Shown: positions 1 to 64,000 of the stretch, in pieces
Position numbering within the stretch: position 1 is the first letter of the stretch
Layout of the letters: each line of letters opens with the position of its first letter
IMG/VR virus record: IMGVR_UViG_2854078061_000001
Location: 1 to 64,000 of that record
From: a virus
Lineage: Duplodnaviria > Caudoviricetes
Strand: one strand, 5' to 3'
Length of the DNA: 64,000 bases
Translations under genes and position numbers: made by a program
Notes under the pieces: generated by a model
Seen by the model: only the letters and a program-made list of their open reading frames with translations
Database searches by the model: none
What the model was told of the DNA's origin: nothing

Positions 1-411
1 ATGACTACTATCAATTTGAAAGAATTTTATTATTGGTACACGCAGGATCAGCTTATCGAAGTTTCTGACGAGGTGGCCGAGGTATTCAAGGCCGATGCCC
101 GCTATGAAATGGCCTACCAGCGGCGGCTCTCCCGGCACAAGGCGCAGTATTCTCTGGACTGCGATGACGGGATTGAATATTCCGCTTGCCTGCATGAGCC
201 GACCCCGCAGGAGCTCCTTGAACGGATGGAAACCTTTCTTCGTCTGTGGAACGCTCTCAATTCTCTGCCGGAGATCCAGGGCCGCAGAATTGACGCACAT
301 ATCATTCTTGGCAAGTCGATTAAGGAAATTGCCGAGGCCGAGGGCGTACATGAGGAGTCTATTCGCCAGTCGATCAAGCGTGGCCTTGAACGCATGAAAA
401 AAACTTTTTGA
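1..411 (+). CDS. Sigma-70 region 4 / ECF-like HTH protein
   Basis: C-terminal LPEIQGRRI..GKSIKEIAEAEGVHEESIRQSI helix-turn-helix. Confidence 0.75.
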   Translation: MTTINLKEFYYWYTQDQLIEVSDEVAEVFKADARYEMAYQRRLSRHKAQYSLDCDDGIEYSACLHEPTPQELLERMETFLRLWNALNSLPEIQGRRIDAHIILGKSIKEIAEAEGVHEESIRQSIKRGLERMKKTF

Positions 412-760
412 TTTTTTCTTCTTAACCCACTTGGAATTGATGAAAAAATGTCTCGGTTTATGAGAGGAGGTTTTCTTCTTAACGCAAGGGAATAACGGCA
501 ACCCTGAGTAAGTACGGGGAGCCAAACGGTGGGTGCGCGGTGACATTTCCCAAAAGGGATTGAGCGAACAACACCAACACTGTAAATGGGCCCGGCCATC
601 CCAAGGCCATGATCCGGCGCTGAACAGGTTGGCTGCCTGTTCCTCCGGGCTTGTCGCTTTACTTGCGTTGAGAGCGCCGCACAGAAAATAACGATTGTCT
701 TTGGACAGGCCAAGTAAATATGTGCGGCGCTCTCTAATATTCAAAAACTATAATAAACCT

Positions 761-1190
761 CGAGACAAAGTGTCCCAAGGTGGAGTAAGGCAACAGGCCA
801 GCATCCCGGTGGTGCTGGCCTGTTGCGTTTCCCCACCATACAGCGGGAGGCGTTCTATCAATCTGCGAAGGAGGTTTACCGTGAAATTAACTACACAGGA
901 ACTTGAACAAATGAGAAGCGTTGACATTGGCGCGGTGGCTGCCGAGTCCCTGCCTGATGTGAGCGGTATGACCTTTGACAATGCGCTTTCCCGAAAGGAG
1001 CGCATCACTCGATTTTTGCAGACTGTCAAAAATCCATACTGCTTTTGCATCGGTGGCGTTGGCGTGAAAATTGAATTTGCTGAAAGCGGGCCATCTCTCC
1101 AAGATAAGTTGACGGATTTCCTGCTGCGGCAAAGAAGCGGGCTGTAACTTCGGTTACAGCTCGTTTTGCTTCTTCGAGACAAAGTGTCCC
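761..1190 (+). repeat. 16-bp direct repeat CGAGACAAAGTGTCCC at 761-776 and 1175-1190
   Basis: Identical copies upstream of the 881 ORF and of the recombinase. Confidence 0.8.
881..1147 (+). CDS. Small conserved protein upstream of recombinase (DUF6870-like)
   Basis: GGAGG RBS then GTG; KNPYCF..G..VKIEF motif typical of ORFs preceding these recombinases. Confidence 0.55.
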   Translation: MKLTTQELEQMRSVDIGAVAAESLPDVSGMTFDNALSRKERITRFLQTVKNPYCFCIGGVGVKIEFAESGPSLQDKLTDFLLRQRSGL

Positions 1191-1265
1191 GAAGCGGAGG
1201 CATCCTTGTTGTCCTCCCCGGACAGAGTTATAATATAAGTGTAATGTGATAGGGAAGGAGGAACA

Positions 1266-2948
1266 ATGGCACGAGCAAAAAACAGAGGGTATCAGCAGAG
1301 TTTCTCTCCCTCTTACACAATCCGCCGCTGGCGGCTGGGCATCTATATCCGGCTTTCAAAGGAAGATTTGAAAAAAGGAAAAGACGATAGCAACAGCGTA
1401 AAGAACCAGCGTGACCTACTGAACGATTTTTACCGGCGCAACATTGACGAGTTTGAAAGTATCACGGAATATGTAGATGACGGACATACTGGAACGGACG
1501 CTAACCGTGAAGATTTTCAACGGCTCTTGGCGGATGTCATGAGTGGTAAAATCAACTGCGTTATAGTAAAAGACCTGTCCCGCTTCGCACGAAATTATAG
1601 CGATGCCGGAAGTTTGATCGACAACCTGTTTGTTCAAATGGGTGTTCGCTTTATCAGTCTTGCTGAGAATGTGGATAGCTACAAGAACCCCGACAGCGTT
1701 TCAAATATCATCGTTCCCATTACAAACGTGATGAACGATAATTACTGCTATCAGACTTCCAAAAAGATCCGGCAGGTGTTTGATTACAAGCGGCGCAACG
1801 GCCAGTATATCGGAGCATTTGCTCCTTACGGCTATGTAAAGCACCCAAAAGACAAGCACAGGCTGATTGTTGATCCCGATGCTGCTGAAAATGTCAAACG
1901 CATTTTCACAATGATTATTCAAGGGTCATCAAAACGTGCTATCGCGCTGTACCTGAACGAACACGGCGTACCGAGCCCCTCGGCTTACAAGGTACAAAAG
2001 GGCTTGCCTGTTTCGACAAGAGGGTATGACGATCCTATGTGGGGAGTCCGCATGATCCACTCCATTCTTACCAATCCAACCTATACCGGGGACTTAGCCC
2101 AAGGACGGAGCCGAGTGAAAAGCTACAAGGTACACCAGATTGAAGCTGTTCCCCGTGAGGAATGGGTGGAAGTGGCTGGAACGCATGAGGCCATTATCGA
2201 CTATGAAACTTTCGATAAGGTACAGGCTCTCTTACAGCGTGATACCCGTACTTCCCCGAAAGGCCGTGAGGTACATTTATTCAGCGGCTTTCTGAAATGT
2301 GCCGATTGCGGGCGGGCCATTACTCGATGCGTTAGCAAGAACAACAATGTATATTATTCTTGCTCAACCTACAAGAACCGTTCCCGGACAGCCTGCACCA
2401 TGCACTCAATCAAGCATGAACGGCTGGAGGCTGCTGTTTTGTTCGCTGTACAGCATCAGGTGCATTTGGCTGTTTCCTACTCGGAAATCGTCACACAGAT
2501 CAATTCCGCTCCAATCAAAAAAAGCCAGTCTTACCGACTGGACGATCTGATAGCTGCAAAAGAGCGGGAACTGACAAAGATAACACGCTACAAGCAGTCT
2601 CTTTATCAGGACTGGAAAGACGGTGAAATCACCCAGCAGGAATACCGGGATATGAAGGCCGACTATGAACGGCAGACTTCTGATATTTCCGCAGTGCTTA
2701 CCCGGCTGAACGCTGAACGCGCAGAACTGGCAAATGGTGTAGATAACGAACATCCTGCACTGGTAGCCTTTATGAAGTATCAGAACATTGAAGCCCTCAA
2801 CCGTGAAATCTTGGTTGAACTTGTGGACTATATCAAGGTCTATGAAAACGGCAATATCAGCGTGAAATTCAAATTTGCTGACGAGCTCCGCAAGATTGCC
2901 GAGTACATTGAAATCAACACTACGGAAGATACCGCAGTAGCGGGCTAA
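1266..2948 (+). CDS. Large serine recombinase (resolvase + recombinase + Zn ribbon)
   Basis: YIRLS catalytic motif, DDGHTGT, VKDLSRFARNY, CADCG zinc ribbon, coiled coil. Confidence 0.92.
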   Translation: MARAKNRGYQQSFSPSYTIRRWRLGIYIRLSKEDLKKGKDDSNSVKNQRDLLNDFYRRNIDEFESITEYVDDGHTGTDANREDFQRLLADVMSGKINCVIVKDLSRFARNYSDAGSLIDNLFVQMGVRFISLAENVDSYKNPDSVSNIIVPITNVMNDNYCYQTSKKIRQVFDYKRRNGQYIGAFAPYGYVKHPKDKHRLIVDPDAAENVKRIFTMIIQGSSKRAIALYLNEHGVPSPSAYKVQKGLPVSTRGYDDPMWGVRMIHSILTNPTYTGDLAQGRSRVKSYKVHQIEAVPREEWVEVAGTHEAIIDYETFDKVQALLQRDTRTSPKGREVHLFSGFLKCADCGRAITRCVSKNNNVYYSCSTYKNRSRTACTMHSIKHERLEAAVLFAVQHQVHLAVSYSEIVTQINSAPIKKSQSYRLDDLIAAKERELTKITRYKQSLYQDWKDGEITQQEYRDMKADYERQTSDISAVLTRLNAERAELANGVDNEHPALVAFMKYQNIEALNREILVELVDYIKVYENGNISVKFKFADELRKIAEYIEINTTEDTAVAG

Positions 2949-3037
2949 TCCCCGCTACAAACCCCTTTGACAGTGTGTTTTCCTAATAGGAGCTAATCAT
3001 ATTATAATACTACGAGACCAGTCCTATAAATCGGACA

Positions 3038-3823
3038 TCAAGCCATTTTTAGCGCCATTCGATTGATAGTCATAACTAACTCGTTGACACGGTTTCTATC
3101 GATGGTGTCCGGCAAAGCAGTATTCACCTTATCGTACTGCAGGCGCTTTTCATATTCTTTGTGGAAATCTTTTACATCGTGCTTGATATAACCGTTTGCA
3201 GCCTGGAATTCGCCGTTTCGAGCCATCATCAACAGGTCGTGATTTTCCGCCCGATTCGTAATGATCTCACCCTTTTCCAGAATATCAAAGACCATAAGGT
3301 AAAGACGAATCATATTCATAATGGTTTTGTTCATTCGCTTCTTTGTACTCTGATCTTCTGGGTATTGATTACACCATTCGCCCAAAGTGACTGCCTTCTT
3401 GAACAATTTATCTGCAAAGCCACCAAACGAATACACGACCTGTCTGGATAGAAACAACTTCTTATTATCCATCAAAAGCTTTGTGGCCGGATGATAGCTG
3501 ATGACAAGATCGTCAGCATTTCCAAGCTGCTCCAGCATGTTCGGATTACCGCTGCACATTAGCTTGACTGCTTTATTGAAGCTGAATACCGTTGTATCAG
3601 TAGTTTCATCGACCCAGTGATCGAACGTGTCCATGCCAAGTAGTTCATGTTCTGTGTTAAGCGCTACACCGCGAATGTCAACGTCTGACCCTTCCACATT
3701 CGTTCCATAGGCGTGGCTGCCGCCAATGGTCAAAAACATCACTTGCTTGCCCAAATTCGGATTGGTGCGCAGAAAATTATACGGTTCGCTTGCAATGATC
3801 AACTGCAATTCCTCTCGTGTCAT
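3038..3823 (-). CDS. Pol-beta-superfamily nucleotidyltransferase (RlaP-like)
   Basis: GGSHAYGT...SDVDIRGV motif and GNPN. Confidence 0.8.
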   Translation of the reverse strand: MTREELQLIIASEPYNFLRTNPNLGKQVMFLTIGGSHAYGTNVEGSDVDIRGVALNTEHELLGMDTFDHWVDETTDTTVFSFNKAVKLMCSGNPNMLEQLGNADDLVISYHPATKLLMDNKKLFLSRQVVYSFGGFADKLFKKAVTLGEWCNQYPEDQSTKKRMNKTIMNMIRLYLMVFDILEKGEIITNRAENHDLLMMARNGEFQAANGYIKHDVKDFHKEYEKRLQYDKVNTALPDTIDRNRVNELVMTINRMALKMA

Positions 3824-3838
3824 TTTTTATCACCTCAC

Positions 3839-4417
3839 TCATCCATCAATACTTTCCCAGATTTCCCCACGATAGCGATGATAGTTATAGCCATCTGTAA
3901 ACGTCTTGATCATATATGTAAGATCATCGAACGAGAATTCGCCAGGATTGATCTTGAGCTCCGGAATAGTGTCAAAATCAATATCGCAATCCTCGCCAAG
4001 TTCATCCCGCAGAGATTCGTCCGAATCATACCACCAGAAAACCGAGTTACAAATCATTTCGTTATCAAAATCAATGATCAAATCGCCCTCAGACCAGTAT
4101 TTTTGCTTGTCCATTACCTGCTCAGAGATTGCAACAAGACCATCGTTGCGGGAGCCATCGTCCTTAAACTCAACATTCGGGAAACGCTTATTGAACTCCG
4201 GCTTATCCTCAAAATCGATACAGCCTCCATTGGACTCCATGAAGCGAACGATACGCAGGATCAATTCGTCCTTTGACGTGGTATCTTCCCATTTGACATT
4301 TTTAAGGATCTTCTGAGCTTCGTCCAGTGCGCTTGTGGTATATGCAGACCAATGATAATAAATCTTGGCGATGTCTTCGTCAAACGCATGGACCGTAATA
4401 ACCAACCGCTGTCCCAT
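3839..4417 (-). CDS. Hypothetical acidic phage protein
   Basis: ORF in operon with RBS. Confidence 0.6.
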   Translation of the reverse strand: MGQRLVITVHAFDEDIAKIYYHWSAYTTSALDEAQKILKNVKWEDTTSKDELILRIVRFMESNGGCIDFEDKPEFNKRFPNVEFKDDGSRNDGLVAISEQVMDKQKYWSEGDLIIDFDNEMICNSVFWWYDSDESLRDELGEDCDIDFDTIPELKINPGEFSFDDLTYMIKTFTDGYNYHRYRGEIWESIDG

Positions 4418-4731
4418 TATTTCAACTCTCCTCTTTCGTACAGTCGCTTTTTATATTCTTTTGATCTTCTGTGCGCTTCCCGCATTGTTTCTGCATCCGG
4501 GCGATAATACATCCAGTGTGTTCTGTTGTATTCATCGTTCTTTCGTTTTGCCCGCTGATCGACAATGAGCGAAATCGTTTTGTGCGAGACATTGTACTCC
4601 CGCGCCAGACCCCGGAGTGAGTATTCGCCGGTTTCAAACTTACAGGCGATTTCTTCCTTTTTGGCCTTGGTCAACTTTACCCGACGATCCTGAGTTTCTG
4701 ATAGCCGACAGGTTTGCCACTTGCTTGCCAA
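4417..4731 (-). CDS. HTH DNA-binding protein
   Basis: SLRGLAREYNVSHKTISLIV HTH. Confidence 0.65.
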   Translation of the reverse strand: MASKWQTCRLSETQDRRVKLTKAKKEEIACKFETGEYSLRGLAREYNVSHKTISLIVDQRAKRKNDEYNRTHWMYYRPDAETMREAHRRSKEYKKRLYERGELK

Positions 4732-4902
4732 TCAATCATCCTCCGATTCTGCGAACGCCGATTCAAACTCATCCTCATAGCTTTCGAGCTCTCCGTTATC
4801 ATACTTTGCCAGAGCCTGCTGCATTGCATCTTCTGTGTCTTTTGCATCCTTTATATGTACTTCGTAATAGCGATTTGCTGTAATATATACTGTGTATCCC
4901 AT
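4732..4902 (-). CDS. Hypothetical protein
   Basis: AAGGAG RBS; MGYTVYIT start. Confidence 0.55.
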   Translation of the reverse strand: MGYTVYITANRYYEVHIKDAKDTEDAMQQALAKYDNGELESYEDEFESAFAESEDD

Positions 4903-4916
4903 ATTGCCATCTCCTT

Positions 4917-5195
4917 TTAACAGTGACAGAGCAACCACGAAACCAGATCATCATGCTTGAACCAGCCCGCCGGGAACCCTCGCCAGTTGTTTTTATCCGT
5001 CCAGCTCCTGGATTCCATCTGGCCGATTTGCTGAAGCTCTACTGAAAGACGCACCAAGAATTTCTTGCAGTCCGCTTTATTATTCATTGCTGTCTGCATT
5101 ACAAAATTATCCTGCAGCTTGCCATTGACGACCTCACAGATCGCACATGGACAGTTGTGACAGTTCTTTTCGGCGCACATCAAACAGGGCGACAT
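4917..5195 (-). CDS. Cys-rich hypothetical protein
   Basis: N-terminal CxxC clusters, GGAGG RBS. Confidence 0.55.
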   Translation of the reverse strand: MSPCLMCAEKNCHNCPCAICEVVNGKLQDNFVMQTAMNNKADCKKFLVRLSVELQQIGQMESRSWTDKNNWRGFPAGWFKHDDLVSWLLCHC

Positions 5196-5207
5196 TGTAA
5201 TTCCTCC

Positions 5208-5792
5208 TTATACACCATCAATATGGCTGGCCATCATATCAGCGGTATGAGTCCATAGCACATTAGGATACTTTGCAATGGCATTACCATAATATTTCCA
5301 CTCATTGGTGTCGGTTTCATATGCACCCATGTGCCAGCGGATACACGCGACTTCTTCCTCAGTCAGAGTGATGATGCTTGCCAGCATACAGATTGACTTC
5401 TCACCGTGATGACTGAATATGAAATCGGTTCGATAGCTATAATGATACCCTGTCGTCACAAGATCAATCATATAAGTGTTATCAAGCTTGTATTGATCTG
5501 TCTTACATAAATCGTGAAGCAGCCCAATGATAAATGGAGAGCGTGGATTGGCCCATTTTAGACCGAGCTTTTCTGTTAAAGAGACCAGATTTTTGGCAAC
5601 GGCGATACTATGTTCAGCAAGACCACAAGGATGCGCGCCATGATATTTTGTAGACGCAGGAGCCAACCAAAACTCATGTTCGTTCAGCCATTGGGTGAGT
5701 TTGATATAATCATCCCACGTCAGATATTTTTTCAAGTCTTCATAAATCTCGCTTTTGAGTTCGTCCTGCTTCTTTTTAACTTCTTCGTTCAT
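5208..5792 (-). CDS. HD-domain phosphohydrolase
   Basis: APASTKYH, LAEHS, LLHDLCK, HGEKS, WHMG, ADM motifs. Confidence 0.85.
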   Translation of the reverse strand: MNEEVKKKQDELKSEIYEDLKKYLTWDDYIKLTQWLNEHEFWLAPASTKYHGAHPCGLAEHSIAVAKNLVSLTEKLGLKWANPRSPFIIGLLHDLCKTDQYKLDNTYMIDLVTTGYHYSYRTDFIFSHHGEKSICMLASIITLTEEEVACIRWHMGAYETDTNEWKYYGNAIAKYPNVLWTHTADMMASHIDGV

Positions 5793-5897
5793 ATCTATTC
5801 TCCTTTGCAAATTGTTTTGGCGGCGGTTATGTCTACCCCAGTACCGCTACTCACCTGGCATTCGGACGTTAGCCGAAAATAATAATCTCTTCCATGT

Positions 5898-6482
5898 TTA
5901 CTTCTCCTCGTTCACGATCTCAATCTGGCACATCTTCATAGCTGCCAGCGCATTCTTGTGGGACTCAGGAGTAACACCGGCACAGCAGCTTGCATCCACA
6001 ATGATAGGAACCTCAGGCAGTGCTGCCTTAAGCAGAAGCGCGTTCGAAATGACGCAGATATCCGTGCAGAGGCCGACCAGAGTAATGGAATTGATCTTAA
6101 AATCTGCCATTCCTCCAATTGTAGAGAAATGAGAGTCGCATAAATCTTCCATTAGCAATGTCGAACCGAAAGTTCTCTTTTCGTAAATTTTTGCTTGTGG
6201 GTCTTTCATTTCCAGCAAAAGATCGTGTTCGATTTCATCAATAAATAACCAGCCCCTCGTATGTTCGATACAATGTTTTACAGGAAGATGTTTGCCTTCC
6301 TGAGTTTCGAGGTAGTTGTCATAATGCGTATCCTGCGTATACAGAATTTCACCCTTCCAGTTCTTGATCTTCTCAACGACCTTCGGCACAATGGCCTGCG
6401 CTTCAGGAGTACCCAGCGGACCGGTGACAAAATCGTTCTGCATATCGACAACGATCAGAACATCAACTTTTTCCTTTTCCAT
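5898..6482 (-). CDS. pncA: Nicotinamidase / isochorismatase family
   Basis: VVDMQNDF, DTH, HC, GLCTDICV motifs. Confidence 0.85.
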   Translation of the reverse strand: MEKEKVDVLIVVDMQNDFVTGPLGTPEAQAIVPKVVEKIKNWKGEILYTQDTHYDNYLETQEGKHLPVKHCIEHTRGWLFIDEIEHDLLLEMKDPQAKIYEKRTFGSTLLMEDLCDSHFSTIGGMADFKINSITLVGLCTDICVISNALLLKAALPEVPIIVDASCCAGVTPESHKNALAAMKMCQIEIVNEEK

Positions 6483-6498
6483 TTTGAATCCTCCTTGA

Positions 6499-7263
6499 TT
6501 AGAACAACCAATTAAACAAGGTCGGGTCATACGTAGGCATCGGCAAATCCTTAAACAAATTTGCCTCGTGCATCCGATCAATCTTGGCAGCCGTTGCAGT
6601 GTCTCCGCCAAACTCGCCAGTACGAATATATTTATCAAGAAAATCATAGGTGAAGCCGAAATTATCCTCGTCGGTCTTTCCAGTCAGTCCATCTTCCGGC
6701 GCTTTCTCGATGAACTTTTCAGGAAGACCCAACTCACGACCAACGGCTTTTACCTCAGTGACAGTCAGCTTACTGAGAGGACTGAACTGACCAAATCCAT
6801 CCCCTCCCACAGTTTGCCATCCGACGAAATTTTCTGAAGCGTTGCAAGTGTTAGCTACTCGCCCATTCATACTCTGACTCACCATGAACAAAGTCGCCAT
6901 ACGAATTCGTGCCGGCAGATTCACACGAGCCTGCTTGGAATCGCACAGACCAGCTGCCCGTCCATTGGCCAATAATGCGTTCACAGTTTCGGCAATATTG
7001 ATTTCATGAGACTGGATTCCCAGATAGGCAACCAGTTCCCGCGCCACATCGATATCACTCTGAGCACCCTGGGGCATCAAAACACCGATTACACGGCCAT
7101 TGCCCAGCGCTTCACAGCACAGAGCAGCCACGATACTGGAATCCTTGCCACCAGAGATACCGATCACCGCGTTGCAATCAGGACCATTCTTGCGGAAATA
7201 GTTCCGAATCCACTCGACGATTTCATCTTTTGTTTTTGCTGCGTCAAATTCATACTTGCGCAT
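6499..7263 (-). CDS. nadE: NH3-dependent NAD synthetase
   Basis: GISGGKDS PP-loop, NLPARIRM, KAPEDGL..TDE. Confidence 0.9.
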   Translation of the reverse strand: MRKYEFDAAKTKDEIVEWIRNYFRKNGPDCNAVIGISGGKDSSIVAALCCEALGNGRVIGVLMPQGAQSDIDVARELVAYLGIQSHEINIAETVNALLANGRAAGLCDSKQARVNLPARIRMATLFMVSQSMNGRVANTCNASENFVGWQTVGGDGFGQFSPLSKLTVTEVKAVGRELGLPEKFIEKAPEDGLTGKTDEDNFGFTYDFLDKYIRTGEFGGDTATAAKIDRMHEANLFKDLPMPTYDPTLFNWLF

Positions 7264-7264
7264 A

Positions 7265-7738
7265 TTATTTACCCTCCAATCTCCACAGTTCCACGTCAAC
7301 GTCTTTAAATGTAAAATCGATGATTTCTTTCACAAGCAGCCATTTTGCGCCACCACGAACACAGCCGATTCCATACGGCATAGCCACTTTGACTCCTGAT
7401 GCCTTGGCGATTTTGGCCACTTCTTTGAATGCTTCAAACAGTGCGCCAACAGACGTGTACTGCTTTCCGTCATATCCATAACTGTTCTGACCGAAGCAAT
7501 TGACGATCCATCGAGAACCTTTTTCATCAACTGGAACCATCTGAGCGACACCCAGCATTCGTTCAGGACAATCCTTGTTGCTTTCGCAGTAAGTGTGATA
7601 TTCCTCGTACACCTTTGGATACCGCTCACGAACTTCTTTGGCAACACCTGACCCCATAACGCCCTGACAATTCACCTGATGACAGATGATCTTAGCGTCA
7701 GAATCAAACACATTGCCTTCTTTGATTACAACAGCCAT
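7265..7738 (-). CDS. Macro domain protein (ADP-ribose processing)
   Basis: HQVNCQGVMGSGVA and MPYGIGCVRGG motifs. Confidence 0.88.
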   Translation of the reverse strand: MAVVIKEGNVFDSDAKIICHQVNCQGVMGSGVAKEVRERYPKVYEEYHTYCESNKDCPERMLGVAQMVPVDEKGSRWIVNCFGQNSYGYDGKQYTSVGALFEAFKEVAKIAKASGVKVAMPYGIGCVRGGAKWLLVKEIIDFTFKDVDVELWRLEGK

Positions 7739-7741
7739 ATT

Positions 7742-7942
7742 TCACCTCCGATTTAACTCTTTGATTCCAAAATATTGTGCTCCTCGTTGACTGTGCAGAT
7801 TAAAATTCTCAAGGTCCTGCGTCCACACCATCACGTTCAGATTGTCAAACGCTCCTGCCTTAATCAGCTTCACAGCATCTTTCCGCTCACCTTTCCAGAT
7901 AAGTCTTTGATTACTCCAAAACTGAAGAACCGGCTTCTCCAT
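7742..7942 (-). CDS. Hypothetical protein
   Basis: ORF in operon. Confidence 0.5.
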   Translation of the reverse strand: MEKPVLQFWSNQRLIWKGERKDAVKLIKAGAFDNLNVMVWTQDLENFNLHSQRGAQYFGIKELNRR

Positions 7943-7948
7943 CAGAAT

Positions 7949-9421
7949 TCACCTTCCCCACAGACGATCGCGAATTTCCTTCAGACTGTACTCTTTGACC
8001 ATAGCCCCATTGCGGAACACGGTTTGCAGAAGATTACCATCCGAATGAGCGGCGTGATCCATCAGACCATCAGTACAAACCAGCTTTCCAGAATCATCCT
8101 TAGTGACATAACACATACCCTTCAGACTCTTCTTGAAATGATCGGTGTCGGTCTTGGGGTCCTTGAAGATCTGGATTTCTTTGCCGTTGACCACGCCATA
8201 AGTTGCCTTGACTGCCATGCCGAACGTATCGCGAGTGAACGGCTTCAACTGGCCATTCTGCTCGATGCACTGCATAGAGAAAGAGCCAACACCCAGGCTA
8301 ACATTGTTGCAGGCAAAACCATGCTCCTTGAGTTCGGCATAAATCTTTTCGCACCGCTGCACCGTAATGGAATCGCCGTACAGGGCCTTTACATGAGGGT
8401 CGAGCACCTTATAACCCTTACTGTTGACTGTGCCGCCAAAGATATCCCACAGATGATAGACCGTCTGCGTAACGATTTCGACCGGATCGCCAGAGTCGCC
8501 ACGGATCAGAAGCGTACCATTATGAGCCATGATTTCATCCTTGAGCTGCGGCAGGATATTATCAACCAAATTCCAGTAGTCGTAGGAATCAGACACCATA
8601 CTGAAGCTCATATTGGGATACAGCTCCGTCAGCGCCCGACGGATGAAAGTGATCTCGTCGCCATCGACAGCGAAGTTAGAACACATCACACTATGCTCGG
8701 TGCTAACAGCGCCAAACGCAACGGGCTCTTCCTCACAATTGCAGCGATACATTTCTTCCAGATACGGAATCGCAGGGACAGTAGCTGTGTTCAGAAAGCT
8801 CAAACACCAACCGGCGCTTGACTTAACTGCTGACTGCATACACTCCTGACCACGGAAACTGAAATCACCCAGAGCACGAGCATGCGGCACGCCATCCTCA
8901 ACGGTTTCATCGTAATACTTGTCCACGATATCGCGATACAGGGTGCCGACCGTTGCAGAAATCATCGGATGCCACAGCTCAGAACTCATAAAAGATTCGA
9001 GGAACTGCGGAACCCATGCGAAATCAGGATGCGTATTGCTCATCTCAAGGAACGGCACATGGATGGGGCAGCGAGTACCTTCTGGCAGCGCCTTAATTTC
9101 AACAGGAAGATATCCCAGATCATGTAGCGCTGCAATCTTGCTCAGATCGTAAGCATCCTTACCAATGGTTGCATCCAGAACACGTTTATATTCTGCGACG
9201 ACCTTATCCTTGGGCTGATTGAAGAACTGCTCTTTGAAGTAGCGCACCAGATAATCCTTGCAGAATGCCTGAATACCGAACACAACGACTTCATCTACGC
9301 CATCCAATCGGCTCATGCGTGGAGTAAAATAACTGACCAGCTTGGTAGTGCCGGCCGGAAACTGCTTACTGTGAGTCGTCTTGTAGAAATCGCACAGCAG
9401 CATCGGGTTGATATTGATCAT
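7949..9421 (-). CDS. Nicotinamide/nicotinate phosphoribosyltransferase family (NadV/NAMPT-like; Namat candidate)
   Basis: DFYKTTH, DFSFRG, TEHSVM, SMVSDSYD, IRGDSGDP, YGDSIT, KDPKTD..KKS. Confidence 0.9.
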   Translation of the reverse strand: MININPMLLCDFYKTTHSKQFPAGTTKLVSYFTPRMSRLDGVDEVVVFGIQAFCKDYLVRYFKEQFFNQPKDKVVAEYKRVLDATIGKDAYDLSKIAALHDLGYLPVEIKALPEGTRCPIHVPFLEMSNTHPDFAWVPQFLESFMSSELWHPMISATVGTLYRDIVDKYYDETVEDGVPHARALGDFSFRGQECMQSAVKSSAGWCLSFLNTATVPAIPYLEEMYRCNCEEEPVAFGAVSTEHSVMCSNFAVDGDEITFIRRALTELYPNMSFSMVSDSYDYWNLVDNILPQLKDEIMAHNGTLLIRGDSGDPVEIVTQTVYHLWDIFGGTVNSKGYKVLDPHVKALYGDSITVQRCEKIYAELKEHGFACNNVSLGVGSFSMQCIEQNGQLKPFTRDTFGMAVKATYGVVNGKEIQIFKDPKTDTDHFKKSLKGMCYVTKDDSGKLVCTDGLMDHAAHSDGNLLQTVFRNGAMVKEYSLKEIRDRLWGR

Positions 9422-9570
9422 TTCAAATTCTCCTTTTCAATTAGTCGGAAGTAGTCGTCAAGGACATTTTTTAGTTCCTGCTTACAACACCATCCGAGCT
9501 CGTCAGACTCTTGGACTTGACAAGCCAGAATATCAAGAGCGTTATAGACTTCTTCTTTGTTAAATTTCAT
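9418..9570 (-). CDS. Small hypothetical protein (50 aa)
   Basis: Read manually (MKFNKEEVYNALDIL...); stop overlaps the next start (ATGA). Confidence 0.5.
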   Translation of the reverse strand: MKFNKEEVYNALDILACQVQESDELGWCCKQELKNVLDDYFRLIEKENLK

Positions 9571-9571
9571 A

Positions 9572-10399
9572 TCAGTCCTCGTCCCAATGATGCTCTAACA
9601 CAGTGATCTTGTCGTGATGGCCGGTGAAGATACTGTCTGTGGTATAAACCTTGTGAATCAGATTCGGGTCGTCAAACAGATGGCCGCGTTCCTTATCCAG
9701 AATACTGTTTTCGCAGTGACTGACATACATATCGATATCACCCGCACCCAGTTCCTTCAGCTTCTTGGCCGAATAGAACATGGTACCGCCGTAAGAACAG
9801 ATATCATCGATCATCAGAACCTTTTCACCAGGCTTCACTTCACCAACAACATCCAGACCGAGAATTTTGCCCGTTGCCCAGTCCCGCTTTTTATCGCCAT
9901 GGATGACATAAGCGTTGCACTTTGCTCGATCCAGTGCCCAGTGAACAGTCCCTTCATATCGTTTCATTGCGCCGGCATCCGGAAAATAGATCGCATCTGG
10001 CTTGCTTTCCTCGATTACCTGACAGATTTCACGAATCGGAGTATGTACTTCGCACCGATTGATCAATGCCGGAGCCACATCACTGTGAGGGTCAAACACG
10101 GTAACGCAGCTGAATCCGCACCGATTGATCTCGTCAGCGAACCACTTGAGGGTGAACACATCTTCGTCGTGATAGGCGCGATCCATACGAGCGTTCGGGA
10201 TATACGGCATAAACAGCTCGACTTCTGCTCCGTTATCCTTTGCGTCCTTTGCGATCATAATGACCGTGGGAAGCTCGGCCATGGATTCAAATGTCCAGAC
10301 GATACTGATCACGTTGAGATAATTGATAGTCAGATCCTTCTTGATCAGCGGAGTACCGTCAGGAAAAGAACTGATTTTATAATGATTTGCTTTGACCAT
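9572..10399 (-). CDS. Ribose-phosphate pyrophosphokinase-like protein (Adps candidate)
   Basis: FPDG, PYIPNARMDR, DPHS, FPDAGA, IDDICSYGGT. Confidence 0.88.
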   Translation of the reverse strand: MVKANHYKISSFPDGTPLIKKDLTINYLNVISIVWTFESMAELPTVIMIAKDAKDNGAEVELFMPYIPNARMDRAYHDEDVFTLKWFADEINRCGFSCVTVFDPHSDVAPALINRCEVHTPIREICQVIEESKPDAIYFPDAGAMKRYEGTVHWALDRAKCNAYVIHGDKKRDWATGKILGLDVVGEVKPGEKVLMIDDICSYGGTMFYSAKKLKELGAGDIDMYVSHCENSILDKERGHLFDDPNLIHKVYTTDSIFTGHHDKITVLEHHWDED

Positions 10400-10410
10400 A
10401 TTGAGCCTCC

Positions 10411-11514
10411 TTAGACCATGTAGTGAATGTCTCTTTCACGAGTACGGGAGATGATGACTTTGACCACACCATTGTCCTTTTCAAAAGCTTCATAACGATC
10501 CTTTTCATCGTCATCACTCTTGGAATACGGATTGATCACATCAACCTTCTTTCCATCAATGAACTGCTCACCGTTGGCAGGGTTATACTGGATATCCTCG
10601 GTGTTGATGTAGCAATCAGGCCAGTAGCCATCTTTCAGCTTGACATCAAAACAGATACGCTGTGCACCATTGAACATATCAAAACGCTTGGTGCTGGACG
10701 CACGGTAACCATCCTTGAAGATAACAGTGAGCTTGTAGCTGGTCTCGTTCATATTGATGATATTCAGATCCTTGATGGCCTCTGCGAATGGAGTGCCCAG
10801 ATTCAGTTCAAAGGCGATAGACCGCAGGCAGTCATAGTTCAGATCGATCTTGCCAGAAAAATCGACCACAGCAGGGATCTGATCGTAATACTTCTCTTCG
10901 AGCTTATCCTTGAGGTAGGTTTCGACCTCGTCAGCGCCCGGGTAATCGAAGCGGAAGTGATAGTGGAAGCGGCCGGGACGGTTGACCAGATAATCGTTCA
11001 GGCCATTGAGCTGGTTACAGGTGACAACGAACAGCTTTTTGCCCGCGCTGGTGCCATCGAACAGACTCAGCATCGTATCCTGCGGACTTTCATTGTCCCT
11101 GGCCTTGAATGTCTTATCAAACTCGTCAAACAGAATCATAACTTCCTGATCGATGGATTCAATGAAATTGGCGATACCGCCGATATAGCGGTTAGCCAGA
11201 ATGACAGGATAGCCCTGCTTGACGGCCTCGATTGCAATCATCTTAGCGGTCAGAGATTTGCCGATGCCTTTGTTGCCGCTGAGGATGACACCCAGGTTGC
11301 GGTTGAACACTTTGAACGAATTCAGCACTTTGGCAACCTTGCTGCTCTGGACACCATACACCTTTTCGTTGATGACCATATCGGGGCGGCGGGACAGATA
11401 GAAACCGGTCATCTCAGAACAGTGGATATCATAGGTACCCGCCGGAATCTTGTCATACGCCTTCATATCGTCGCCATACAGGAACAGATTGCTTGCGCTT
11501 TCAACAACTTTCAT
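10411..11514 (-). CDS. AAA+ ATPase
   Basis: GNKGIGKS Walker A, ILFDEFDK Walker B, NRPGRF. Confidence 0.88.
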   Translation of the reverse strand: MKVVESASNLFLYGDDMKAYDKIPAGTYDIHCSEMTGFYLSRRPDMVINEKVYGVQSSKVAKVLNSFKVFNRNLGVILSGNKGIGKSLTAKMIAIEAVKQGYPVILANRYIGGIANFIESIDQEVMILFDEFDKTFKARDNESPQDTMLSLFDGTSAGKKLFVVTCNQLNGLNDYLVNRPGRFHYHFRFDYPGADEVETYLKDKLEEKYYDQIPAVVDFSGKIDLNYDCLRSIAFELNLGTPFAEAIKDLNIINMNETSYKLTVIFKDGYRASSTKRFDMFNGAQRICFDVKLKDGYWPDCYINTEDIQYNPANGEQFIDGKKVDVINPYSKSDDDEKDRYEAFEKDNGVVKVIISRTRERDIHYMV

Positions 11515-11531
11515 GTTTAATACTTCCCTTC

Positions 11532-11915
11532 TCAGTTCAGCTCTTCAAGCTTCTTCATCAGATCCTCGATGCCCATGTCTTCCAGCGCCTTATCCTTTTT
11601 CTTTGCCACGATCTCCATGATCTTATCGCGCTGTGCCTTCTTCTCGGCGGCAGACACACGCTCCGCTGCCTCAGCCAGCTTGACAGACACGATATACCTG
11701 ACGATATCGATCTTATTGGCCAGATCCTGATCCTCGGCGCTCTTAGTGGCCAGCAGAGAATCCTCATCGGCGGTCTTCTTCTGACGGTTCAGCATCTTGA
11801 AGATGGCATCCAGATCCTCGACCCGCAGACTCCACAGATCCTCTACGGTCATAACACCCTTGTAGTTAAAGCGATAGCGATTACGAGTTGCGATTTCAAA
11901 CAGATTCTTTTCCAT
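11532..11915 (-). CDS. Conserved phage coiled-coil protein
   Basis: ORF with AAAGGAG RBS. Confidence 0.6.
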   Translation of the reverse strand: MEKNLFEIATRNRYRFNYKGVMTVEDLWSLRVEDLDAIFKMLNRQKKTADEDSLLATKSAEDQDLANKIDIVRYIVSVKLAEAAERVSAAEKKAQRDKIMEIVAKKKDKALEDMGIEDLMKKLEELN

Positions 11916-11935
11916 GATAATTTCTCCTTTCAGAT

Positions 11936-12223
11936 TTACAGAAGTGATTCACAAACGCATTCCTGTTCTACAAAACTTTTGGGAATCAGCATTTGTTCTG
12001 TCCAATAAGAACCACAGCACTTTAGTTTTACAGTTTTTTGAGACCTAGAGTATTCTTTAATCTCAAATTCCGACCCAGCAAGGCGAACCATATTTAACGT
12101 TGGAGTTGCACGATAACCGGCATTTTTACCTCCAAATGTTTGATAGACCGTATTGATATTCAAATCTGGACGAACCACAACATGATCGCCTTGCTTAAAT
12201 CGAAGTGGAATTACATAATCCAT
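11936..12223 (-). CDS. SH3/KOW-like paralog with C-terminal CxCxxLL tag
   Basis: GDHVVVRPDL...WTEQM...ECVCESLL. Confidence 0.75.
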   Translation of the reverse strand: MDYVIPLRFKQGDHVVVRPDLNINTVYQTFGGKNAGYRATPTLNMVRLAGSEFEIKEYSRSQKTVKLKCCGSYWTEQMLIPKSFVEQECVCESLL

Positions 12224-12231
12224 AACAAACC

Positions 12232-12522
12232 TCACAAAAGCGATTCACAGTAACATTCATTGCCGATTTGGTCAGAAAACATGTCGTCTGTCCAGTAGCG
12301 ACCTCTTGCTCTGTATTTTTTACCATCGACCGTATCAACTATTTCTTCGATTTCGATAGTCTGTCCACAAAGCTCTATCATGTCTTTAGTTACAACATCT
12401 GAAACAACGTTCCTCCAAGGAGCGTTTTCTTTTCCACCTGATCGCATCCAATAACATTTTCTAAAATCTAAATCCTGGCGGACAATAACGACATCGCCTG
12501 CATGATATTTTGTATCTTGCAA
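12232..12522 (-). CDS. SH3/KOW-like paralog with CxCxxLL tag
   Basis: TTG start after GGAGG; GDVVIVRQDL...WTDDMF...ECYCESLL. Confidence 0.75.
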   Translation of the reverse strand: MQDTKYHAGDVVIVRQDLDFRKCYWMRSGGKENAPWRNVVSDVVTKDMIELCGQTIEIEEIVDTVDGKKYRARGRYWTDDMFSDQIGNECYCESLL

Positions 12523-12533
12523 CTTGTGCCTCC

Positions 12534-12806
12534 TTATAACAGAGATTCGCAGCAGCACTCATTGTTTGCCAAACCAGAAAACATGTCATCAGTCCATCTA
12601 AAATCATATGTTTCTTCTACGATATAGTGCCCGTTAGAAGAATAATCTTTAATATGAACCAACTGCCCATGAAGTTCCGACATATCCAATGTCACAATGT
12701 TACTGTTGGCTTTTGGATAAGGACCAGACCTCATATCGTAAAAGGCACCATACTTAAGATCATCTCGAACTAAAACAGCGTCGCCTATTTTATATCGATA
12801 CTCCAT
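12534..12806 (-). CDS. SH3/KOW-like paralog with CxCxxLL tag
   Basis: YRYKIGDAVLVRDDL...WTDDMF...ECCCESLL. Confidence 0.75.
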   Translation of the reverse strand: MEYRYKIGDAVLVRDDLKYGAFYDMRSGPYPKANSNIVTLDMSELHGQLVHIKDYSSNGHYIVEETYDFRWTDDMFSGLANNECCCESLL

Positions 12807-12814
12807 TTGACACC

Positions 12815-13105
12815 TCATAGCAGAGATTCACAATAGCACTCAGTTTCGTTCGCCAGACCAACAAACATATCATCTGTCCACAGGATTTTCTGATTCGTTT
12901 CTTTGATGATATATCGATTGCGGCGATACTCAAGAATCGTGACAACCGTTCCCTCCAAAGCTTTTCGTGTGCGAATCGTACATTCGTTCACGCAGATCGC
13001 ATTATCAAGCGGAGACTGACTTCCAGAGCGCATGTAGTATTCTTCGTTTTCTCGAATTTCATTGATCACTACGACACGATCACCCGGCTTATAACGATAA
13101 TCCAT
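12815..13105 (-). CDS. SH3/KOW-like paralog with CxCxxLL tag
   Basis: YRYKPGDRVVV...WTDDMF...ECYCESLL. Confidence 0.75.
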   Translation of the reverse strand: MDYRYKPGDRVVVINEIRENEEYYMRSGSQSPLDNAICVNECTIRTRKALEGTVVTILEYRRNRYIIKETNQKILWTDDMFVGLANETECYCESLL

Positions 13106-13113
13106 TTAGCACC

Positions 13114-13416
13114 TCACAGTAGAGATTCGCAGTAACATTCATTTTCGTTTACCAGACCAACGAACATATCGTCTGTCCAGAAATCAGCATCAGGAGCTTC
13201 CGCGATATGATATCCACCATTTTTATACGATTTAATCGTCACAATAGCTCCTGCAAAAGAGAGGTGTCGTTTGGTGCACGAGGCCCAGCCACCAACACGC
13301 GGCCCAGATCGCATCTTGTAACTATCACCATACGTGAGAGCTTCGTGCAGATCATTTTTTACAAGAACCTTGTCGCCGATTTTATACCTATATTCTGTAG
13401 GATAAGTTGCCATCAA
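13114..13416 (-). CDS. SH3/KOW-like paralog with CxCxxLL tag
   Basis: YRYKIGDKVLVKNDL...WTDDMF...ECYCESLL. Confidence 0.75.
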   Translation of the reverse strand: MMATYPTEYRYKIGDKVLVKNDLHEALTYGDSYKMRSGPRVGGWASCTKRHLSFAGAIVTIKSYKNGGYHIAEAPDADFWTDDMFVGLVNENECYCESLL

Positions 13417-15479
13417 ATCACCACTTTCAGAACTCGCTCGGTTGCCCCCTGTACCTTGACGATGAAGCTGTTGTGCTGCGTCTCAGAGAAGCCAACACCG
13501 GACAGCTGGTCATCGACGGACTGAACTGCCATCTGAGAGCCCAGTGCCTCAAACACACGCTTATGCTGCAGCAGGTCTGTCTTCAGGAATTCATTGTAGA
13601 AACCATTGGGCTTTTCCGGGTTGACGCAGTCCTTGAGCATGAAGAAGTAGTGACGGTTGCCATTGCCGGTCTGTTCGTCCCAGTAGTTTGGAGAGTACAT
13701 CGCCACAGACACAGGTACAAACTGATTGGAATTCACACCCCAGATCTCGCGGGTGCTGGTGGAACTGGGCAGCTGCTCCTTGATAGAGAACTTACCATCC
13801 TTCAGCGTGACTTTTGCCACGGCGACATTCTGACCACCATGCAGCGGCTTATCGTAGTTGAAAGAGTAGATGTTGCCATCGAATTCGATCTCAGCACGGA
13901 AACCAGTTTTACCGCCACGACTAGCAAAACAGTTCACATAGAAGCTGTACTCGCCCTCCTTCATCTTCTTAATGTCAGGCCAGGTGATGTTCTCGACCGC
14001 AGCCTTATCCCGCGAAGGATGAGTGATATCCACATCCAGGCAGCCATCAGTACGAGGGTGCCACTTGTTGCCGAAATAGATGTGATTCTTATCGGGTTCA
14101 ATGCAATGAGCATCTTCATCGTTTTCATCCCATTCACCCGGCACATCGTTCCACTGAATCGAGAAACGCAGCACGCCATCCACCTTACCGCCAGCAGCCT
14201 TAACGTTTTCGCGAATATCGCTGTCTGCTATATTACCGGTATAAGCCCAGCTGAAACCATTGGACCACTTAAACATGCTTGGCGCGCTCTTATCCTGCGG
14301 CGCAATCAGAGATACCATGTTCTTCGAGAAGCGATTCTCCATGAACAATTCCAGACCTGCCGCAGTAGGCAGAACTTCTTTGACAAACTTTTCGATGCCG
14401 ATTTCTTCTGCGCGGCCGAACTTCTTGGGATCAGTACCCAGAGATTTCGCCATTGCCTCAAACGGATTCGCAGCGCCCATCACCCGAGGAGCAGCATCAC
14501 GGTTACAGAACAGGATGTTGTTGGCGGTGATATCATCCAGAGTGGCAAACCGACGAGCCAGACTGTTCATATATCCCAGCTCAGTGACGGTTTTCTGTGC
14601 ATCCTCCAGCATCTTCTTGGTGAAAATCGCCTTAGGACGCTTATAGTTTGCAGGAGCAACCACCTTTTCAAAAGCGGTCACAGCAGCATCCACGTCCATG
14701 CCCTCGCTCAGGTTTACCAGCAGAGTACCGATTGCCGTATTGCGAATACGAAGCCGGTTCATCGATGCACCGCCGGGAGCCATCCAGACATAAGCGGACT
14801 TCTTTTCATCGGGCAGACGATAATACACCTGCTTATCGCTCTTGAAGCCACGAACCAAACCCTCGAACTCCTTGCCGCGATACAGGCTGTTCTGAGCAAT
14901 CAGCTCCAGCACAGTATCCACAGCGTCCATAGTCAGCTCTTCCAGAGAGCGCTTGAACACATTGGCAGAATCACGCCACTCGGCCATCTTGGTGGACACA
15001 TCATAGGAATTGACAATGAACCGCTGAGGAATCTCGACAGCGAAATGATCCCAGGTGCGAACCGCCTTATGATCAGCGTCATACTCATAGTTCATCTCTG
15101 TGCCGAACTTGCCATCAGAAATCATGTTACGGCTGACGTAATACGGATTCACAACGGCGCAGGTTTTCACATAGGCAGCCAGCGCATCCACAACCGGCTG
15201 ATAAACATCGGACTTGGTATCGAAATCCCAGACAGTGACCATCTGACCATCCATGAAAGAAACCAGCTTGCCGATATTCTTCACAAAACGACGGCAGCAG
15301 GAGCAATCATACTCACGCCGCTTACGGAAGGTAGAATTCGTACCAGCCGGGAAGCTGTCCAAATAGAGGTTATATAGCTTGTCCTCGTCGGCATTGGTGA
15401 TAAACAGAGGTGCGCCATCCTTGACCATCTCATCGAAATGCTTCTGAAGCAGAGTGCGGAATTCTTTGAAGTTTGCCAT
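13413..15479 (-). CDS. Large conserved phage protein (CxCC N-terminus; LDVD...VENI YfaP-like beta domain)
   Basis: 688 aa from MANFKEF; YDCSCCR and GCLDVDI..AVENITW. Confidence 0.65.
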   Translation of the reverse strand: MANFKEFRTLLQKHFDEMVKDGAPLFITNADEDKLYNLYLDSFPAGTNSTFRKRREYDCSCCRRFVKNIGKLVSFMDGQMVTVWDFDTKSDVYQPVVDALAAYVKTCAVVNPYYVSRNMISDGKFGTEMNYEYDADHKAVRTWDHFAVEIPQRFIVNSYDVSTKMAEWRDSANVFKRSLEELTMDAVDTVLELIAQNSLYRGKEFEGLVRGFKSDKQVYYRLPDEKKSAYVWMAPGGASMNRLRIRNTAIGTLLVNLSEGMDVDAAVTAFEKVVAPANYKRPKAIFTKKMLEDAQKTVTELGYMNSLARRFATLDDITANNILFCNRDAAPRVMGAANPFEAMAKSLGTDPKKFGRAEEIGIEKFVKEVLPTAAGLELFMENRFSKNMVSLIAPQDKSAPSMFKWSNGFSWAYTGNIADSDIRENVKAAGGKVDGVLRFSIQWNDVPGEWDENDEDAHCIEPDKNHIYFGNKWHPRTDGCLDVDITHPSRDKAAVENITWPDIKKMKEGEYSFYVNCFASRGGKTGFRAEIEFDGNIYSFNYDKPLHGGQNVAVAKVTLKDGKFSIKEQLPSSTSTREIWGVNSNQFVPVSVAMYSPNYWDEQTGNGNRHYFFMLKDCVNPEKPNGFYNEFLKTDLLQHKRVFEALGSQMAVQSVDDQLSGVGFSETQHNSFIVKVQGATERVLKVVI

Positions 15480-15501
15480 TGTTTTCATTCTCCTTTTTTG
15501 A

Positions 15502-15777
15502 TTACAGTAAACTGTCACAAATGCATTCGGTCGGGCTTTCAAACATCGACTCAGTCCATAGCCATGGGATTTCCCTTAGCGTATAGAAATCATCGTCATC
15601 GGAATATCCATTGACTTCATATGTATTGCCGCTATAGTTGACCATACTATCGTTACAATAAAGAGTTCGTTTACCTGCTGAAGGACCATACAGGACGGGA
15701 TAATCGCGGTCGCCAACCAAATCCGAACGGATCGTTACCAGATCACCCGGCTGATACAATAAACTATCCATCACCAT
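15502..15777 (-). CDS. SH3/KOW-like paralog with CxCxxLL tag
   Basis: GDLVTIRSDL...WTESMF...ECICDSLL. Confidence 0.75.
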   Translation of the reverse strand: MVMDSLLYQPGDLVTIRSDLVGDRDYPVLYGPSAGKRTLYCNDSMVNYSGNTYEVNGYSDDDDFYTLREIPWLWTESMFESPTECICDSLL

Positions 15778-15787
15778 CACATTCACC

Positions 15788-16063
15788 TCACAGCAAAGAT
15801 TCACAGCAGCATTCGTTTACCGACATCGGCTCAAACATTTCATCAGACCAGAACAGACAATCAGGGTCATTGTCGATTTTGTAATAACCCTCATCATAAG
15901 CGATGATTTTATGAACCGACCCTCTATATTTTCCGATATTATATACAGTCCCGGGTTCGCGTCCAGCTTTGGGACCGGAACGCATACGATACTGCATGTT
16001 TCGATCAATATCGTCGCGAACTTTTACGAGGTCGCCAATTTCATACAGGTATTTCCTTTTCAT
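15788..16063 (-). CDS. SH3/KOW-like paralog with CxCxxLL tag
   Basis: GDLVKVRDDI...WSDEMF...ECCCESLL. Confidence 0.75.
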   Translation of the reverse strand: MKRKYLYEIGDLVKVRDDIDRNMQYRMRSGPKAGREPGTVYNIGKYRGSVHKIIAYDEGYYKIDNDPDCLFWSDEMFEPMSVNECCCESLL

Positions 16064-16071
16064 GATTCACC

Positions 16072-16344
16072 TCACAGCAGCGGCGTGCAGATACATTCGT
16101 TGGGTGCTACGAACATCTCGTCCGTCCACCGATCGCAGCCATAATCTTCGTCGATGTAATAGCGGCCATTGCGCTTGCCGGCAATATGAACCACAGTGCC
16201 AAGCCGCTGCGCCTGAGAATAAGTAAGGGTGGCACTGACATCATTTGCTCGGTAACCGGAACGCATATAATACTGAACACCGCGCTCCAAATCAGGCCGA
16301 ACAAACACTTCCTCTCCGTTTTTGTACTGATAATATCTTGACAT
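16072..16344 (-). CDS. SH3/KOW-like paralog with CxCxxLL tag
   Basis: GEEVFVRPDL...WTDEMF...ECICTPLL. Confidence 0.75.
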   Translation of the reverse strand: MSRYYQYKNGEEVFVRPDLERGVQYYMRSGYRANDVSATLTYSQAQRLGTVVHIAGKRNGRYYIDEDYGCDRWTDEMFVAPNECICTPLL

Positions 16345-16365
16345 CGCTCTACTTCCTCCATTCCA

Positions 16366-16641
16366 TTACAGCAGTGAATCGCAAACGCACTCGTCCACGA
16401 CAAGCGGCTCAAACATTTCATCAGACCAGATGCAGCCATCGATTCCTTGTGCTTTGTAAACACCAGAATCTGATCTGATCTTTTCAATGACGATCTCTTG
16501 TCCTGCGTATTTTTTCATCCAGTCAAAAATCATCCAACGTTGGCCTTTGTTTTCGCCAGACAGCATTTTATAATCTTCATCTTCCGAGAGATCAAGCCGA
16601 ACGCGGACTCTGTCGCCAGGGTGATACATGTAATCAGTCAT
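16366..16641 (-). CDS. SH3/KOW-like paralog with CxCxxLL tag
   Basis: GDRVRVRLDL...WSDEMF...ECVCDSLL. Confidence 0.75.
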   Translation of the reverse strand: MTDYMYHPGDRVRVRLDLSEDEDYKMLSGENKGQRWMIFDWMKKYAGQEIVIEKIRSDSGVYKAQGIDGCIWSDEMFEPLVVDECVCDSLL

Positions 16642-17459
16642 TCTGTTCCTCCATCATCAAACCAGTCCGACACACGATCAGACATTTCGTCCATCTTATC
16701 CTGGTCGGCCTTGACATAATGCATCGTGACACGCTGGCTGCTATGCTTAAACTTTTCTTGAAGCATCTCGATCGTTTGCCCAGATGTACCAGCCTTTTTC
16801 GCTGTCTGAAGTGCAGCCATTGCATAGGTTTTGCGCATGGTATGAGTGGACAGATCAATATCCAGCTCACACGCCTTCCCTGCTTCTTTCAAGATCCGAT
16901 AGAATCCGCGCACTGTCAGAGGACCACCCTTGCGACTGCGGAACAGATAATCAGATTGACTGATTTCAAAATTCTGTTCATCGAAATAATCTTCCAAAAT
17001 GTCGGCTGCCATCTTGGGGATCTTGCACACATTGCGCTTACGAGTCTTTTCTTCGATCAGTTCGACATGCTCTTTCACACTGCCATCCTGTTCATAAACA
17101 TCTGCCGTTTTCAAGTTGAGAAGATCGCCACAACGAATGCCCAAACTGCACCCGAACACGAAAATCGCCTTGTTGCGTAGACGAAACTTGGGGTCGCCAT
17201 TGGAAGCGAGATAATTCGCCAGTTTCTGGAAATCCTCTTTGGAACGAATCGGATCAGCAGGCGAAGGTTTGATGCGGCCATCCTTTGTATAAAGGCTGTT
17301 GGTTGGCTTTGTCTTGTGCTTTTTCTTGCGAGCGGCAGCCACGATGTCCCAAATCATTTCCTTCAGCTCGGCTTCGCTCATGGTGATGTGAGCTTCGGAA
17401 CCAGGCTGTTGCGGGAACTGAACTACGCGATCCTTACGCTTACGTGCTGGTTCTGCCAT
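16638..17459 (-). CDS. Tyrosine recombinase (integrase/Xer family)
   Basis: GIRCGDLL, STHTMRKT, HSS..VTMHY catalytic residues. Confidence 0.88.
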   Translation of the reverse strand: MAEPARKRKDRVVQFPQQPGSEAHITMSEAELKEMIWDIVAAARKKKHKTKPTNSLYTKDGRIKPSPADPIRSKEDFQKLANYLASNGDPKFRLRNKAIFVFGCSLGIRCGDLLNLKTADVYEQDGSVKEHVELIEEKTRKRNVCKIPKMAADILEDYFDEQNFEISQSDYLFRSRKGGPLTVRGFYRILKEAGKACELDIDLSTHTMRKTYAMAALQTAKKAGTSGQTIEMLQEKFKHSSQRVTMHYVKADQDKMDEMSDRVSDWFDDGGTE

Positions 17460-17483
17460 TGATCTTCATCCTTTCTATGTAAA

Positions 17484-17687
17484 TCAATATCTATGTTGGT
17501 GTTTTTCTCTATAACGCAGGTTATGAGTGTATAGCTCTTTATCGAAATCGTTGATCATGCGACATTTCTCTTTGTACTGGTGTTGCTGTGTCAGCTCGAT
17601 TTCGACGTACTGCTGGCGCTCCTGACAGTGATCGTGACACCCGGGATAACGCTTGGGAGCCACACAATAATGGCATGGATTCTGCAT
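17484..17687 (-). CDS. Small Cys/His zinc-binding hypothetical protein
   Basis: PCHYC...GCHDHC. Confidence 0.55.
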   Translation of the reverse strand: MQNPCHYCVAPKRYPGCHDHCQERQQYVEIELTQQHQYKEKCRMINDFDKELYTHNLRYREKHQHRY

Positions 17688-17703
17688 TTTCAAATCATTC
17701 CAA

Positions 17704-17979
17704 TCATAGTAAACTTTCGCAAACACAAGCAGCGCTGTATTTGTCCTGCGTCAGGAACATCTGGTCCGTCCAGGCATATGATTTATTGTCTTCTTCAATG
17801 AAGTATTGACCATCAATATGTTCTGCGATATGAACGGTCTTACCTTCGAGCTCTTTCATTTCGTCGACAACAGTGTTGTATGTTTTTGGATTGGGGCCGG
17901 ACATCATAAAGTAGCTGCAATTCTTTCTGAGATCTCGCTTTACGACCACTGCGTCACCGACATCGTATCTGTATTTCAT
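17704..17979 (-). CDS. SH3/KOW-like paralog with CxCxxLL tag
   Basis: YRYDVGDAVVVKRDL...WTDQMF...ACVCESLL. Confidence 0.75.
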   Translation of the reverse strand: MKYRYDVGDAVVVKRDLRKNCSYFMMSGPNPKTYNTVVDEMKELEGKTVHIAEHIDGQYFIEEDNKSYAWTDQMFLTQDKYSAACVCESLL

Positions 17980-17987
17980 AGTTCACC

Positions 17988-18257
17988 TCACAGAAGGCTA
18001 TCACAGCAACACTCATTGATAGAAATAAACATCTCGTCGGTCCAGCCATAACCGATCTCGTTCAGAGTGTACCCACGTTCCCCATCGCGAGGACCTTGAA
18101 TCGTAAAAATCTTTCCAGCCTGATCCGCCATTTGATCAATAACACCGTAGTAGGTATTGTCCCCATTGTGGCGACCTGACCTCATACGATAAATTTCACT
18201 GCAGTTCAGATCCGGGCGAACCATTACTTTATCGCCTGGCTTATACATCAATTCCAT
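17988..18257 (-). CDS. SH3/KOW-like paralog with CxCxxLL tag
   Basis: YKPGDKVMVRPDL...WTDEMF...ECCCDSLL. Confidence 0.75.
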   Translation of the reverse strand: MELMYKPGDKVMVRPDLNCSEIYRMRSGRHNGDNTYYGVIDQMADQAGKIFTIQGPRDGERGYTLNEIGYGWTDEMFISINECCCDSLL

Positions 18258-18282
18258 ATTTCTACCTCATTTTCTTTTTATC

Positions 18283-18531
18283 AAAATCACTTTCTAAATC
18301 CGATGCTCTGGAAACGGGAGGACGCACGATCAGGGACTTCTGTCACGCGACCTGGCGCGTGACTTTCGTCCCGGATCGAAGGACGAGTGTTTCTTGACAA
18401 GGATTGGCTGAGGCCAGCTGCACGATCAGGGGCCTATGGCGGAGTGCAGCGGCCGATTGCTGTGGTATTCTTCTTAACATCCGCCTTGGGCGTGATGCTC
18501 GCTCTTTTGGAACGATATGCAAAGTGATTTT
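18283..18531 (-). ncRNA. Retron-like msr/msd ncRNA, copy A
   Basis: 11-bp terminal inverted repeat AAAATCACTTT, following G, two hairpins (second with bulged A and CAA loop), ATTTAG before the 3' repeat. Confidence 0.7.
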
Positions 18532-18543
18532 TTTGTTTACTGA

Positions 18544-18891
18544 TTACTGATTGGGCTCATCGAATTCGATTTGTTCGCCCATGGATGCAGCCGTTTCACA
18601 GACTTCATCAAACAGGACATCTCTGCCGGCTTCCAACATTGCCTGGTGAATGCGCGGCTCTGCGGCGGCCACAATGGTATCGCAGAAATTGGTATCGTCT
18701 GTGTTGATCGATTTCAGATTCAAACTTTCCACGATCTCTTTGACATCCTCAGGGCCCCAGAACACCAGGGCTCGCCGATCCTCTTCGTAGACCACTTCTG
18801 TTTCGATGCCCGTGGAATAGTAGATCATATCCGCGACCTTTTCGAGCTCCTTCGATGGGACCTTTCCATCCCGACACATAATTTCAATCAT
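18544..18891 (-). CDS. Acidic hypothetical protein between RT and ncRNA A
   Basis: AAGGAG RBS; D/E-rich 115 aa. Confidence 0.6.
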   Translation of the reverse strand: MIEIMCRDGKVPSKELEKVADMIYYSTGIETEVVYEEDRRALVFWGPEDVKEIVESLNLKSINTDDTNFCDTIVAAAEPRIHQAMLEAGRDVLFDEVCETAASMGEQIEFDEPNQ

Positions 18892-18923
18892 AGATCATCA
18901 CTCCTTGTGTGTGTCTCCATTTT

Positions 18924-20156
18924 TTATGCAACAACGCCCTCTTTGGGACGAAGATCCTCTTTGAGCATCGCAATGATATCGGTGCCGAACTTCGCATTGT
19001 AACGACGGATCAGCTCGTCGATCACCTCAGGCTCGACCATGTGATAATAGTTGAGCTTGCCATTGAACTTTTGCAGATCTTCCAGTTCCCATGTTCTGCC
19101 GTGCTGCTTTGCATTGATATAATTCGTCATAGCCGAACGGAACATTTTAAGATTGCGCCAGCCAACCGTGATCTGATTGTCCTTGTTCCACATCAAGCCG
19201 AGACACCAGTTCTTGCTGGAGTGCCGGTTGCCGTAATGCGTTTTCGTTTCGTTCAGAGTAAACGGCGCATGAAAGAAGTTCAACGCGTCAATGATAATCT
19301 GCTGAATTTCCATCGGGTCAAAATGATGATAACAGCTGATGAGAATGTCATCTGCATATCGTGTGAAAGTGAACTCGCGATCGATTCCGTCCTTTGCTTT
19401 ATAGCCATAGCACAGCTTGCGAGTGATACAGTGATCAAACGGAATCATCATCACATTAGTAAGCCACGGACTGATGGGAGTTCCCTGCGGCAGGCCGTTG
19501 CGAAGGAAGCACAGGTTGACCGCCTTTGCCAGTTCATCTCGGCCACGTGCATCCCGCATGATCAGAGCAAATGGATAGATCACACTCATCATGCCGAGCA
19601 GAAAATCCGGTGTCGTGCTGGGGAAGAAACCATGGAAGTCGAACTTGACCGCCCAATGATTTTGATAATTTACGACCTTTTTCATGCCGGTCGCCTCATC
19701 AACGACGGTTTTATTGTGGCCTGCTTGATGCTTACGGACTGCATCGATAAAGCTGCGATTGGGAATATATGCGAAAGCATTCGTGTGATAATCTGCAATC
19801 ATAAAGCTCTTCAGTAGTTCCCGCAGCTCGATCAGTGCATCAGAAAGAGTTTCATCTGGCGCATCAATGGGTCGCCAACCGCCAGATTTCTTTGGGATCT
19901 CAAAGTGAGAATAGTGACTCGGGATATCGCTGGATTCAAGCGCCGTATACTTCACGTTGTAGTCCACCAGCTTCTCGATCATCTCAGGAACATTTGTGAT
20001 AGCGCGAAGTTTGGAGGTTAAATCGTTGCGGCACACGGTCATTGTGGATGTGTTGCTGCCGCCATAGTGCAGTGCTTCTACATTCTGGACACCGGCAAGG
20101 ATCTCATCAAAAGTGATTTGCCGGGTCTTAGGAGGATTCAGATATGTAATGTACAT
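18924..20156 (-). CDS. Retron-type reverse transcriptase
   Basis: IPKKSGGWRPIDAP, KFDFHGFFPS, LPQGTPISP, FTRYADDILIS; no maturase or endonuclease domain. Confidence 0.92.
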   Translation of the reverse strand: MYITYLNPPKTRQITFDEILAGVQNVEALHYGGSNTSTMTVCRNDLTSKLRAITNVPEMIEKLVDYNVKYTALESSDIPSHYSHFEIPKKSGGWRPIDAPDETLSDALIELRELLKSFMIADYHTNAFAYIPNRSFIDAVRKHQAGHNKTVVDEATGMKKVVNYQNHWAVKFDFHGFFPSTTPDFLLGMMSVIYPFALIMRDARGRDELAKAVNLCFLRNGLPQGTPISPWLTNVMMIPFDHCITRKLCYGYKAKDGIDREFTFTRYADDILISCYHHFDPMEIQQIIIDALNFFHAPFTLNETKTHYGNRHSSKNWCLGLMWNKDNQITVGWRNLKMFRSAMTNYINAKQHGRTWELEDLQKFNGKLNYYHMVEPEVIDELIRRYNAKFGTDIIAMLKEDLRPKEGVVA

Positions 20157-20176
20157 TGTTTCTCCTTTATGATTTC

Positions 20177-20442
20177 ATCGTGATCTAAATGGGTTTCTTG
20201 AGGCTAAAACGCGTGCAGCAGGAGGTCCCGATCATGATTGGATGCTGAAGTCGGCTATATAACCGCCTTCGGATGACCCAAAACTGGTCGATTCGAGCTC
20301 TGTGGGAGCGCCGACGGCCGGTGCCATAAGCTTGTTTTGCAATGTTGATGCCTCAGGGGGAGGACCCCCCTCTTCTTAACAATTCGATACACTTGGCTTG
20401 ACCTAAGTGCGCTGTTTATGAAAAACAACTATTCATCACGAT
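20177..20442 (-). ncRNA. Retron-like msr/msd ncRNA, copy B (directly upstream of RT)
   Basis: Inverted repeat ATCGTGAT/ATCACGAT, G at 20434, same two-hairpin msr fold. Confidence 0.8.
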
Positions 20443-20461
20443 TTTTTTATTTACGATTTTA

Positions 20462-21142
20462 TCAGAACGCCATGACGCTCTCTTCACCCAGAATGAACGG
20501 GGTTGCAATGATCTGCTTCTTCAGCGGCTTGCCCTCCACGAAATTGATGAAGTTCGTAATCGCCAGACAGCAGATGAAACGAACGGTTGGTGCAACACCC
20601 TGAACGATGCCACATGCGGACACCGGCGTACTTACCTTTGCTTCCTCGTGAGTGAAGTTCATGGAGTTCTTCAGATTGTCGATCTGCTTACGATCCTTCC
20701 AATCGGCCGACCAGCACTGTGCATCATACAGGCCAGTGCGGATATCGAACACACCGAGCAGCTCAGGATTGTATTTGTTCTTCTCCAGGAACTGCTTGCG
20801 AATCTCGATGCTATCCACGGCCAGGAACACATAACCCTTGACGGTTTCGCCCTGCCAGCCATTGGGCATCAGGACCAGATCCTCTTTGATATCAGGATTC
20901 ACATTGCACAGGATGTTGCCCACAGCTTCCACCTTGGGATGAGCGATATCCTGCTGGAAAAACATCTGATTGACGATATTCTTGGGTTCGACAAAGTCCA
21001 TATCCCACAGAGTGAACTTGGTCAGACCGTATCGTGCCAGCAGTTCAGCCACAGTAGAGCCGACCGAACCACAGCCGATGATATGAATGCGACCCTTAAC
21101 AGACGCAGGGTCAAACACCATTTCGATTTTGCTCAGATCCAT
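20462..21142 (-). CDS. E1-like ThiF/MoeB family activating enzyme
   Basis: IIGCGSVGS, WDMDFVEPKNIVNQ, PKVEA, LAVDS, SACG. Confidence 0.9.
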   Translation of the reverse strand: MDLSKIEMVFDPASVKGRIHIIGCGSVGSTVAELLARYGLTKFTLWDMDFVEPKNIVNQMFFQQDIAHPKVEAVGNILCNVNPDIKEDLVLMPNGWQGETVKGYVFLAVDSIEIRKQFLEKNKYNPELLGVFDIRTGLYDAQCWSADWKDRKQIDNLKNSMNFTHEEAKVSTPVSACGIVQGVAPTVRFICCLAITNFINFVEGKPLKKQIIATPFILGEESVMAF

Positions 21143-21156
21143 TGTTGTTTCCTTTC

Positions 21157-22122
21157 TTAGTCCTGAAATGCTTCAGCGTAGGGATAGCAGCTCGAATTCC
21201 AATTGTTCATCAGGTCATTCGGATTCTCCTGATAATACTTCATCAGATTGGATTCGCTTCCCTTGCTCTTGGCTGAATCGATCTTAGGGGCGGCTCCACC
21301 CGTGACAGTTTTCAGCGCCGGGTTCGTCGTGGCTGCCGGTTTCGTTTCTGCTTTTGTTTTCGTGGACGCGGCTGCGGTGTTTGTGTTACCAACGAACGCG
21401 CCTCCCCGACAAGCTGTTGTACCCGCGCTGTAGCTGCCGGAGTAAGCTGCACCATTGTAGTTGCCGCTGTAGCCACTGTATGTAGTTGTGACCGGCTTTT
21501 GGACGAGCGCTTCCGCCTGTTCGAGAAACCCTTTCGTATCGGCCTCTCCAATCGTCACTTTGACATCATCGCCGCTGTAGATGACATTGTCCGCCATGTC
21601 CACAACACGGACGTTATACTCCCGCCGCTTGTTCCAGATCATAAAGACGTAGTAATCCTCAGAGCTCAGAGTATCAATGAGATCCCACTGATTCTGCATA
21701 TCCACACCGCTGGGAGAAGTGCTCATGTTCACATGACTGTGTCCCTGGAACCGCAGCGTATTAAAGGATTCATCGTCCAGCTCATACAGCCAGGTCGTAT
21801 ACTTTTCCTGGTCCGTATTCACTGTTGCGCCCGTGACCTGCTGCGGATAAACCAGGATCTTGGTGATTTGGAAGTGAGTCTTATCAATGCGATTCACCAG
21901 ACCGTGCCAGGCGACCTCGGTACTGAAGTGATCGATCAGGGCACACATCTCGTGATAAGCTTCCAGAGTGAAATTCACCTCGACTGCGTCCTTGGCAGGC
22001 TTGGAAAAATTCTTGTTAAAGGAGAACTTATCCGCCTGCAGATTGCCCAACGCAGAAGCCTGTGCATAGAACTCCTGCAAAATCCCTTGGATCAGTTCGT
22101 CATTCATCTTAACCGGCTGCAT
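21157..22122 (-). CDS. JAB/MPN metallopeptidase
   Basis: TEVAW and GHSHVNMSTSPSGVD (HxH..PS..D) motif; low-complexity C-terminal tail. Confidence 0.82.
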   Translation of the reverse strand: MQPVKMNDELIQGILQEFYAQASALGNLQADKFSFNKNFSKPAKDAVEVNFTLEAYHEMCALIDHFSTEVAWHGLVNRIDKTHFQITKILVYPQQVTGATVNTDQEKYTTWLYELDDESFNTLRFQGHSHVNMSTSPSGVDMQNQWDLIDTLSSEDYYVFMIWNKRREYNVRVVDMADNVIYSGDDVKVTIGEADTKGFLEQAEALVQKPVTTTYSGYSGNYNGAAYSGSYSAGTTACRGGAFVGNTNTAAASTKTKAETKPAATTNPALKTVTGGAAPKIDSAKSKGSESNLMKYYQENPNDLMNNWNSSCYPYAEAFQD

Positions 22123-22135
22123 ACTTCAAACCTCC

Positions 22136-23610
22136 TTATGCCGTTTCTCTGCTTTCGTTTTCCAGAATCTCAACCACCTGTTTGATGGTGTAGAGATTGC
22201 CATCCTTATCTTCCAGACACTTCCGATTACTATAATCGCCGAACAGCTTTTCCATCATCCATTCGACGACCGTAGAATCCGTCCAGTTGATATAGGAAGA
22301 AGAAGTTACCAGAGTAGACAAAACGCCGATGTAATCACGACGAAGAGCCAAATCCTGAAGCATACCGCGATAGCCGCCGTAACAGGTAAACCGGTCGATA
22401 TGCGGCTGAGGAAAACGATCCTTCATCAGGTCTTCTCGGTGATTCATGTTAGTGCTTCTGACGGCTTCGACGCGGCAGTCATCATAGACAATCCACTCGC
22501 AGTAGACACGCAGATTGAACCGGTGCTCTTTCCAGATAGCCAGGAACAACTTCTTGGTGAGATCCATATCATACGGGCTCTCCTCGTAGATGTAGCTGGA
22601 CATCTTATCCTGCTTTTCGACATACTGCTTAAAAATATCTTCGTTGTAGTCATTCAGATAGCAGTTCACGCCGACCCACAGCTGATTGCCGGACTTATCC
22701 AGAGCGATAAGAGATTTGTTCGCCTTGAAGAAATCGACCAACTCCTTCTCATCGTCTCCAGAGTTGCAGGCACGATTCCGGAGCACCAGAAGCTTCATCT
22801 GCTCTTCATCCACCTGCTTCATGGCATTGCGGGCGCTGCTCATGTAATCATTGACGTTGTTCTCTGCCCGGCGGACACGTTCTTCCTGATCGTGGATCGA
22901 GCGGGTGAAGTTCTGACTGCAGAATCCCTTGAGCATGCTTTCGACTTTCTTGCCGTAGAAGTCATAAGCTGCACAGATCTTGTCAATTGCCGCATTGAAC
23001 TTGTCATACTTCTGCTCAGCCAGCATCTTCAGCAGATCGAGTTCATCCCTGGTTGCCGGGTGATCCTTGAATGCCCACGGAAGCAGACGAGGCAGACAGC
23101 TCATCATCATCTGCATGACCTGGATTCTCTTGGGCGAAGGAGCGAACACCATGGTCGCCTGCTTGGTTTCGTTCTGGTAGACCAGAGCGTCACCGCTGCG
23201 ATCGACATACAGAGAGACATCCTCAAGACGAACCCAGCCCGCCTTCTTGTAGTCCTCGTCGAACATTTTCACCTGCTTGATGTAATCGGCCGCTTTCTTG
23301 TTGGGGATGAAATGGAAATACAGGCCGAGCTTGATCTTTGTGAACGGACCACCTCACCAGCGTAATAGGCTGCTGTCAACTTCTCATCGTCCGGGAGCCG
23401 GATCTCGTTCTCGACCACCAGAGACTGCATGATGCCTTTGTTCTCGGGATCAGCGGTAAAAGTCGCCAGCCGCTCCTCGTTCATCACTGCCCGGAGAACG
23501 GTCAGGACGGTGTTATCTTCGGTTTCGAATTTGTTCCTGCTCTTGATGTCAGAGAAAAATTCGTTGCATTCGTTCGAGCCGAGCTTCGTCAGCAAACCAG
23601 TGAATGCCAT
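22136..23610 (-). pseudogene. E2-like (UBC-fold C-terminal) coiled-coil protein, frameshifted near 23352
   Basis: C-terminal FPQPHIDRFTCYGG motif; the two ORFs join into one frame if 1 nt is added after ...YYAGE. Confidence 0.6.
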
Positions 23611-23797
23611 AGTTACTTCCTCCTTAAATTCATATCTTGCATTTAAAAAGCCCAGATACTGGACACATATAAGGCAGACTTTAACCGGCCTGCCAGCGGC
23701 TGCAATGCTACTTATCTGTTGTAACCAGAACAGATTTATATTCGGACTTTATTCGAGATTCGCTCGAACAGATTCAGGATCAGACTCCGTTAATTCC

Positions 23798-24028
23798 TTA
23801 ACGGGCGTTGTCCATCTTCTGAACACAGACCAGATAAGCCTTCTCGGTAACGTGCATATCGGCAAAAGTCTTGTCCATGTCGCCAGGCTGCAGAACACAG
23901 CCATCCAGAGAAGTCTGACCAGCAGAGTAGTTGATATCGTTCTCCTCCAGGCACTGACGCAGGGTAGTGTCCTCAGTAGCCATGACAGTCTTACGGTTGG
24001 TGTTGGTACCCACAGTGATCTTCAGCAT
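23798..24028 (-). CDS. Prokaryotic ubiquitin-like (beta-grasp) protein
   Basis: 76 aa with pattern LKITV...TTLRQCL...LDG..L...DKTFAD......L; heads the E2-JAB-E1 operon; ends KMDNAR. Confidence 0.7.
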   Translation of the reverse strand: MLKITVGTNTNRKTVMATEDTTLRQCLEENDINYSAGQTSLDGCVLQPGDMDKTFADMHVTEKAYLVCVQKMDNAR

Positions 24029-24164
24029 AATATGTACTCCTTTTTAATTTGAAAAATTTATTGTTGAAACGTCGGATTGACGAATCATTTAAAACGAATG
24101 CCGGACGTATTGCGCTGGAACATCCGGCGTGGAACCACAGTGGCGCTCTTACCAGGCGGCGCTC

Positions 24165-24596
24165 TTACTCAGCGGCGGCCTCAGGCTCAGCGTCGTTCTC
24201 GATGGTGATAGCAGCGTTCATAGCGGCCTCATCAGCAGCGATAGAGCTCATAGCCTCGGCGATCTGCTCCTCGATCTTGGTGCAGTTCACGATAGCCAGA
24301 CCCAGCTTCTCACGAACGAACTCGTTGATCTCCTCGACAGTGGTCTTGCCGTTGGGAAGCTCGATGCTCATGGTAGCGACCTTGGGAGTGGTGACGGAAT
24401 TCTTTGCGAAAGTCACGCCCATCTCATTGGCAGAAGCAGAACCGCTGACACCGATAGCGCAGACAGGCTCCTTCTCCTTGCCCTCGCCCTTGTACAGAAC
24501 CAGAGCCTCGGGACGGAACTTCTTGACCTTCTTCAGGGTCTCGATGTCGTAAGCGGAAGTGACGAAAACGTTGTTGTACTTAACAGTTGCCTTCAT
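24165..24596 (-). CDS. Hypothetical protein
   Basis: AAGGAG RBS; strongly biased codon use. Confidence 0.65.
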   Translation of the reverse strand: MKATVKYNNVFVTSAYDIETLKKVKKFRPEALVLYKGEGKEKEPVCAIGVSGSASANEMGVTFAKNSVTTPKVATMSIELPNGKTTVEEINEFVREKLGLAIVNCTKIEEQIAEAMSSIAADEAAMNAAITIENDAEPEAAAE

Positions 24597-24652
24597 AATA
24601 TTGATCTCCTTTATAATAAAAAAAATGTTATGTAAACGAGCCGGTTTGCTCG

Positions 24653-24781
24653 TTATACCGTTGTTGTTAGCAGCTCTTTCATATCGTCAAGAGCCTCGTC
24701 CCATGTGTCGGCCGACTGAATGAACTGGCCATTATCCGCCGACACGATTTCATAATGGCCGTCCACATACTTGATATGCAT
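24653..24781 (-). CDS. Small hypothetical protein
   Basis: MHIKYVDGHYEI; AAAGGAG RBS. Confidence 0.55.
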   Translation of the reverse strand: MHIKYVDGHYEIVSADNGQFIQSADTWDEALDDMKELLTTTV

Positions 24782-24834
24782 CCGTTTTCTCCTTTCATTT
24801 GACAGTGTAAAGTGTGTTTGGATGGCGAAAAAAA

Positions 24835-25083
24835 TTAAAGCAGAGACTCGCAGCGGCATTCACTGGTTGACTCTACAGGTGCCCACCAACCATCATGCAG
24901 GTGCTCGATCAGGCGAGATCCTGGCTTGTTCCATGTGTACCCATCGCAGAGCTGCACTTGAGGACAATCGGTATCTTCTGTATACCCAACAACGATTCCC
25001 TCCACACCCTCATTGGCATCACCGGGACCCCACGGAGACTCAAGCCTTACGCGATCACCGATACAGAATTTTCTTTCGTCCAT
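24835..25083 (-). CDS. Divergent SH3/KOW-like protein with CxCxxLL tag
   Basis: IGDRVRL...ECRCESLL. Confidence 0.7.
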   Translation of the reverse strand: MDERKFCIGDRVRLESPWGPGDANEGVEGIVVGYTEDTDCPQVQLCDGYTWNKPGSRLIEHLHDGWWAPVESTSECRCESLL

Positions 25084-25088
25084 GTTAC

Positions 25089-25463
25089 TCAGTCCTCTCT
25101 ATCCATTCCTTTGACCTTATCCACAGCATAATCGATCACGTCAGTGACATACTCAGTGGCGTTGTTGATGTTATCCTGCGTAAACATATCAGCGGCGAGC
25201 ATCTTGTAGCAGGTGTCTTCAGAAGGAATCACACAAACCAGAACCGCGACAACAAAAGTTGCAATTGCAACCTTGATGCAGAGTTTTACTTCCTCGGCTA
25301 CATCTTTGTTTTTAAAGCCACGATCGTCTGCATCGCTCATAGTACACATGAACATAATCGCTCCTCCGATCATAAGCACGGTTAGAATGACGATTAGTAG
25401 TGTTCTGACACTATCTACGATGCCAATCCAGTAGAACACCCAAGGGTTGATAATGGAGTTCAT
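25089..25463 (-). CDS. Membrane protein (two TM helices)
   Basis: Two hydrophobic stretches. Confidence 0.65.
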   Translation of the reverse strand: MNSIINPWVFYWIGIVDSVRTLLIVILTVLMIGGAIMFMCTMSDADDRGFKNKDVAEEVKLCIKVAIATFVVAVLVCVIPSEDTCYKMLAADMFTQDNINNATEYVTDVIDYAVDKVKGMDRED

Positions 25464-25478
25464 ACGACTGTGCCCTCC

Positions 25479-25703
25479 TTACTTGAGCCCTTTTAAGATA
25501 TTTTCCTTTAGGACTTTGCACAAGATATCAGTGTGCAATTTCTTATCTTCTTTCGACATCTTCTTGCTGTTGAGCCAATCAATGGTAGTGGAAATCATGC
25601 TGTTACCAACCACATCCACCACGTCGCTCTTGTCTTCTCCCGTGTCGAGAGTAATATCAGTCAGTACGCCGTTAAGAGGAGTTGTGCTAATAATCACTTT
25701 CAT
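25479..25703 (-). CDS. Hypothetical protein
   Basis: ORF with RBS. Confidence 0.5.
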   Translation of the reverse strand: MKVIISTTPLNGVLTDITLDTGEDKSDVVDVVGNSMISTTIDWLNSKKMSKEDKKLHTDILCKVLKENILKGLK

Positions 25704-25744
25704 AATACTTCGTCCTTTCGGTTTTTATTGTTAATATTCGAACA

Positions 25745-25828
25745 TGGTGCGGCTAGAGGGACTTGAACCCTCACTCACTGGGAACTGGTACCTAAAACCA
25801 GCGTGTCTGCCTATTCCACCATAGCCGC
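25745..25828 (-). tRNA. tRNA-Leu (anticodon UAG)
   Basis: Cloverleaf; CTGGT-TT-TAG-GT-ACCAG; long variable arm; encoded CCA. Confidence 0.9.
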
Positions 25829-25838
25829 ATATAAATTA

Positions 25839-25964
25839 GGTACACCTGCACTCCCGATTCTCCAAGCAGGACAACTTCCATTCCGGACCACAATATCCGA
25901 AACATTAGGGCGCAACAAGGAAGTCGTGGCTATTTTATTGATCGTACTTTTACCACCATGTACC
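25839..25964 (-). ncRNA. Unidentified multi-stem structured RNA
   Basis: GGTACA/TGTACC closing stem; CGACTTCC/GGAAGTTG, TTCGGA/TCCGGA, CCTGC/GCAGG helices. Confidence 0.45.
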
Positions 25965-26075
25965 TATTCCCCATTTTGTTAGAGACCTAATGGGCAAAGC
26001 TGTCTACCTACACCGGTTGTGGACGGACTTACCCGGCTGGATTTGTATGTAGGAGTCTCAAACCGTCGCACACCA

Positions 26076-26150
26076 TGGAGCAGCGAATGGGAGTCGAACC
26101 CACATCTCCAGCTTGGAAGGCTGGCATATTAACCGTTATACGACCGCTGC
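26076..26150 (-). tRNA. tRNA-Gly (UCC)
   Basis: CCAGC-CT-TCC-AA-GCTGG; GGTTCGA T-loop; CCA. Confidence 0.92.
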
Positions 26151-26283
26151 ATATAAACCCAGCTTACAAAGCCTTGTTGCTTTCGATACGATATAGACCG
26201 AAGCATCGTATTAAAAGAGCCGGGAATAACAAGAATGAGGTAAAAGGTCCCTGCTGAATAACATACCAAAAAGACAGGAACCC

Positions 26284-26355
26284 TGGTGCGATTGGATGGA
26301 CTTGAACCACCGACGCGCATTCAGCCTGCTGCTCTACCAACTGAGCTACAATCGC
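26284..26355 (-). tRNA. Atypical tRNA (Phe-like) with anticodon arm 4 nt short
   Basis: Intact acceptor, D and T arms and CCA; anticodon arm GCAGGCTGAATGC is 13 nt. Confidence 0.7.
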
Positions 26356-26443
26356 ATAAGATACTCGGCTTACAAGGCCAATTGCACCCTTTCGAGCGAG
26401 CCGAGAATAATTGACAAGAGTTATTATGTTACCCCTTTCGGGG

Positions 26444-26532
26444 TGGTGCCGCTACTGGGATTCGAACCCAGATGATATTACTACCGTCGAATCTTAAGTT
26501 CGATGTGTCTAGCCTGATTTCACCATAGCGGC
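26444..26532 (-). tRNA. tRNA-Leu (UAA)
   Basis: TCGAA-CT-TAA-GA-TTCGA; long variable arm; CCA. Confidence 0.9.
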
Positions 26533-26623
26533 ATATCAAAGCTGTCTGTCCAGCAGCCAACCGTCTTTCCGATTTGTCAAACCGTTTCGCTCTACATACA
26601 AGCTCCCGACTCAATCGAGCCGG

Positions 26624-26703
26624 TGGTAGCCCCACCCGGATTTGAACCGGGAACAATAAGCAAGGTTTGAACTTGCCGCGTGTGCCAATTTCGCCATGGG
26701 GCC
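26624..26703 (-). tRNA. tRNA-Leu (CAA)
   Basis: GCAAG-TT-CAA-AC-CTTGC; CCA. Confidence 0.85.
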
Positions 26704-26743
26704 ATATATGCTCGTCTTTCCGAGCCGCCACTGCTTGCGCAGG

Positions 26744-27061
26744 TCATTCCTCTACTTCAAACACCATGTAGTACATGTGATTATCTTCACCGTTATCGAC
26801 CGATGCTCCGATAACATACTCAGGATATGGGTCCAACTCACATCCGCAAAAATCAGCGTAGGATTCAGTGTCAACTTTCACTGCATCTTCGTACCGAGCG
26901 GCCTCATCTTCAGGCATCCCATTGAGAAAACACTGAAAGCTGACAGCGGCAAAAGCAATCGCATCGTCTCTTGATTTGAATGCTTTATCAATACTTACTG
27001 ACTTGTAGACATCAGCTTTCTCGTTGGTGTAATCGCTTGCGACGATATACATCTGAATCAC
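26744..27061 (-). CDS. Acidic hypothetical protein
   Basis: ORF overlapping the upstream stop. Confidence 0.55.
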   Translation of the reverse strand: MIQMYIVASDYTNEKADVYKSVSIDKAFKSRDDAIAFAAVSFQCFLNGMPEDEAARYEDAVKVDTESYADFCGCELDPYPEYVIGASVDNGEDNHMYYMVFEVEE

Positions 27062-27729
27062 TCCTTATCAAAGATATCGGTATACTTGGTATACAGCTTG
27101 CCGTTATGGAAGTAGGTATTGTAATCGCACTGTGTCACATACCACCATCGCTTCTGATGACCAGCCAACAGAAAATCGTGCAGATGATAGGTTTCCTTAT
27201 AGTGCTCATCCACCCGCTGACGGAAGGTGAGCTCGTCGATCTGGTTAGAATACAACACATAATCAGCAATCTTATTGATATCGTTCTCGGTCATATCGTC
27301 ATCCACAACGAAAACCACACGAACGATTTCACCGCCAACACGATGAATTTTGTCCAGTTCGTCCATATGATGCAGATGATAAACAACCCGATCGAATCTT
27401 TCAAACGGGAAAAGCATGATGTCTGGATCATTCTTAACATCATAATAACTGGTGTGCAATTCAGTCTGACGACCAAGCTTTCTGCAAGTATCGAAAAAGT
27501 ATGCCCACCACTTCTGATGATGAGGCCACTTCCATAATGGATCACCGCCGCCTGATACGGACACCCAGTTGCAATCAGCGCAATCATTATAAAGGGCGCT
27601 CCATAATTCATCACGAGAAGAATACTCCCCTGTCGGTGTCATCTTGAGCTTGTTATTGCGGACGATACACTCAGGGCAGCTGTAGTGGCACCCGAAGTTC
27701 GTGATAATACTGAGATATTTGTCAGCCAT
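27058..27729 (-). CDS. Radical SAM protein
   Basis: CHYSCPEC (CxxxCxxC), SVSGGGDP. Confidence 0.85.
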   Translation of the reverse strand: MADKYLSIITNFGCHYSCPECIVRNNKLKMTPTGEYSSRDELWSALYNDCADCNWVSVSGGGDPLWKWPHHQKWWAYFFDTCRKLGRQTELHTSYYDVKNDPDIMLFPFERFDRVVYHLHHMDELDKIHRVGGEIVRVVFVVDDDMTENDINKIADYVLYSNQIDELTFRQRVDEHYKETYHLHDFLLAGHQKRWWYVTQCDYNTYFHNGKLYTKYTDIFDKE

Positions 27730-27735
27730 TTTGAT

Positions 27736-27990
27736 TTACTCCTTGTTAATAGTAAGCTGAATAGACCAATAATCTCTATCGTTTCCAGTGTAAATCAAAG
27801 AGTCCAAAACTTCTGAGTGCTGATCGCACTCGTGATAAATTTCTGGACCATGGCTCTGAAGCCATCCAGACTCCACTCCGAACTTTTTAACGATTTTTCC
27901 TTCATCAATGACTGCGATGCTATCGGAAGCCTTATCTTTCGCTTCTTCAATCATCCATTCAACGATTTCTTTGATATTCAGATTTGCCAT
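27736..27990 (-). CDS. Hypothetical protein
   Basis: ORF with RBS. Confidence 0.55.
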   Translation of the reverse strand: MANLNIKEIVEWMIEEAKDKASDSIAVIDEGKIVKKFGVESGWLQSHGPEIYHECDQHSEVLDSLIYTGNDRDYWSIQLTINKE

Positions 27991-28023
27991 GATTCATACC
28001 TTCTTTCAAAATGTTACTAAAAA

Positions 28024-28114
28024 TGGTGCCGGTAGCAGGACTCGAACCCGCGCCTCTGTCTTATCTGGACCAAGGGGTATAAACCCAGTGCTCTAGCCGC
28101 TGAGCGATACCGGC
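28024..28114 (-). tRNA. tRNA-Ile (UAU) with long variable region
   Basis: GCCGGTA/TACCGGC acceptor; GGG-TT-TAT-AC-CCC anticodon loop; CCA; 91 nt. Confidence 0.75.
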
Positions 28115-28133
28115 ATAAGAGAGGAGGATTTAA

Positions 28134-36353: not shown

Positions 36354-36842
36354 TTACAGCTTGCTGCTCATAATGCCCATCACAGGGATACGCTGACCTT
36401 CGCTCTGTTCGTACACATGAGCTTCGGTTGCGTGGTGATTGCCAACTTCACGCTTGGCGACCTCAAAGTTCTTCTCAGCCTCGGCGTAACTCTTGAAGGG
36501 GTATTCCATTTCGCCCATAATGGGATTATTCCATTTGATGACGAGAACGTAAGGTGCTTCAGCAATCACCTGCTTGTGGAGAGCCTGCTCATTAGGTTGC
36601 ACGAATCGGTCAGCTGATACTACACGCTTCCGAGCATCTTCCTTAGTATCACGTCCCGTCTGCTTAACTTGTTCTGCTTTAAGATTCATCAAACGAGTGA
36701 GCTCTTTTGCCGTTCCCCATGCGTTATCAACCATCGCCTGAGTCTCTTTAATATTGAGTAGACGGTGCATCACACATGCTTTTTCATAGTCAGCAAGTGC
36801 ACCTTTACGAGCATATTCAAGAATAGTCAGAACATCCAGCAT
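36354..36842 (-). CDS. Hypothetical protein
   Basis: GAGGT RBS. Confidence 0.55.
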   Translation of the reverse strand: MLDVLTILEYARKGALADYEKACVMHRLLNIKETQAMVDNAWGTAKELTRLMNLKAEQVKQTGRDTKEDARKRVVSADRFVQPNEQALHKQVIAEAPYVLVIKWNNPIMGEMEYPFKSYAEAEKNFEVAKREVGNHHATEAHVYEQSEGQRIPVMGIMSSKL

Positions 36843-36902
36843 TTTTGTTTACCTCTCTTTTTGTTTTATCAATTGGCAGCAAATGCCGCCAGATCATCAT
36901 AT

Positions 36903-37310
36903 TCAATCTTTCTCAGCAGTGCAGTCGCACCACAGAATATCTTCGATGATGTCATCGTCGATATCATCGGGAGTATCATTGCAATTCATAATGAGGGTCA
37001 AGTTTTGATTTACAGGCGGCACTTCACTGCCCAGTTCGTAAGCATAGATCCATGTCTCGCCGCATTCGTCCTCAATCGTACAGTACAACAGGGTGCTTTC
37101 GTTGTCGTGCAAATCAAGACCAGTAATCACATCATATCGAGTAACCATGCCAGTCAGGATGTAATGACCATTCAGACCAGGTTTGAGACCATCGATGCTT
37201 GCAGTGGCGGCACTTGCAGTGGGAACCGGCAGGGCAAAGATTGCGGCCATCAGAAAGACAGCGGCAACTGTCACTGCCATGGACTTCAGCGATTTCAGAA
37301 TGAATTTCAT
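36903..37310 (-). CDS. Secreted/membrane-anchored acidic protein
   Basis: N-terminal signal peptide. Confidence 0.6.
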   Translation of the reverse strand: MKFILKSLKSMAVTVAAVFLMAAIFALPVPTASAATASIDGLKPGLNGHYILTGMVTRYDVITGLDLHDNESTLLYCTIEDECGETWIYAYELGSEVPPVNQNLTLIMNCNDTPDDIDDDIIEDILWCDCTAEKD

Positions 37311-37500
37311 AACGATATACCTCTTTCTTTTTTGTGGTTTATATTCGAACAGCGGCGCTTAGTGATGGCGTGCTGCCCGGAGAAAATCATGCCAGATAGA
37401 CTGCGCTACGATTGCCAGAGCGACACCAACGATGATGCCGCAAGCGAAAATGAATTCAGTGCTAAAGTAATCCATAATGATTCTCCTTTTCGTTTGATAC

Positions 37501-37689
37501 TCAAATCTGGTTTACGGTTTCGATGACATAATCATCGTAATTATTGCCGAACGTAACGTATGCGTCCGGGCTGCACTTGGACAGAGCTTCCATCAGCTCT
37601 GCAACAGTCATGCTCGTGGTTTTGTGCTCGACGATATCAAGCAGAGCGTAACCGGCGTGGTTTTCGCCGTTGATTCTGACGAATTTCAT
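37501..37689 (-). CDS. Hypothetical protein
   Basis: MTVAELMEAL..C.PDA.V phage motif. Confidence 0.55.
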   Translation of the reverse strand: MKFVRINGENHAGYALLDIVEHKTTSMTVAELMEALSKCSPDAYVTFGNNYDDYVIETVNQI

Positions 37690-37854
37690 TTTGTTGAGCT
37701 CCTTTCAATTTTTGTTTTATTGTGGTTACGGTTACGTCTGCCCTGGTACCGTAAATCGCCCAGCATTTTGGACAAGGAAAAGAGGTAAAAAGAAAACGCC
37801 GAACGAATTCGCTCCGATACCGCCAGAGGAATTCATCGACGTTTTGGCATAAGA

Positions 37855-37889
37855 AAAAGCCCCACGAGCTGTGATACTCATAGGGCTTT
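37855..37889. terminator. Intrinsic terminator
   Basis: AAAGCCC...GGGCTTT hairpin with A/T tails. Confidence 0.6.
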
Positions 37890-37905
37890 CGTTTGGAATC
37901 TGGAT

Positions 37906-38334
37906 TTATTTTACTTCGATATAGAAATTCTCGATAACCATTGTAATAGAAACACCATCGTATTTATTTGCTGAAAACGTTATTCCGTTTATATTTTCAG
38001 AACAAATTTCGTCAAACTTCTTTTGTTCCACTTTTGAAAACGAAATGCCATCTTCATCTGTCGCAATGTAATACGTTTCAAAACCAAACCAAGGACTTGA
38101 TTCGTTTTCCATAGCTAGTTTTATCAAGTATGGTTGACATTCAATTCCTACAGACTTGCATTTTTGAATATGCTCATCTGATTTCGTCTTGAAAAAAGCA
38201 TTCAATTTCATAATGGTTTGTATGGCTTTCGGATTCACCATAAAGGATTTACCATTGGCGCACACTTTTTCGAGCTTTCCTATATCTTGGAGCCATTTAC
38301 AGAAATCATCATTCTGCTTTTCGATCCAATCCAT
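37906..38334 (-). CDS. AT-rich hypothetical protein
   Basis: ORF, lower GC than neighbours. Confidence 0.55.
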   Translation of the reverse strand: MDWIEKQNDDFCKWLQDIGKLEKVCANGKSFMVNPKAIQTIMKLNAFFKTKSDEHIQKCKSVGIECQPYLIKLAMENESSPWFGFETYYIATDEDGISFSKVEQKKFDEICSENINGITFSANKYDGVSITMVIENFYIEVK

Positions 38335-38534
38335 AACATAGTACCCCTTTCATTGGACTTGGGTTTCGTTGGGGCTATTATATCATGGATTCATCCTGGA
38401 TTCCAGTTCAGATTTGTTGGTTATCCACCCTCGCCGCGTGGAGGCTCTGATATTGAGGGCAAAGCAGTTTAACGTCATGCTCGGGACATCGGTTATTATT
38501 TTTGATTTCATTGTAGCGCGACTCCCCTTTTCGC

Positions 38535-38852
38535 TTACTCGCGATTCACTCTGACATCGTAAATCGAATTCTGACCGCCCCAATTTTCGGCAATCAAGGT
38601 GTACTTGTGCCTAGAGCGGACGTTCTTAGGACAACCACGAAAAATCATGTGCGGGTCCAGACGATTGATCTCAGCTAACACCGCAGGATGATGGATGGCT
38701 TTCATAGTCTTACCGGAAATGGGCTTACCGGTTTTGACTTCATCGCTGAACGGAATGTGCCACCCGTCTTCAGTGATTTCAAAATCGGTGTTCACGATGG
38801 TCAGAGCACGCCACGATATTGCAACGCGCTTTTTAACAGTCTTCTTTTTCAT
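38535..38852 (-). CDS. Hypothetical protein
   Basis: GGAG RBS. Confidence 0.55.
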   Translation of the reverse strand: MKKKTVKKRVAISWRALTIVNTDFEITEDGWHIPFSDEVKTGKPISGKTMKAIHHPAVLAEINRLDPHMIFRGCPKNVRSRHKYTLIAENWGGQNSIYDVRVNRE

Positions 38853-38867
38853 TTCTTATACTCCATT

Positions 38868-39383
38868 TCAATCGAACTCAATTTCATCCATACTTGCGAT
38901 AGCTTCCATACGGTCATTGTAAGACCGAATCAATTCTTTCCAGTTAGCGGGCAGACCATCGGTGCACAGATAGCACTTCTCACGCTTCCAGTCGTACCAA
39001 TCGAGTCTGACACCGAACTCTGACAAATCGAGGCAGTCACCAAATAAGCTGGTGGAAATCTTGCCGTCGAAGAAAAGGTTACTCCACGAGTTAACCGCAT
39101 AGGTGCGAGAGCTCTCATGGAAAATTTTCTTCCAGTTGCTTGCATCATACACAATGTAGGCGGTCAAGGGTCTTGCGCTTGAGGTTGCGATGTGATTGTA
39201 CTCACGGAACAGGGCTATTATGTCGCCCCATTCCATCGGAATTGCGTTTTCGATTGCATTCATACTGCTGTGCATCCTTTCTTTCGCACTACTTCCGTTC
39301 ATTTCTGTAATGCGACCGGGACCCCGAAGGGCCCCACGCACTGAGCCTAACGCCTTTTTATAGCCGCTCAGTCGGCTTTTCAT
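38868..39383 (-). CDS. Hypothetical protein
   Basis: ORF; start uncertain. Confidence 0.55.
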   Translation of the reverse strand: MKSRLSGYKKALGSVRGALRGPGRITEMNGSSAKERMHSSMNAIENAIPMEWGDIIALFREYNHIATSSARPLTAYIVYDASNWKKIFHESSRTYAVNSWSNLFFDGKISTSLFGDCLDLSEFGVRLDWYDWKREKCYLCTDGLPANWKELIRSYNDRMEAIASMDEIEFD

Positions 39384-39394
39384 AGCGATTGCGA

Positions 39395-40303
39395 TTACTT
39401 GCCAAAGCTGAAGGTGTAGTCGGCATGATAATCATGTTCGCCCTTTTCATCGACATGGCTTGCGATGTTCCACATCATGTTCATAATTGCTTGAGTCATT
39501 TCCGTTCCGCCCATCACATGAGTGTCACGAGCGTTCTTACCAGCTCCGGACTTACGGTTCATAATGAACTTAAGCTCATGGCTGGTTGCCTTGATGGCAT
39601 TAACGGTTTCGCCCTTCTTGTTTTCAACAGGGATCATCAGAATGGCATCGAAAATGCTCTGGATATCAGTGATGAGGTCATTGTTGCTTACAGTTGCGCC
39701 GGCCTTCATCTTTTCAACAGACTTCAGGACGAGCTGCCCGCTTTCCTTCTTTTCAGCATACGCCTCATTAAACTCTTTCTGCTCTTCGGCGCTCATGGTA
39801 TGCTCTGCCATGGTGTCCATGCTGATTACACGGGCAAACTCATTGCAGGCGAAGGGCCAGCTTGCGTTATTGAACTTTGCGGTCGTAAAGCGGGTAAATT
39901 CAATGAGATTCAGAACGTTGCGCTTATCAACGGTTGCATCATTGATTTCAACACCAATCATGCCAGTGTCGCGATCAACGACTTCTTTCACACGCTTACA
40001 CTTGAGATAGCCGTATTCGACAGCCGCTTTCATGGGGTTTTCACTTTCAGCCAGCTCAGCGTAAACGGCCATCTTGTACGAACCATTGTAGCCAGCCAGT
40101 GCCAGGTTGACGCGTCCCAGCTTATCTTTGATTGCGTCGTAGTCTTTCGTGTTGACTACAGCCTTGTACTCATCGACAGCCAGCTCCAGAGCCAGCAGCT
40201 TGCGACTTGCGTCAGCCTTCCACTCTTCAGCGGTCTGAGGAGCTTTCGTTTCGACTTTGGTCTCAGTTTCGGGCGTGGTGTTCATAGTAGTAGTGGTTTC
40301 CAT
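39395..40303 (-). CDS. Hypothetical protein (302 aa)
   Basis: GAGAGG RBS; biased codon use. Confidence 0.7.
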   Translation of the reverse strand: METTTTMNTTPETETKVETKAPQTAEEWKADASRKLLALELAVDEYKAVVNTKDYDAIKDKLGRVNLALAGYNGSYKMAVYAELAESENPMKAAVEYGYLKCKRVKEVVDRDTGMIGVEINDATVDKRNVLNLIEFTRFTTAKFNNASWPFACNEFARVISMDTMAEHTMSAEEQKEFNEAYAEKKESGQLVLKSVEKMKAGATVSNNDLITDIQSIFDAILMIPVENKKGETVNAIKATSHELKFIMNRKSGAGKNARDTHVMGGTEMTQAIMNMMWNIASHVDEKGEHDYHADYTFSFGK

Positions 40304-40330
40304 AAGTTTTACCTCTCGTTTGATATGTTT

Positions 40331-40381
40331 TGCGCCACCTTGCAGAATCGAACTGCAATCATTTGAACCACTTCAGTGACA
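40331..40381 (-). ncRNA. tRNA-like minihelix element in 5' leader
   Basis: TGTCACT/GGTGGCG stem plus TTGCAG-TTCGATT-CTGCAA T-arm. Confidence 0.45.
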
Positions 40382-40969
40382 TATAAAAAGCCCTCTGACG
40401 TTGCCGCCGGAGGGCTATATATCAAACAAGGCCAGCTTGCGCCAGTCTTATGTAATATCGCTAAAATCACCACACAATCAATTTCGATATCGTTTCAATC
40501 ATTGCTTGCGAATACTTTGAATCCATAGTCCCGGAGGGGCCATAGAGCAACGATTTTCATTGACGGAGCCAATTCAATCAATCACTTGCATTGATTTCAA
40601 TTCTATCTCCATTCATTGCGTTTGCAGTACGCTCTCTTGCACCTTTAATACCAGCGCCGACTAAAGCACTATCGGCCGCAGGTGTAGTTAGATGCCCCCA
40701 GTCAGGGCTTGCGTTTAGGCTTGCATTCCTGTTGGAGCTTACGATTATATCCATTGGTAGCCGTTTTTCAGGTCACTTTCATGGTGCCATTTCCTGCATC
40801 ACATAGTCGGTCGCTTTCACATTCTCGCAACTTTTGCGAATGTGTTCATGTGGGCGGCGATTCCCGACACCAACGGCCCATAATTTCTTTTGGGCCAACA
40901 TCGTCCAGCGCATTATAGGATTCACTGGATTTTCCTGTTCTTGGCATCCGTTCCGTTTTGTCCGGTGCT

Positions 40970-41190
40970 GTTGAACTTGTTGCCGCCGCTGTTGTGCGGC
41001 GTTTCTGTTGTTACCCCGTGGGGAACGGCGTTTGTAACAAGTTTTGAAAATTTTCTTTTGGATTTTTTTCGGCGCTTGTTGTTGTGCCGTGTCCCCGTGT
41101 CGCTGTTGTGCGGCGGGGTTTTTGTCGTGCGGCGTTTGTTGTTGTGCCGTGCGGCGTTTATACCCCGTGGGGAAACACGTTTGTAACAAA
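40970..41190. repeat. Cluster of short direct repeats
   Basis: TACCCCGTGGGGAA..GTTTGTAACAA x2, GCTGTTGTGCGGCG x2, TTGTTGTTGTGCCGTG x2. Confidence 0.75.
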
Positions 41191-41386
41191 ATCAGAAAAA
41201 ATTTTTTGAAAAAATTTTCGGCGCTTTATTATAGGTGTATTTTTTGGCGATACCCTGTTGAAAAGTGTGCATTGTAGGGCGGCTGTAAAGCCCTGTAAAG
41301 CGTGTAAAGGCGGCTGGAATGGTAGGATATAGGGCAAAAGAAAAAGCCGCATAAAGCCTCAAAAAGGGCGATATACGGCGGGCAAA

Positions 41387-41412
41387 AGAAAAGCCGCCCA
41401 CGGCGGGCGGCT
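41387..41412 (-). terminator. Intrinsic terminator after 41421 gene
   Basis: AGCCGCCC/GGGCGGCT stem followed by U-tract on - strand. Confidence 0.65.
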
Positions 41413-41420
41413 GGAGATTC

Positions 41421-43013
41421 TTATTTGATACGGGCGGCGATTGCGTCAAGATATGCGGCACACTGTACACTGTCCCTGTATCCATCAGCGGCGGCAATAT
41501 CGGCACGGGCGGCGGCAATGAGACGGGATACACGCATTTTATACCACTTTTCGGCGGGGTACAGCTGAGCAAGGCGGGCGGCTGTTTGTTCCATGGTATA
41601 CCCGTCAATGATACAAGCCACGGCGGCACGGGAACGGGCATCCTGTACAGTGTTTAGGATATCGGCACGGGCGGCGGTATAGTGCTCATCATATACAGCG
41701 GCATTATCCACGGCCTTGTAAAGGGCGGCATTTTCGGCGCTTTGCACGTCTTTTGCACGGCGTGCGGCCCCGTCAATATCGGCGGCATGGACATTGCCGC
41801 CGTGGTCAACACCACCAATATAAGTGCGGGCGGCACTACTCATTACAATTACCAGATTGCGGCGGCGGTATTTTTTCAGCTGTTCTTTTGCATCCCGGTA
41901 CGGCGCAAAATCCATCAAACGGGCATACCCCGCACGGCGGGCGGCATCTTTTGCGGCATCAACAGCGGCACGGGCGGCCTTTAAGTCCTCTTTTTCGGAC
42001 TTGTTGCGGGCAACTAGAGTATTGATTAAGTCGTCACAATCAATATTTTCCGGTGCTTTACCGCCGTTTTTTACAGTCCAGCGGGCAAATTGTGTAAGTA
42101 ACTCATACCCGGCAATATAGGCGGCACTCTTGATATCAGCAAAGTCCGAAATAGTCGTATTGTCGCACTTTTCAGCGGCGGCAATACTGTCCTTTATGGA
42201 CTGCAAAGCGGCCTTTTCGGCGGCGGTATTTTCGGCAATATAGCGTGTTTTGACGTGTCCGGTCAAGCCTAAAATTTTTGCGTCTCTTTTAGCAAGGGTT
42301 TGGGCGGCATCCAGAACGGCGGCGGCATCCTCATATTGTGTAGCAAGGTTTTCCATATTTTGGGCGGCTGTATTCCGCTTTGCATCCCGCACGTTGTCCC
42401 ATTGCAAGGTTAAAAAACGGGGGGCGGCACTATCCTCAAAGCGGCGTTTAACCACGTTGCACGCAACGGCACCCGCCAAACCCATCAAAGGCGATACAGC
42501 ACCAGTGTGCATGGTATGTTGTGCCGCATAGCTGGACTTATACAAGGGTGCGGGGGCCGCTGTTGGGGCGGCGGCTTTGATACCGGGATGATACGATACA
42601 GGCACACTTTCAGCCGTACCGCCCGTATAAGGCACGGCGGGGCGGCGGTATGCGGGGGCATTATCCACGGGGGCAAGGTATGCGGGGCCGTCGGGCTGGA
42701 TATAACGGTATCCCTCAACGGTACGGGTCAAAACGGGGCGGGGGTAGACACGGGCAACAGCAACGGCGGCGGCGTGCCGGGTGAAACGTCCTGTAATATC
42801 ATCAGTAATGAGCATAGCGGCAATACGAACAGCGGGGGCAATGGGGGTAATGAGCACGGCGGCGGGGGCGGTATGAGTGGCGGCAATGCGGGCGGCACGC
42901 TGGACACGGGCGGCGGCACGGCGGGCAATACGGCGATTACGGGCGGCAATACGGGTAGAAGTGGAACGGCGTACAGTTGCGGGGGCGCTGGATTTTTCGG
43001 TCAAGTACAGCAT
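41421..43013 (-). CDS. Ala/Arg-rich protein with C-terminal sigma-4-like HTH
   Basis: AAATGAGG RBS; GYTMEQTAARL...VSRLI near the C-terminus. Confidence 0.6.
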   Translation of the reverse strand: MLYLTEKSSAPATVRRSTSTRIAARNRRIARRAAARVQRAARIAATHTAPAAVLITPIAPAVRIAAMLITDDITGRFTRHAAAVAVARVYPRPVLTRTVEGYRYIQPDGPAYLAPVDNAPAYRRPAVPYTGGTAESVPVSYHPGIKAAAPTAAPAPLYKSSYAAQHTMHTGAVSPLMGLAGAVACNVVKRRFEDSAAPRFLTLQWDNVRDAKRNTAAQNMENLATQYEDAAAVLDAAQTLAKRDAKILGLTGHVKTRYIAENTAAEKAALQSIKDSIAAAEKCDNTTISDFADIKSAAYIAGYELLTQFARWTVKNGGKAPENIDCDDLINTLVARNKSEKEDLKAARAAVDAAKDAARRAGYARLMDFAPYRDAKEQLKKYRRRNLVIVMSSAARTYIGGVDHGGNVHAADIDGAARRAKDVQSAENAALYKAVDNAAVYDEHYTAARADILNTVQDARSRAAVACIIDGYTMEQTAARLAQLYPAEKWYKMRVSRLIAAARADIAAADGYRDSVQCAAYLDAIAARIK

Positions 43014-43060
43014 TTTTATAAACCTCATTTCTAAAAGTTTGTAGACGGGCGGCGGCGTGG

Positions 43061-43333
43061 TTATTTCAGTATGATACAGGTGCACGCACAACGAACAGCG
43101 GCGGGGGCGGTAAATTCCGTGTGAATCATCTGTTTAAACGTGTCCAGAATTGTGAACGTTCCCCAAACATTGGGATACAAGAACAGTCCATCAATAGGCA
43201 GATACACGCCCCGCCCCCGCTCAAGTTCAGCGGCAAAAGCGGACAGTTCAGACGGCGTGCACGTCCACAAAGTGCAAAGGTGCATTGACCGGACACGGCG
43301 AAAACGGCGGGGCAATTTGTTGTTGTTTCTCAT
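43061..43333 (-). CDS. Hypothetical protein
   Basis: Same TTTTAGAAATGAGG RBS leader as the 43013 gene. Confidence 0.5.
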   Translation of the reverse strand: MRNNNKLPRRFRRVRSMHLCTLWTCTPSELSAFAAELERGRGVYLPIDGLFLYPNVWGTFTILDTFKQMIHTEFTAPAAVRCACTCIILK

Positions 43334-44087
43334 TGAATAACCCTCATTTCTAAAAAAGTGTGATGCCAGCCCACCACGGCGGCGGGCCTGTCTATATAGT
43401 ACAGCCACAAAAATACATGGTAACGCAATACAACAAAAAAACAGCAAAGAAATTTTAAGGCACAACAGGCAGTTGTAAAAATCCAGGCAGAATTCCAGAT
43501 TTCCAGCACTCGAATACTACCTAATAACGGAAGGTAGCATTCACCGAAAACCCGCATGAATCCTAGACTTTTCGGGCCATACCGGGGGGATGTTAAAAAT
43601 TGGAAAGGGGGTCGAGTTTGGGTCGTGCGTACCAGTTATTCCATCTCCCCAGCCCGTACCAAATCACCCGGTTTTCGCACATCGCCTGCCCCTCACTCGC
43701 CTCCTATACGCAACAATCATCCATCCGCATTCGCTCCAAATTCGCAGTCACCAGCACCCAAAATCACCTGTTGATCGCCCATAAATCACCAATCATCTCC
43801 CCTATCTGCGCACCCGTAAAACGCCCATATTTAACCCCCGATTTCGTCTCCTGTAAATAACGTATTATCGTTATAAAATGCTCCCAGTCAATAATGATTT
43901 TCATCCCAATTTTCACGCAGTTGTGTCTCGATCACCGTGTAATAGCGTCTCAAAAGCGCCGTAGAAACGCTTAAAATGCATTATTTTTGCTCATTTTTGC
44001 TTAATTTTAATAATTTTCTGCCATTTTTACTATATTTTATTTATTATTACAACAGATTATTTTATTCCGGTATTTTGCACAAAACTA

Positions 44088-44116
44088 TTGCTTTTACCGC
44101 GCCATGGGTGTATAAT
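44088..44116 (+). promoter_or_regulatory. Sigma-A type promoter for rightward arm
   Basis: TTGCTT-17 nt-TATAAT with AT-rich upstream region. Confidence 0.7.
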
Positions 44117-44221
44117 AAGGTATAAAGAAAAAGCCCGCAGTTCTCTCCACAGCTGCGAGCTTATATTTTCAGTAGTCAATCACACTTTACAATATCATTA
44201 TCAAAGGAGGATCACCCGTTA

Positions 44222-45613
44222 ATGAAGTTTTATGACACCTCCGCGCTTCTTGATTTGGGAGCCGCCGCTTTCGAACCTGCCAGTGCAACAGCCTCTGGTG
44301 CAACAGAGCCGTTTCTGATTGCCGATATGACGCTGCACGAGCTGGAAGAGATCAAGACAAGCGGCAAGAAGAGCGAAGAGATCCGCTATAAGGCCCGTAC
44401 TGTAACCCGCCTGCTGGCCGAGCATCACGACGACAACACCTTTATGGTAGTGGCAGTCCCCATGTCTTCCCTGTTCTATATCCTGGATGGCAAACCGATC
44501 AGCGATAACAACGACGCGACGATCATGGCAACCGCCCGCTGGTATCTGGACGAGATGAAGCGCAATCTGAATGACGCGATTGAAGCCGGACTCCCGGAAG
44601 CACAGCGACAGATCCAGGCCAACATTGATTCTTTCAGGTTCGTCACCAGCGACCTAAGTTGCGCCAATATCGCCAGCGGCATTCTTGATCTGCCGATCGA
44701 GTTCTCCTATCCCGATGCAGCAGCAAGCGCCAATAATAACTACACTGGCTAGACTGAAGTCACTCTTGATGAAGGCGGCGAGGAAGCCATGGCGATGGCA
44801 TATCAAACCCACGATGAAGGCTATACATATCAGAATCTGTTTGACACTCCAGTGAATGGCTATCTGATTGTTCGTGATCCAGACACAGTAGACGATGATA
44901 TGCCGGCAGGCAATGCGGTAGGCTGGCTACGATGGAATGGCAAGAAATATGTACCACTCAAATACAAAAAGATCAGTAATCGCTTCACTGGCGACGTAAA
45001 ACCACTCAATGACCAACAGAAGCTCGCATTTGATATGCTGCAGAACGACGATATTACAGTTAAAATGCTGGCTGGAACATTCGGCAGCGGCAAGACAATG
45101 CTTATGGTGTCCTCTGCCATTGATATGATCGAGAAGCACAAGGTTGAGAAGCTGATCTGGATTCGCAATAACATCGAAGTCAAGAATACCAAGGAGTTGG
45201 GTGCACTACCTGGCACTCTACTAGAGAAGCTCGGCGCTGCTTCTTTTGCTGGACCTCTGGCTGATCACTTGGGCGGCGAAGCTGGTTTGGAATACTGGAT
45301 CAATAATGGGCAGGTAGAAGTAGCTCACCTTGGATTTATTCGTGGCCGCGACTACAAGAACGCAATTATTATGGTTTCAGAGGCTGAGAATCTGACCAAA
45401 GAGCATGTACAGCTGCTACTCGGCCGTGTTGGTGAAGGATCTATGCTGTGGCTTGATGGCGATCTGAAGCAGACTGACGAGGCCGTGTTTGAAAATAACA
45501 GCGGTATGCGTAAGGCAATTCAGTGTCTGGCTGGCAACCCGCACTTTGGATATGTCTACCTGAACAAGACAGAACGCAGCGAGACCGCACAACTGGCTGA
45601 CCTGTTAGACTAA
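44222..45613 (+). CDS. phoH: PIN + PhoH-family ATPase (in-frame TAG at 44750)
   Basis: YDTSALL PIN start, GTFGSGKT, IRGR, SEAEN, GDLKQTD; both halves in one frame. Confidence 0.88.
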
Positions 45614-45627
45614 GGGGGCACAGCAGA

Positions 45628-45909
45628 ATGATAGAAGTAAGAATAGACGGATTACGACCAATGGATTACATCTCTCCTACTGGCGACTGGAACTATGAAG
45701 CGATTGACGGTTTAGCGAAAGAGTTGTGTGACCGACTTCGAGAAGTTGAGACAGAACAGATACTGGAGGAATTCAAAAAATATATAGAAAACCAACATTC
45801 TGACAATATGGTTATATTAAACCAATTGCAAGCTCAATTGAATAATATAGCTACACACCGATATCTGATTACACCATTTAACAGAGGCATAGTAGCATGG
45901 GACAGATGA
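45628..45909 (+). CDS. Hypothetical protein
   Basis: ORF in operon. Confidence 0.55.
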   Translation: MIEVRIDGLRPMDYISPTGDWNYEAIDGLAKELCDRLREVETEQILEEFKKYIENQHSDNMVILNQLQAQLNNIATHRYLITPFNRGIVAWDR

Positions 45910-46226
45910 GCAAAGCTAGTGAAGAAATATTTTATACAACCAATGAGTATCTGACCTATAAGATGTCTCGATATTTTGACACTTATGTTCTGTTGCTTGG
46001 TTTAAAAGACAACTCAGGATTCTTCATGGATTTTGTCGGTGGAGCAGGAGTCCATTATCATCTATATAAGCAGACGGGACCTGCTGTATTTGCATTTATC
46101 GATGATAATTATAAGGTACTTCGTGGAGACGACGCAGAATGGATTACTAATCTTGCTTTGAAAATATGCCAACAATATGACGAACAGCTGTTCAACGAAC
46201 AATGTGTCTGTGAGACTTTGCTATAA
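45906..46226 (+). CDS. Hypothetical protein with CxCxxLL tag
   Basis: Ends EQCVCETLL. Confidence 0.65.
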   Translation: MSKASEEIFYTTNEYLTYKMSRYFDTYVLLLGLKDNSGFFMDFVGGAGVHYHLYKQTGPAVFAFIDDNYKVLRGDDAEWITNLALKICQQYDEQLFNEQCVCETLL

Positions 46227-46240
46227 CAGGAGAAGAAATC

Positions 46241-46660
46241 ATGCGCGTTTTATTCGTAAGGTCATCGATCTATGACACAGTATGCGACTGGTATGAACGC
46301 ATGGATACTGTGCAAAAGCATCGCAAGGAGACCGCAATCTGTAAATCACCCGAAGATTTTTGGGATATATTCAATAAAGATAAATTCGGTGCACAATATA
46401 CGACATTCTATTTTGACGATAGGTTGGCGCTGACCGATACTTTTGAATTTTTCAAAGAGATCGCGCGGTTGTATGGTGAAGAGGATGCGAAATATATTTC
46501 AGAAAATAAAATGCGGCGGATCACCATGAACTATTTAATGAACAACAATCAGTTTGACTTGTTCCAGCAGTTCTCCATCACACCCGAATGTCTGGACGAT
46601 GTAATCCATGATGCTCTGGCTGATCAACAGTGTGAATGTGTGTGCAGACCGCTATTGTAA
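46241..46660 (+). CDS. Hypothetical protein with CxCxxLL tag
   Basis: Ends ECVCRPLL. Confidence 0.65.
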   Translation: MRVLFVRSSIYDTVCDWYERMDTVQKHRKETAICKSPEDFWDIFNKDKFGAQYTTFYFDDRLALTDTFEFFKEIARLYGEEDAKYISENKMRRITMNYLMNNNQFDLFQQFSITPECLDDVIHDALADQQCECVCRPLL

Positions 46661-46674
46661 AGGAGAGGCAAAAT

Positions 46675-47139
46675 ATGGAAAGAATACTAACGCCACGAGG
46701 CGGTGGACGTACATATGCGATATGCGAATACGCTGTCAAGAACAATTGCAATATCTTGGTGCCGATGGGCGGGACGGCTATATTATGTGCACAGGACTAT
46801 ATCAAGGAAATCGCAAGGAATCTTGATATTCAATATTAGGGGTATAGGGTTGATCATCAATGCCTTATAGTAGATTTACAAAGCAGAGCTCGCGGAGAAT
46901 ACAGTATTCACGTGATAACAACTACTTGTCCTCCCGATAATTATCGTGGATTGCACTTAGAGGATAAGCCACTTGTTGTTGATGATATTGACCGATGCTT
47001 TAAGTTCATGTGCTTCCCGAATGTGCGAATTGATGCCTGTTCTCTGATGACATATGATCCGAGCGAGGTTGCGTTTACACCGCCAACTGCACCTCAAGAA
47101 GTGCAGCGGGATGAATGCGTGTGTGACAGCTTGGTATAA
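46675..47139 (+). CDS. Degenerate P-loop-like protein with tag (in-frame TAG at 46837)
   Basis: PRGGGRT, LVVDDID; ends ECVCDSLV; open frame across TAG. Confidence 0.65.
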
Positions 47140-47153
47140 CAGAGGTGCCAACA

Positions 47154-47462
47154 ATGGATAAATTTGATACGCTACATGATGATCGCACGCTGAGATGGTG
47201 TAAGTACAGATATCCCGATGATATCAACAGTGGCGAGTTTACTTTTGACTGGGCGAAAGATGGATTCACATGGACTCTGCCAAGCGATAAACCACTGCGA
47301 ACCACAAACGAAATCGTATCTTACATTGACGCAAATGGTAATCAGCGTGAAGTTCAAGCGGAAGTAAAATACTATGGAATGGGACACGACACGCTGTGGA
47401 CGATTGCAATTCCTAATGTTGTCGAGGCAGAAAACGAGTGTGTCTGCGAATCACTATTATGA
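47154..47462 (+). CDS. Hypothetical protein with CxCxxLL tag
   Basis: Ends ECVCESLL. Confidence 0.65.
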   Translation: MDKFDTLHDDRTLRWCKYRYPDDINSGEFTFDWAKDGFTWTLPSDKPLRTTNEIVSYIDANGNQREVQAEVKYYGMGHDTLWTIAIPNVVEAENECVCESLL

Positions 47463-47470
47463 GGCACGAT

Positions 47471-47752
47471 ATGAACAATCAATTATTGATACCCGATGAT
47501 AAGATATACATATATCCATCAGATTGGAAGCAGCCTGTACGAATTCAATTTGAAAATAGATCGACCATAGACACTGTAAATCATGGCAATTCACATCACA
47601 CTATTCAATTCGACAAATGGGTTGATTATAACACCATAGTTACTGATGAAACTTTACAAAAGCTTATCAAAGACTATATATCGAAAAATTTTCCAAAAGA
47701 AGAATACAGTGTATCTATTCACAATGAGTGTTACTGTGAGAGCCTATTATGA
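47471..47752 (+). CDS. Hypothetical protein with CxCxxLL tag
   Basis: Ends ECYCESLL. Confidence 0.65.
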   Translation: MNNQLLIPDDKIYIYPSDWKQPVRIQFENRSTIDTVNHGNSHHTIQFDKWVDYNTIVTDETLQKLIKDYISKNFPKEEYSVSIHNECYCESLL

Positions 47753-48063
47753 AAAAATATATCAGTGAAGAAGTACAACAACAAGCAGCCCTACAATTAC
47801 ATATCGAAATTGAAAATGATTGTAAAATAAAATTTGATAATTTCAGATTTCAAATAGACGAAGACGATATGACGGTTTGCCGCTATGGAGAACCAGATGA
47901 AACGTTTGTAGTTAAAAGGAAAGTAAGACTTTTCTTATTAAATAACGGATTTGAATTCGAAATTGCTGGGCCTTATGCTGAACAGATGTACAGACGATAT
48001 CTTAAACTGATAAATGGAGATATCAATACAAATAGTGAATATTATTGTGAAAGTCTATTGTAA
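47749..48063 (+). CDS. Hypothetical protein with variant tag
   Basis: Ends EYYCESLL. Confidence 0.65.
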   Translation: MKKYISEEVQQQAALQLHIEIENDCKIKFDNFRFQIDEDDMTVCRYGEPDETFVVKRKVRLFLLNNGFEFEIAGPYAEQMYRRYLKLINGDINTNSEYYCESLL

Positions 48064-48068
48064 AGAAG

Positions 48069-48338
48069 GTGAAAATATTGGATGAACAAGAGCTAACTGT
48101 AAGAGTTGAAGAAATAGATAATCATTTATTTTCTATGCACGATACAGTGAACCATGCGATTATTAAAGTCGATGAAGCAAATAATCTGTCGCATTTTGCA
48201 GTAGAACGTATAGATACTATAAGAGCAACAACAATTTCGTATCAAACTGCGATTGATCAATTACAAGCTCGAATCGCAGAACTTGAACATAAAATCGATT
48301 TGCTGACAGGGCCATGTATTTGTGAGCCGCTGCTATAA
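48069..48338 (+). CDS. Coiled-coil protein with CxCxxLL tag
   Basis: Ends PCICEPLL. Confidence 0.65.
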   Translation: MKILDEQELTVRVEEIDNHLFSMHDTVNHAIIKVDEANNLSHFAVERIDTIRATTISYQTAIDQLQARIAELEHKIDLLTGPCICEPLL

Positions 48339-48349
48339 GGAGGAACTAT

Positions 48350-48625
48350 ATGAAAGAAAACGACTTTTCAAAACAGGATATTTATAATATTGGATTTGCC
48401 GTAGCTGATGCTGTGCGCGATTATGATGTAACTTACGAGGGTATCCTTGACGCGATTCAGGTATATGCAGAATAGCAGGAACTGATCGGCAATGCATCGC
48501 TTTATGATACGTTGTGGATGGAAGATGGTACGCCCATGTCCCCTTCTTTGACACGATATTTATTTCACGAGATGTACTGCCCAGATGATTATGGTTATGA
48601 TGAGGAGGACGGCGACGATGAGTGA
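48350..48625 (+). CDS. Hypothetical acidic protein (in-frame TAG at 48473; missed by ORF track)
   Basis: AAGGAGG RBS; read-through frame ends overlapping the next start. Confidence 0.6.
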
Positions 48626-48797
48626 TCGCAAGCGTGATAAGGTGTCTAAGAGCAGCTATATGCGTAACGCCCGCAAACAGCGTATGATTGAGAATCAGTT
48701 TTTGCAGGAAGTTGAGAAGGCTCAGGAAAGCGGCGAACGCCAGCGGCAATCAGAGCGGCGGAAGCGGCGCACAATGTGGGACGACGACGAGGATTAA
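48618..48797 (+). CDS. Small basic hypothetical protein
   Basis: GAGGAGG RBS; MSDRKRDK. Confidence 0.55.
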   Translation: MSDRKRDKVSKSSYMRNARKQRMIENQFLQEVEKAQESGERQRQSERRKRRTMWDDDED

Positions 48798-48813
48798 GGA
48801 GGTACACAATAGT

Positions 48814-49173
48814 ATGGACAAAGAGCCTAAGAAGCCGGGCGGAGAGAACGATACAGAGCGAGACGATATTCAGGAGATCCGCGTTAACTCTATTCCGCTG
48901 ATGGTACTTATCGCTGGTGTTTTAAGTTCCGTTGACTTTGTTGATTGGATGTTTACTATCGCAGAAATGCTTGTTGTATTTGTGCTTACATATCAGATCC
49001 TAGGGCGTATGCTTTTTACTGCCCTGGTGGTTACGCCCATTTTGGTTGTGTTTATCAGTAAGTGTCTGGCGGCCTACGATGAGATCATGTATGGCGACGA
49101 TGATATGGGCGGCGATGGCGAAGATGACGGCGATGACCACTTTAATGACCACTGGAATAATTTGATTCATTGA
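48814..49173 (+). CDS. Membrane protein
   Basis: Central hydrophobic helices, acidic tail. Confidence 0.6.
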   Translation: MDKEPKKPGGENDTERDDIQEIRVNSIPLMVLIAGVLSSVDFVDWMFTIAEMLVVFVLTYQILGRMLFTALVVTPILVVFISKCLAAYDEIMYGDDDMGGDGEDDGDDHFNDHWNNLIH

Positions 49174-49186
49174 GGAGTGATATTAT

Positions 49187-51730
49187 TTGTTTAGTCCACC
49201 ATTATATAGCGTACTAAAATTTAACTTGAATTATATCGTTTCTCATAACTATAATTTTAAACTGACACCAGAAGAGATGGAGCAGTATGAGGTCTTACAG
49301 GGCGACGATATGTTGTTCAGACAAATTCGGCTCATTTCCGACGACTAGAATAAATTCCAGCGCTTTATTATCTTTGTTGATGCAACAGGTGGCCAGAACC
49401 ACCCTGATGCTATTGATCATTTAGTAGAGCATGGATTCAAATTTAATGGCCAGAAATATCTGTTCTGTGAACGTAGTGCAAGTATGGTCCGTCAGAGCAT
49501 GTTAAGTTTTGTTGAGCGACATATCTACCCTGAACTTGACCGCCGCGTAAGCATGGAACTGGATTTTTCTGAGACACCCACCGTCCTGAGCAAGTATTAT
49601 GCTTATCGTGGTTTGATGCTGAGTAGCTGCCACTGCCTAGAGAACTGGTACCCCAAAATGATTGTTGTTCCAGACTATATGACAACGATCAAGAATCAGT
49701 GGATCGAGTATCTGGTAGACAAGACTGTGACGTTTAATGACCGCAAAACAGGCAAAGAGCGTACCTGGACTCAGAAAGATATCGCCACAAAAACAGTTGA
49801 CATTGATATCAACGCCTTTGATGGCGCTGGAATCTGCCACCCAAGTATCATGCGCGAATTTGAAAAGCGTATCGGCACTTCTGAACGGATGAACAGCTTG
49901 ATTTTGCGTGCTCCATATATCAAGGGTTGCTTACACGAGATTGATTACGAGCGTTTTTTTGAAGAGAACGGCGTTACAAAAATCAAGGACATCTGGGGCA
50001 TGGAATATGATGTAACACCTGGCAGCGAACCAATGATTATTATTACTGCTTCAATGTACAAGGGTCTCAAATATTTCAAGAAAACTGGTACCTATTCTGA
50101 CTGGGAGAGATATTGGGAACTTTTCAAGAAGTACGACAACTGCCTTGGTGTAGCTAAATGGAACTTTACGCTTGAACAAGAACCGCTTTCCACCCGTAGC
50201 AACTATCAGGTCATTCAAGATCTACAGCTCGACAATGAGTCTTTTAAGCATCTAGCTGACGACAGCATTACCTGGTATCAGAATATTGTCAAAGGCGACC
50301 CAATTTATACATACTGCTTCCTTGGTTTACTTGCCGAGAACAACGACCCGATGAATCATTACATGGCTGCTGCCCTGCGTAACCCAGTGATGGTGAAAGA
50401 GCCTGCAATCAAAGATTATATTCACTCGCTGCTTGATAAATATCGCAATGAGATGAAGTGCGGTCGGCTTTGGATGAATGCTACTTTTAAGTTCTGGGCT
50501 CCTGACCTTATTGCACTATTGCAGCACATTGGTGGCCTACCTGTGACTGGCTGCCTTGAAGACGGTGAGTTCTACAGCTTTGATCGTCGTGGTGTGATGG
50601 AGGGAGACCGCTTAATTGAGCGCAATCCCCATATCTCTGTTGCAGAACATGTAAAGGCCAAGGCCGTAGACAACGAATACACCCGCAAATACTGCAGCCA
50701 TCTTCAGAATGTTGCTATGGTAAATATCAAATCCATCGTGGCTTCCAGACTCAATGGTTCGGATTTTGATGGCGACCTGGTTCTAATCATCGATAATCCG
50801 CTGATGATGAGTGGTGTTCCTGATAATATCCCCATTACACTCGATGTTGAAGATAAGATCACTGCGTTGGCAGAATGTGATATTGTGAAGAACAAAGTTG
50901 CCTGCACCATTCGCGGATTGAAGAGTTCTATTGGCGAAATTTCAAACTACGCAACTGCATACCATAATAAGGTTCCGACCATGGAAAAGACCAAGAAGCT
51001 CTATCACGATAATATTTCGCTTTTGAGCATCTGCAACGGAAAAGCTATCGATTATGCTAAAACAGGTGTTCTATATCCGATCCCGCGTAATGTAGCAGCT
51101 TATGGTCGTCCTCTACCCTACTTTATGAAGTATGCAGGCCCTTACTACGCACGTTTACATAATCTCAGCAAGGCACATAGCAACATGAACCTGCTTTGCA
51201 TGAGTCTGGAGCGTTGGGAGCGCGGTGTACGGTGGCGTAAAGAGCCCGCAGGCAGCTTTGATTGGCATATCATGTACGATCCAGAGGTCTCCTATGACCA
51301 GGCAGTCTTTGATGAGATCGAAGCCATTTTCTTGGACTTCAACAAATGCCGCAAGGAACAGCTTGAGTTCGAAAAGAAATGTCGCAACTGGCAATTATAT
51401 CATAAGGACATCGAGTCGCGTATTACCAAAGAAGAGGCTAAGACATATGAGACGAACTGGCAGGCGATCTACAATGTCTACCGTAACAAGTGTAAGCTGG
51501 TGTGTCCTGATGTGAGAGAGCTGGCGAATATTCTTGTAGTGCTTTGCTATGAGAAGTATCCCAATAAATTCAAGAAGTTTTTGTGGCACATGGCCGGCGC
51601 TGGTGTGGTCGAAAATATCAAGCCGGTTCCTGTTCAGCTGCCAGTTCACGATCCGAACGGCGAGTACGAATACCTTGGCCAGCGATATAGTCTGGCTGAA
51701 CCGAAAATTTATGAAGCGAGGGTGAAATAA
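49187..51730 (+). CDS. YonO-like single-subunit two-barrel RNA polymerase (in-frame TAG at 49346)
   Basis: GSDFDGD catalytic motif, DGAG, LRAPYIKG, ERNPH; TTG start after GAGGAG. Confidence 0.85.
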
Positions 51731-51731
51731 T

Positions 51732-51980
51732 ATGGGTTGGTTTAAGAAGAAAACAAAGAAACCGCAGAAAATAACCAAGTGTCCTACCTGTGGCGGCTTG
51801 TTGACAAAGCAGACTGGACTGGAGCACGAATTTACTTATAAAAATCAGATGGTTCATGTGCCGGATATCACGGCGATGGTATGCGGTGATTGTGGCGAGA
51901 TGTATTTTGATTATACCGAATTCGAGCGTATTTCAAATTATGTTCATGAAGCAGTTGATGGGAAGGATGAAACAGAATGA
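51732..51980 (+). CDS. YgiT/MqsA-type zinc-ribbon protein
   Basis: CPTCGG...VCGDCGE.YF. Confidence 0.75.
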   Translation: MGWFKKKTKKPQKITKCPTCGGLLTKQTGLEHEFTYKNQMVHVPDITAMVCGDCGEMYFDYTEFERISNYVHEAVDGKDETE

Positions 51981-52261
51981 GTTATCGGTGTTTTAAAATA
52001 ACAATCATTACTTTGATAGCTGTAATATGTTTATGTTTAGGTATTGGAATTTGGGCATCTATTCCGCGCAAAAACAATGTAGGCGATAAATCTATTTATA
52101 ATGGAAGCTCTTTGTACAGTATTTCCAACACGAAACTTATTTACGATGAGAACACAAGAATTATGTATTATTGGCTACATAGTGGATATATGTCTCCATA
52201 CTATAATGCACATGGACAACTTTGCCGCTATATTGATGGCGAAATTATACCAATCGAGTAA
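51977..52261 (+). CDS. Membrane-anchored hypothetical protein
   Basis: N-terminal TM; YDENTRIMYY..MSPYY..G motif. Confidence 0.6.
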   Translation: MSYRCFKITIITLIAVICLCLGIGIWASIPRKNNVGDKSIYNGSSLYSISNTKLIYDENTRIMYYWLHSGYMSPYYNAHGQLCRYIDGEIIPIE

Positions 52262-52270
52262 GGAGGTTAA

Positions 52271-53083
52271 ATGGCATATACAACTTTCTACTGTAATGAG
52301 AATATACTGCTCGATCATTGGCAGGACTATCACGAGTCAAATCTGATGCTGCGAAATCTGCTGAAGCGAACCTCCCTCTCCCCTATTGAATGCGCCACCA
52401 TTTATTATGAGCGGATGAAAAATCCTGAGTCTGTCAGCTATGACCGTAGCCACTTGATCCAGACGTTCAGCAGAGGCCGTAAAAATAACGCGCCCATACT
52501 TGACGTACATCAAGTTGTGCTTTATCAGAAAGATCTGGACTATATCACAGAGGCGCGCCGAAAGTATCATATCAACTACGCACAATTACGTGTTCTGTTT
52601 GGGGTAATATTCTTCTGCCGGCTGTATGGAAGCGATACCTTTGCCTTGGATACCGAGTTCAAGATGAAACGTTTTGGTGGCTGCTTTGAAGAGCAGACAG
52701 AGATCATGTATTGCGCTGGGAAGAACTAGGACGACGGCTATAATACAGTGCGGGGCATGAAAGAGATTTCTGACGACTATCACCTGCTGAACAGAACCGG
52801 CACTGACGACATTGGATGCTTATACCAGTACCAAAATTTTGCCCTTGATAAGAATGACACGATTGCGTACACGTTCAATGTGACGCTTGAAAACAATCGG
52901 CTGAATTTAAGCGCCATAGTGCGAGAGCTATTTGACCCGAAGGAATGTTATTGCATCGTGTGTGGCGAACAGTATCACTCAGAAAAGCCAAATGCCAGCA
53001 GATATTGCAAAGGATGTGCGGCAAAGAAAGAACAGGCACGTCTAGCGAAAAAGAATGCGAATCGAAACAAACGACCGAAATGA
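52271..53083 (+). CDS. Hypothetical protein with C-terminal zinc finger (in-frame TAG at 52727)
   Basis: CIVCG...YCKGC; both halves in one frame. Confidence 0.7.
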
Positions 53084-53159
53084 ACTTTAAGTTCTTAATA
53101 TATGAAAGGGTGTTGTATATTTCCCTTTCGATTATAAATTACAAAGGAGATTTATTATA

Positions 53160-53357
53160 ATGGTTGAAATTACTAAGCGTGAGGCAGAGTATCTGCGTAA
53201 GGTTATTCCCGGTGTCCATATCACTCGTACCGTTCATCACTGGTATGCGGAGGAAATCAAGTCTGTGCTGACTCAGCTGCCTGGCAATCCCGAGGCAGAA
53301 GAGGCGCTACGCGAACTGAACCGCACCCAGCGTACCAACACCAATTTTGAGATCTGA
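53160..53357 (+). CDS. Hypothetical protein
   Basis: AAAGGAG RBS. Confidence 0.6.
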   Translation: MVEITKREAEYLRKVIPGVHITRTVHHWYAEEIKSVLTQLPGNPEAEEALRELNRTQRTNTNFEI

Positions 53358-53365
53358 GGTGGCGC

Positions 53366-54550
53366 ATGGACGAATTTAAGAAAGCGGACGGCGAGACCTT
53401 TGATGAATATATGATGCGGATTGGTGAGGCATGCAGCGAACGTAAGCTGACTTAGAATCAGGCAGCAGAACTGCTGAATGAAGCAACCGGCTCAGACTAT
53501 GGCGAATGCAGATATCGCAAGACCTATAAGTCGTGGAAAGATGGTTATGACTACGCTATTGATCACGCCAACGAAGAAACGATCCAGGATGAACTACAGC
53601 GACTGAAGATTGAAAAGATCAAATTACAAGATGAACGCAATGCAGCAAACAAAGTGTATCGCGATGTTGCCCGTGCCGAATCCATCAAGGAATTGATTCT
53701 GAAGAACGTTGCTCCGTATAACCCTGACAATTTTCTGAATGTTGTGCAATACGAAGGCAGCGGCCACGATGTGATTGTGTGCTTGTCTGATTTACATGCT
53801 GGCGCGGGTATTGATTCGGCGTGGAATAAGTTCAACAAGGATATCCTAAAGGCTCGGCTTGAGAGTTATGCTGCACAGGTGTTCAATATCGTAGCGCGAC
53901 ATACAGCCGAAAAGATTCATGTGCTGCTGTTGGGCGACCTGATCAATGGGCATATCCATGTTAATACCCGCGTGCAGAACAATGAAAACAGCATTGAGCA
54001 GGTTATGACGGCTGCAGAGCTGGTAAGTAATTTTGTTGCTACACTGTACGAGGTATGCCAGCATATTGACGTGTATTCTGTGAGTGGCAATCATTCACGA
54101 GTATTCCCCAGCAAAGAGGATCAGGTAGCAGGTGACGAACTTGAAGCACTGATTCCGTTCTATATGAAGGCACGACTGCAAAATCTGGCTGGCATTGATA
54201 TTAAAACAGAGAAGCTCGATCCGACCTTTGGTGGCTTTAAGGCTAGGAATAGTCTTGTGATGTACGCACATGGAGATAAGGACTCCCCTGCTAACGTCGT
54301 TGAGCACCTGACACTGATGGTGAAGCAGCCAATCGACATGGTGTTCCTTGGTCACCGCCACACAAACGGCATGACAACGGTGCATGGTACGAAGGTTATT
54401 GAGAGCGGCTGCGTTTGTGGCAGCGATTCCTATGCAATTGGACTGCGCAAAAATGATGTGCCGCAGCAGGCAGTGGCTGTAATCGATGACAGCGGCCTAG
54501 AATGTCTGTACGATGTCAAGCTGGAGAAGCCAGCAAAGATAGTAATTTAA
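53366..54550 (+). CDS. Calcineurin-like metallophosphoesterase with N-terminal HTH/coiled coil (in-frame TAG at 53453)
   Basis: SDLH, GDLING, GNHSR, HGD, GHRH motifs. Confidence 0.85.
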
Positions 54551-54561
54551 TAGAGATTTTG

Positions 54562-54591
54562 ATGCCCTGGGCTACGGCCTGGGGCATTTTT
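54562..54591 (+). terminator. Intrinsic terminator
   Basis: ATGCCCTGGGC-TACG-GCCTGGGGCAT-TTTT. Confidence 0.75.
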
Positions 54592-54597
54592 ATATGT

Positions 54598-54674
54598 CGC
54601 AGGTGACAGCGCCGGTGTGCTGACCAGCCTCATAAGCTGTGTTTGGATGCGTTCAACTCGCATACCTGTACCCA
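54598..54674 (+). tRNA. tRNA-Met (CAU), initiator-like C1:A72 mismatch
   Basis: Cloverleaf; CT-CAT-AA loop; CCA. Confidence 0.75.
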
Positions 54675-54710
54675 CAAAAATAAGTTAAAAAGGAGGGTTC
54701 CAAATTAGAG

Positions 54711-54974
54711 ATGGAAGAAAAATATCACAAAGATTTAGGAGGCGATTACTTCTACTGCTATTCCAGACGGACAGCACTGTTTGTTCGCGCTATGGGAATT
54801 TTTTACGAAGAGATTGGAGAGCACCCGGTAACTGGCTCTGTATATACAAAATTCCGCAAGACGAAAAAACTGAATGAAGTTTTAAAACTATAGGATCAGA
54901 TCAAATATCGCTTCGATGATATGATGGACGATGGAACGGTGGTGATTGGCTATGGCCAGAGTTGCCGCAGATAA
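54711..54974 (+). CDS. Hypothetical protein (in-frame TAG at 54891)
   Basis: YFYCYS...HP.TG..Y..F; read-through frame overlaps next gene. Confidence 0.55.
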
Positions 54975-55950
54975 GAAACCGCCTCGTATCAAGGTTCCGC
55001 CCTCTTGGAGTGGTGGCAAATGTATGTGTTGCGGAAAAATCTATGACGTGCGCAAAGGTAATTTCTCAAAAACGAAGAGTCAATGGTTTATTGGTAACGA
55101 CGGATACCTCCCGTGGTGCAATGAGTGCCGTGAGAAGATGTTTGAGTTTTATGTTAAGAAGTATAACGATGAAGATGAAGCGATTGACCGTCTGGCTATG
55201 ATGTTCGATACCTATGTAAATGATAAATTGCTTGACGCATCAGAACATTCTGTGGCATCTGCTTTAAAAATTAACACCTATATGGGACGGCTTAATATAC
55301 GTCAGTATGCAGATAAATCTTATGACGATGTGATCGACCAGAAGAAAAAAGACGCTTTGGCTGCCGGTGATACAAAGGGGACAAAGGTCACTCTGAAGAT
55401 GAGAAAATTCTGGGGTACTGGTCTGGATGAAAAAGATTATTTATTCCTTGATGAGCACTATCAAAATCTTATCACTAGACATGAATGTAAGACGGCCGCA
55501 CAAGAAATTCTGTTCAAACGCATTGCAAAGGCAGAACTTAATTGCGATAAGGCTGATGCCACTGGCGACACAAAGAAAATAAAAGAAGCAAACGACAACC
55601 TGCAGAACCTGATGGGGTCCGCTCAGATCAAACCGAATCAGACGAACGATAACGCATTGGCTGAAACGAATACTTTTGGCACGCTGATTCAGAAATAGGA
55701 AGAGGAAGAGCCGATTCCAGAACCGTCGCCAGAGTGGCAGGACGTTGATGGTATCGGTAAGTATTTTAGAGTGTGGGTGCTGGGTACGTTGCTTAAGATG
55801 TTCAACTTGAAGAATCCATATCAAGACGAATTTGACGAAGAGTTTGAACGATATACTGCTCATAAACCAGAGACAAATGAGGACGATGACACAGATACTA
55901 GCCTCCGCGAAACTATTTTCGGTATTGGCGAAGGCGGTGGTTCCGCATGA
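54952..55950 (+). CDS. Zn-finger protein, terminase small subunit candidate (in-frame TAG at 55696)
   Basis: CMCCG...WCNEC; read-through stop forms ATGA overlap with terminase start. Confidence 0.7.
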
Positions 55951-57704
55951 GTAAAGAGAAATTAACAGATAAGGAAGTAGCGAATACAAAATCAGAAAAA
56001 ATAATGAACGCAGTTGCCATGAGGGCATCATTCTATAGAGCGAATCCTCAGCGGTTTGCAAAAGACTATTTAAACCTGACATTGAAGCCATTCCAAGAGC
56101 TACTATTGTTTTTGATGGTGAGATGCACCGGCTTCTGCTTCATTGCTGCTCGCGGCCTTGGTAAGTCATTTCTAACCGCAGTTTTCTGTGTGATTACATG
56201 TATTCTATGGCCTGGTTCCAAGGTTTGTATCGCCTGTAAAGTAAGAAGCCAATCTATCAGTATTTTGGATGAAAAGATAATGAAGGAGATCTACCCCAAC
56301 AGTCCCCTTCTACGCTCTGAAATCAAAAAGGTCGATATCAACAATCAGAAAGCAGAGATTATATTTAAGAACGGCAGCTATATCAAAGTAGTCACTGCCA
56401 CAGATAGTAGTCGTGGTAGTCGAGCTACACTTCTCATCTGTGATGAATATAGATTGCTTTCTAAAGATGTTATAGATTTGATTTTGAAGAAGTTCCTGAA
56501 TATTGTTCGTCATCCTGGATATTTGGACAAGCCACAATATGCACATCTTGCAGAGCGAAACAAAGAATTCTACCTAAGTTCCGCTTGGTTCCAAAACCAT
56601 TGGAGCTATGAAAAATGTCAGGACTACTTTGTAAATATGATCGACTTTAATAAGAAATATTTCTGCGTATCCTTCCCGTATCAAATGTCAATCAAGAGCG
56701 GCTTGCTGTTGAAAGAAGCTGTAGAGGACGAAATGAGTGAATCAAGTTTTTCTGATTTGACATTTGCAATGGAGAATGAATGTAAGTGGCTTGGTGCTAC
56801 TGAGGGTGGGTTATTCCAATTTGATGACATCAACAAAACGCGCGTCATTGAAAAGGCGTTCTACGCACCGAATCTTTTACTTAATCAAGCTGCTATGGAC
56901 GTGCCGAAAAAGAAAAATGGCGAAGTACGAATTCTCACCGCCGATATTGCATTGATGAGCAGTCGCAAAAACGACAACGATGCAACCAGTATCTTCTTGA
57001 ATTGTATGCTGCCAAATAAATCAGGGCGCTATACTAGCAATTTTGTCTATTCAGAGAACATTGAGGGTATGAGTGCGCAAGATCAGGCACTAAAACTGCG
57101 ACGGTATTTCGATTATTTCAACTGTGATTATATCGGGGTTGACTGTAGAGGTGTTGGATTGCCTCTGGTTGACCTGTTGATGCGCGATATGTATGACCCA
57201 GAAACAGGCGAAACATATCCTGCGATTAGCTGCTGTAACAATCAAGAAATCGCATCTCGCTGTTCTGACAAAAATGCCAAAAAGGTCATCTAGGCAATTA
57301 TGGGCAGCTCTCAGTTTAACAGTGATGTAGCCATTGGATTACGCAGCGGTTTCCAGCAAGGACGTATCCATCTGCTTCAGAGTGAGTACGGATGTGAAGA
57401 CCAGTTGCGCAAAATCTATAAAGGCTATGATAAAATGTCGCCTACTGAACGAGCCGCACTACAGATGCCATATATCAATACCGGGCTTGCTGTAAACGAA
57501 CTTGTAAATCTGGGCTACGAAACCGTAAATAACGTTATCAAAGTCAAGGAGAAATCCGGCTGCCGTAAAGACCGCTACTCTTCCCTGTCTTACAACTATT
57601 ACATTGCGCAGCAAGTTGAACGAAGCATGGAGAAGAAGAATAAAAAGCCAACTTCGCTCACGTTTAACTTTAGAGCGCCTGTATTAAAGAAGGGAGGACT
57701 GTAA
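55947..57704 (+). CDS. terL: Terminase large subunit (in-frame TAG at 57291)
   Basis: AARGLGKS Walker A, LLICDE Walker B, nuclease ADIA..ND.T and KDRYS. Confidence 0.88.
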
Positions 57705-59227
57705 TGGCTGAAGATAAAATGCAGAAAAAGGTCCGCGTAACAAATGCCAAAGATGGCAAGACCTCTTATGTAACATATCAGGATCTTGTCAATGGCGTTT
57801 ATGCGAACCTGTCACATATCGGTATCCGTAATCTGGCATCGAATACCGACACAAATCCGACATATACAAAATATACGAAAGATCAGATCGTCACCTATCT
57901 TGGCAACCCCGCCAACTATGAGAAGCAGCTGCGAAATATGAGTAAATATCTATTCAATATTTCAAACTACTATCGCCGACTGATTCAGTATTTTGCGAAT
58001 ATGTCTACATATTCTTACACGATTTCTCCGTATGGACTTGATCGCTCTAAGACAATTAACGCCAATAAATTTAAGAAGGCGTATTATTCTGCTGTAACAG
58101 CAGTTGAGCTGATGAATATCCCGCACGAAGCCACGAAGATACTGACAATTGCATTCCGCGATGACGTTTACTATGGCTATGCGTGGGAGACAAATGACAG
58201 TTTTGCTTTTCAAAATCTTGATGCAGACTATTGTAAAATAAGCAGCATTGAGGACGGCGTTTATAACTTTGCTTTTGATTTTTCTTATTTTGATTCCAAC
58301 AAAGACAAGCTGCCCAACTATCCGCCAGAGTTTGAGACGATGTATAACCAATATAAGGCTGACTCGCAGAACTACAAGTGGCAGGAGCTGGACAGTTCCA
58401 AGTCCATTTGCATCAAAGTAAACGAGCACGATTATATCCCCATTCCCCCGTTTGTGAGTTTGTTTAGTGCGCTTGCCGATATTGAAGACTACCGTGCCAT
58501 CAGTAAAAACGCAAGTGAGACCAATAACTATAAGGCGCTGGCAATGGAGATCCCAGTGAATGATACTGACGGCTCTTTCCTGATCGACTATGATACAGCA
58601 AAAGAGTTCTATGACATGATGAGTAATGTACTGCCGTCGAATATTGGCGCAATTCTTACTCCCATGAAAATCAGCAGCTAGAACTTTGAAAAGAGCGGCG
58701 TGAACAGTGACTCTAAAGAGGTCGCAAATGCTGAGGCCGCATTCTTTACAAGCGCTGGCGTGAATAAAAATCTGTTCGGCGGTGGCGAAGATCCTTCTGC
58801 TACTACCCTGCAGCTGTGTACTGTGAATGACCAGGAGATCGTGTTTGCAGTGATGCGACAGTTGGAACGCTGGATCAATCGCAAGCTGAAGAGCGTTTCC
58901 AGTTCTTATAGGTTCCGCCTAAACTTTCTACCAGTTACTCATTATAACGTGACTGAGATGCATGAAAGATATCTCAAGGATGCCACCTATGGTATGCCGA
59001 CTCGAACCGCAGCTCTTGCAACTACTGGTTATGCGGGTAGCGATTATGAGAACATGACTTATCTTGAAAATGAAATCTTGAGACTTAGTGCTGGTGAAAC
59101 ACCGCTCAAGAGCTCCAATACTCAGTCCGGTTCCGCCGGGGATGAAGGTGGCCGCCCAACAAATGCAAGTAAGGGCGAGGGCCTGTCTGATGCTGGCAAT
59201 GTAAGCGCCGATAGACAGGAGGCATAA
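57704..59227 (+). CDS. Portal protein (in-frame TAG at 58679)
   Basis: Position after terL, ~507 aa, ends with GGRP motif typical of SPbeta-like portals. Confidence 0.78.
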
Positions 59228-59228
59228 G

Positions 59229-59444
59229 ATGAGTCAGGAGATTTATGAAGTTATCGTACACGGAGCACACTCCGCCGGGATGGCAAAGTTCCTGACCGAC
59301 CGTGGCGCTCTGATGCTACGAATAGACCCAACAAACAAGTATGTTTTTGTATACGATTCTGTGTTTGAAAATGCTCTGGCTGAGTTGCAGGTTGCGATTC
59401 GCCAGGGCTTTTATTTTGCTGACGAGGAGGTGAAAACAGAATGA
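59229..59444 (+). CDS. Hypothetical protein
   Basis: ORF in head operon. Confidence 0.55.
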   Translation: MSQEIYEVIVHGAHSAGMAKFLTDRGALMLRIDPTNKYVFVYDSVFENALAELQVAIRQGFYFADEEVKTE

Positions 59445-61084
59445 ATCAACGATATCCGGTTTCTTTTATTAAGAAGGGCGAATACGAATCTTCTGATTTT
59501 CGCTTCATTGATGTCAGCATTGATGTAATGCACACTGGAGCAAACCTCAATAAGACAAGTTTCACAAAAGACGCGATCAACAAAGCAGTACCGACAATCC
59601 GTAATACGCCGATCCTGGGCTACGTTGTAGATGAACTTGACGAGGAAGACAAGGACTTTAAAGGACATGAACATGAACTGCGGATCACCGACAAAGACGT
59701 GAAGTACGTCTATGCTGGTCAAGCTTATGGTGTTATCCCTGAATCTTGTAATCCTCGCTGGATCGTTAAGGATGACGGCACCGGTATTGAACGGGAGTAT
59801 TTGCGTGTTGATGGTTTGATTTGGACAAAATTTAGCGATCCTGTAGATATTTTTACCCGCGATGGTACGAAGAATCACAGTGTTGAGCTGACCGATATGG
59901 CTTGTGGCCCCGCAGATAAGAACGGCAACGTTCCTGTGGGGTCTTTTAAATTTGACGGTTGCTGCATTCTGTCTACGACTGATCCGAGTATCAAGCCCGC
60001 TATGACAGGCAGCTGCGTTACTGCCAATTTTTCTGTTGAAGATATTACTGCTCAGATCCGCGATCGGCTCTATGAGTATCAAGCAATTCAGCAGAACTAT
60101 ACTGCGCAAAATGATAATCCATCCGATGAGGAGAAAGGAGATACAACGCCAATGAATGAAAATGAAATTAAGACTCCTGGCGTCGAGGAGAATCAGGTTC
60201 CTGCTGAGAACACGGTAGCCCCTACCGAACCAGCCGGGAATGAGGCTACTCCTCCCAATGAAAACACTGTGACTGAGCCTGCAGCGGCCCCCGCTGAGGA
60301 GAATGCCGCACCTACTACGGAACCCGAGCCTGCTCCTGCCGAGCCCGCCGGAACTGAGAATACTGCTCCTACCGAGAATGAGCCCGCTGCTGGTGCTGAG
60401 TTTACTCTAAGCGCCAATCAGCTTCGAGACGAAATTTATAATGCGTTGCTAAAAGTTCAGGTTCCTTCTCGATGGGATTCTGACTGTATGATTCCTAAGT
60501 ATTGGCTCACCGATATTCTGGACAGCGAGGTAATTGTGACCGATTCTGGCACGTATCAGCTAATGGGTATTCCCTACTCTATGAATGGCGACAATGTTGT
60601 TCTGGATTACGCGAATATTAAGCGTAAGAAAGTCACTTATGAGGATTGGGACGAGGGCGACGTGATGCCTGGCCTAATCACTATGTTCTCTACTTTGACT
60701 GATAAGCTTGTTGAACTGTCTGATAGCTTTACTAAGGCAGCCAATGAAGTTAGCGAAATCAAACCCAAGCTGGAGGCTTACCAGAAGGCTGAGGAAGATG
60801 CAGTCGTCGCAGCAGAAAAAGCTAAGCGTGATGAGCTGTTTTCTGTTATGGACGAGAAGCTTGGTGCAGATGCTGAGTATATCGCATTGAAGGAGAACAA
60901 GGAGATCAGCTACTCCGATCTGGAGACCAAGTGCTATGCGCTGGTTGGCCGCAAGAGTGCCGAGTTTTCTTATGTTCCCAATAAAAACAACAAAGGAACT
61001 GTCCGCTTTGGCGTGGGTGGCACCCAGAACGGTTCAGATGTCGCGTATGGTGGTCTGATCGAACACTATCTCGGCAATAAGTAA
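59441..61084 (+). CDS. Prohead protease/scaffold protein
   Basis: HTGANLN, HSVEL, CIL...PAM protease-like N-terminus; P/A/E/T-rich linker; coiled-coil C-terminus. Confidence 0.72.
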   Translation: MNQRYPVSFIKKGEYESSDFRFIDVSIDVMHTGANLNKTSFTKDAINKAVPTIRNTPILGYVVDELDEEDKDFKGHEHELRITDKDVKYVYAGQAYGVIPESCNPRWIVKDDGTGIEREYLRVDGLIWTKFSDPVDIFTRDGTKNHSVELTDMACGPADKNGNVPVGSFKFDGCCILSTTDPSIKPAMTGSCVTANFSVEDITAQIRDRLYEYQAIQQNYTAQNDNPSDEEKGDTTPMNENEIKTPGVEENQVPAENTVAPTEPAGNEATPPNENTVTEPAAAPAEENAAPTTEPEPAPAEPAGTENTAPTENEPAAGAEFTLSANQLRDEIYNALLKVQVPSRWDSDCMIPKYWLTDILDSEVIVTDSGTYQLMGIPYSMNGDNVVLDYANIKRKKVTYEDWDEGDVMPGLITMFSTLTDKLVELSDSFTKAANEVSEIKPKLEAYQKAEEDAVVAAEKAKRDELFSVMDEKLGADAEYIALKENKEISYSDLETKCYALVGRKSAEFSYVPNKNNKGTVRFGVGGTQNGSDVAYGGLIEHYLGNK

Positions 61085-61112
61085 TTTACCAAAAATTAGG
61101 AGGTACATAATT

Positions 61113-61625
61113 ATGGCTAATAATAAGCATGCTGTTGTGCGCATTGACAAGCTGGGTGGCACCCTGGATGGTGCTCAGCTGGAGAGTGCTATTTTCTACA
61201 AGGATTCCGATGCCGCTGAGATCGATAACGCTCAGCTGGTTGTTCTGGGCGAAAAGCTGGGTCGCGAGGTCTACAAGGCTACCGCTCCCACCGCAACTTC
61301 CACCGTTGCTGACCTGTATCTGACCGCTGGCGTCGAGCTGTTCTATGATCAGACCGTGGCACATTATCTGCCCGAGTGGGTCAATGAGGCTGGCAAGCCC
61401 GTGCGCGTTTACGCTCTGAATGTTTCTAAGGGTGGCTTCTCTGCTACTGCCGAGGCATTTAACGGCACCCCTGCAAAGGGCAAGTATGTCGGTTTTGCTG
61501 CCGATGACACCAAGATCCAGATTCAGGAGACTGCTGATGACAAGACCTTTGGCTGCATCGACTTTGTTGAGACTGTTGGTTTTGGCGATGGTCGCTATAC
61601 CTACTACATGATCACCCTGAAGTGA
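61113..61625 (+). CDS. Head decoration/stabilising protein (probable)
   Basis: Directly before the capsid gene; IDNAQLV motif; strongly biased codons. Confidence 0.6.
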   Translation: MANNKHAVVRIDKLGGTLDGAQLESAIFYKDSDAAEIDNAQLVVLGEKLGREVYKATAPTATSTVADLYLTAGVELFYDQTVAHYLPEWVNEAGKPVRVYALNVSKGGFSATAEAFNGTPAKGKYVGFAADDTKIQIQETADDKTFGCIDFVETVGFGDGRYTYYMITLK

Positions 61626-61652
61626 TTCCGAAGTTTTAAGAAATCAACATAA

Positions 61653-61684
61653 AGCCGTCCGTTTAAAGCGGGCGGCCATTTTTA
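61653..61684 (+). terminator. Hairpin/terminator between decoration and capsid genes
   Basis: GCCGTCCG...CGGGCGGC then T-tract. Confidence 0.5.
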
Positions 61685-61702
61685 TTATAGGAGGTTTATA
61701 CC

Positions 61703-62698
61703 ATGGCTATTGATTCTAATCTGGTCAAGCTGGCTCTCGATGGCTACAAGGGCCACGTTGCTGGTGATTATTCTGTGAACGACACCCAGGAGGCTCTGCG
61801 CAAGGCTCTGGTTGAGGCAAATGGCGGTTCCACCAAGCTGGACATTAAGGCTCTGCGTGATGGCAGCTGCTCCAAGGTGTTCGCTATTGTTGAGGAGCTG
61901 GTCAATGTTATTTCTGAGGAAGGTCTGAAGGGCGACGAGTTCTTTATGAACATGGTCGAGGACCGCAACCTGGCTCTGGGCGACACTCCCAAGTTCCACA
62001 TCGAGCGCGAGTGCCTGTTTGCTGTTGCCGATATCGCCGAGGGTACTCAGGGCGTGCGCCGTCAGCGTCTGGAAGCTGGTACTGACATCACCGTCAATAC
62101 TCAGCTGCACGCTATTAAGATCTACGAGGAGCTGAACCGTGTTCTGGCTGGCCGTATCGACTTTAACAAGTTTGTTGATATCGTTTCCAAGTCCTTCACC
62201 AAGGATGAGCTGGATTCTGCATATGCTGCATTCGTTGGCATGTTCAGCAAGCTGAATGCTCCCTACATTGAGACCGGCTCTTTTGACGAGGACAAGCTGC
62301 TGGACCTGATCGAGCATGTTGAGGCTTCTACTGGCGAGACCGCTGTGATTGTTGGCACCCGTAAGGCTCTGCGTCAGATCAAGACCGCCGTTGTGTCTGA
62401 TTCCGCCAAGGAAGATATGTACGCAATGGGTCACTTTGGCCGCTTCAATGGTACTGAGCTGATTGCTGTGAAGCAGCGTCACGCTACCGGTACCACCGAT
62501 TTCATCCTGGATGACAAGACCCTGTACGTTTTTGCTGGCGACACCAAGCCCATTAAGCGCGTTACCGAGGGTGATGTCACTATGCTGATGGGCACCCCGA
62601 TGAACAACGCCGATATGAGCCAGGAGTTCCTGATGATGAAGCGCACTGGCATTGCCATTGTGTTTGATCGTGACTTCGGCGCATACAAGATGGCCTAA
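61703..62698 (+). CDS. Major capsid protein
   Basis: 331 aa after scaffold; highly biased codons; YEELNRVLAGRIDF motif. Confidence 0.8.
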   Translation: MAIDSNLVKLALDGYKGHVAGDYSVNDTQEALRKALVEANGGSTKLDIKALRDGSCSKVFAIVEELVNVISEEGLKGDEFFMNMVEDRNLALGDTPKFHIERECLFAVADIAEGTQGVRRQRLEAGTDITVNTQLHAIKIYEELNRVLAGRIDFNKFVDIVSKSFTKDELDSAYAAFVGMFSKLNAPYIETGSFDEDKLLDLIEHVEASTGETAVIVGTRKALRQIKTAVVSDSAKEDMYAMGHFGRFNGTELIAVKQRHATGTTDFILDDKTLYVFAGDTKPIKRVTEGDVTMLMGTPMNNADMSQEFLMMKRTGIAIVFDRDFGAYKMA

Positions 62699-62717
62699 TC
62701 GATAATTTGAGTTGAAT

Positions 62718-62750
62718 GGCGGTGGGGCAACAGCCCTGCCGCTTCTTTTA
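62718..62750 (+). terminator. Intrinsic terminator after capsid gene
   Basis: GCGGTGGGGC-AACA-GCCCTGCCGC-TTCTTTT. Confidence 0.7.
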
Positions 62751-62767
62751 TTAAATAGGAGGAACGA

Positions 62768-63283
62768 ATGGCAAGACGTACAACTAAGACTACCGCCGCG
62801 AAAGCCGCTGCTCCCGTGGTGACTGAGCCTGTAGTCGAAATTACAAATGAGACCATGGTGGAGTGCCGCAATGGCACAGCTGGTAATCTGATTTATAAAT
62901 CCACCTTGAATCCCGGCTATACCGTTGAGTGGGAGGCTTTTGGCGATGTTCAGGAAATGGAGTATCGCGAGCTGGTTTCTATGCGCGGTAATCAGCGCCG
63001 GTTCTTTGAGGAAAATTGGATTTTGATCGATGATCCCGCCATTATCAAGAAGCTTGGCGTTGAGCGCTATTACAAAAATAGTCTGACCACCGACAACTTC
63101 AATGACGTGTTTACAATGCCCGCCGATGAGATTAAGAAGATCGTCCCGACACTGCCGGGCGGCACCAAGGATGCGATTGCATCTGAGGCTAAGAAAAAGA
63201 TCGAAACCGGTGAGCTGGACAGCCGCAGTGCGATTAAGGCGCTGGAGGACTCCCTGTCTGTTGAGTTGGAAGACACAATTTGA
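62768..63283 (+). CDS. Phage head-associated hypothetical protein
   Basis: GGAGG RBS; position after capsid. Confidence 0.6.
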   Translation: MARRTTKTTAAKAAAPVVTEPVVEITNETMVECRNGTAGNLIYKSTLNPGYTVEWEAFGDVQEMEYRELVSMRGNQRRFFEENWILIDDPAIIKKLGVERYYKNSLTTDNFNDVFTMPADEIKKIVPTLPGGTKDAIASEAKKKIETGELDSRSAIKALEDSLSVELEDTI

Positions 63284-63300
63284 TGTAAAGGAGGCGGGTC

Positions 63301-63735
63301 ATGGCAACCACTTTTGAAAGTATCTATGCCCGCTGTCGTGGGCGCATTCGAGATTATGATAAGGAAGGATATACTGACGAGATGTTTGCAGATGCAGAGA
63401 GCGACCTGCTTCAGGCCGCCATTGATGATTTTGCTGACATTTGCGTGCAAGACCTGACTGACTATGATGATGAGTTGCAGCAGTTCAATGTTACTCTGAC
63501 CCGCAAGGAACAGAGTATTCTGGCGTTGAGCATGATTGTACATTGGCTTGAGCCGTATGTTTACAACTCTGACGCTTTGAAGAACGCTATGAGCACTAAG
63601 GACTTTTCTTTCTTCTCCCCTGCTAAGCTACTTGAGCAGATGAAAGACCTTTTGACGCAGTCGCAGCGTAAATTGACTGCTGAGATGAACTTGTATTCCT
63701 TTAAGTCAAACAGTGTTTCTGAATGGACACAGTAA
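63301..63735 (+). CDS. Head-tail adaptor-like protein
   Basis: MATTFESIY start; position; helical acidic protein. Confidence 0.55.
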   Translation: MATTFESIYARCRGRIRDYDKEGYTDEMFADAESDLLQAAIDDFADICVQDLTDYDDELQQFNVTLTRKEQSILALSMIVHWLEPYVYNSDALKNAMSTKDFSFFSPAKLLEQMKDLLTQSQRKLTAEMNLYSFKSNSVSEWTQ

Positions 63736-63746
63736 GGCGGTGGGAT

Positions 63747-64000
63747 ATGACAAGATCTCAATATAGAGCCATGCTGAAACAGGATGGAGAGACGCAGCGC
63801 GACAGGGTGGTCAATAAGGCACTCCATGATACGCGCTTTTTAGCGCCAGTCAATCCTTCTTATAAAGAAGTAACGATAGATGACGTACCCCGCTGGGTAA
63901 ATATTATATCATCTACTGTTACAAACCAGAAAATATTCCGCACAAGACCTGGTGAGGATTTTGAGATCGGCAGCATTATGTACTGGGGTAAGAGCCACTG
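63747..64000 (+). CDS. Structural protein, truncated by window end
   Basis: ATG at 63747, frame open to the end. Confidence 0.55.
   Translation, partial: MTRSQYRAMLKQDGETQRDRVVNKALHDTRFLAPVNPSYKEVTIDDVPRWVNIISSTVTNQKIFRTRPGEDFEIGSIMYWGKSH

Follow-up and report, generated by a model that had tools for sequence, protein, structure and literature searches.

Unrelated small proteins of a gut-phage clade share a C-terminal tag that occurs in three genome-wide dialects and is a candidate docking peptide

Background

The capsid targeting sequence of phage T4 is an N-terminal peptide of about 10 residues that is removed by the prohead protease. This targeting peptide is the only feature common to the otherwise unrelated internal proteins that carry it (PMC3012670). 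The tail described here resembles it as a short terminal peptide that would act as an address label on diverse, fast-evolving small phage proteins, but it is no N-terminal leader: it is C-terminal, stands directly before the stop codon and needs a free end.

Short C-terminal tails that dock on a common hub include the T4 clamp-binding tails, the acidic tails of T7 gp2.5 and gp4, the SSB tail and the ClpX-binding peptide of SspB. In each, a single short peptide, C-terminal and flexibly linked, brings unrelated proteins to one partner, as would be the case here. Such hubs serve only a few proteins of replication or proteolysis and their partner is known, whereas the present tag is found on some 20-25 accessory proteins per genome and switches between dialects.

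A conserved extreme C-terminus on variable small proteins is also the hallmark of the FxSxx-COOH peptides (Haft & Basu 2011), according to Kaur et al. 2020 (PMC7159879). One of the tail dialects reported below, F-x-S-L-L, fits this pattern exactly, and variable small proteins with a conserved end occur in both groups. FxSxx-COOH peptides are actinobacterial and are cleaved from short precursors, whereas the tagged phage proteins are folded, and neither a match to the family HMMs nor radical-SAM/SPASM, vWA or TPR companions were found for them. Our literature searches for a described tag of the same kind returned only this motif.

Results and discussion

A C-terminal tag on nineteen open reading frames

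The window is a stretch of 64,000 nucleotides from a Caudoviricetes genome (positions 1 to 64,000 of IMG/VR record IMGVR_UViG_2854078061_000001). A sequence-only reading of this DNA had named 19 ORFs with a shared C-terminal tag, and all of them are closed by the motif [CY]-x-C-[EDTR]-[STP]-L-[LV]-stop at the places given there, except that the first rightward gene begins at 45897 and not at 45906. A regular-expression search of the kind suggested by that reading, run on a six-frame translation of the phage's 108,149-bp genome, finds 19 copies of [CY]xC[EDTR][STP]L[LV], every one directly before a stop codon; a rough estimate from amino-acid frequencies puts the chance C-terminal matches at fewer than 0.001 among 1130 ORFs. 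Within these 19 tags Cys at -5 and Leu at -2 are without exception, and Cys at -7 gives way to Tyr once (in the gene at 47749), as had been noticed.

The tag is written in varying synonymous codons in the window, and 379 distinct tags from relatives use all six Leu codons, both the TCN and the AGY boxes for Ser, and both Cys codons. This codon use shows that selection is on the peptide, as already argued from the window's own genes. Because the motif occurs only before stops, its codons are free and its dialects differ in the peptide itself, chance and a DNA-level signal are ruled out as explanations.

Two familiar C-terminal signals can be compared directly. The Cys residues lie at -5 and -7, not exactly four residues from the end, and the tag is thus no canonical CaaX prenylation site, a point on which the earlier assessment was correct. 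The S-L-L-COOH end fits the class I PDZ ligand pattern (X-[ST]-X-Φ-COOH) in 16 of the 19 ORFs, the other three having Pro at -3, but conservation of the tag reaches -7/-8, beyond a minimal PDZ ligand. PDZ_2 (PF13180), the sole PDZ model searched, gives no match in the 73%-complete genome to which the window belongs.

Unrelated bodies with a predicted disordered tail

Eleven of the tagged genes, all on the minus strand between 11936 and 18257, form one family of SH3-like paralogues by BLAST. They lie at 11936..12235 (ending ECVCESLL), 12232..12558 (ECYCESLL), 12534..12818 (ECCCESLL), 12815..13105 (ECYCESLL), 13114..13416 (ECYCESLL), 15502..15804 (ECICDSLL), 15788..16063 (ECCCESLL), 16072..16344 (ECICTPLL), 16366..16641 (ECVCDSLL), 17704..17979 (ACVCESLL) and 17988..18257 (ECCCDSLL). 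All eleven bodies have the character of a small SH3-like beta-barrel (Mib repeat / YorP-like) with SH3_15 similarity. In the AF2 model of 12534..12818 (pLDDT 87) the barrel spans residues 1-83 at high confidence, and the tail, residues 84-94, has a pLDDT of about 53; the model places the tag on a tail that is predicted to be disordered. The best Foldseek match of this model, a weak one by its E-value of 0.086 (probability 0.96), is YorP 2HEQ, with Mind bomb repeats next. Distant homologues of the domain carry 2-6 tandem copies, and these multi-repeat proteins match PF18346.

The remaining eight tagged ORFs have no mutual BLAST similarity, and profile-profile comparison yields weak links only, in keeping with the earlier statement that the seven rightward proteins are not visibly homologous. 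The 82-aa protein encoded at 24835..25083 on the minus strand (ECRCESLL) can be linked to the SH3-like family by profile comparison, though only weakly. On the plus strand, proteins with unrelated bodies are encoded at 45897..46226 (109 aa, QCVCETLL), 46241..46660 (139 aa, ECVCRPLL), 47145..47462 (105 aa, ECVCESLL), 47438..47752 (104 aa, ECYCESLL) and 47749..48063 (104 aa, EYYCESLL), and the last gene of this array, 48069..48338 (89 aa, PCICEPLL), has weak matches to coiled-coil families. The third gene is a 167-aa ORF with one in-frame TAG (46636..47139, ECVCDSLV); the 75-aa ORF that it contains (46912-47139) is probably its C-terminal part, reached by readthrough of that TAG.

Homologues of the 46636..47139 family in tagless phages end at the body, with neither the Pro/Thr-rich linker nor the tag. 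Across the relatives described below the tag closes 12 body families, between which profile-profile comparison finds only three weak links. Together with the disordered tail, these observations bear out the proposal that the tag is a portable label.

One tag dialect per genome, three among the relatives

We identified 361 distinct tagged proteins of these 12 families in about 45 related gut-phage contigs of 70-150 kb. The tag is kept in 201 of 208 matches to the product of 12534..12818, and in 100% of those to the seven rightward families bar one. It occurs in three dialects: the acidic dialect A of the window's phage (E-C-x-C-[ED]-S-L-L), the neutral dialect B (Φ-x-F-x-S-L-L) and the basic dialect C ([LF]-x-C-[KRH]-S-L-L). 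A genome uses one dialect throughout: its SH3 arrays, the locus at 24835, the rightward array and indeed all tagged families at all loci carry it, and only S-L-L-COOH is constant across the three. The dialects were not part of the sequence-only reading and are a new result.

Sister phages have Phe or Val at -5 and Leu, Phe or Val at -7 on all of their tagged proteins, and the charge at -4 is reversed between them. In dialect B the residue at -5 is always Phe, and elsewhere Val or Tyr is sometimes found there; the claimed invariance of this Cys and of the penultimate Leu holds inside the window, but for the Cys it does not extend to the relatives. The exchange can be seen most closely in the orthologue of 13114..13416 in phage G004, where the DNA is about 87% identical up to the WTDDMF codons and then continues into a dialect-B tail (…DLRFESLL). 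Each of the three dialects corresponds to one of three sub-clades of the phages, and shared descent therefore contributes to the uniformity within each.

The dialects bear directly on the possible chemistry of the tag. A metal or lipid attachment site had been suggested from the window, but sister phages replace the Cys at both -5 and -7 on all tagged proteins. With Phe at -5 in dialect B, thiol chemistry is not the general function, and we reject it as such in any of its forms (metal site, lipid or thiolactone), the Cys being replaced in dialects B and C. In the window's phage, the conserved Cys pair of dialect A, with Glu on either side, could still serve some additional chemical purpose.

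It is very unlikely, for similar reasons, that the tail is the substrate motif of a modifying enzyme in the style of RiPP precursors, in which the -5 Cys of dialects A and C would give an AIP-like thiolactone with the C-terminus or bind metal. Staphylococcal AIP rings start at a Cys five residues ahead of the C-terminal carboxylate and have hydrophobic end residues, but the -5 Cys is general in these two dialects only, and AgrB has no match in three complete tagged phages. For dialect B, the F-x-S-x-x-COOH end seen in G004, for which the window's phage has Cys in place of Phe, is the signature given for actinobacterial FxSxx-COOH precursors in PMC7159879. Against this, five dialect-B and five dialect-A proteins give zero NCBIfam matches at E up to 10, and thus none to the family model (TIGR04268 / FxsB), and the tagged proteins, at 80-200 aa, are folded domains rather than short precursors. 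Nor do the expected partners appear: in complete tagged relatives VWA_2 has no match and TPR_12 no significant one, and the sole radical-SAM matches in tagged phages come from small ORFs (about 170-180 aa); the one in G006 lies near NrdD and is read as a putative NrdG, and there is no radical-SAM/SPASM partner among them.

The SH3-like (Mib-repeat) folds are known to bind peptides, and the tails might then bind one another or the SH3-like bodies, building one multivalent assembly of tagged proteins that has no separate reader. The tandem copies in distant homologues would suit such an arrangement, and the four-gene tagged cassette of phage G026 would be self-sufficient. We nevertheless give this reading very little credence: zero positions of the SH3 bodies switch with dialect, repulsion would be expected between tails of the same charge in dialects A and C, and the tail is not docked on its own body in the AF2 model. 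The SH3 body was rejected as tag reader because it has no dialect-specific residues.

Docking on a single reader

On balance, we consider that the tag is probably a short docking peptide at the C-terminus, recognized by a single putative partner that co-evolves with it. Its general form would be Φ(-7)-x-[C/F](-5)-x-S-L-L-COOH, a short linear motif that terminates a flexible linker and has been added to numerous unrelated small accessory proteins in a single gut-phage clade with genomes of roughly 145-150 kb. S-L-L and the free carboxylate would sit in a fixed pocket of a single reader protein, and positions -4 to -9 would touch a reader surface that differs between phage lineages, which would explain why all tagged proteins of a genome use one dialect. 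Each body, whether an SH3-like barrel or one of at least eight other folds, would have its own job, and the tag would gather all of them at one place or machine; capsid loading, tethering to an unfoldase or protease, and assembly on a hub are candidate outcomes. We infer the single reader from this pattern. More tentatively, we propose that the tails may constitute a protein-sorting code of the phage, in which a dedicated, fast-evolving putative reader, either a phage product or a defence or hub protein of the host, recognizes Φ-x-[C/F]-x-S-L-L-COOH and gathers 20-25 accessory proteins, for example as capsid cargo for injection, loaded much as in encapsulins, with reader and tags switching together.

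If one reader serves 20-25 small proteins, then roughly a tenth of the genes in an abundant gut-phage clade would have a common fate, which could be packaging, tethering or turnover, and the tagged genes are otherwise without annotation. The switch between acidic Cys-rich, basic and Phe-based dialects may be viewed as a natural specificity experiment, and the dialects as a possible orthogonal set of short tags with which proteins could be directed in Firmicutes infected by phages.

No reader was found among the phage-encoded candidates searched: beyond the PDZ, vWA and TPR models already mentioned, peptidase S41 and ClpP have no match in complete tagged relatives, and a beta-clamp domain was not found in G006 and G026. 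The missing proteases bear on a quite unlikely variant in which an unfoldase or protease would be the docking site for the tail, and so for the proteins and anything bound by their bodies, or in which the tail would be an ssrA-type degron limiting how long the proteins last. A free hydrophobic C-terminus on a flexible linker is indeed the layout of ssrA tags and of the SspB adaptor with its C-terminal ClpX-binding peptide, and a gene for a classic-clade AAA ATPase (10411-11514) is found one gene downstream of the SH3 array. However, a conserved host protease would not need the charge reversal at -4 between sister phages, recombinant phage G026 has tags without this AAA gene, and the gene belongs to a 709-aa/127-aa/AAA module that is also present in Bacillus phage BC01, with no tags found nearby.

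The gene for the 709-aa protein of this module lies within the SH3 array. Homologues of the protein are widespread in other phages, including Vi1-like and phiCbK-like ones, and its AF2 model (pLDDT 35) is uninformative on the fold. The protein was considered as a candidate tag-specific partner; module and homologues are also found outside tagged phages.

A further role, proposed in the sequence-only reading, is as a handle for the neighbouring E1/E2/JAB enzymes. In such a scheme the free C-terminus would be activated by the E1 and the tagged proteins attached to target molecules, in the manner of CBASS Cap2 acting on the CD-NTase tail. We confirmed a ThiF-type E1 at 20462-21142, whose neighbours have weak likeness to Prok-E2_D and Prok-JAB. 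The expected co-occurrence was borne out for the E1, present in 23 of 24 tagged genomes, and the cluster genes are among those more diverged between dialects (43-67% identity versus about 70-95% for most shared genes). A necessary link is countered, however, by complete phage G026, in which four type-A tagged genes are intact but homologues of the E1, E2-like, JAB-like, Ubl and RT genes are undetectable, and by 34 loci of other phage groups that have a JAB-like gene and no tag arrays within 10 kb; both observations speak against dependence of the tag on a co-encoded E1/E2. The 76-aa Ubl has its own conserved end (…DNAR) in dialects A and B, and a Leu-Leu C-terminus is unlike those of known E1 substrates. 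We consider conjugation highly improbable.

Capsid cargo is a subtype of the docking reading, in which the tail would bind either the scaffold or the capsid protein on its inner side, and the small proteins would be packed and injected with the DNA. Encapsulin cargo-loading peptides are likewise C-terminal, on flexible linkers, and contain a Ser-Leu element. The internal proteins of T4 are basic, whereas the tagged proteins are mostly acidic. Like the latter, the T4 set is diverse, with the targeting peptide as its sole common feature (PMC3012670), and a phage-encoded reader would account for co-evolution of the dialects. Seven tagged genes head the rightward arm, which continues into the terminase gene, but the other twelve are in the leftward arm and adjoin early-looking NAD-salvage, retron-type RT and Ubl genes. 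As a specific destination we regard the capsid as unlikely.

Occurrence outside the tagged clade

Tagless relatives G031 and G035 have only about a quarter of their genes in common with the tagged phages, and for this reason presence/absence comparison with them is uninformative. Bacterial genomes showed no enrichment of the tag (22 matches in 596 Gb versus an estimated 35 or so expected by chance), nor did Faecalibacterium (9 single matches in 91 genomes); it is thus not equally common in unrelated proteomes, which would have spoken against a special label. In one Faecalibacterium MAG an RHH-like ORF ends in a solitary type-A tail, which may be a chance match. One MAG labelled Peptococcaceae contains pieces of the window's phage.

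A modular C-terminal tag on unrelated phage proteins

Here we report that a seven-residue C-terminal tag is carried by proteins with unrelated bodies in this phage, a well-founded observation that reaches far outside the window. In the window genome, 19 ORFs (12 leftward and 7 consecutive rightward) end in [CY]-x-C-[EDTR]-[STP]-L-[LV]-stop, and six-frame translation of the whole genome yields 19 occurrences of this pattern, all 19 with a stop codon directly after. The source record (108,149 bp in IMG/VR, with the window covering the first 64 kb) is classed as a provirus and estimated to be 73% complete. The tagged proteins are mostly acidic, and the codons behind the fixed tag residues are variable. 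Relatives provide 379 distinct tags, which between them use all six Leu codons, both Ser boxes (TCN, AGY) and both Cys codons, and this variation behind fixed residues places selection on the peptide, as had been proposed in the sequence-only reading.

All 19 endings listed in that reading were recovered where it had placed them, but its 75-aa ORF at 46912-47139 most likely forms the last part of a 167-aa ORF (46636-47139) continuing through an in-frame TAG, the long form being present in relatives. A single in-frame TAG is found in many genes of the rightward arm, which begins at 43878. The stops after the 379 distinct tags are TGA (213), TAA (165) and TAG (1), and the rarity of TAG as a stop, together with the in-frame TAGs of the rightward genes, is consistent with TAG reassignment.

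Eleven of the leftward genes, in 11936-18257, are paralogues with 25-46% identity. An AlphaFold2 model of their SH3-like body shows a confidently predicted small beta-barrel (residues 1-83, mean pLDDT 87), followed by a low-confidence tail whose last eleven residues are at about 53. Its closest solved folds are YorP of B. subtilis SPβ and the SH3-like repeats of Mind bomb and HERC2, all weak matches (best E-value 0.086). Searching 1.84 billion representative proteins with an HMM yielded 2219 homologues, many consisting of 2-6 tandem domain copies and some matching Pfam SH3_15. The other eight tagged proteins, encoded by the gene at 24835 and the rightward array (45897-48338), show no BLAST similarity to one another, in agreement with the earlier view that the seven rightward proteins are not visibly homologous to each other; no significant Pfam or PHROG family was found for any of the eight.

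The tag behaves as a module. Up to the WTDDMF codons, the DNA of the gene at 13114-13416 matches that of its orthologue in G004, a complete and syntenic 150-kb relative, at about 87% identity, which collapses beyond them in the linker and tag. In tagless phages, members of the 167-aa family stop directly after the body, without the Pro/Thr-rich linker of about 25 residues and the tag. The tag is a disordered C-terminal peptide grafted onto unrelated bodies, and the core of the original proposal, a portable peptide label, stands on the unrelated bodies, the peptide-level selection and the modular tail.

Distribution among phages and bacteria

Relatives were sampled with a degenerate nucleotide pattern that encodes the tag and that matched at least 107 stretches on at least about 45 contigs from gut phages, each 70-150 kb long. 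The matched stretches listed hold at least 506 tagged ORFs (at least 361 distinct) in at least 12 body families, between which profile-profile comparison linked three pairs, all weakly; the tag is kept by almost all homologues. The sequence-only reading had asked whether the tag is equally common in unrelated proteomes, and it is not: in 596 Gb of bacterial and archaeal genomes the pattern matched 22 times, against about 35 expected by chance on our own estimate, with real-looking tagged ORFs in three of the matched stretches only. Two of these lie on one contig of a metagenome-assembled genome (MAG) holding this same phage, and the third is a lone Faecalibacterium MAG ORF. Since the tag is not enriched in 91 Faecalibacterium genomes either, these counts indicate an ending specific to the phage clade rather than a common bacterial one.

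Three tag dialects

An S-L-L ending is found on nearly all single-domain SH3-like homologues in the 50%-identity library, many of which lack one or both Cys. The Cys-less tags were traced to G004, in which Φ-x-F-x-S-L-L is found on every SH3-like paralogue, on three genes at the 24835 position, and on seven small proteins, most of them different, encoded between PhoH and the RNA polymerase. Across 80 loci around a conserved 709-aa gene we identified three dialects, each uniform per genome: E-C-x-C-[ED]-S-L-L in the window phage (dialect A), Φ-x-F-x-S-L-L as in G004 (dialect B), and [LF]-x-C-[KRH]-S-L-L (dialect C). Only S-L-L-COOH is constant; counted from the C-terminus, positions -5 and -7 are hydrophobic throughout (Cys, Phe, Leu, Val or Tyr), and -4 changes from acidic in dialect A to basic in dialect C.

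Metal binding, lipidation and thiolactone formation are excluded as a common role because Cys is replaced genome-wide in relatives by Phe, Leu or Val; the earlier suggestion of a metal or lipid attachment site is therefore abandoned. The E-C-x-C-E of dialect A could nonetheless have gained an additional property.

The tag is under strong purifying selection, and between sister phages the dialect changes on all carriers together. The tag would then be a docking motif recognised by one co-evolving partner, the simplest explanation and the one towards which we lean; this partner may be a host protein. Candidate readings of partner or fate include capsid loading, an AAA+ tether or degron, a modifying enzyme, and self-assembly.

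The search for a partner

The neighbouring conjugation-type genes had been put forward as users of the tag as a handle. A ThiF-type E1 was confirmed in the window genome, its neighbours resemble Prok-E2_D and Prok-JAB only weakly, and 23 of the 24 tagged genomes examined encode E1. The exception, G026 (IMG/VR contig 3300045988_112321), is built on the backbone of a tagless and largely different group of phages and has 48 of its 201 genes in common with G006, a complete dialect-A phage. Its recombinant tract at 95286-98535 comprises the C-terminal 80% of the 709-aa gene (93% identical to the window), four type-A SH3-tag genes and a 127-aa gene; the four are intact and were acquired via a recombination joint within the 709-aa gene. 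No homologue of E1, E2-like, JAB-like, Ubl, RT or the 367-aa AAA protein was detectable in G026, and 34 loci of other phage groups with a JAB-like homologue have no tag arrays within 10 kb. The proposed E1/E2/JAB link is therefore weak, with the caveat that the G026 tract could be a recent hitch-hiking event.

The SH3-like body itself was rejected as a dialect-specific reader, as a comparison of 305 distinct SH3-like proteins spanning all three dialects shows no body position that switches with dialect. A PDZ-type S-x-L-COOH ending, also suggested earlier, holds as a class I pattern in 16 of the 19 tags, but PDZ_2 has no match in the window's own, 73% complete genome. A clamp domain was not found in G006 or G026, nor were VWA_2, TPR_12, AgrB, ClpP, S41 or FxsB-like radical-SAM found in complete tagged relatives.

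Comparison with known terminal peptides

The principle of a shared terminal address peptide holds for C-terminal tails in T4 and T7, both clamp-binding and acidic, and for the tail with which SspB binds ClpX. The tag resembles in this principle the T4 capsid targeting sequence, in which unrelated phage proteins have a terminal address peptide alone in common (PMC3012670). The principle is thus already established, and the three genome-uniform dialects are the new finding here. As confirmed, the tag is not a canonical CaaX ending. The nearest published motif is that of the FxSxx-COOH peptide class (PMC7159879), which dialect B matches letter for letter. We do not assign the tag to this class, because the family model has no match and the radical-SAM/SPASM, vWA and TPR companions were not found in tagged phages.

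Genomic setting and additional observations

The leftward tagged genes lie between an NAD-salvage set (NAMPT, NadE, Prs-like) and the retron-type RT and Ubl-like cluster. Within their SH3-tag array, a small 273-aa tyrosine recombinase (16638-17459, minus strand; Phage_integrase, E 1e-17), conserved in dialects B and C at 56-58% identity, may have a part in array shuffling. In the adjoining cluster, the 321-aa JAB-like protein (21157-22122, minus strand) is a member of a large family that carries no Pfam annotation, with 1428 homologues at E up to 0.001 in several gut-phage groups. The 76-aa Ubl-like protein (23798-24028, minus strand, and 2585-2833 of locus L134) ends in …DNAR, not GG, in dialect A and B phages, so the Ubl system has its own conserved, unusual C-terminus.

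Another candidate considered as the partner is a three-gene module on the minus strand that flanks the tag arrays, namely the 709-aa protein (phrog_1735, 13413-15542), the 127-aa protein (phrog_2018, 11532-11915) and the AAA ATPase (phrog_2376, 10411-11514). Bacillus phage BC01 has the same module in the same order (48-54% identity for the two larger genes), with no tags nearby. For the 709-aa protein, neither Pfam nor NCBIfam nor PDB sequences gave a match and the AlphaFold2 model (pLDDT 35) gives no usable fold; its gene has homologues in 550 phage records, among them Vi1-like, phiCbK-like and Microcystis phages.

On either side of the seven rightward genes are a PIN-PhoH gene and an RNA polymerase (49187-51730, plus strand), and the terminase gene is located downstream of them. 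The polymerase matches Pfam RdRP (PF05183), and we take it to be YonO-like. YonO and YorP, the latter being the top structural hit for the SH3-like body, are both proteins of SPβ, a prophage of B. subtilis, and this hints at remote SPβ-like ancestry. G006 encodes Pol III alpha, a DnaB-like helicase, a ligase, NrdD and a Tn916-type integrase, a gene set that points to a Firmicute host.

The lone Faecalibacterium ORF (G001:C1:64014-64430, MAG UMGS1404) encodes 138 aa with a ribbon-helix-helix-like N-terminus and a long low-complexity linker, ending in …NECVCESLL (type A). It lies in a 55% GC region unrelated to the phage, beside an ORF with a serine recombinase-like N-terminus, and its ending could be due to chance or be a tag on another mobile element. 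On contigs C57, C68 and C86 of G002, the MAG holding this phage, pattern matches translate as CICTLLL, CYCAMLL and CCCTMLV before the stop, and may be tag variants with Leu or Met for Ser at -3.

Follow-up and report, generated by a model that had tools for sequence, protein, structure and literature searches.

A probable ubiquitin-like conjugation cassette linked to a retron-type reverse transcriptase in temperate human-gut phages

Bacterial ubiquitin-like conjugation, represented by CBASS Cap2, Bil and Bub, has so far been known, to our knowledge, as a weapon of the host against phages; Bil protects bacteria by attaching a tag to tail proteins of the phage. Bil operons (BilABCD, types I and II) are bacterial ISG15-like antiphage conjugation operons (10.1101/2023.09.26.559546; 10.1101/2023.09.04.556158). 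Their genes are arranged in the order Ubl-E2-JAB-E1, and the JAB protease trims one residue off the ubiquitin-like protein (Ubl), exposing its reactive end (10.1101/2023.09.26.559546). Retrons are made of a reverse transcriptase (RT), an msr-msd RNA and an effector. Thirteen types have been distinguished; in type II the effector is NDT-like, and ubiquitin, ThiF and JAB are not mentioned in the same work (Mestre et al. 2020, PMC7736814). In the literature searched, no description was found of phages that combine a retron or RT with ubiquitin-like, ThiF or JAB proteins.

The DNA analysed here, denominated the window, is a stretch of 64,000 nucleotides from the IMG/VR record IMGVR_UViG_2854078061_000001. 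A first-pass annotation had proposed that a phage carries in this region Ubl, E2-like, JAB and E1 genes linked to an RT. All four genes were located, on the minus strand (Table 1), and the carrier is indeed a phage or provirus, as terminase, portal and integrase are present in the record. The E2-like protein is called X below. X and JAB, and JAB and E1, are separated by 13-14 nt, Ubl and X by 187 nt, E1 and RT by 305 nt. Taken together, folds, motifs, conservation, gene order and synteny make it likely that the locus is a complete thioester-type Ubl conjugation cassette of a temperate human-gut phage, forming a single co-inherited accessory block with a retron-type RT. Several features speak against the cassette: X lacks a sequence match to E2 enzymes, the tag ends in Ala, the E1 has neither a separate cysteine domain nor a zinc site, and X is frameshifted in the window, a part of the block being moreover deleted in a sibling phage. 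The hairpins found in the Ubl/X gap could act as a partial terminator, yielding more tag mRNA than enzyme mRNA. The gene of a 143-aa protein (p143), absent from the first-pass annotation, precedes Ubl in most relatives. p143 has no match in Pfam, NCBIfam or PDB, and is possibly an extra component or a target.

Table 1. Features of the cassette and of the adjoining RT region (coordinates refer to the window)
Feature	Coordinates	Strand	Remarks
p143	24165-24596	-	conserved 143-aa protein, directly upstream of Ubl
Ubl	23798-24028	-	76 aa, C-terminal KMDNAR, TAA stop, ubiquitin-like beta-grasp
Two terminator-like hairpins, Ubl/X gap	23650-23694	-	pattern scan, consensus match only
X, N-terminal piece (residues 1-86 of intact 491 aa)	23353-23610	-	
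X, remainder (residues about 87-491)	22136-23352	-	
113-aa ORF	23269-23610	-	X N-terminus; runs out of frame to 23269
378-aa ORF	22136-23272	-	contains PQPHIDRFTCYGG
JAB/JAMM metalloprotease	21157-22122	-	contains HSHVNMSTSPSGVD = HxHx7Sx2D
E1	20462-21142	-	226 aa, single-domain ThiF/MoeB/UBA5-like adenylating enzyme
Structured spacer ("ncRNA B", candidate retron template)	20157-20461	-	fold z-score -2.2
Retron-type RT	18924-20156	-	410 aa, YADD motif; PADLOC and NCBIfam matches

The 76-aa protein is confidently assigned a ubiquitin fold (beta-beta-alpha-beta-beta-beta grasp) ending in a flexible C-terminal tail, in agreement with the beta-grasp Ubl anticipated earlier. All members of the tag family have an invariant Asp-Asn-Ala at the C-terminus, followed by zero to three variable residues (Arg in the window), and the reactive C-terminal glycine typical of Bil is therefore missing. 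The reactive end of the Ubl is probably Ala75, Arg76 being a removable tail. The trimming of the Ubl tail by JAB, suggested in the first-pass annotation, would fit this pattern of an invariant end plus a variable extension.

The JAB and ThiF/E1 assignments were both confirmed. The catalytic core of JAB spans about residues 40-210, and the tail of the protein is of low complexity, rich in Gly, Tyr, Ser and Lys. The JAMM motif (E...HxHx7Sx2D) is intact, its residues E69, H128, H130, S138 and D141 being found in 97% or more of the 73 relatives compared, and invariant in an alignment of 22 sequences. JAB is matched by the PADLOC JAB model (1.2e-4) and by no Pfam family. The E1 is intact and conserved, and fits Pfam ThiF (PF00899) at 6.2e-19, with 68.5 bits against a cut-off of 28.1. 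The protein is 223-230 aa long in 67 of the 69 relatives listed (outliers of 178 and 255 aa), and features one ThiF domain, with the Gly-rich ATP loop and the catalytic Asp typical of it. Conserved are GCGSVG, D47, D49, N55, N58-Q59, K70, D110 and C177, as well as a C-terminal ..AF end; GCGSVG, D47, D49, K70 and D110 show no variation. In PADLOC, the E1 is best matched by CBASS E1-E2 fusions (1.3e-17).

The X gene is frameshifted in the window, where one C is missing between 23353 and 23352. The extra C is found in all 11 relatives sampled, and the 113-aa and 378-aa ORFs hence correspond to a single ORF of about 491 aa (491-493; in the loci of three relatives, the ORF list starts X 19 codons further upstream). 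Close relatives hosting the whole X gene in the locus similarly have it as a single ORF. A natural two-gene X and a programmed frameshift were rejected, because, in the alignment over the site, each of the 11 relatives lacks the deletion. With its X gene interrupted by the loss of one base, the copy in the window is either inactive or mis-assembled. The E2-like gene noticed in the first-pass annotation is only partly supported; that the gene is broken in the window had been missed.

X is modelled with high confidence (AF2 pLDDT 93.5). Its N-domain resembles MogA/MoaB, and is followed by a long coiled coil, from residue 230 to 282, and by a C-domain (284-491) which appears E2/RWD-like. In the model, the latter comprises, in order, one helix, a pair of strands, two inserted helices, a second pair of strands, a loop carrying P..H404.....C410 and three helices, and Cys410 is predicted to lie where the UBC fold of E2s places the catalytic cysteine, in the loop following strand 4 and ahead of helix 2. 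His404 and Cys410 are invariant in 56 X sequences, 20-60% identical, and P401, S437, N442 and D445 are nearly so. The X family is large (1333 clusters) and unnamed, and in deposited phage genomes X was found in one uncultured record only. In a protein-language-model atlas, the named clusters nearest to the C-domain are viral Prok-E2_D (score 0.88), and fold matches of X include the Bil chain 8tyz_C. Sequence searches with X against Pfam, PHROGs, PADLOC, NCBIfam and PDB returned coiled-coil noise and no E2 family; comparison of the whole model to PDB by Foldseek gave no match, and a BFVD search only one unnamed member of the family. Alignments by hhalign of X to a single Prok-E2_D protein, and to 12 aligned Prok-E2_D sequences, were not significant. 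The sole local match obtained by hhalign pairs the conserved cysteines of the two proteins; this may occur by chance, and is not counted as evidence.

X may alternatively be a substrate or a structural adaptor rather than a carrier enzyme, its RWD-like domain serving for protein binding, with the E1 tagging targets either straight from the adenylate or via its own Cys177. The lack of sequence similarity to E2 families would fit such a role, as would the strongest fold matches of the C-domain, all to non-catalytic RWD domains (Knl1, SEA complex, Spc24/25). The invariance of His404 and Cys410 in sequences this divergent, extended almost fully to P401, S437, N442 and D445, is however what one would expect in an active site and not on a binding surface, and the adaptor role is considered improbable.

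Little probability is likewise given to the hypothesis that the small protein is a sulfur or activated-carboxylate carrier, akin to ThiS, MoaD or TtuB, and that the cassette modifies a nucleic acid (possibly what the RT produces) or a small molecule, X being a cofactor-type protein or a scaffold and not an E2. In its favour, JAB proteins take part in carrier pathways, for example CysO-Mec+; structural matches of the tag include MoaD and TtuB, and the E1 falls in the size range of short ThiF/MoeB proteins, which are also its best family matches. Yet sulfur carriers end in Gly-Gly, and the tag ends in Asn-Ala. No sulfurtransferase, rhodanese or cysteine desulfurase family was detected among the eight module proteins scanned, and the invariant Cys410 is predicted at the catalytic position of the E2 fold. 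The gene order, moreover, is that of Bil conjugation operons (10.1101/2023.09.26.559546).

For a conjugation cassette, we infer the following chemical steps. JAB would cut off the variable tail (Arg76 here), exposing the invariant ...Asp-Asn-Ala75 end. The short E1, probably a homodimer like MoeB, ThiF and UBA5, would adenylate Ala75, and may hold the tag on Cys177. The next acceptor of the tag would be Cys410, within the E2-like C-domain of X, which is probably a dimer held by the coiled coil, and may choose the target through its N-terminal alpha/beta domain. As in Bil, the cassette has no E3 gene; X would pass the tag to an amine of the target, and JAB could also undo the conjugates.

The RT belongs to the retron clade, as it is matched by PADLOC retron RT_II-A (1.7e-37) and, at 8.4e-42, by NCBIfam retron St85, with 143 bits, below the model cut-off of 235. 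RT relatives in deposited phage genomes are only 24-26% identical. An NDT-like effector was not found beside the RT, which is flanked by the E1 and by a 115-aa protein that matches no family.

The order p143-Ubl-X-JAB-E1-RT is retained in about 200 phage or MAG loci. The block is present in 60 distant viral loci, in 22 MAG contigs and in 79 out of 80 loci anchored on E1; in the same 79 the RT follows E1. The linkage of RT and operon, which the first-pass annotation had presumed, thus extends to relatives, both viral and MAG. Across the loci with the block, X identity falls to 22-25%, and terminase identity is about 50% (47-51%). Similar short E1s are encoded by Xanthomonas and Erwinia jumbo phages, but the eight neighbouring genes tested had no matches to Ubl, X or JAB profiles, and none to the Pfam RT family.

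Adjacency may result from descent alone, Bil-like tagging and retron being two independent modules which act separately, for instance as prophage defences against superinfecting phages. This is a real possibility, put somewhat below an even chance. Prophages often carry defence genes. All the loci bearing the module belong to one phage lineage, as indicated by terminase identity, and adjacency may consequently trace to a single ancestral event. The long spacer preceding the RT in the window, and the genes inserted between E1 and RT in some relatives, agree with separate modules, as does one relative which keeps Ubl-X-JAB-E1 and has no RT in its 104 kb record (72% complete). On the other hand, some 200 loci preserve adjacency and order, whereas the genes lying downstream of the RT, and many upstream ones, differ from one locus to another. 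Prophage defence cargo, in addition, usually varies among close relatives, and the block has instead diverged in step with the terminase.

That the operon serves as retron effector, or modifies host or competing-phage proteins, as suggested in the first-pass annotation, stays a hypothesis, and the one line of support for a coupling of retron and conjugation kit is synteny. It is conceivable, though rather unlikely, that the two form one machine, in which the RT and its DNA product control or direct conjugation, or the tag is joined to the RT or to msDNA, and which would give the phage a programmable means to mark or disarm factors of the host or of rival phages. A CxCESLL C-terminal tag shared by many small phage proteins was considered as a mark of kit substrates. 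This is apparently not the case, and the idea was dropped, because the tag occurs only in a close clade (the window, L003, L036 and L037), and distant phages bearing the kit lack it.

The block is accessory. In a sibling phage, 98% identical, the region from mid-X through RT is deleted, and the deletion, together with the frameshifted X of the window, indicates that the block is dispensable; knock-outs are accordingly feasible. A phage lineage widespread in the human gut appears to own a full ubiquitin-like pathway. Should kit and retron work together, they would represent a new retron effector type, and a compact, portable tagging system; if they are one machine, a phage would for the first time be seen to use ubiquitin-like conjugation for itself, instead of being its target. 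Even if the two are not coupled, the X family (more than 1300 clusters) would extend the known range of E2-like enzymes.

Among known systems, PRTRC and type II CBASS (Cap2/Cap3) resemble the phage locus as sets of E1, E2-like and JAB proteins residing on mobile elements. The PRTRC cassette (ParB-related, ThiF-related) includes an E2-like protein B, which corresponds to Pfam Prok-E2_D, the family carried by the named atlas clusters nearest to the X C-domain; one Prok-E2_D protein is named "PRTRC system protein B" in UniRef. Of the PRTRC models tested (NCBIfam A-F, ThiF, ParB), only TIGR03736 (PRTRC ThiF) was matched, weakly, at 3e-4, with 20 bits against a cut-off of 145, and the NCBIfam models had no matches to Ubl, X, JAB and p143. 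Unlike in type II CBASS, the phage E1 stands alone, and only its Rossmann part matches Cap2 models. No E2-E1 fusion, ParB or CD-NTase family was matched by the eight module proteins scanned.

With retrons, the locus shares an RT nearest to type II-A/St85 and the structured spacer preceding it. It differs from them in that no NDT-like protein is found beside the RT, the element resides in a phage, and the RT scores under the St85 cut-off.

In eukaryotic ufmylation (UBA5-UFC1-UFM1), UBA5 is a minimal homodimeric E1, with the catalytic cysteine inside the adenylation domain. It recruits its E2, which lacks the HPN motif, via a short C-terminal peptide. Among solved structures, UBA5 gives the best match to the phage E1 (1e-9 in PDB). 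The phage protein similarly has Cys177 within its adenylation domain and conserves the C-terminal ..AF end, the tail plausibly playing a comparable role. Only the Rossmann part aligns significantly, however, and common descent is unsupported beyond the ThiF superfamily.

Bil operons encode four identical roles, arranged alike (Ubl, E2, JAB, E1), and equally lack an E3 gene; the one-residue trimming by their JAB parallels the Ala75-Arg76 end of the phage tag. In spite of the Bil gene order, the cassette falls outside the Bil group. The phage E1, of 226 aa, has one adenylation domain; BilD has in addition an inactive domain, a mobile cysteine domain and a zinc site, all missing from the phage protein. 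The phage tag ends in Ala and not in Gly. The E2-like domain, unmatched in sequence by known E2 models, terminates a 491-aa protein endowed with an additional N-domain and a coiled coil. Finally, Bil is a defence against phages, whereas the cassette described here is carried by a phage, and is linked to an RT.

The first-pass annotation had placed a Ubl-E2-JAB-E1 operon ahead of a retron-type reverse transcriptase (RT). This operon is confirmed, and its conservation is good. Together with a 143-aa gene before it and RT after it, it spans 24596-18924 on the minus strand, and its order is kept in relatives. The source record is a 108-kb IMG/VR provirus, and the window also has genes for a terminase and a portal protein, as well as for two recombinases, one of the large serine and one of the tyrosine type. 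X and JAB, as well as JAB and E1, are separated by 13-14 nt. The Ubl gene terminates with TAA, and the 187 nt separating it from X contain two terminator-like hairpins. Seven tRNA genes are clustered just upstream of the operon (three for Leu and one each for Gly, Ile and Pro); one tRNA in the cluster is seen by Rfam and missed by ARAGORN. A full-length match to the Pistol ribozyme (Rfam RF02679, 66.5 bits vs a gathering score of 34.5) is found elsewhere in the window.

Features of the putative conjugation block and other elements in the window
Feature	Position in block or window	Coordinates	Strand	Placed by
p143, 143-aa gene	first	24165-24596	-	gene order
Ubl, 76-aa gene	second, after p143	23798-24028	-	gene order
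X, 113-aa + 378-aa ORFs, 4-nt overlap	third, after Ubl	23269-23610 and 22136-23272	-	gene order
JAB, 321-aa gene	after X	21157-22122	-	gene order
E1, 226-aa gene	after JAB	20462-21142	-	gene order
Spacer, 305 nt	between E1 and RT		-	
RT, 410-aa gene	last, ends the block	18924-20156	-	gene order
Seven-tRNA cluster	just upstream of operon	25745-28746	-	
tRNA	in tRNA cluster	26287-26355		Rfam
Pistol ribozyme		39311-39377	-	Rfam

The claimed linkage of RT and operon holds in relatives. Distant X relatives used as bait retrieved 60 IMG/VR loci, and in all 60 X is followed by JAB and E1; RT follows E1 in all but one, in which E1 is cut by the contig end. Ubl precedes X wherever these loci extend far enough upstream. 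Identity to the window's proteins is 22-25% for X, 38-43% for RT, 50-57% for E1 and 40-56% for Ubl. The same order is found in 22 contigs of Clostridia MAGs where these are long enough, except for L104, in which no RT was found after E1. A scan anchored on E1 identified 344 viral stretches, and RT follows E1 in 79 of the 80 best loci. The support for the link of the kit to RT is one of synteny only. Genes downstream of RT vary between lineages. The window's terminase is 47-51% identical to those of five distant carriers; block and phage have therefore diverged together, which makes the block an old one in this lineage.

Some relatives feature additional genes. A gene of about 200 aa without known family is found in the JAB/E1 gap in some, and after RT in others, and a DUF6273 gene separates E1 from RT in five. 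Both resemble mobile elements inserted into the block (L101:9151-9762, L052:12084-12668, L086:10083-10910). The phages can do without the block. In one record the kit is present and RT is not, and a sibling 98-99% identical to the window (L041:5662-8903 vs window 15542-22950) carries a deletion of about 7 kb that reaches from the middle of X to a 709-aa gene and takes out JAB, E1, RT, its 115-aa neighbour p115, several SH3-like paralogues and the tyrosine recombinase.

X carries a frameshift in the window. The related phage record MT835544 has a single 491-aa ORF vs the 113 and 378 aa found here, and close IMG/VR relatives holding the whole gene also have one ORF. Alignment of the window DNA with 11 relatives shows that one C is absent in the window alone (GGTGAG-GTGGTC, between 23353 and 23352), at a site not within a homopolymer run. 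This could be a genuine mutation or an assembly error. X was analyzed as the intact protein P0001 of the related locus L003. It was recognised neither by the family libraries nor by sequence searches of PDB. HMMER comparison to 1.84 billion representatives defines a family of 1333 clusters, nearly all of about 480 aa. Across 56 diverse members sharing 20-60% identity, residues D32, H404 and C410 never vary, and P401, S437, N442 and D445 hardly do, the motif being PNPHIDxYxCxG. The AlphaFold model (pLDDT 93.5) divides into four parts, among them a helix set, a 53-residue coiled-coil helix and a C-domain (284-491), in which a helix, two strands, two inserted helices, two strands, the H404/C410 loop and three helices succeed each other. 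The C-domain is thus predicted to have the UBC order, with Cys at the place of the E2 catalytic Cys. The nearest entries in a language-model atlas are three viral clusters with Prok-E2_D (0.88), a lead only, and profile-profile comparison of X with Prok-E2_D was not significant; for these reasons X is only probably an E2-like carrier, a call that is good, not proven.

The C-terminus of the Ubl family is invariant (K-x-(D/E)-N-A). Most members end exactly at that Ala, others carry an extra R, A, AA, LAA, VVM or NV, a pattern suggestive of a reactive end plus a tail that can be shed. In the Bil system of E. aridi, a single Ala after the reactive Gly is cut off by JAB (10.1101/2023.09.26.559546); Ala would be the reactive residue here. 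JAB is recognised by PADLOC JAB models only (1.2e-4). Of 73 relatives, at least 97% share its residues E69, H128-x-H130, S138 and D141. Residues about 200-321 (window 21157-21600, minus strand) form a variable low-complexity tail that is first rich in Gly, Tyr and Ser and then has Lys-rich and acidic-aromatic stretches. In many relatives the N-terminus is also extended by an Arg/Lys-rich segment. In a close relative (L007:7151-8129) JAB is split inside the tail into ORFs of 283 and 135 aa, possibly a further frameshift or assembly error within the block.

E1 carries a ThiF domain (Pfam, 6.2e-19). The best match among solved structures is UBA5 (1e-9), followed by MccB, TcdA, MoeB, ThiF and Cap2. 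The ATP loop GCGSVG, D47, D49, N55, N58-Q59, K70, D110 and R115 are conserved in 61 relatives, and the same holds for a lone Cys, Cys177 in TPVSAC, and for the final Phe. The protein consists of one adenylation domain, with neither zinc-binding Cys pairs nor a separate cysteine domain. UBA5 is a homodimer with the catalytic Cys inside the adenylation domain, and E1 may be built in the same way. Cultured Xanthomonas and Erwinia jumbo phages also encode a short-type E1 of 227 aa (region L207:3805-8557, Xanthomonas phage PhiXhv-15, PV764602.1; 29% identity, 1.6e-25 vs the E1 profile). A 141-aa protein ending in KASGG is encoded close to it, and no relatives of RT, X or JAB were detected beside it. 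The operon most probably functions as a conjugation pathway in sibling phages.

The retron classification of Mestre et al. includes no ubiquitin-type partner, and no description of a retron or RT paired with a ubiquitin-like kit was found in the searched literature, to which the cassette is new. Models of PRTRC and CBASS do not fit it. Gene order and roles are the same as in Bil; however, two of the features that define Bil, an E1 with tandem domains and a Ubl ending in Gly, are both missing, and for this reason the cassette is not filed as Bil. Its mode of action would be that of Bil, but with a minimal E1 resembling UBA5.

Follow-up and report, generated by a model that had tools for sequence, protein, structure and literature searches.

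Comparison of a phage record with its relatives suggests, at a probability that we put at roughly 0.8, that a suppressor tRNA encoded by the phage and derived from tRNA-Trp inserts tryptophan at the sparse UAG codons of its late arm. The window, meaning the whole stretch of 64,000 nucleotides analyzed here, comes from an SPbeta-like temperate phage with gut Clostridia-type hosts and belongs to IMG/VR record IMGVR_UViG_2854078061_000001. This record, which is incomplete and classed as a provirus by IMG/VR, comprises 108 kb of a full genome of ~145 kb and lacks the initial ~35 kb. SPbeta-like membership is indicated by a YonO-type RNA polymerase together with yonJ/yonG/yonF/yonE synteny; the late arm is oriented rightward and the early-arm genes leftward. 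Aligned columns were compared for 32 late genes in ~60 independent IMG/VR/GenBank relatives, with G001, G002 and G022 used as TAG-free sister genomes. Other public runs also contain contigs of related phage.

In-frame TAG codons in the late arm

The first-pass annotation of the window had described ten genes between 44750 and 58681 as interrupted by in-frame TAG. All ten codons were recovered with the flanking residues it had given, and all ten frames run on past TAG to a TAA or TGA, but the range proved too narrow: the whole 108-kb record presents ~22 in-frame TAGs in ~20 genes, and almost all of these codons belong to the rightward late arm. The affected genes of the window all lie on the + strand. 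The first, a PIN-PhoH gene (44222..45613; Pfam PhoH, 6e-37), carries TAG at 44750-44752 (codon 177 of 463) and has a high coding score both 5' and 3' of it; its column holds W in L002 and G001, with the codon-level comparison resting on one TGG. Two small genes follow, one with no function assigned (46636..47139, TAG at 46837, codon 68 of 167), whose column is among the few Tyr columns (TAG in 20 relatives, TAT in 7), and the other (48350..48625, TAG at 48473, codon 42 of 91) with TAG in 34 relatives and TGG in 19. The YonO-type single-subunit RNA polymerase (49187..51730), which matches Pfam RdRP PF05183 (9e-17) and phrog_8308 (3e-92, residues 11-813), has 16 TGG codons besides its TAG at 49346 (codon 54 of 847), a column divided across relatives among TAG (22), Y (19) and D (14). 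A gene with no function assigned (52271..53083) contains TAG at 52727 (codon 153 of 270; TAG 41, TGG 16 in relatives), which is also present in the GenBank relative MT836002. The yonJ-like metallophosphoesterase exonuclease (53366..54550; phrog_284, 4e-61 over residues 15-387) is interrupted at 53453 (codon 30 of 394; TAG 43, TGG 14), and a further small gene (54711..54974) at 54891 (codon 61 of 87; TAG 40, TGG 19). In the yonG-like gene (54946..55950; phrog_3314, 1e-50, residues 25-300) the TAG at 55696 (codon 251 of 334) corresponds to TAG in 44 relatives and TGG in 16, and to W in 10, Y in 5 and F in 2 distant homologues. The large terminase (yonF-like; 55947..57704), 39% identical to SPbeta YonF, has its TAG at 57291 (codon 449 of 585), with 36 TAG and 21 TGG in relatives and W in 8, Y in 14 and F in 1 distant homologues. 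The portal protein gene (57704..59227; phrog_2739, 7e-114, residues 29-499) completes the ten, its TAG lying at 58679 (codon 326 of 507) in a column with 9 TAG and 47 TGG among relatives.

The pattern is also seen past the window end, since a late gene starting at 63723 (63723..64000 in the window, + strand, extending to record position 64763) contains TAG at 64584, beyond the window, in a column with 7 TAG and 43 W among relatives. Further in-frame TAGs lie at record positions 65173, 72834, 77122, 81436, 87685, 99586, 102289, 102685, 103797, 105158 and 106015, reaching the end of the late arm and including genes for the tape measure, tail/tail fibre, probable holin and endolysin. A candidate eleventh site at 43962 was not supported. 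Single Pfam or PHROG matches bridge the TAG in the PIN-PhoH, RNA polymerase, exonuclease, yonG-like, terminase and portal genes, and coding signal and family matches carry on past every TAG.

The first-pass annotation had described all ten interruptions as TAG, and no rightward gene that it checked as ending on TAG. Within the 32 late genes of the ~60 relatives, internal TAG occurs at 35 columns, with hundreds of occurrences, versus only two singletons of internal TAA/TGA; the remaining TAA/TGA, at codons 3-12, are upstream of true starts. As in recoded phages, a single stop type thus interrupts conserved genes whose frame is conserved downstream. When the record is read with code 11, 18 ORFs end in TAG, and every one of them is the 5' part of an interrupted gene. 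No genuine TAG terminator was found among the ~123 called genes, so TAG does not serve to end real genes here. In the sister genome G001, TAG serves as stop in 4 of 192 genes.

Identical TAG columns are retained in dozens of genomes at 89-100% identity, including two with direct terminal repeats (G038 and G040, both with TAGs and a CUA tRNA). The GenBank fragment MT836002, from Mexican human faeces, shares TAGs with IMG/VR records from several metagenome datasets. These observations bear on two alternative explanations. The provirus classification and incompleteness of the record would suit nonsense mutations in a decaying prophage with dead or split genes, but the retention of the TAG columns in close relatives, the near absence of internal TAA/TGA in aligned segments and the continuity of coding signal and family matches leave this explanation with a negligible probability. 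A sequencing, base-modification or assembly artefact converting TGG to TAG would require a single G-to-A change, yet it would have to strike ~8.5% of late-arm Trp-type codons, always at identical columns, and independently assembled sequences share these TAGs, in agreement with the first-pass argument against methylation-linked base-calling error. Both explanations are effectively excluded because the TAGs are conserved across these independent assemblies.

The late arm contains 225 TGG and 21 TAG codons, versus 182 TGG and one doubtful TAG in the early region (Fisher, 8e-5), and the same restriction to the late arm is repeated in the complete relative G004, a late/lytic-gene enrichment of the kind described for recoded phages. 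TAG usually occurs once per gene, and the number of genes with TAG (19) exceeds the 14.2 expected by random placement (P=0.006). Purine enrichment after TAG was not significant (18/21 versus 147/225, P=0.09). The first-pass annotation had proposed an unusual TAG=Trp phage code; its Trp component agrees with the results below, but this is not a wholesale code change, since only ~8.5% of late-arm Trp-type codons are TAG.

Residues aligned with TAG

Leaving TAG aside, W is the majority residue at 23 of the 35 columns, Y at 4, Q at 3, F at 2, H at 2 and L at 1, so that the alignment to homologues supports the first-pass proposal of Trp. At the codon level, the 11 columns with TAG in at least five relatives' genomes present TAG or TGG only in eight cases, the other three showing TAG/TGG plus a single Leu, TAG/TAT and TAG/Tyr/Asp; a twelfth such column, at 49244, has H/Y/R in a protein-level count. 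The ten window sites include seven with TAG or TGG only in relatives, one with TAG/TAT and one with TAG/Tyr/Asp. In the sister genome G001, where TAG is absent from these columns, 11 of the 14 alignable ones encode W. TAG columns are still aromatic in homologues at 31-54% identity, and in a more distant lineage with a different tRNA variant (G050/G052) W is found at 4/4 polymorphic TAG columns.

The same CUA tRNA might nevertheless insert another residue, either Gln, by GlnRS mischarging, or Tyr, with the phage tolerating Trp-to-Gln or Trp-to-Tyr replacement. Precedent for the former exists in E. coli su+7, a tRNA-Trp with CUA anticodon that GlnRS aminoacylates mainly with Gln, and Tyr and Gln are the majority residues at four and three columns, respectively. 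Moreover, C35 is an identity element for TrpRS, and in view of this and of su+7 mischarging a Trp-like tRNA body is no proof of Trp insertion. Gln codons, however, are far more abundant than Trp codons, and a Gln reading should therefore produce columns that, like those of code-15 phages, are predominantly CAG/TAG, whereas Q is the majority at 3/35 columns versus 23/35 for W, and the Gln-majority columns have TAG in just one or two genomes each. This distribution is not that of code 15 (TAG=Gln). The aromatic character of TAG columns in distant homologues likewise speaks against Gln, and we consider insertion of either residue improbable. Decoding as Trp is the reading with which the alignment of TAG with conserved Trp, as in code 32, is most consistent.

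Suppressor tRNA genes in complete relatives

No CUA-anticodon tRNA was detected by ARAGORN or Rfam in the window, as the first-pass annotation had noted, or in the whole 108-kb record, whose tRNA cluster (25745..28746, - strand) consists of three tRNA-Leu, tRNA-Gly, tRNA-Pro, an odd 91-nt UAU tRNA and a 69-nt tRNA-like element. In complete relatives, a second tRNA cluster with the suppressor is located (25.7-33.5 kb in G004) upstream of the point at which this record begins. We attribute the absence of the CUA tRNA from the record to the missing first ~35 kb, which we infer to carry it; the case for its presence in this phage comes from relatives with 99-100% identity in the terminase. The tRNA-Trp-derived CUA suppressor that the first-pass annotation had suggested searching for was accordingly found in complete relatives, in the slot of tRNA-Trp(CCA), and not in this record, and the TrpRS or release-factor gene it had also suggested was not found in complete relatives.

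A CUA tRNA was found in all eight TAG-bearing relatives in which a tRNA cluster was scanned. In G004, G038, G040, G033, G030 and G029 it occupies the fourth position of the order Gln-Glu-Ser(UGA)-[X]-Lys, and in G003 and G005 it has the same position within a variant set of neighbouring tRNAs. The same slot holds tRNA-Trp(CCA) in the TAG-free G001, G002 and G022, and the entire G001 genome has no CUA tRNA. Many further contigs of the collection match the CUA-loop pattern. One CheckV-complete genome, G035, has eight TAGs, yet lacks the entire 20-kb region holding the tRNA cluster. For each of five distinct CUA tRNAs, the nearest non-CUA tRNA is Trp(CCA), at 68-77% identity. They combine G73 with the loop CUCUAAA, where cellular Firmicutes tRNA-Trp has G73 and CUCCAAA, and differ from tRNA-Gln, with its UUUUGAU loop and 3-bp D stem, so that anticodon loop and D arm fit tRNA-Trp and argue against a Gln reading. 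Their 5-nt variable loop and G73 are unlike bacterial tRNA-Tyr, which argues against a Tyr reading. An altered acceptor end (G1-U72, C2-G71) is conserved in at least 13 variants of the family.

Homology of this tRNA to tRNA-Trp(CCA), by sequence and by position, also bears on UAG as pyrrolysine. ARAGORN does label the tRNA 'Pyl', but this label is automatic for any CUA anticodon, and with Lys the majority at 0/35 TAG columns such a meaning is scarcely credible. Editing of mRNA UAG to UIG by an adenosine deaminase, read as UGG, would likewise give Trp, with the CUA tRNA then incidental; hepatitis delta virus offers a precedent at its amber/W site. We regard such editing as very unlikely, given that no motif or structure common to the TAG flanks was found and that editing leaves unexplained why genomes with TAGs have the CUA tRNA and those without TAGs lack it. 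The occurrence of TAG at sister TGG sites and the tRNA-Trp-derived CUA tRNA of complete relatives together make Trp the most likely meaning of TAG, and it is from such sequence comparisons that we infer Trp to be the residue really inserted.

Proposed mechanism and comparison with known systems

Under the proposed mechanism, late-arm UAGs would be read as Trp by an amber suppressor tRNA that the phage encodes and that may have arisen from the phage's own tRNA-Trp through an anticodon C35-to-U change (CCA to CUA), with its gene among the leftward early-arm genes, themselves free of UAG, and charging presumably by the host TrpRS. Translation of late genes would then depend on earlier expression of the tRNA, a translational gate that could silence leaky late expression in the lysogen. 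The basis of this gating role is the distribution statistics only, and we hold its chances to be even; alternatively, the TAGs may be a side effect that a phage with a suppressor tolerates. Stop-codon recoding via a suppressor tRNA is of a known kind, whereas the meaning Trp is, as far as the literature goes, unreported in phages: no phage was found there with TAG=Trp demonstrated.

The assignment is not wholly unprecedented in nature, which tempers the first-pass description of it as unusual. NCBI code 32 has the same codon with the same meaning and is, to our knowledge, known only in a plant plastid. That plastid, of the Balanophoraceae, belongs to a plant parasite and has an extremely AT-rich genome; it is no virus, and the lineages are unrelated. 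Here, unlike there, only part of one genome is affected and the host presumably has the standard code. E. coli su+7 shares the single CCA-to-CUA anticodon change, likewise in a G73-bearing tRNA-Trp body, but is a laboratory mutant, mainly Gln-charged, whereas the natural target columns here are Trp and the acceptor end is altered and conserved. Bacillus phage SPbeta (Spbetavirus) resembles the present phage in its yonO-yonJ-yonG-yonF-yonE order, YonO-type RNA polymerase, related terminase, two opposed gene arms and similar genome size class. It differs in host and habitat, here gut Clostridia-like, and in having Tyr at the TAG columns of yonG and yonF, both of the SPbeta genes whose alignment covers one.

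Trp-isotype tRNA-Sup(CUA) has been reported adjoining theta ribozymes in gut phages by Kienbeck et al. 2024 (PMC10879173), who score 19.4% of 180 suppressor tRNAs as Trp isotype and mention a 'rarely reported code 32', but who rely on isotype prediction only, without codon-column evidence, and favour code 15. Unlike those tRNAs, the CUA tRNA here has no Rfam ribozyme family beside it at E<0.01. Recoded gut phages (crAss-like, Lak, Agate, Jade and others) use code 15 (TAG=Gln) or code 4 (TGA=Trp) (bioRxiv 10.1101/2021.08.26.457843; Peters et al. 2022, PMC9523058), and solely TAG-to-Gln and TGA-to-Trp changes were observed by Borges et al. (bioRxiv 10.1101/2021.08.26.457843). Like the present phage, they have one stop type in conserved genes, avoided as terminator, concentration in late/lytic genes and a host presumed to use the standard code, and lytic gating has been proposed there too; their cognate phage suppressor tRNA has its counterpart in the CUA tRNA of the complete relatives. 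The recoding described here, for which no release-factor or aminoacyl-tRNA synthetase gene was found, differs from theirs in that TAG is read most probably as Trp rather than Gln, and in being sparse, at about one codon per gene, rather than dense.

In-frame amber codons in the record and its relatives

A single virus record of 108,149 bp contains the window as its first 64 kb; IMG/VR classifies this record as a provirus, and CheckV estimates its completeness at 73%. The rightward arm starts at approximately 43.5 kb and shows synteny to Bacillus phage SPbeta; it encodes a YonO-type single-subunit RNA polymerase (49187-51730, plus strand; PF05183), kin of the eukaryotic RNA-dependent RNA polymerases, together with a yonJ-like exonuclease, a yonG-like gene, the yonF terminase (39% identity to SPbeta) and the yonE portal. 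Tape-measure, tail and tail-fibre genes, a probable holin and an endolysin lie to the right of the window in the same record, and the leftward arm (1-43 kb) carries other genes and a tRNA cluster. An exact-peptide scan of GTDB genomes for the host returned no match, and a profile scan returned only prophage terminases at 31-54% identity, in Clostridia and Bacillus genomes.

All ten in-frame TAG codons described by the first-pass annotation in late-arm genes (44750, 46837, 48473, 49346, 52727, 53453, 54891, 55696, 57291 and 58679) were recovered at these positions, with every frame running on to a TAA or TGA. The sites are real, but the range assigned to them (44750-58681) was too narrow, since further in-frame TAGs occur out to 106 kb; treating TAG as a sense codon yields approximately 22 TAGs in approximately 20 genes over the 108-kb record. 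Single profile matches span the TAGs in the portal (residues 29-499), exonuclease (15-387), polymerase (11-813) and yonG-like (25-300) products, and a hexamer coding score trained on long ORFs detects coding signal on both sides of the TAGs. Under code 11, all 18 TAG-ended ORFs are the front halves of interrupted genes, so that no gene of this record genuinely ends on TAG. An eleventh candidate, at 43962, was supported neither by relatives nor by gene calls and was discarded. TAG terminators are rare even in the TAG-free sister phage G001 (4 of 192 genes), and this rarity of amber terminators may have come first and made capture of the codon easier.

Prophage decay and sequencing error, as sources of interrupted frames, were weighed against relatives obtained by a terminase search of IMG/VR (59 loci, 89-100% identity); GenBank provided two further fragments, sourced from Mexican human faeces. 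Codon columns built at the nucleotide level slipped frame in the divergent polymerase gene, and protein-level columns, built for 32 late genes, were used instead. TAG is present in at least one genome at 35 of these columns, and internal TAA or TGA codons are limited to two singletons, the remaining ones falling at codons 3-12, before the true starts. The restriction of internal stops to TAG, first noted in this phage, is near-exclusive among its relatives as well. Direct terminal repeats mark the genomes of two relatives with TAGs as complete. Comparison at the sequence level excludes both decay and sequencing error.

The RNA polymerase is only 65-70% identical among relatives, making it far more divergent than the adjacent packaging genes. 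A variable intergenic cassette (54550-54589) separates the exonuclease gene from the one that follows; here contigs of two other samples have approximately 280 other bases in place of 38. In five relatives (L037, L038, L039, L040 and L052), the terminase gene is split within its Walker A motif, after AARG, by an insertion of 255 nt that has stops in every frame (L037 10210-10464, near window position 56155), and at this point a contig from a sequencing run carries a replacement of 267 nt. The insertion, which matched no Rfam family, is probably a small self-splicing intron.

Residues at the amber columns

Alignment of homologues supports the tentative assignment of TAG to Trp in the first-pass annotation. 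The majority non-TAG residue is Trp in 23 of the 35 columns, Tyr in four, Gln in three, Phe and His in two each, and Leu in one. At the codon level, eleven columns carry TAG in at least five relatives; eight of them contain only TAG and TGG, and the other three contain TAG/TGG plus one Leu, TAG/TAT, and TAG/Tyr/Asp. At the protein level, a twelfth column of this breadth is found at 49244 (His in 32, TAG in 13, Tyr in nine, Arg in one). A sister clade at approximately 90% identity has TGG at all of these columns, and the complete sister G001 has Trp at 11 of the 14 alignable TAG columns of the record. Among prophage homologues at 31-54% identity, terminase column 449 is Trp in eight, Tyr in 14 and Phe in one, and yonG column 251 is Trp in ten, Tyr in five and Phe in two. 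If TAG were instead read as Gln, the great excess of Gln over Trp codons should make CAG/TAG the prevailing column type; the observed columns do not follow this expectation, and those with a Gln majority present TAG in just one or two genomes. Sequence comparison in this way places UAG at Trp columns.

A tRNA-Trp-like suppressor in complete relatives

ARAGORN and Rfam tRNA scans identified seven tRNA or tRNA-like genes, none with a CUA anticodon, so that the reported lack of a CUA tRNA holds both for the window and for the whole 108-kb record. Two unusual genes were considered as hidden suppressors and rejected, neither being readable as CUA. The first, a 91-nt tRNA(UAU) (28024-28114, minus strand), has a badly paired anticodon stem and an extra region of approximately 20 nt and is conserved in the complete TAG-bearing relative G004; at about the same place G001 carries, in its second tRNA cluster, an ordinary 76-nt CAU tRNA. 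The second, a 69-nt tRNA-like sequence (26287-26355, minus strand) missed by ARAGORN and scoring 49 bits with Rfam, has an apparently shortened anticodon arm (3-bp stem, loop GGCUGAA) and could be either a pseudogene or an unusual tRNA.

Position 3049 of the record corresponds to position 38462 of the 145-kb genome of G004, and the record must therefore start approximately 35 kb into the phage. The terminase of G004 is virtually identical to that of the record (100% or 99.7%), and its genome has, between 25.7 and 33.5 kb, a second tRNA cluster that includes a 77-nt tRNA with a CUA anticodon; the suppressor of the present phage would lie within the part absent from the record. A Trp-derived CUA suppressor, for which the first-pass annotation advised a search of the rest of the phage, was located in complete relatives, in the position otherwise held by tRNA-Trp. 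In TAG-bearing G004, G038, G040, G033, G030 and G029, the CUA tRNA fills the variable position of a Gln-Glu-Ser(UGA)-[X]-Lys array, and it holds the same position, with variant neighbouring tRNAs, in TAG-bearing G003 and G005; in TAG-free G001, G002 and G022 this slot is occupied by tRNA-Trp(CCA). The Trp tRNA of G001 is 78% identical to the suppressor of G004, and for five out of five distinct CUA tRNAs the nearest non-CUA kin is Trp(CCA). All five carry G73 and a CUCUAAA loop, the tRNA-Trp of Firmicutes cells has G73 and CUCCAAA, and cellular tRNA-Gln has the loop UUUUGAU and a different D arm. Based on slot and similarity, the suppressor is the positional and sequence homologue of the phage tRNA-Trp, with one anticodon change. 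In these comparisons the CUA tRNA appears only in UAG-bearing genomes; one further relative, G035, has TAGs and lacks the whole tRNA region.

The E. coli suppressor su+7 is a tRNA-Trp(CUA) that is mostly charged with Gln, and a Trp-like tRNA body consequently does not settle which residue is inserted. A phage TrpRS or release-factor gene, which the first-pass annotation had also advised looking for, was not found in the complete relatives, which gave only a 12-bit sub-threshold match to PF00579 and zero matches to PF00472; charging would fall to the host TrpRS. In a search for a ribozyme beside the suppressor, tRNA was the only Rfam family detected at E<0.01. Two other features of these clusters were observed. 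In G003, one cluster contains a tRNA-Trp(CCA) in addition to the CUA suppressor (L108 7003-7077 and 7286-7361). In G004, the suppressor's cluster also holds a 73-nt tRNA (32490-32562, minus strand; L094 12490-12562) whose anticodon loop ARAGORN puts at 6 nt ('at', Ile|Tyr), and which is also found in G038, G033 and G003.

A pattern search of IMG/VR combining the anticodon loop and the 3' end matched more than 116 stretches, and 60 of the first 116 contained a CUA tRNA of the suppressor family. This family comprises at least 13 variants, all starting with GCG(C/U)C and ending with G(G/A)CGUGCCA, which usually adjoin tRNA-Ser(UGA). The most frequent variant is that of a more distant lineage (124-136 kb) absent from the terminase search matches; between two genomes of this lineage, G050 and G052, four TAG columns differ, with Trp at all four.

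Late-gene expression and comparison with known recodings

The late arm contains 225 TGG and 21 TAG codons, versus 182 TGG and one doubtful TAG in the early region (Fisher 8e-5), and the 77-kb leftward arm of G004, in which the tRNA lies, is without a credible TAG. In all, 19 genes are hit by TAG versus 14.2 expected from random placement among Trp codons (P=0.006); a purine following TAG is a non-significant trend. We read the UAGs as suppressed by a phage tRNA-Trp(CUA), with Trp as the probable residue. The UAGs may also have a regulatory role, in which early transcription would provide this tRNA, completion of the polymerase and of the packaging, tail and lysis proteins would have to wait for it, and any late transcript that leaks through in a lysogen would give truncated proteins. 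The one-TAG-per-gene pattern fits either such a gate or near-neutral G-to-A drift, under which multi-amber genes would be limited by their multiplicative cost. RNA editing would instead change UAG in the transcript. Contigs from four runs of other studies hold relatives of this stretch, one of them an oligo-dT RNA library, and none of the differences listed falls on the middle A of one TAG (52728); the RNA library possibly contains DNA, and its contig is uninformative on editing. The furthest-reaching interpretation is that of a gut-phage family, comprising the SPbeta-like clade and at least one distant lineage with at least 13 Trp-derived CUA tRNA variants, that uses a natural TAG=Trp code in late genes, with a host TrpRS accepting the tRNA despite its anticodon change and one amber per late gene acting as a translational lock, by which the lytic programme depends on expression of the tRNA; we put its probability at a little below one half.

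If TAG is indeed read as Trp, this case would constitute a third stop-codon meaning for phages and would indicate that amber capture can begin from tRNA-Trp. The alternation of tRNA-Trp(CCA) and CUA tRNA in one slot between TAG-free sisters and TAG-bearing phages suggests a reassignment under way, and TAG/TGG polymorphism at 99% genome identity would offer a rare view of ongoing codon reassignment. Single TAGs in polymerase, terminase, portal and endolysin genes make a testable natural case of suppressor-gated late expression, and a natural amber suppressor, if accepted by bacterial TrpRS, could become a tool for genetic-code engineering. Annotation pipelines restricted to tables 11, 4 and 15 would split or mistranslate these genes; NCBI table 32, the plant plastid code in which TAG specifies Trp, fits them.

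A literature search by phrase for TAG or UAG as tryptophan found no phage paper. In a survey preprint (bioRxiv 10.1101/2021.08.26.457843), TAG-to-Gln and TGA-to-Trp are the only recodings in phages that differ from the host code, and PMC9523058 describes proteomic support for TAG as Gln. The phAss-1 group was considered as a match for the present phage and rejected, since it reads TAG as Gln (PMC10607447). Among ribozyme-linked phage suppressor tRNAs, 19.4% score as Trp isotype, and the paper reporting them still favours code 15 (PMC10879173). Comparative sequence evidence strongly supports TAG as Trp in these late genes, a known type of recoding with a different meaning: in phages with suppressor-tRNA stop recoding the established meanings are Gln for TAG and Trp for TGA, whereas the present phage favours Trp for TAG.

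Follow-up and report, generated by a model that had tools for sequence, protein, structure and literature searches.

Comparison with related genomes indicates that the in-frame TAG codons in the rightward-arm genes of this phage are real sense codons, equivalent to tryptophan. We consider it likely that they are read as Trp by a phage tRNA derived from the phage's own tRNA-Trp, and that the cost of reading them keeps them few. The stretch analysed, called here the window, comprises 64,000 nt of IMGVR_UViG_2854078061_000001, a record of 108 kb that is classed as a provirus and rated 73% complete. It was compared with 74 related loci from many separate metagenomes. The reference relative free of TAG was G004; other relatives referred to below are G001, G011 and the loci L016 and L018.

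TAG as a sense codon

When TAG is read as sense the split open reading frames fuse, each fused gene has a single odd codon, and PHROG and Pfam matches cross the TAGs as one stretch. Ten rightward (+) genes of the window carry one in-frame TAG each, seven of these lie within 49187-59227. Among the 74 related loci, TAG accounts for 286 of 287 in-frame stops. Assembly error is excluded, because the loci come from many separate metagenomes.

The sites at which TAG occurs are predominantly tryptophan sites. Twelve of 13 well-aligned TAGs of the 108-kb genome face W (TGG) in G004, and 7/8 window TAG sites covered by related loci face TGG. Across the relatives the distinct TAG sites number 26, and 18 of them fall at Trp, although Trp sites account for just 6.4% of all codons that a single step would turn into TAG (enrichment p = 3e-16). 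None of the 26 is at Lys, Glu, Leu or Ser. The non-Trp sites, which count against a pure Trp reading, include Tyr (RNA polymerase codons 20 and 54, exonuclease codon 356) and Gln (4 sites). Under code 15 TAG means Gln; here TAG faces Trp at most sites and Gln at only 4/26. A reading of TAG as Trp is not reported for phages in the phage literature searched.

It is very improbable that the interrupted genes are pseudogenes inactivated by nonsense mutations in a decaying prophage, that A-to-I editing repairs TAG in their mRNA (UAG becoming UIG, which is read as UGG) or that TAG encodes pyrrolysine. Decay would fit a 73%-complete provirus without a suppressor, but the interruptions are TAG and not TAA, TGA or frameshifts, as the relatives show. 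Editing from A to I would yield exactly the change from TAG to TGG, but no common TadA-type sequence context surrounds the TAGs. Pyrrolysine is suggested by the 'Pyl' label that ARAGORN gives to the CUA tRNAs; this label reflects the anticodon alone, the tRNAs themselves are similar to tRNA-Trp, and TAG stands at Trp sites. Against all three, identical sites are found again in dozens of assemblies and track the CUA tRNA.

TAG-bearing genes of the rightward arm

All of the genes in this section are on the + strand. The first encodes a PIN-PhoH-like NTPase (44222..45613) and has TAG at codon 177 (44750-44752), within an unbroken phrog_2765 match over residues 28-461; the corresponding residue of G004 is W (NDYTG[W]TEV). 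It is followed by two small genes. In 46636..47139, TAG is codon 68 (46837-46839) and is crossed by a tblastn match to G004 (residues 4-149), which has R there in a poorly conserved stretch, while G001 has TAG at the same place. In 48350..48625, TAG is codon 42 (48473-48475), a position that is W in 22 related loci and TAG in 17.

The product of 49187..51730 fits a YonO-type single-subunit RNA polymerase of the RdRP-like two-barrel family, judging by its similarities. It matches Pfam RdRP (PF05183, E = 7e-17, 61.7 bits against a cut-off of 23.8) and phrog_8308 (residues 11-813), and the catalytic DxDGD motif is present as DFDGD at residue 526. As the earlier note had observed, its TAG is at codon 54 (49346-49348) among many ordinary Trp codons, of which there are 16 TGG. 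The frame is unbroken, at 847-855 aa, in 23 TAG-free relatives, and codon 54 is Y or D in relatives. Other alleles of the polymerase gene have TAG at codon 20, 306 or 325.

The five genes that follow run from 52271 to 57704. A gene for a 270-aa protein (52271..53083) has TAG at codon 153 (52727-52729), where W is found in 27 related loci and TAG in 42; L018 and L016 have W at this codon and their TAG at codon 186. TAG positions thus move between relatives, in this gene and in the polymerase, which the earlier note had proposed to look for. The metallophosphoesterase-type exonuclease (53366..54550; phrog_284, residues 25-387) has TAG at codon 30 (53453-53455), a site that is likewise W in 27 related loci and TAG in 42; its context in G004 is ERKLT[W]DQAA. 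In an 87-aa gene (54711..54974) the TAG at codon 61 (54891-54893) occupies the sole Trp site, which is W in 30 related loci and TAG in 41; G004 has W there. The 334-aa product of 54946..55950 matches phrog_3314 over residues 25-300, and its TAG at codon 251 (55696-55698) is W in 31 related loci and TAG in 40. The terminase large subunit gene (TerL, 55947..57704) has TAG at codon 449 (57291-57293), crossed by phrog_2/26582 and Pfam Terminase_6N matches; relatives have W in 40 loci and TAG in 34.

The portal protein gene (57704..59227; phrog_2739, residues 29-499, E = 3e-114) has TAG at codon 326 (58679-58681). This site is W in 65 related loci and TAG in eight, and 116 of 119 homologues, with identities as low as 61%, keep W326. 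A 346-aa gene that starts in the window (63723..64000) and extends beyond it has a single TAG, codon 288 at genome position 64584, where G004 has W.

Distribution over strands and gene classes

TAG is found at 0/175 Trp sites in leftward genes and at 20/242 in rightward genes (Fisher p = 2e-5). The leftward arm (1..43540, - strand) has 65 called genes with 175 TGG codons, in which genuine in-frame TAGs and TAG terminators are both absent, so the absence of TAG that the earlier note had reported for the - strand accessory genes it checked extends to all 65. This arm includes genes for NAMPT, an ATPase, a reverse transcriptase, an Ant-like protein and a Xer-like recombinase (16638-17459, - strand). 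Both integrase-type genes lack TAG, and their frames have no internal stops. The rightward arm holds the genes for PhoH, RNA polymerase, exonuclease, packaging (terminase and portal), tail and lysis.

The head module (59229..63735, + strand) comprises open reading frames at 59229-59444, 59441-61084, 61113-61625, 61703-62698, 62768-63283 and 63301-63735. The product of 61703-62698 is a homologue of the major capsid protein and matches the annotated one of Bacillus phage vB_BanS-Thrax5. With TAG read as sense the module contains no odd codon, which bears out the earlier statement that the scaffold, decoration and capsid genes are free of TAG. The further proposal that high-copy capsid proteins avoid inefficient read-through is not supported: the whole module has only 10 TGG codons and the capsid gene none, and the lack of TAG at the Trp sites of head genes (0/10, against 8/45) falls short of significance (p = 0.33).

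The recoding is limited in extent, with about 21 TAG codons in 19 genes, and TGG is still the main Trp codon at about 92% of rightward-arm Trp sites. Reading TAG as sense raises coding density, as calculated with a custom ORF caller, from 84.8% to 86.3% (+1.5%) in the whole record and from 88.6% to 91.1% in the rightward arm. The gain for the record is smaller than the rise of at least 5-10% used in coding-density screens, and such screens would therefore miss sparse TAG recoding of this kind.

The suppressor tRNA

A tRNA(CUA) is encoded by 18 of 19 TAG-bearing records rated at least 90% complete, and by none of 10 TAG-free records of at least 90% completeness. Its gene sits in the leftward, early-side arm of complete relatives and adjoins tRNA-Lys(UUU); TAG-free relatives have tRNA-Trp(CCA) in the same slot. 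Besides this shared slot, an origin from tRNA-Trp is indicated by the G73 discriminator, the G1.U72 pair, an anticodon loop of Trp type that is the same as that of tRNA-Trp except for C35U (identity elements from PMC2965240), and closest similarity, all six tRNA(CUA) alleles being nearest to phage tRNA-Trp among 95 distinct phage tRNAs. No CUA tRNA is present in G011, which has seven TAGs; the left 63 kb of this record consists of unrelated DNA, and it may be a chimera or a recombinant.

ARAGORN and Rfam found no CUA tRNA in the 108-kb record, which at 73% completeness lacks the region that bears the tRNA in relatives. The record aligns with G001 only over 37.5-144.0 kb, and the suppressor tRNA of G001 is at 30.4 kb, outside the alignable stretch. 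The record is thus a truncated provirus that ends before the suppressor region of complete relatives, and we infer from these relatives that the phage of the window has a suppressor tRNA of its own. The left end of the record is an unrelated serine-integrase module, so the record could be a deleted, defective prophage; this and the lack of a CUA tRNA in the record count against the explanation that we favour. A second tRNA cluster (25745..28746, - strand) was annotated by ARAGORN and Rfam as Leu-UAG, Gly-UCC, Leu-UAA, Leu-CAA, Ile-UAU/Met-like and Pro-UGG; it contains no CUA suppressor, and the suppressor of the relatives belongs to the other cluster. An odd tRNA-like gene is present in the second cluster at 26287-26355.

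No TrpRS or release factor was found in the 108-kb record or in five complete relatives. The tRNA(CUA) is probably charged with Trp by the host TrpRS and may be expressed early; it might be switched on in the lysogen, as the earlier note supposed, or made constitutively. That it is instead charged mainly with Gln or a mixture of residues, so that TAG would not truly mean Trp, appears improbable. GlnRS is not known from most Bacillota. Most TAG sites are conserved Trp positions, where Gln would harm many essential proteins together, and Trp sites outnumber Gln sites by 18 to 4 despite CAG being twice as common as TGG. Charging with Gln is nevertheless favoured by the four sites in relatives that face Gln, by the published TAG-recoded phages, in all of which TAG means Gln, and by E. 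coli tRNA-Trp with a CUA anticodon, which GlnRS charges with Gln (PMC2965240) and which counts against Trp charging. The E. coli suppressor su7/supU resembles the phage tRNA in the change of a tRNA-Trp anticodon from CCA to CUA with the G73 discriminator kept, and differs in being charged by GlnRS (PMC2965240), whereas for the present phage the comparative evidence points to Trp.

Number of TAGs per gene

The earlier note described exactly one TAG per affected gene. This is true of all seven genes within 49187-59227 and usual in the relatives, but it is not strict: two tail-region genes of the 108-kb record have two TAGs each, as do 15 of 271 TAG-bearing gene instances in relatives. One TAG per gene is therefore a tendency and not a rule. 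The count of TAGs against Trp number which the note had suggested gives a divided answer. The chance of TAG increases with Trp content and gene length (Spearman 0.46), and yet 18 genes bear TAG where random placement on Trp sites predicts 13.6 +/- 1.7 (P = 0.008; P = 0.02-0.04 without the giant genes, and 0.02 for the window's arm alone). The TAGs are thus spread over genes more evenly than by chance, though only modestly.

At 29 of 42 Trp sites none of 38 relatives has TAG, whereas variation is seen at about 70% of two-fold synonymous sites, which implies that TAG is mostly selected against. A cost per TAG by itself predicts about one per gene; the even spread would fit selection for one TAG per gene as well. 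Along the tree the TAG count in a 21-kb region builds up gradually, from 0 to 2-3, then 6, then 7-10.

In the explanation that we favour, the anticodon of the phage's own tRNA-Trp would have changed from CCA to CUA, producing an amber-reading tRNA. Once this tRNA was present, TGG to TAG transitions would have become fixed in rightward-arm genes, and at tolerant sites a few Tyr or Gln codons would have changed to TAG as well. The order of these events is tentative, because TAG terminators are nearly absent in the TAG-free G004 too (2/162). Each TAG would compete with release factor 1 and so lower protein yield. This cost would hold TAG density low, usually at one per gene and sometimes two, and would bar TAG from genes translated before the tRNA accumulates. 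The number of TAGs per gene would then be set by cost and not by design.

It follows logically from the in-frame TAGs that RNA polymerase, terminase and portal need tRNA(CUA) for completion, as the earlier note had supposed, and complete relatives encode this tRNA. Without it these three and about 16 other proteins would remain uncompleted, which is in effect a translational dependence or gate. Whether a gate was itself selected is a separate matter. Single TAGs might be kept in key rightward genes so that no polymerase, terminase or portal is produced until tRNA(CUA) is made, blocking leaky transcripts in the lysogen or in early infection, for which one TAG per gene suffices. We regard this as possible but rather doubtful.

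The even spread of TAGs (P 0.008-0.04) and their strict limitation to the rightward arm agree with a selected gate. At least four RNA polymerase allele types gained a TAG of their own, two of them by Tyr-to-TAG changes near the N-terminus, and the TAG of the 52271 gene shifted from codon 153 to 186 in L018 and L016; in the basal suppressor clade, however, RNA polymerase, terminase and portal have no TAG, and TAG gains per Trp site are no higher in RNA polymerase than elsewhere. Three TAGs (codon 153 of the 52271 gene, codon 30 of the exonuclease and codon 61 of the 54711 gene) are retained across the deepest split of the suppressor clade, but this retention is no stronger than that of neutral two-fold sites, where about 30% show no variation either. 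Relatives have a TAG-free tyrosine integrase of roughly 450 aa and several records are classed as proviruses, and the same logic was proposed by Borges et al. for prophages with TAG=Gln and TGA=Trp (10.1101/2021.08.26.457843). Some genes carry two TAGs, and many late genes carry none; the TAG-free rightward genes include the head module, a gene for a 2271-aa protein with 38 Trp and tail genes of 412 and 590 aa. Of the earlier description as a gate rather than wholesale recoding, the small number of TAGs and their restriction to rightward genes stand, whereas the late genes without TAG and the sufficiency of cost speak against a gate by design.

Comparison with known systems

Recoded gut phages use code 15 (TAG=Gln) or code 4 (TGA=Trp) and include crAss-like, Lak, Garnet, Topaz, Jade and other phages (10.1101/2021.08.26.457843; PMC9523058). 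The present phage is similar to these in that its in-frame stops are of a single type and lie in late, structural and lysis genes, that early genes and integrase keep to the standard code, and that the lineage has a phage suppressor tRNA, usually without a phage synthetase. A role in timing or in the choice between lysis and lysogeny was proposed for them and is likewise proposed here. It differs in that TAG means Trp, that the recoding is very sparse and that the suppressor of the lineage is visibly a recent derivative of its own tRNA-Trp; TAG to Gln and TGA to Trp were the only recodings seen by Borges et al. (10.1101/2021.08.26.457843).

Phassvirus phAss-1 and its relatives are TAG=Gln phages of gut Clostridia (PMC10607447). 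Compared by features, phAss-1 and the present phage both come from the human gut, have large genomes of siphophage type and probably infect Bacillota. In both, TAG occurs in the terminase, portal and tape measure genes among others, tRNA-Sup-CTA genes (here in relatives) are present with no dedicated synthetase, and the recoding pattern varies among close relatives. In phAss-1, unlike here, TAG aligns with Gln, the suppressor is typed as Gln by tRNAscan and 41 ORFs are affected, often with several TAGs apiece (PMC10607447).

Among the NCBI tables, genetic code 32 of the Balanophoraceae plastid is alone in assigning TAG to Trp, as the present phage does. In this plastid TAG has been fully reassigned and serves as the usual codon for Trp. 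In the phage, by contrast, TGG stays the main codon and the meaning of TAG hinges on a phage tRNA, in a cell whose own code is presumably the standard one.

In-frame TAG codons in the rightward arm

When TAG is taken as a sense codon, neighbouring open reading frames join into single genes, each with one odd codon. The earlier note had described single in-frame TAGs between positions 49187 and 59227, and seven such fusions, with one odd codon apiece, are confirmed there. All are on the rightward strand: the RNA polymerase gene (RNAP, 49187–51730, TAG at codon 54), an unnamed gene (52271–53083, codon 153), an exonuclease gene (53366–54550, codon 30), two further unnamed genes (54711–54974, codon 61; 54946–55950, codon 251), TerL (55947–57704, codon 449) and portal (57704–59227, codon 326). 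Outside this range, three more rightward genes carry a TAG, these are PhoH (44222–45613, codon 177) and unnamed genes at 46636–47139 (codon 68) and 48350–48625 (codon 42). Matches to PHROG and Pfam run over the TAG codons in a single stretch. The RNAP protein contains a DFDGD motif, and its frame is unbroken in 23 TAG-free relatives, where it spans 847–855 aa and is preceded by a ribosome-binding site. Other readings of the in-frame TAGs were rejected: assembly error, pseudogenes, RNA editing and pyrrolysine.

Genes were called with a purpose-built codon-usage gene caller. In the whole record it places 20 TAGs in 18 of the 51 rightward genes, or 21 TAGs in 19 genes if the gene at 46636 is included. 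The 65 leftward genes contain 175 TGG codons and not one genuine in-frame TAG, and the strand bias is significant (p = 2e-5). The head genes at 59229–63735 are also free of TAG. The earlier note's observation that minus-strand and head genes lack TAG holds for both sets, its suggestion that the head genes avoid the codon does not reach significance (p = 0.33).

What TAG stands for

The comparison set consists of 73 IMG/VR loci and one GenBank faecal clone, with portal identities of 82–99%. TAG accounts for 286 of the 287 in-frame stops found by tblastn in the 74 related loci. At seven of the eight window TAG sites that related loci cover, the codon in relatives is TGG; the eighth, RNAP codon 54, is Tyr or Asp in them. 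In G004, a complete relative free of TAG, Trp stands opposite 12 of 13 well-aligned TAGs, in conserved contexts, and the Trp at portal position 326 is kept in 116 of 119 homologues with identities as low as 61%. Of the 26 TAG sites that could be classified across all relatives, 18 correspond to Trp, though Trp sites account for only 6.4% of codons that are one mutation away from TAG (enrichment p = 3e-16). The remaining sites are Tyr or Gln; Lys, Glu, Leu and Ser do not occur, although neighbour codons for these residues are far commoner. Such a filter on residues would be expected if TAG is decoded as Trp, whereas decoding as Gln fails to explain it. Sparse decoding of UAG as Trp by a putative phage tRNA-Trp(CUA) is the likeliest mechanism, and we consider it probable. 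A purine follows TAG in 17 of 20 cases and TGG in 146 of 222, a difference that is not significant (p = 0.09), and there is no bias in the position of TAG within genes.

A suppressor tRNA in complete relatives

The 108,149-bp virus record, of which the window is the first 64 kb, is classed by IMG/VR as a provirus that is 73% complete. It contains six tRNAs and one odd tRNA-like gene; a CUA anticodon is absent from all of its tRNAs. Complete relatives are 142–151 kb in size, two of them with terminal repeats, and the record aligns to 37.5–144.0 kb of one of them, the 145.9-kb TAG-bearing relative G001. These genomes have an extra tRNA cluster in the part that is missing from the window's record. 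In this cluster a leftward-strand tRNA(CUA), which in G001 is at 30.4 kb, adjoins tRNA-Lys(UUU), and in TAG-free relatives exactly the same slot is occupied by tRNA-Trp(CCA); one genome has both tRNAs. The CUA tRNAs share G73 and a G1.U72 pair with phage tRNA-Trp, and their anticodon loop reads CU-CUA-AA where that of phage tRNA-Trp reads CU-CCA-AA. Among the 95 distinct tRNAs of these phages, tRNA-Trp is the nearest match for all six CUA alleles. The main identity elements of bacterial tRNA-Trp are G73 and the anticodon (PMC2965240).

Coupling between the tRNA and TAG was assessed by pattern searches and ARAGORN in records rated at least 90% complete. The tRNA(CUA) is present in 18 of 19 TAG-bearing records and in none of 10 TAG-free records. 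No gene for a TrpRS or a release factor was found in the window's record or in five complete relatives, so a phage-encoded TrpRS or release factor was dropped as a component of the system.

The sole exception to the coupling of tRNA and TAG is G011, in which only the right arm matches the family. This 123-kb record has the rightward arm with seven in-frame TAGs and no CUA tRNA. Its other 63 kb are an unrelated phage-like element encoding an integrase, DUF5906 and a dGTP diphosphohydrolase; host DNA was ruled out as its identity. Either G011 was assembled as a chimera, or it is a recombinant, which would need the suppressor in trans.

The tRNA-like gene at 26287–26355 (minus strand) scores 49.3 bits with Rfam, is missed by ARAGORN, has no CUA anticodon and apparently has an anticodon stem of only 3 bp. 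It may be a decayed tRNA, since tRNA-Gly(CCC) takes its place in some relatives. A 91-nt tRNA at 28024–28114 (minus strand) is read by ARAGORN as Ile(UAU), its G001 counterpart reads as the Met/Ile2 type (CAU), so close relatives differ in this anticodon. In their first tRNA cluster, relatives have a tRNA to which ARAGORN assigns either Tyr(AUA) or no definite identity and a two-base anticodon (L075 2025–2098 and L076 2497–2569, both minus strand; G035 32758–32832). A tRNA-Tyr with A34 is unusual.

Distribution of TAG among genes

The earlier note held that each affected gene has exactly one TAG. What stands is that the spread over genes is more even than chance; the strict rule does not, as this genome has two genes with two TAGs and about 33 rightward genes with none, including one with 38 Trp codons that encodes a 2271-aa protein. 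Among the TAG-bearing gene instances of relatives, 256 contain a single TAG and 15 contain two. If the 20 TAGs are scattered at random over the 242 Trp sites of rightward genes, they fall in 13.6 +/- 1.7 genes, compared with 18 observed (P = 0.008). The even spread persists when giant genes are removed (P 0.02–0.04) and in the window's arm alone (10 TAGs in 10 genes, P = 0.02), it is therefore real but modest, and it was tested in two genomes that are not independent of each other. The same note set a gate against scaling of TAG with Trp content, and some scaling is seen: the likelihood that a gene has a TAG increases with its Trp content (Spearman 0.46).

Evolution of the TAG codons

A terminase-portal tree divides the loci into three groups. 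A TAG-free clade of 25 loci is without the suppressor. A small clade with the suppressor has 2–3 TAGs (codon 153 of the 52271 gene, codon 30 of the exonuclease gene and codon 61 of the 54711 gene), and derived clades have 5–10 TAGs. The portal TAG is found only in the closest relatives of the window.

RNAP alleles are mosaic across the clades, and separate allele types have separate TAGs: those at codons 20 and 54 derive from Tyr, those at codons 306 and 325 from Trp. The 52271 gene of L018 and L016 encodes Trp at codon 153 and carries a TAG at codon 186. TAG positions therefore move between relatives, as the earlier note predicted. Per Trp site, however, RNAP does not gain TAG more often than other genes do.

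RNAP allele types (L001–L073, homologues of 49187–51730) are common to TAG-free and TAG-bearing clades of the tree, which indicates that the gene recombines between suppressor-bearing and suppressor-less lineages.

In the suppressor clade, TAG never occurs at 29 of 42 Trp sites, while about 70% of two-fold synonymous sites are polymorphic; selection thus generally acts against TAG. This genome has no TAG terminators, and in the TAG-free, suppressor-less G004 they end only two of 162 called genes (95 TAA, 65 TGA), so TAG had already almost gone out of use as a stop codon in the family. This scarcity resembles codon capture.

Gate or cost

If each TAG lowers protein yield, second TAGs in a gene would be penalised, and this alone would give an even spread without design. 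We therefore rank cost-limited accumulation above a designed gate. The 'translational lock' of the earlier note is a logical consequence of the recoding; as a selected function it is rather doubtful. It is unlikely that positive selection maintains the single TAGs as one-codon gates, with tRNA-Trp(CUA), charged by the host's ordinary TrpRS, as their master switch. Were this so, the RNA polymerase, terminase, portal, tail and lysis proteins could not be completed without the tRNA and the lytic arm would be translationally silent in the lysogen. The arm would also be useless to relatives or satellites lacking the tRNA, a one-way barrier to recombination, and one tRNA gene would produce a natural, minimal and conditional code change (UAG=Trp).

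Lysogeny is plausible given the integrase and recombinase genes and the provirus class of several records, the window's included. Relatives encode two TAG-free enzymes of this kind: at one end of the genome a tyrosine integrase (about 450 aa), and a 273-aa Xer-like recombinase, which in the window lies at 16638–17459. Borges et al. (10.1101/2021.08.26.457843) describe a split in code between lysogenic and lytic modules, and by analogy their logic could apply to this phage.

Known recodings

Suppressor-tRNA recoding in phages is already known. Borges et al. (10.1101/2021.08.26.457843) state explicitly that phage recodings are only TAG=Gln and TGA=Trp, and the literature searched likewise yielded these two and not TAG=Trp; the published explanation is which host synthetases tolerate suppressor tRNAs. 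A phage lineage using UAG=Trp without its own TrpRS would break this rule. In the NCBI code tables TAG=Trp, as proposed for this phage, occurs solely in table 32, the plant plastid code. A natural tRNA-Trp(CUA) accepted by host TrpRS would interest genetic-code engineers.

Taking TAG as sense raises coding density by only 1.5%, so density-based screens would miss this phage. Recoding this sparse escapes code predictors that rely on coding density; standard annotation will therefore break such genes apart, and comparable cases have probably gone unnoticed. The lineage displays a code change arising stepwise, from sister clades with tRNA-Trp(CCA) and no TAG, through clades with tRNA(CUA) and 2–3 TAGs, to clades with 7–10 TAGs within one and the same 21-kb region. 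Three models of codon reassignment, namely codon capture, a neutral ratchet and an adaptive gate, can thus be tested directly on natural genomes.

The record, its relatives and gene layout

Homologues of the portal, terminase and capsid proteins are found in large siphophages of Bacillota, including Brevibacillus phage Sundance, Bacillus Tsamsa-like, Lactococcus 949-like, and Clostridioides and Enterocloster phages; the host range of these phages is Bacillota. Two portal scans, as protein and as alignment, found no prophage relative in genome contigs. The window's stretch is present in animal gut, faecal and wastewater metagenomes, and relatives occur in two RNA-library runs, solely as contigs.

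Rightward genes begin at 44.2 kb with a PIN-PhoH protein, small proteins and the YonO-like RNA polymerase, followed by exonuclease, terminase, portal and head genes; tail and lysis genes lie past the window's end. PHROG entries for most head and tail genes are of 'unknown function'. The putative capsid protein has no PDB match by phmmer and a poor AlphaFold2 model (pLDDT 44, run without an alignment), its assignment stands on homology to an annotated capsid gene.

The first 3 kb of the record are unrelated to the phage family. They encode a sigma-70-region-4-like protein (1–411) and a 560-aa large serine recombinase (1266–2948; phrog_95 integrase, E = 4e-105). Possible identities of positions 1–3000 are an inserted element and an alternative integration module in place of about 37 kb of phage. 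Leftward genes extend to about 43.5 kb and encode a nicotinamide phosphoribosyltransferase (NAMPT, 7949–9421, minus strand; phrog_448, E = 1e-165), an ATPase, a reverse-transcriptase-like protein (18924–20156, minus strand), an Ant-like protein, the Xer-like recombinase and a tRNA cluster. This arm also contains a predicted Pistol self-cleaving ribozyme at 39311–39377 (minus strand), a full-length match to Rfam RF02679 with 66.5 bits (cut-off 34.5).
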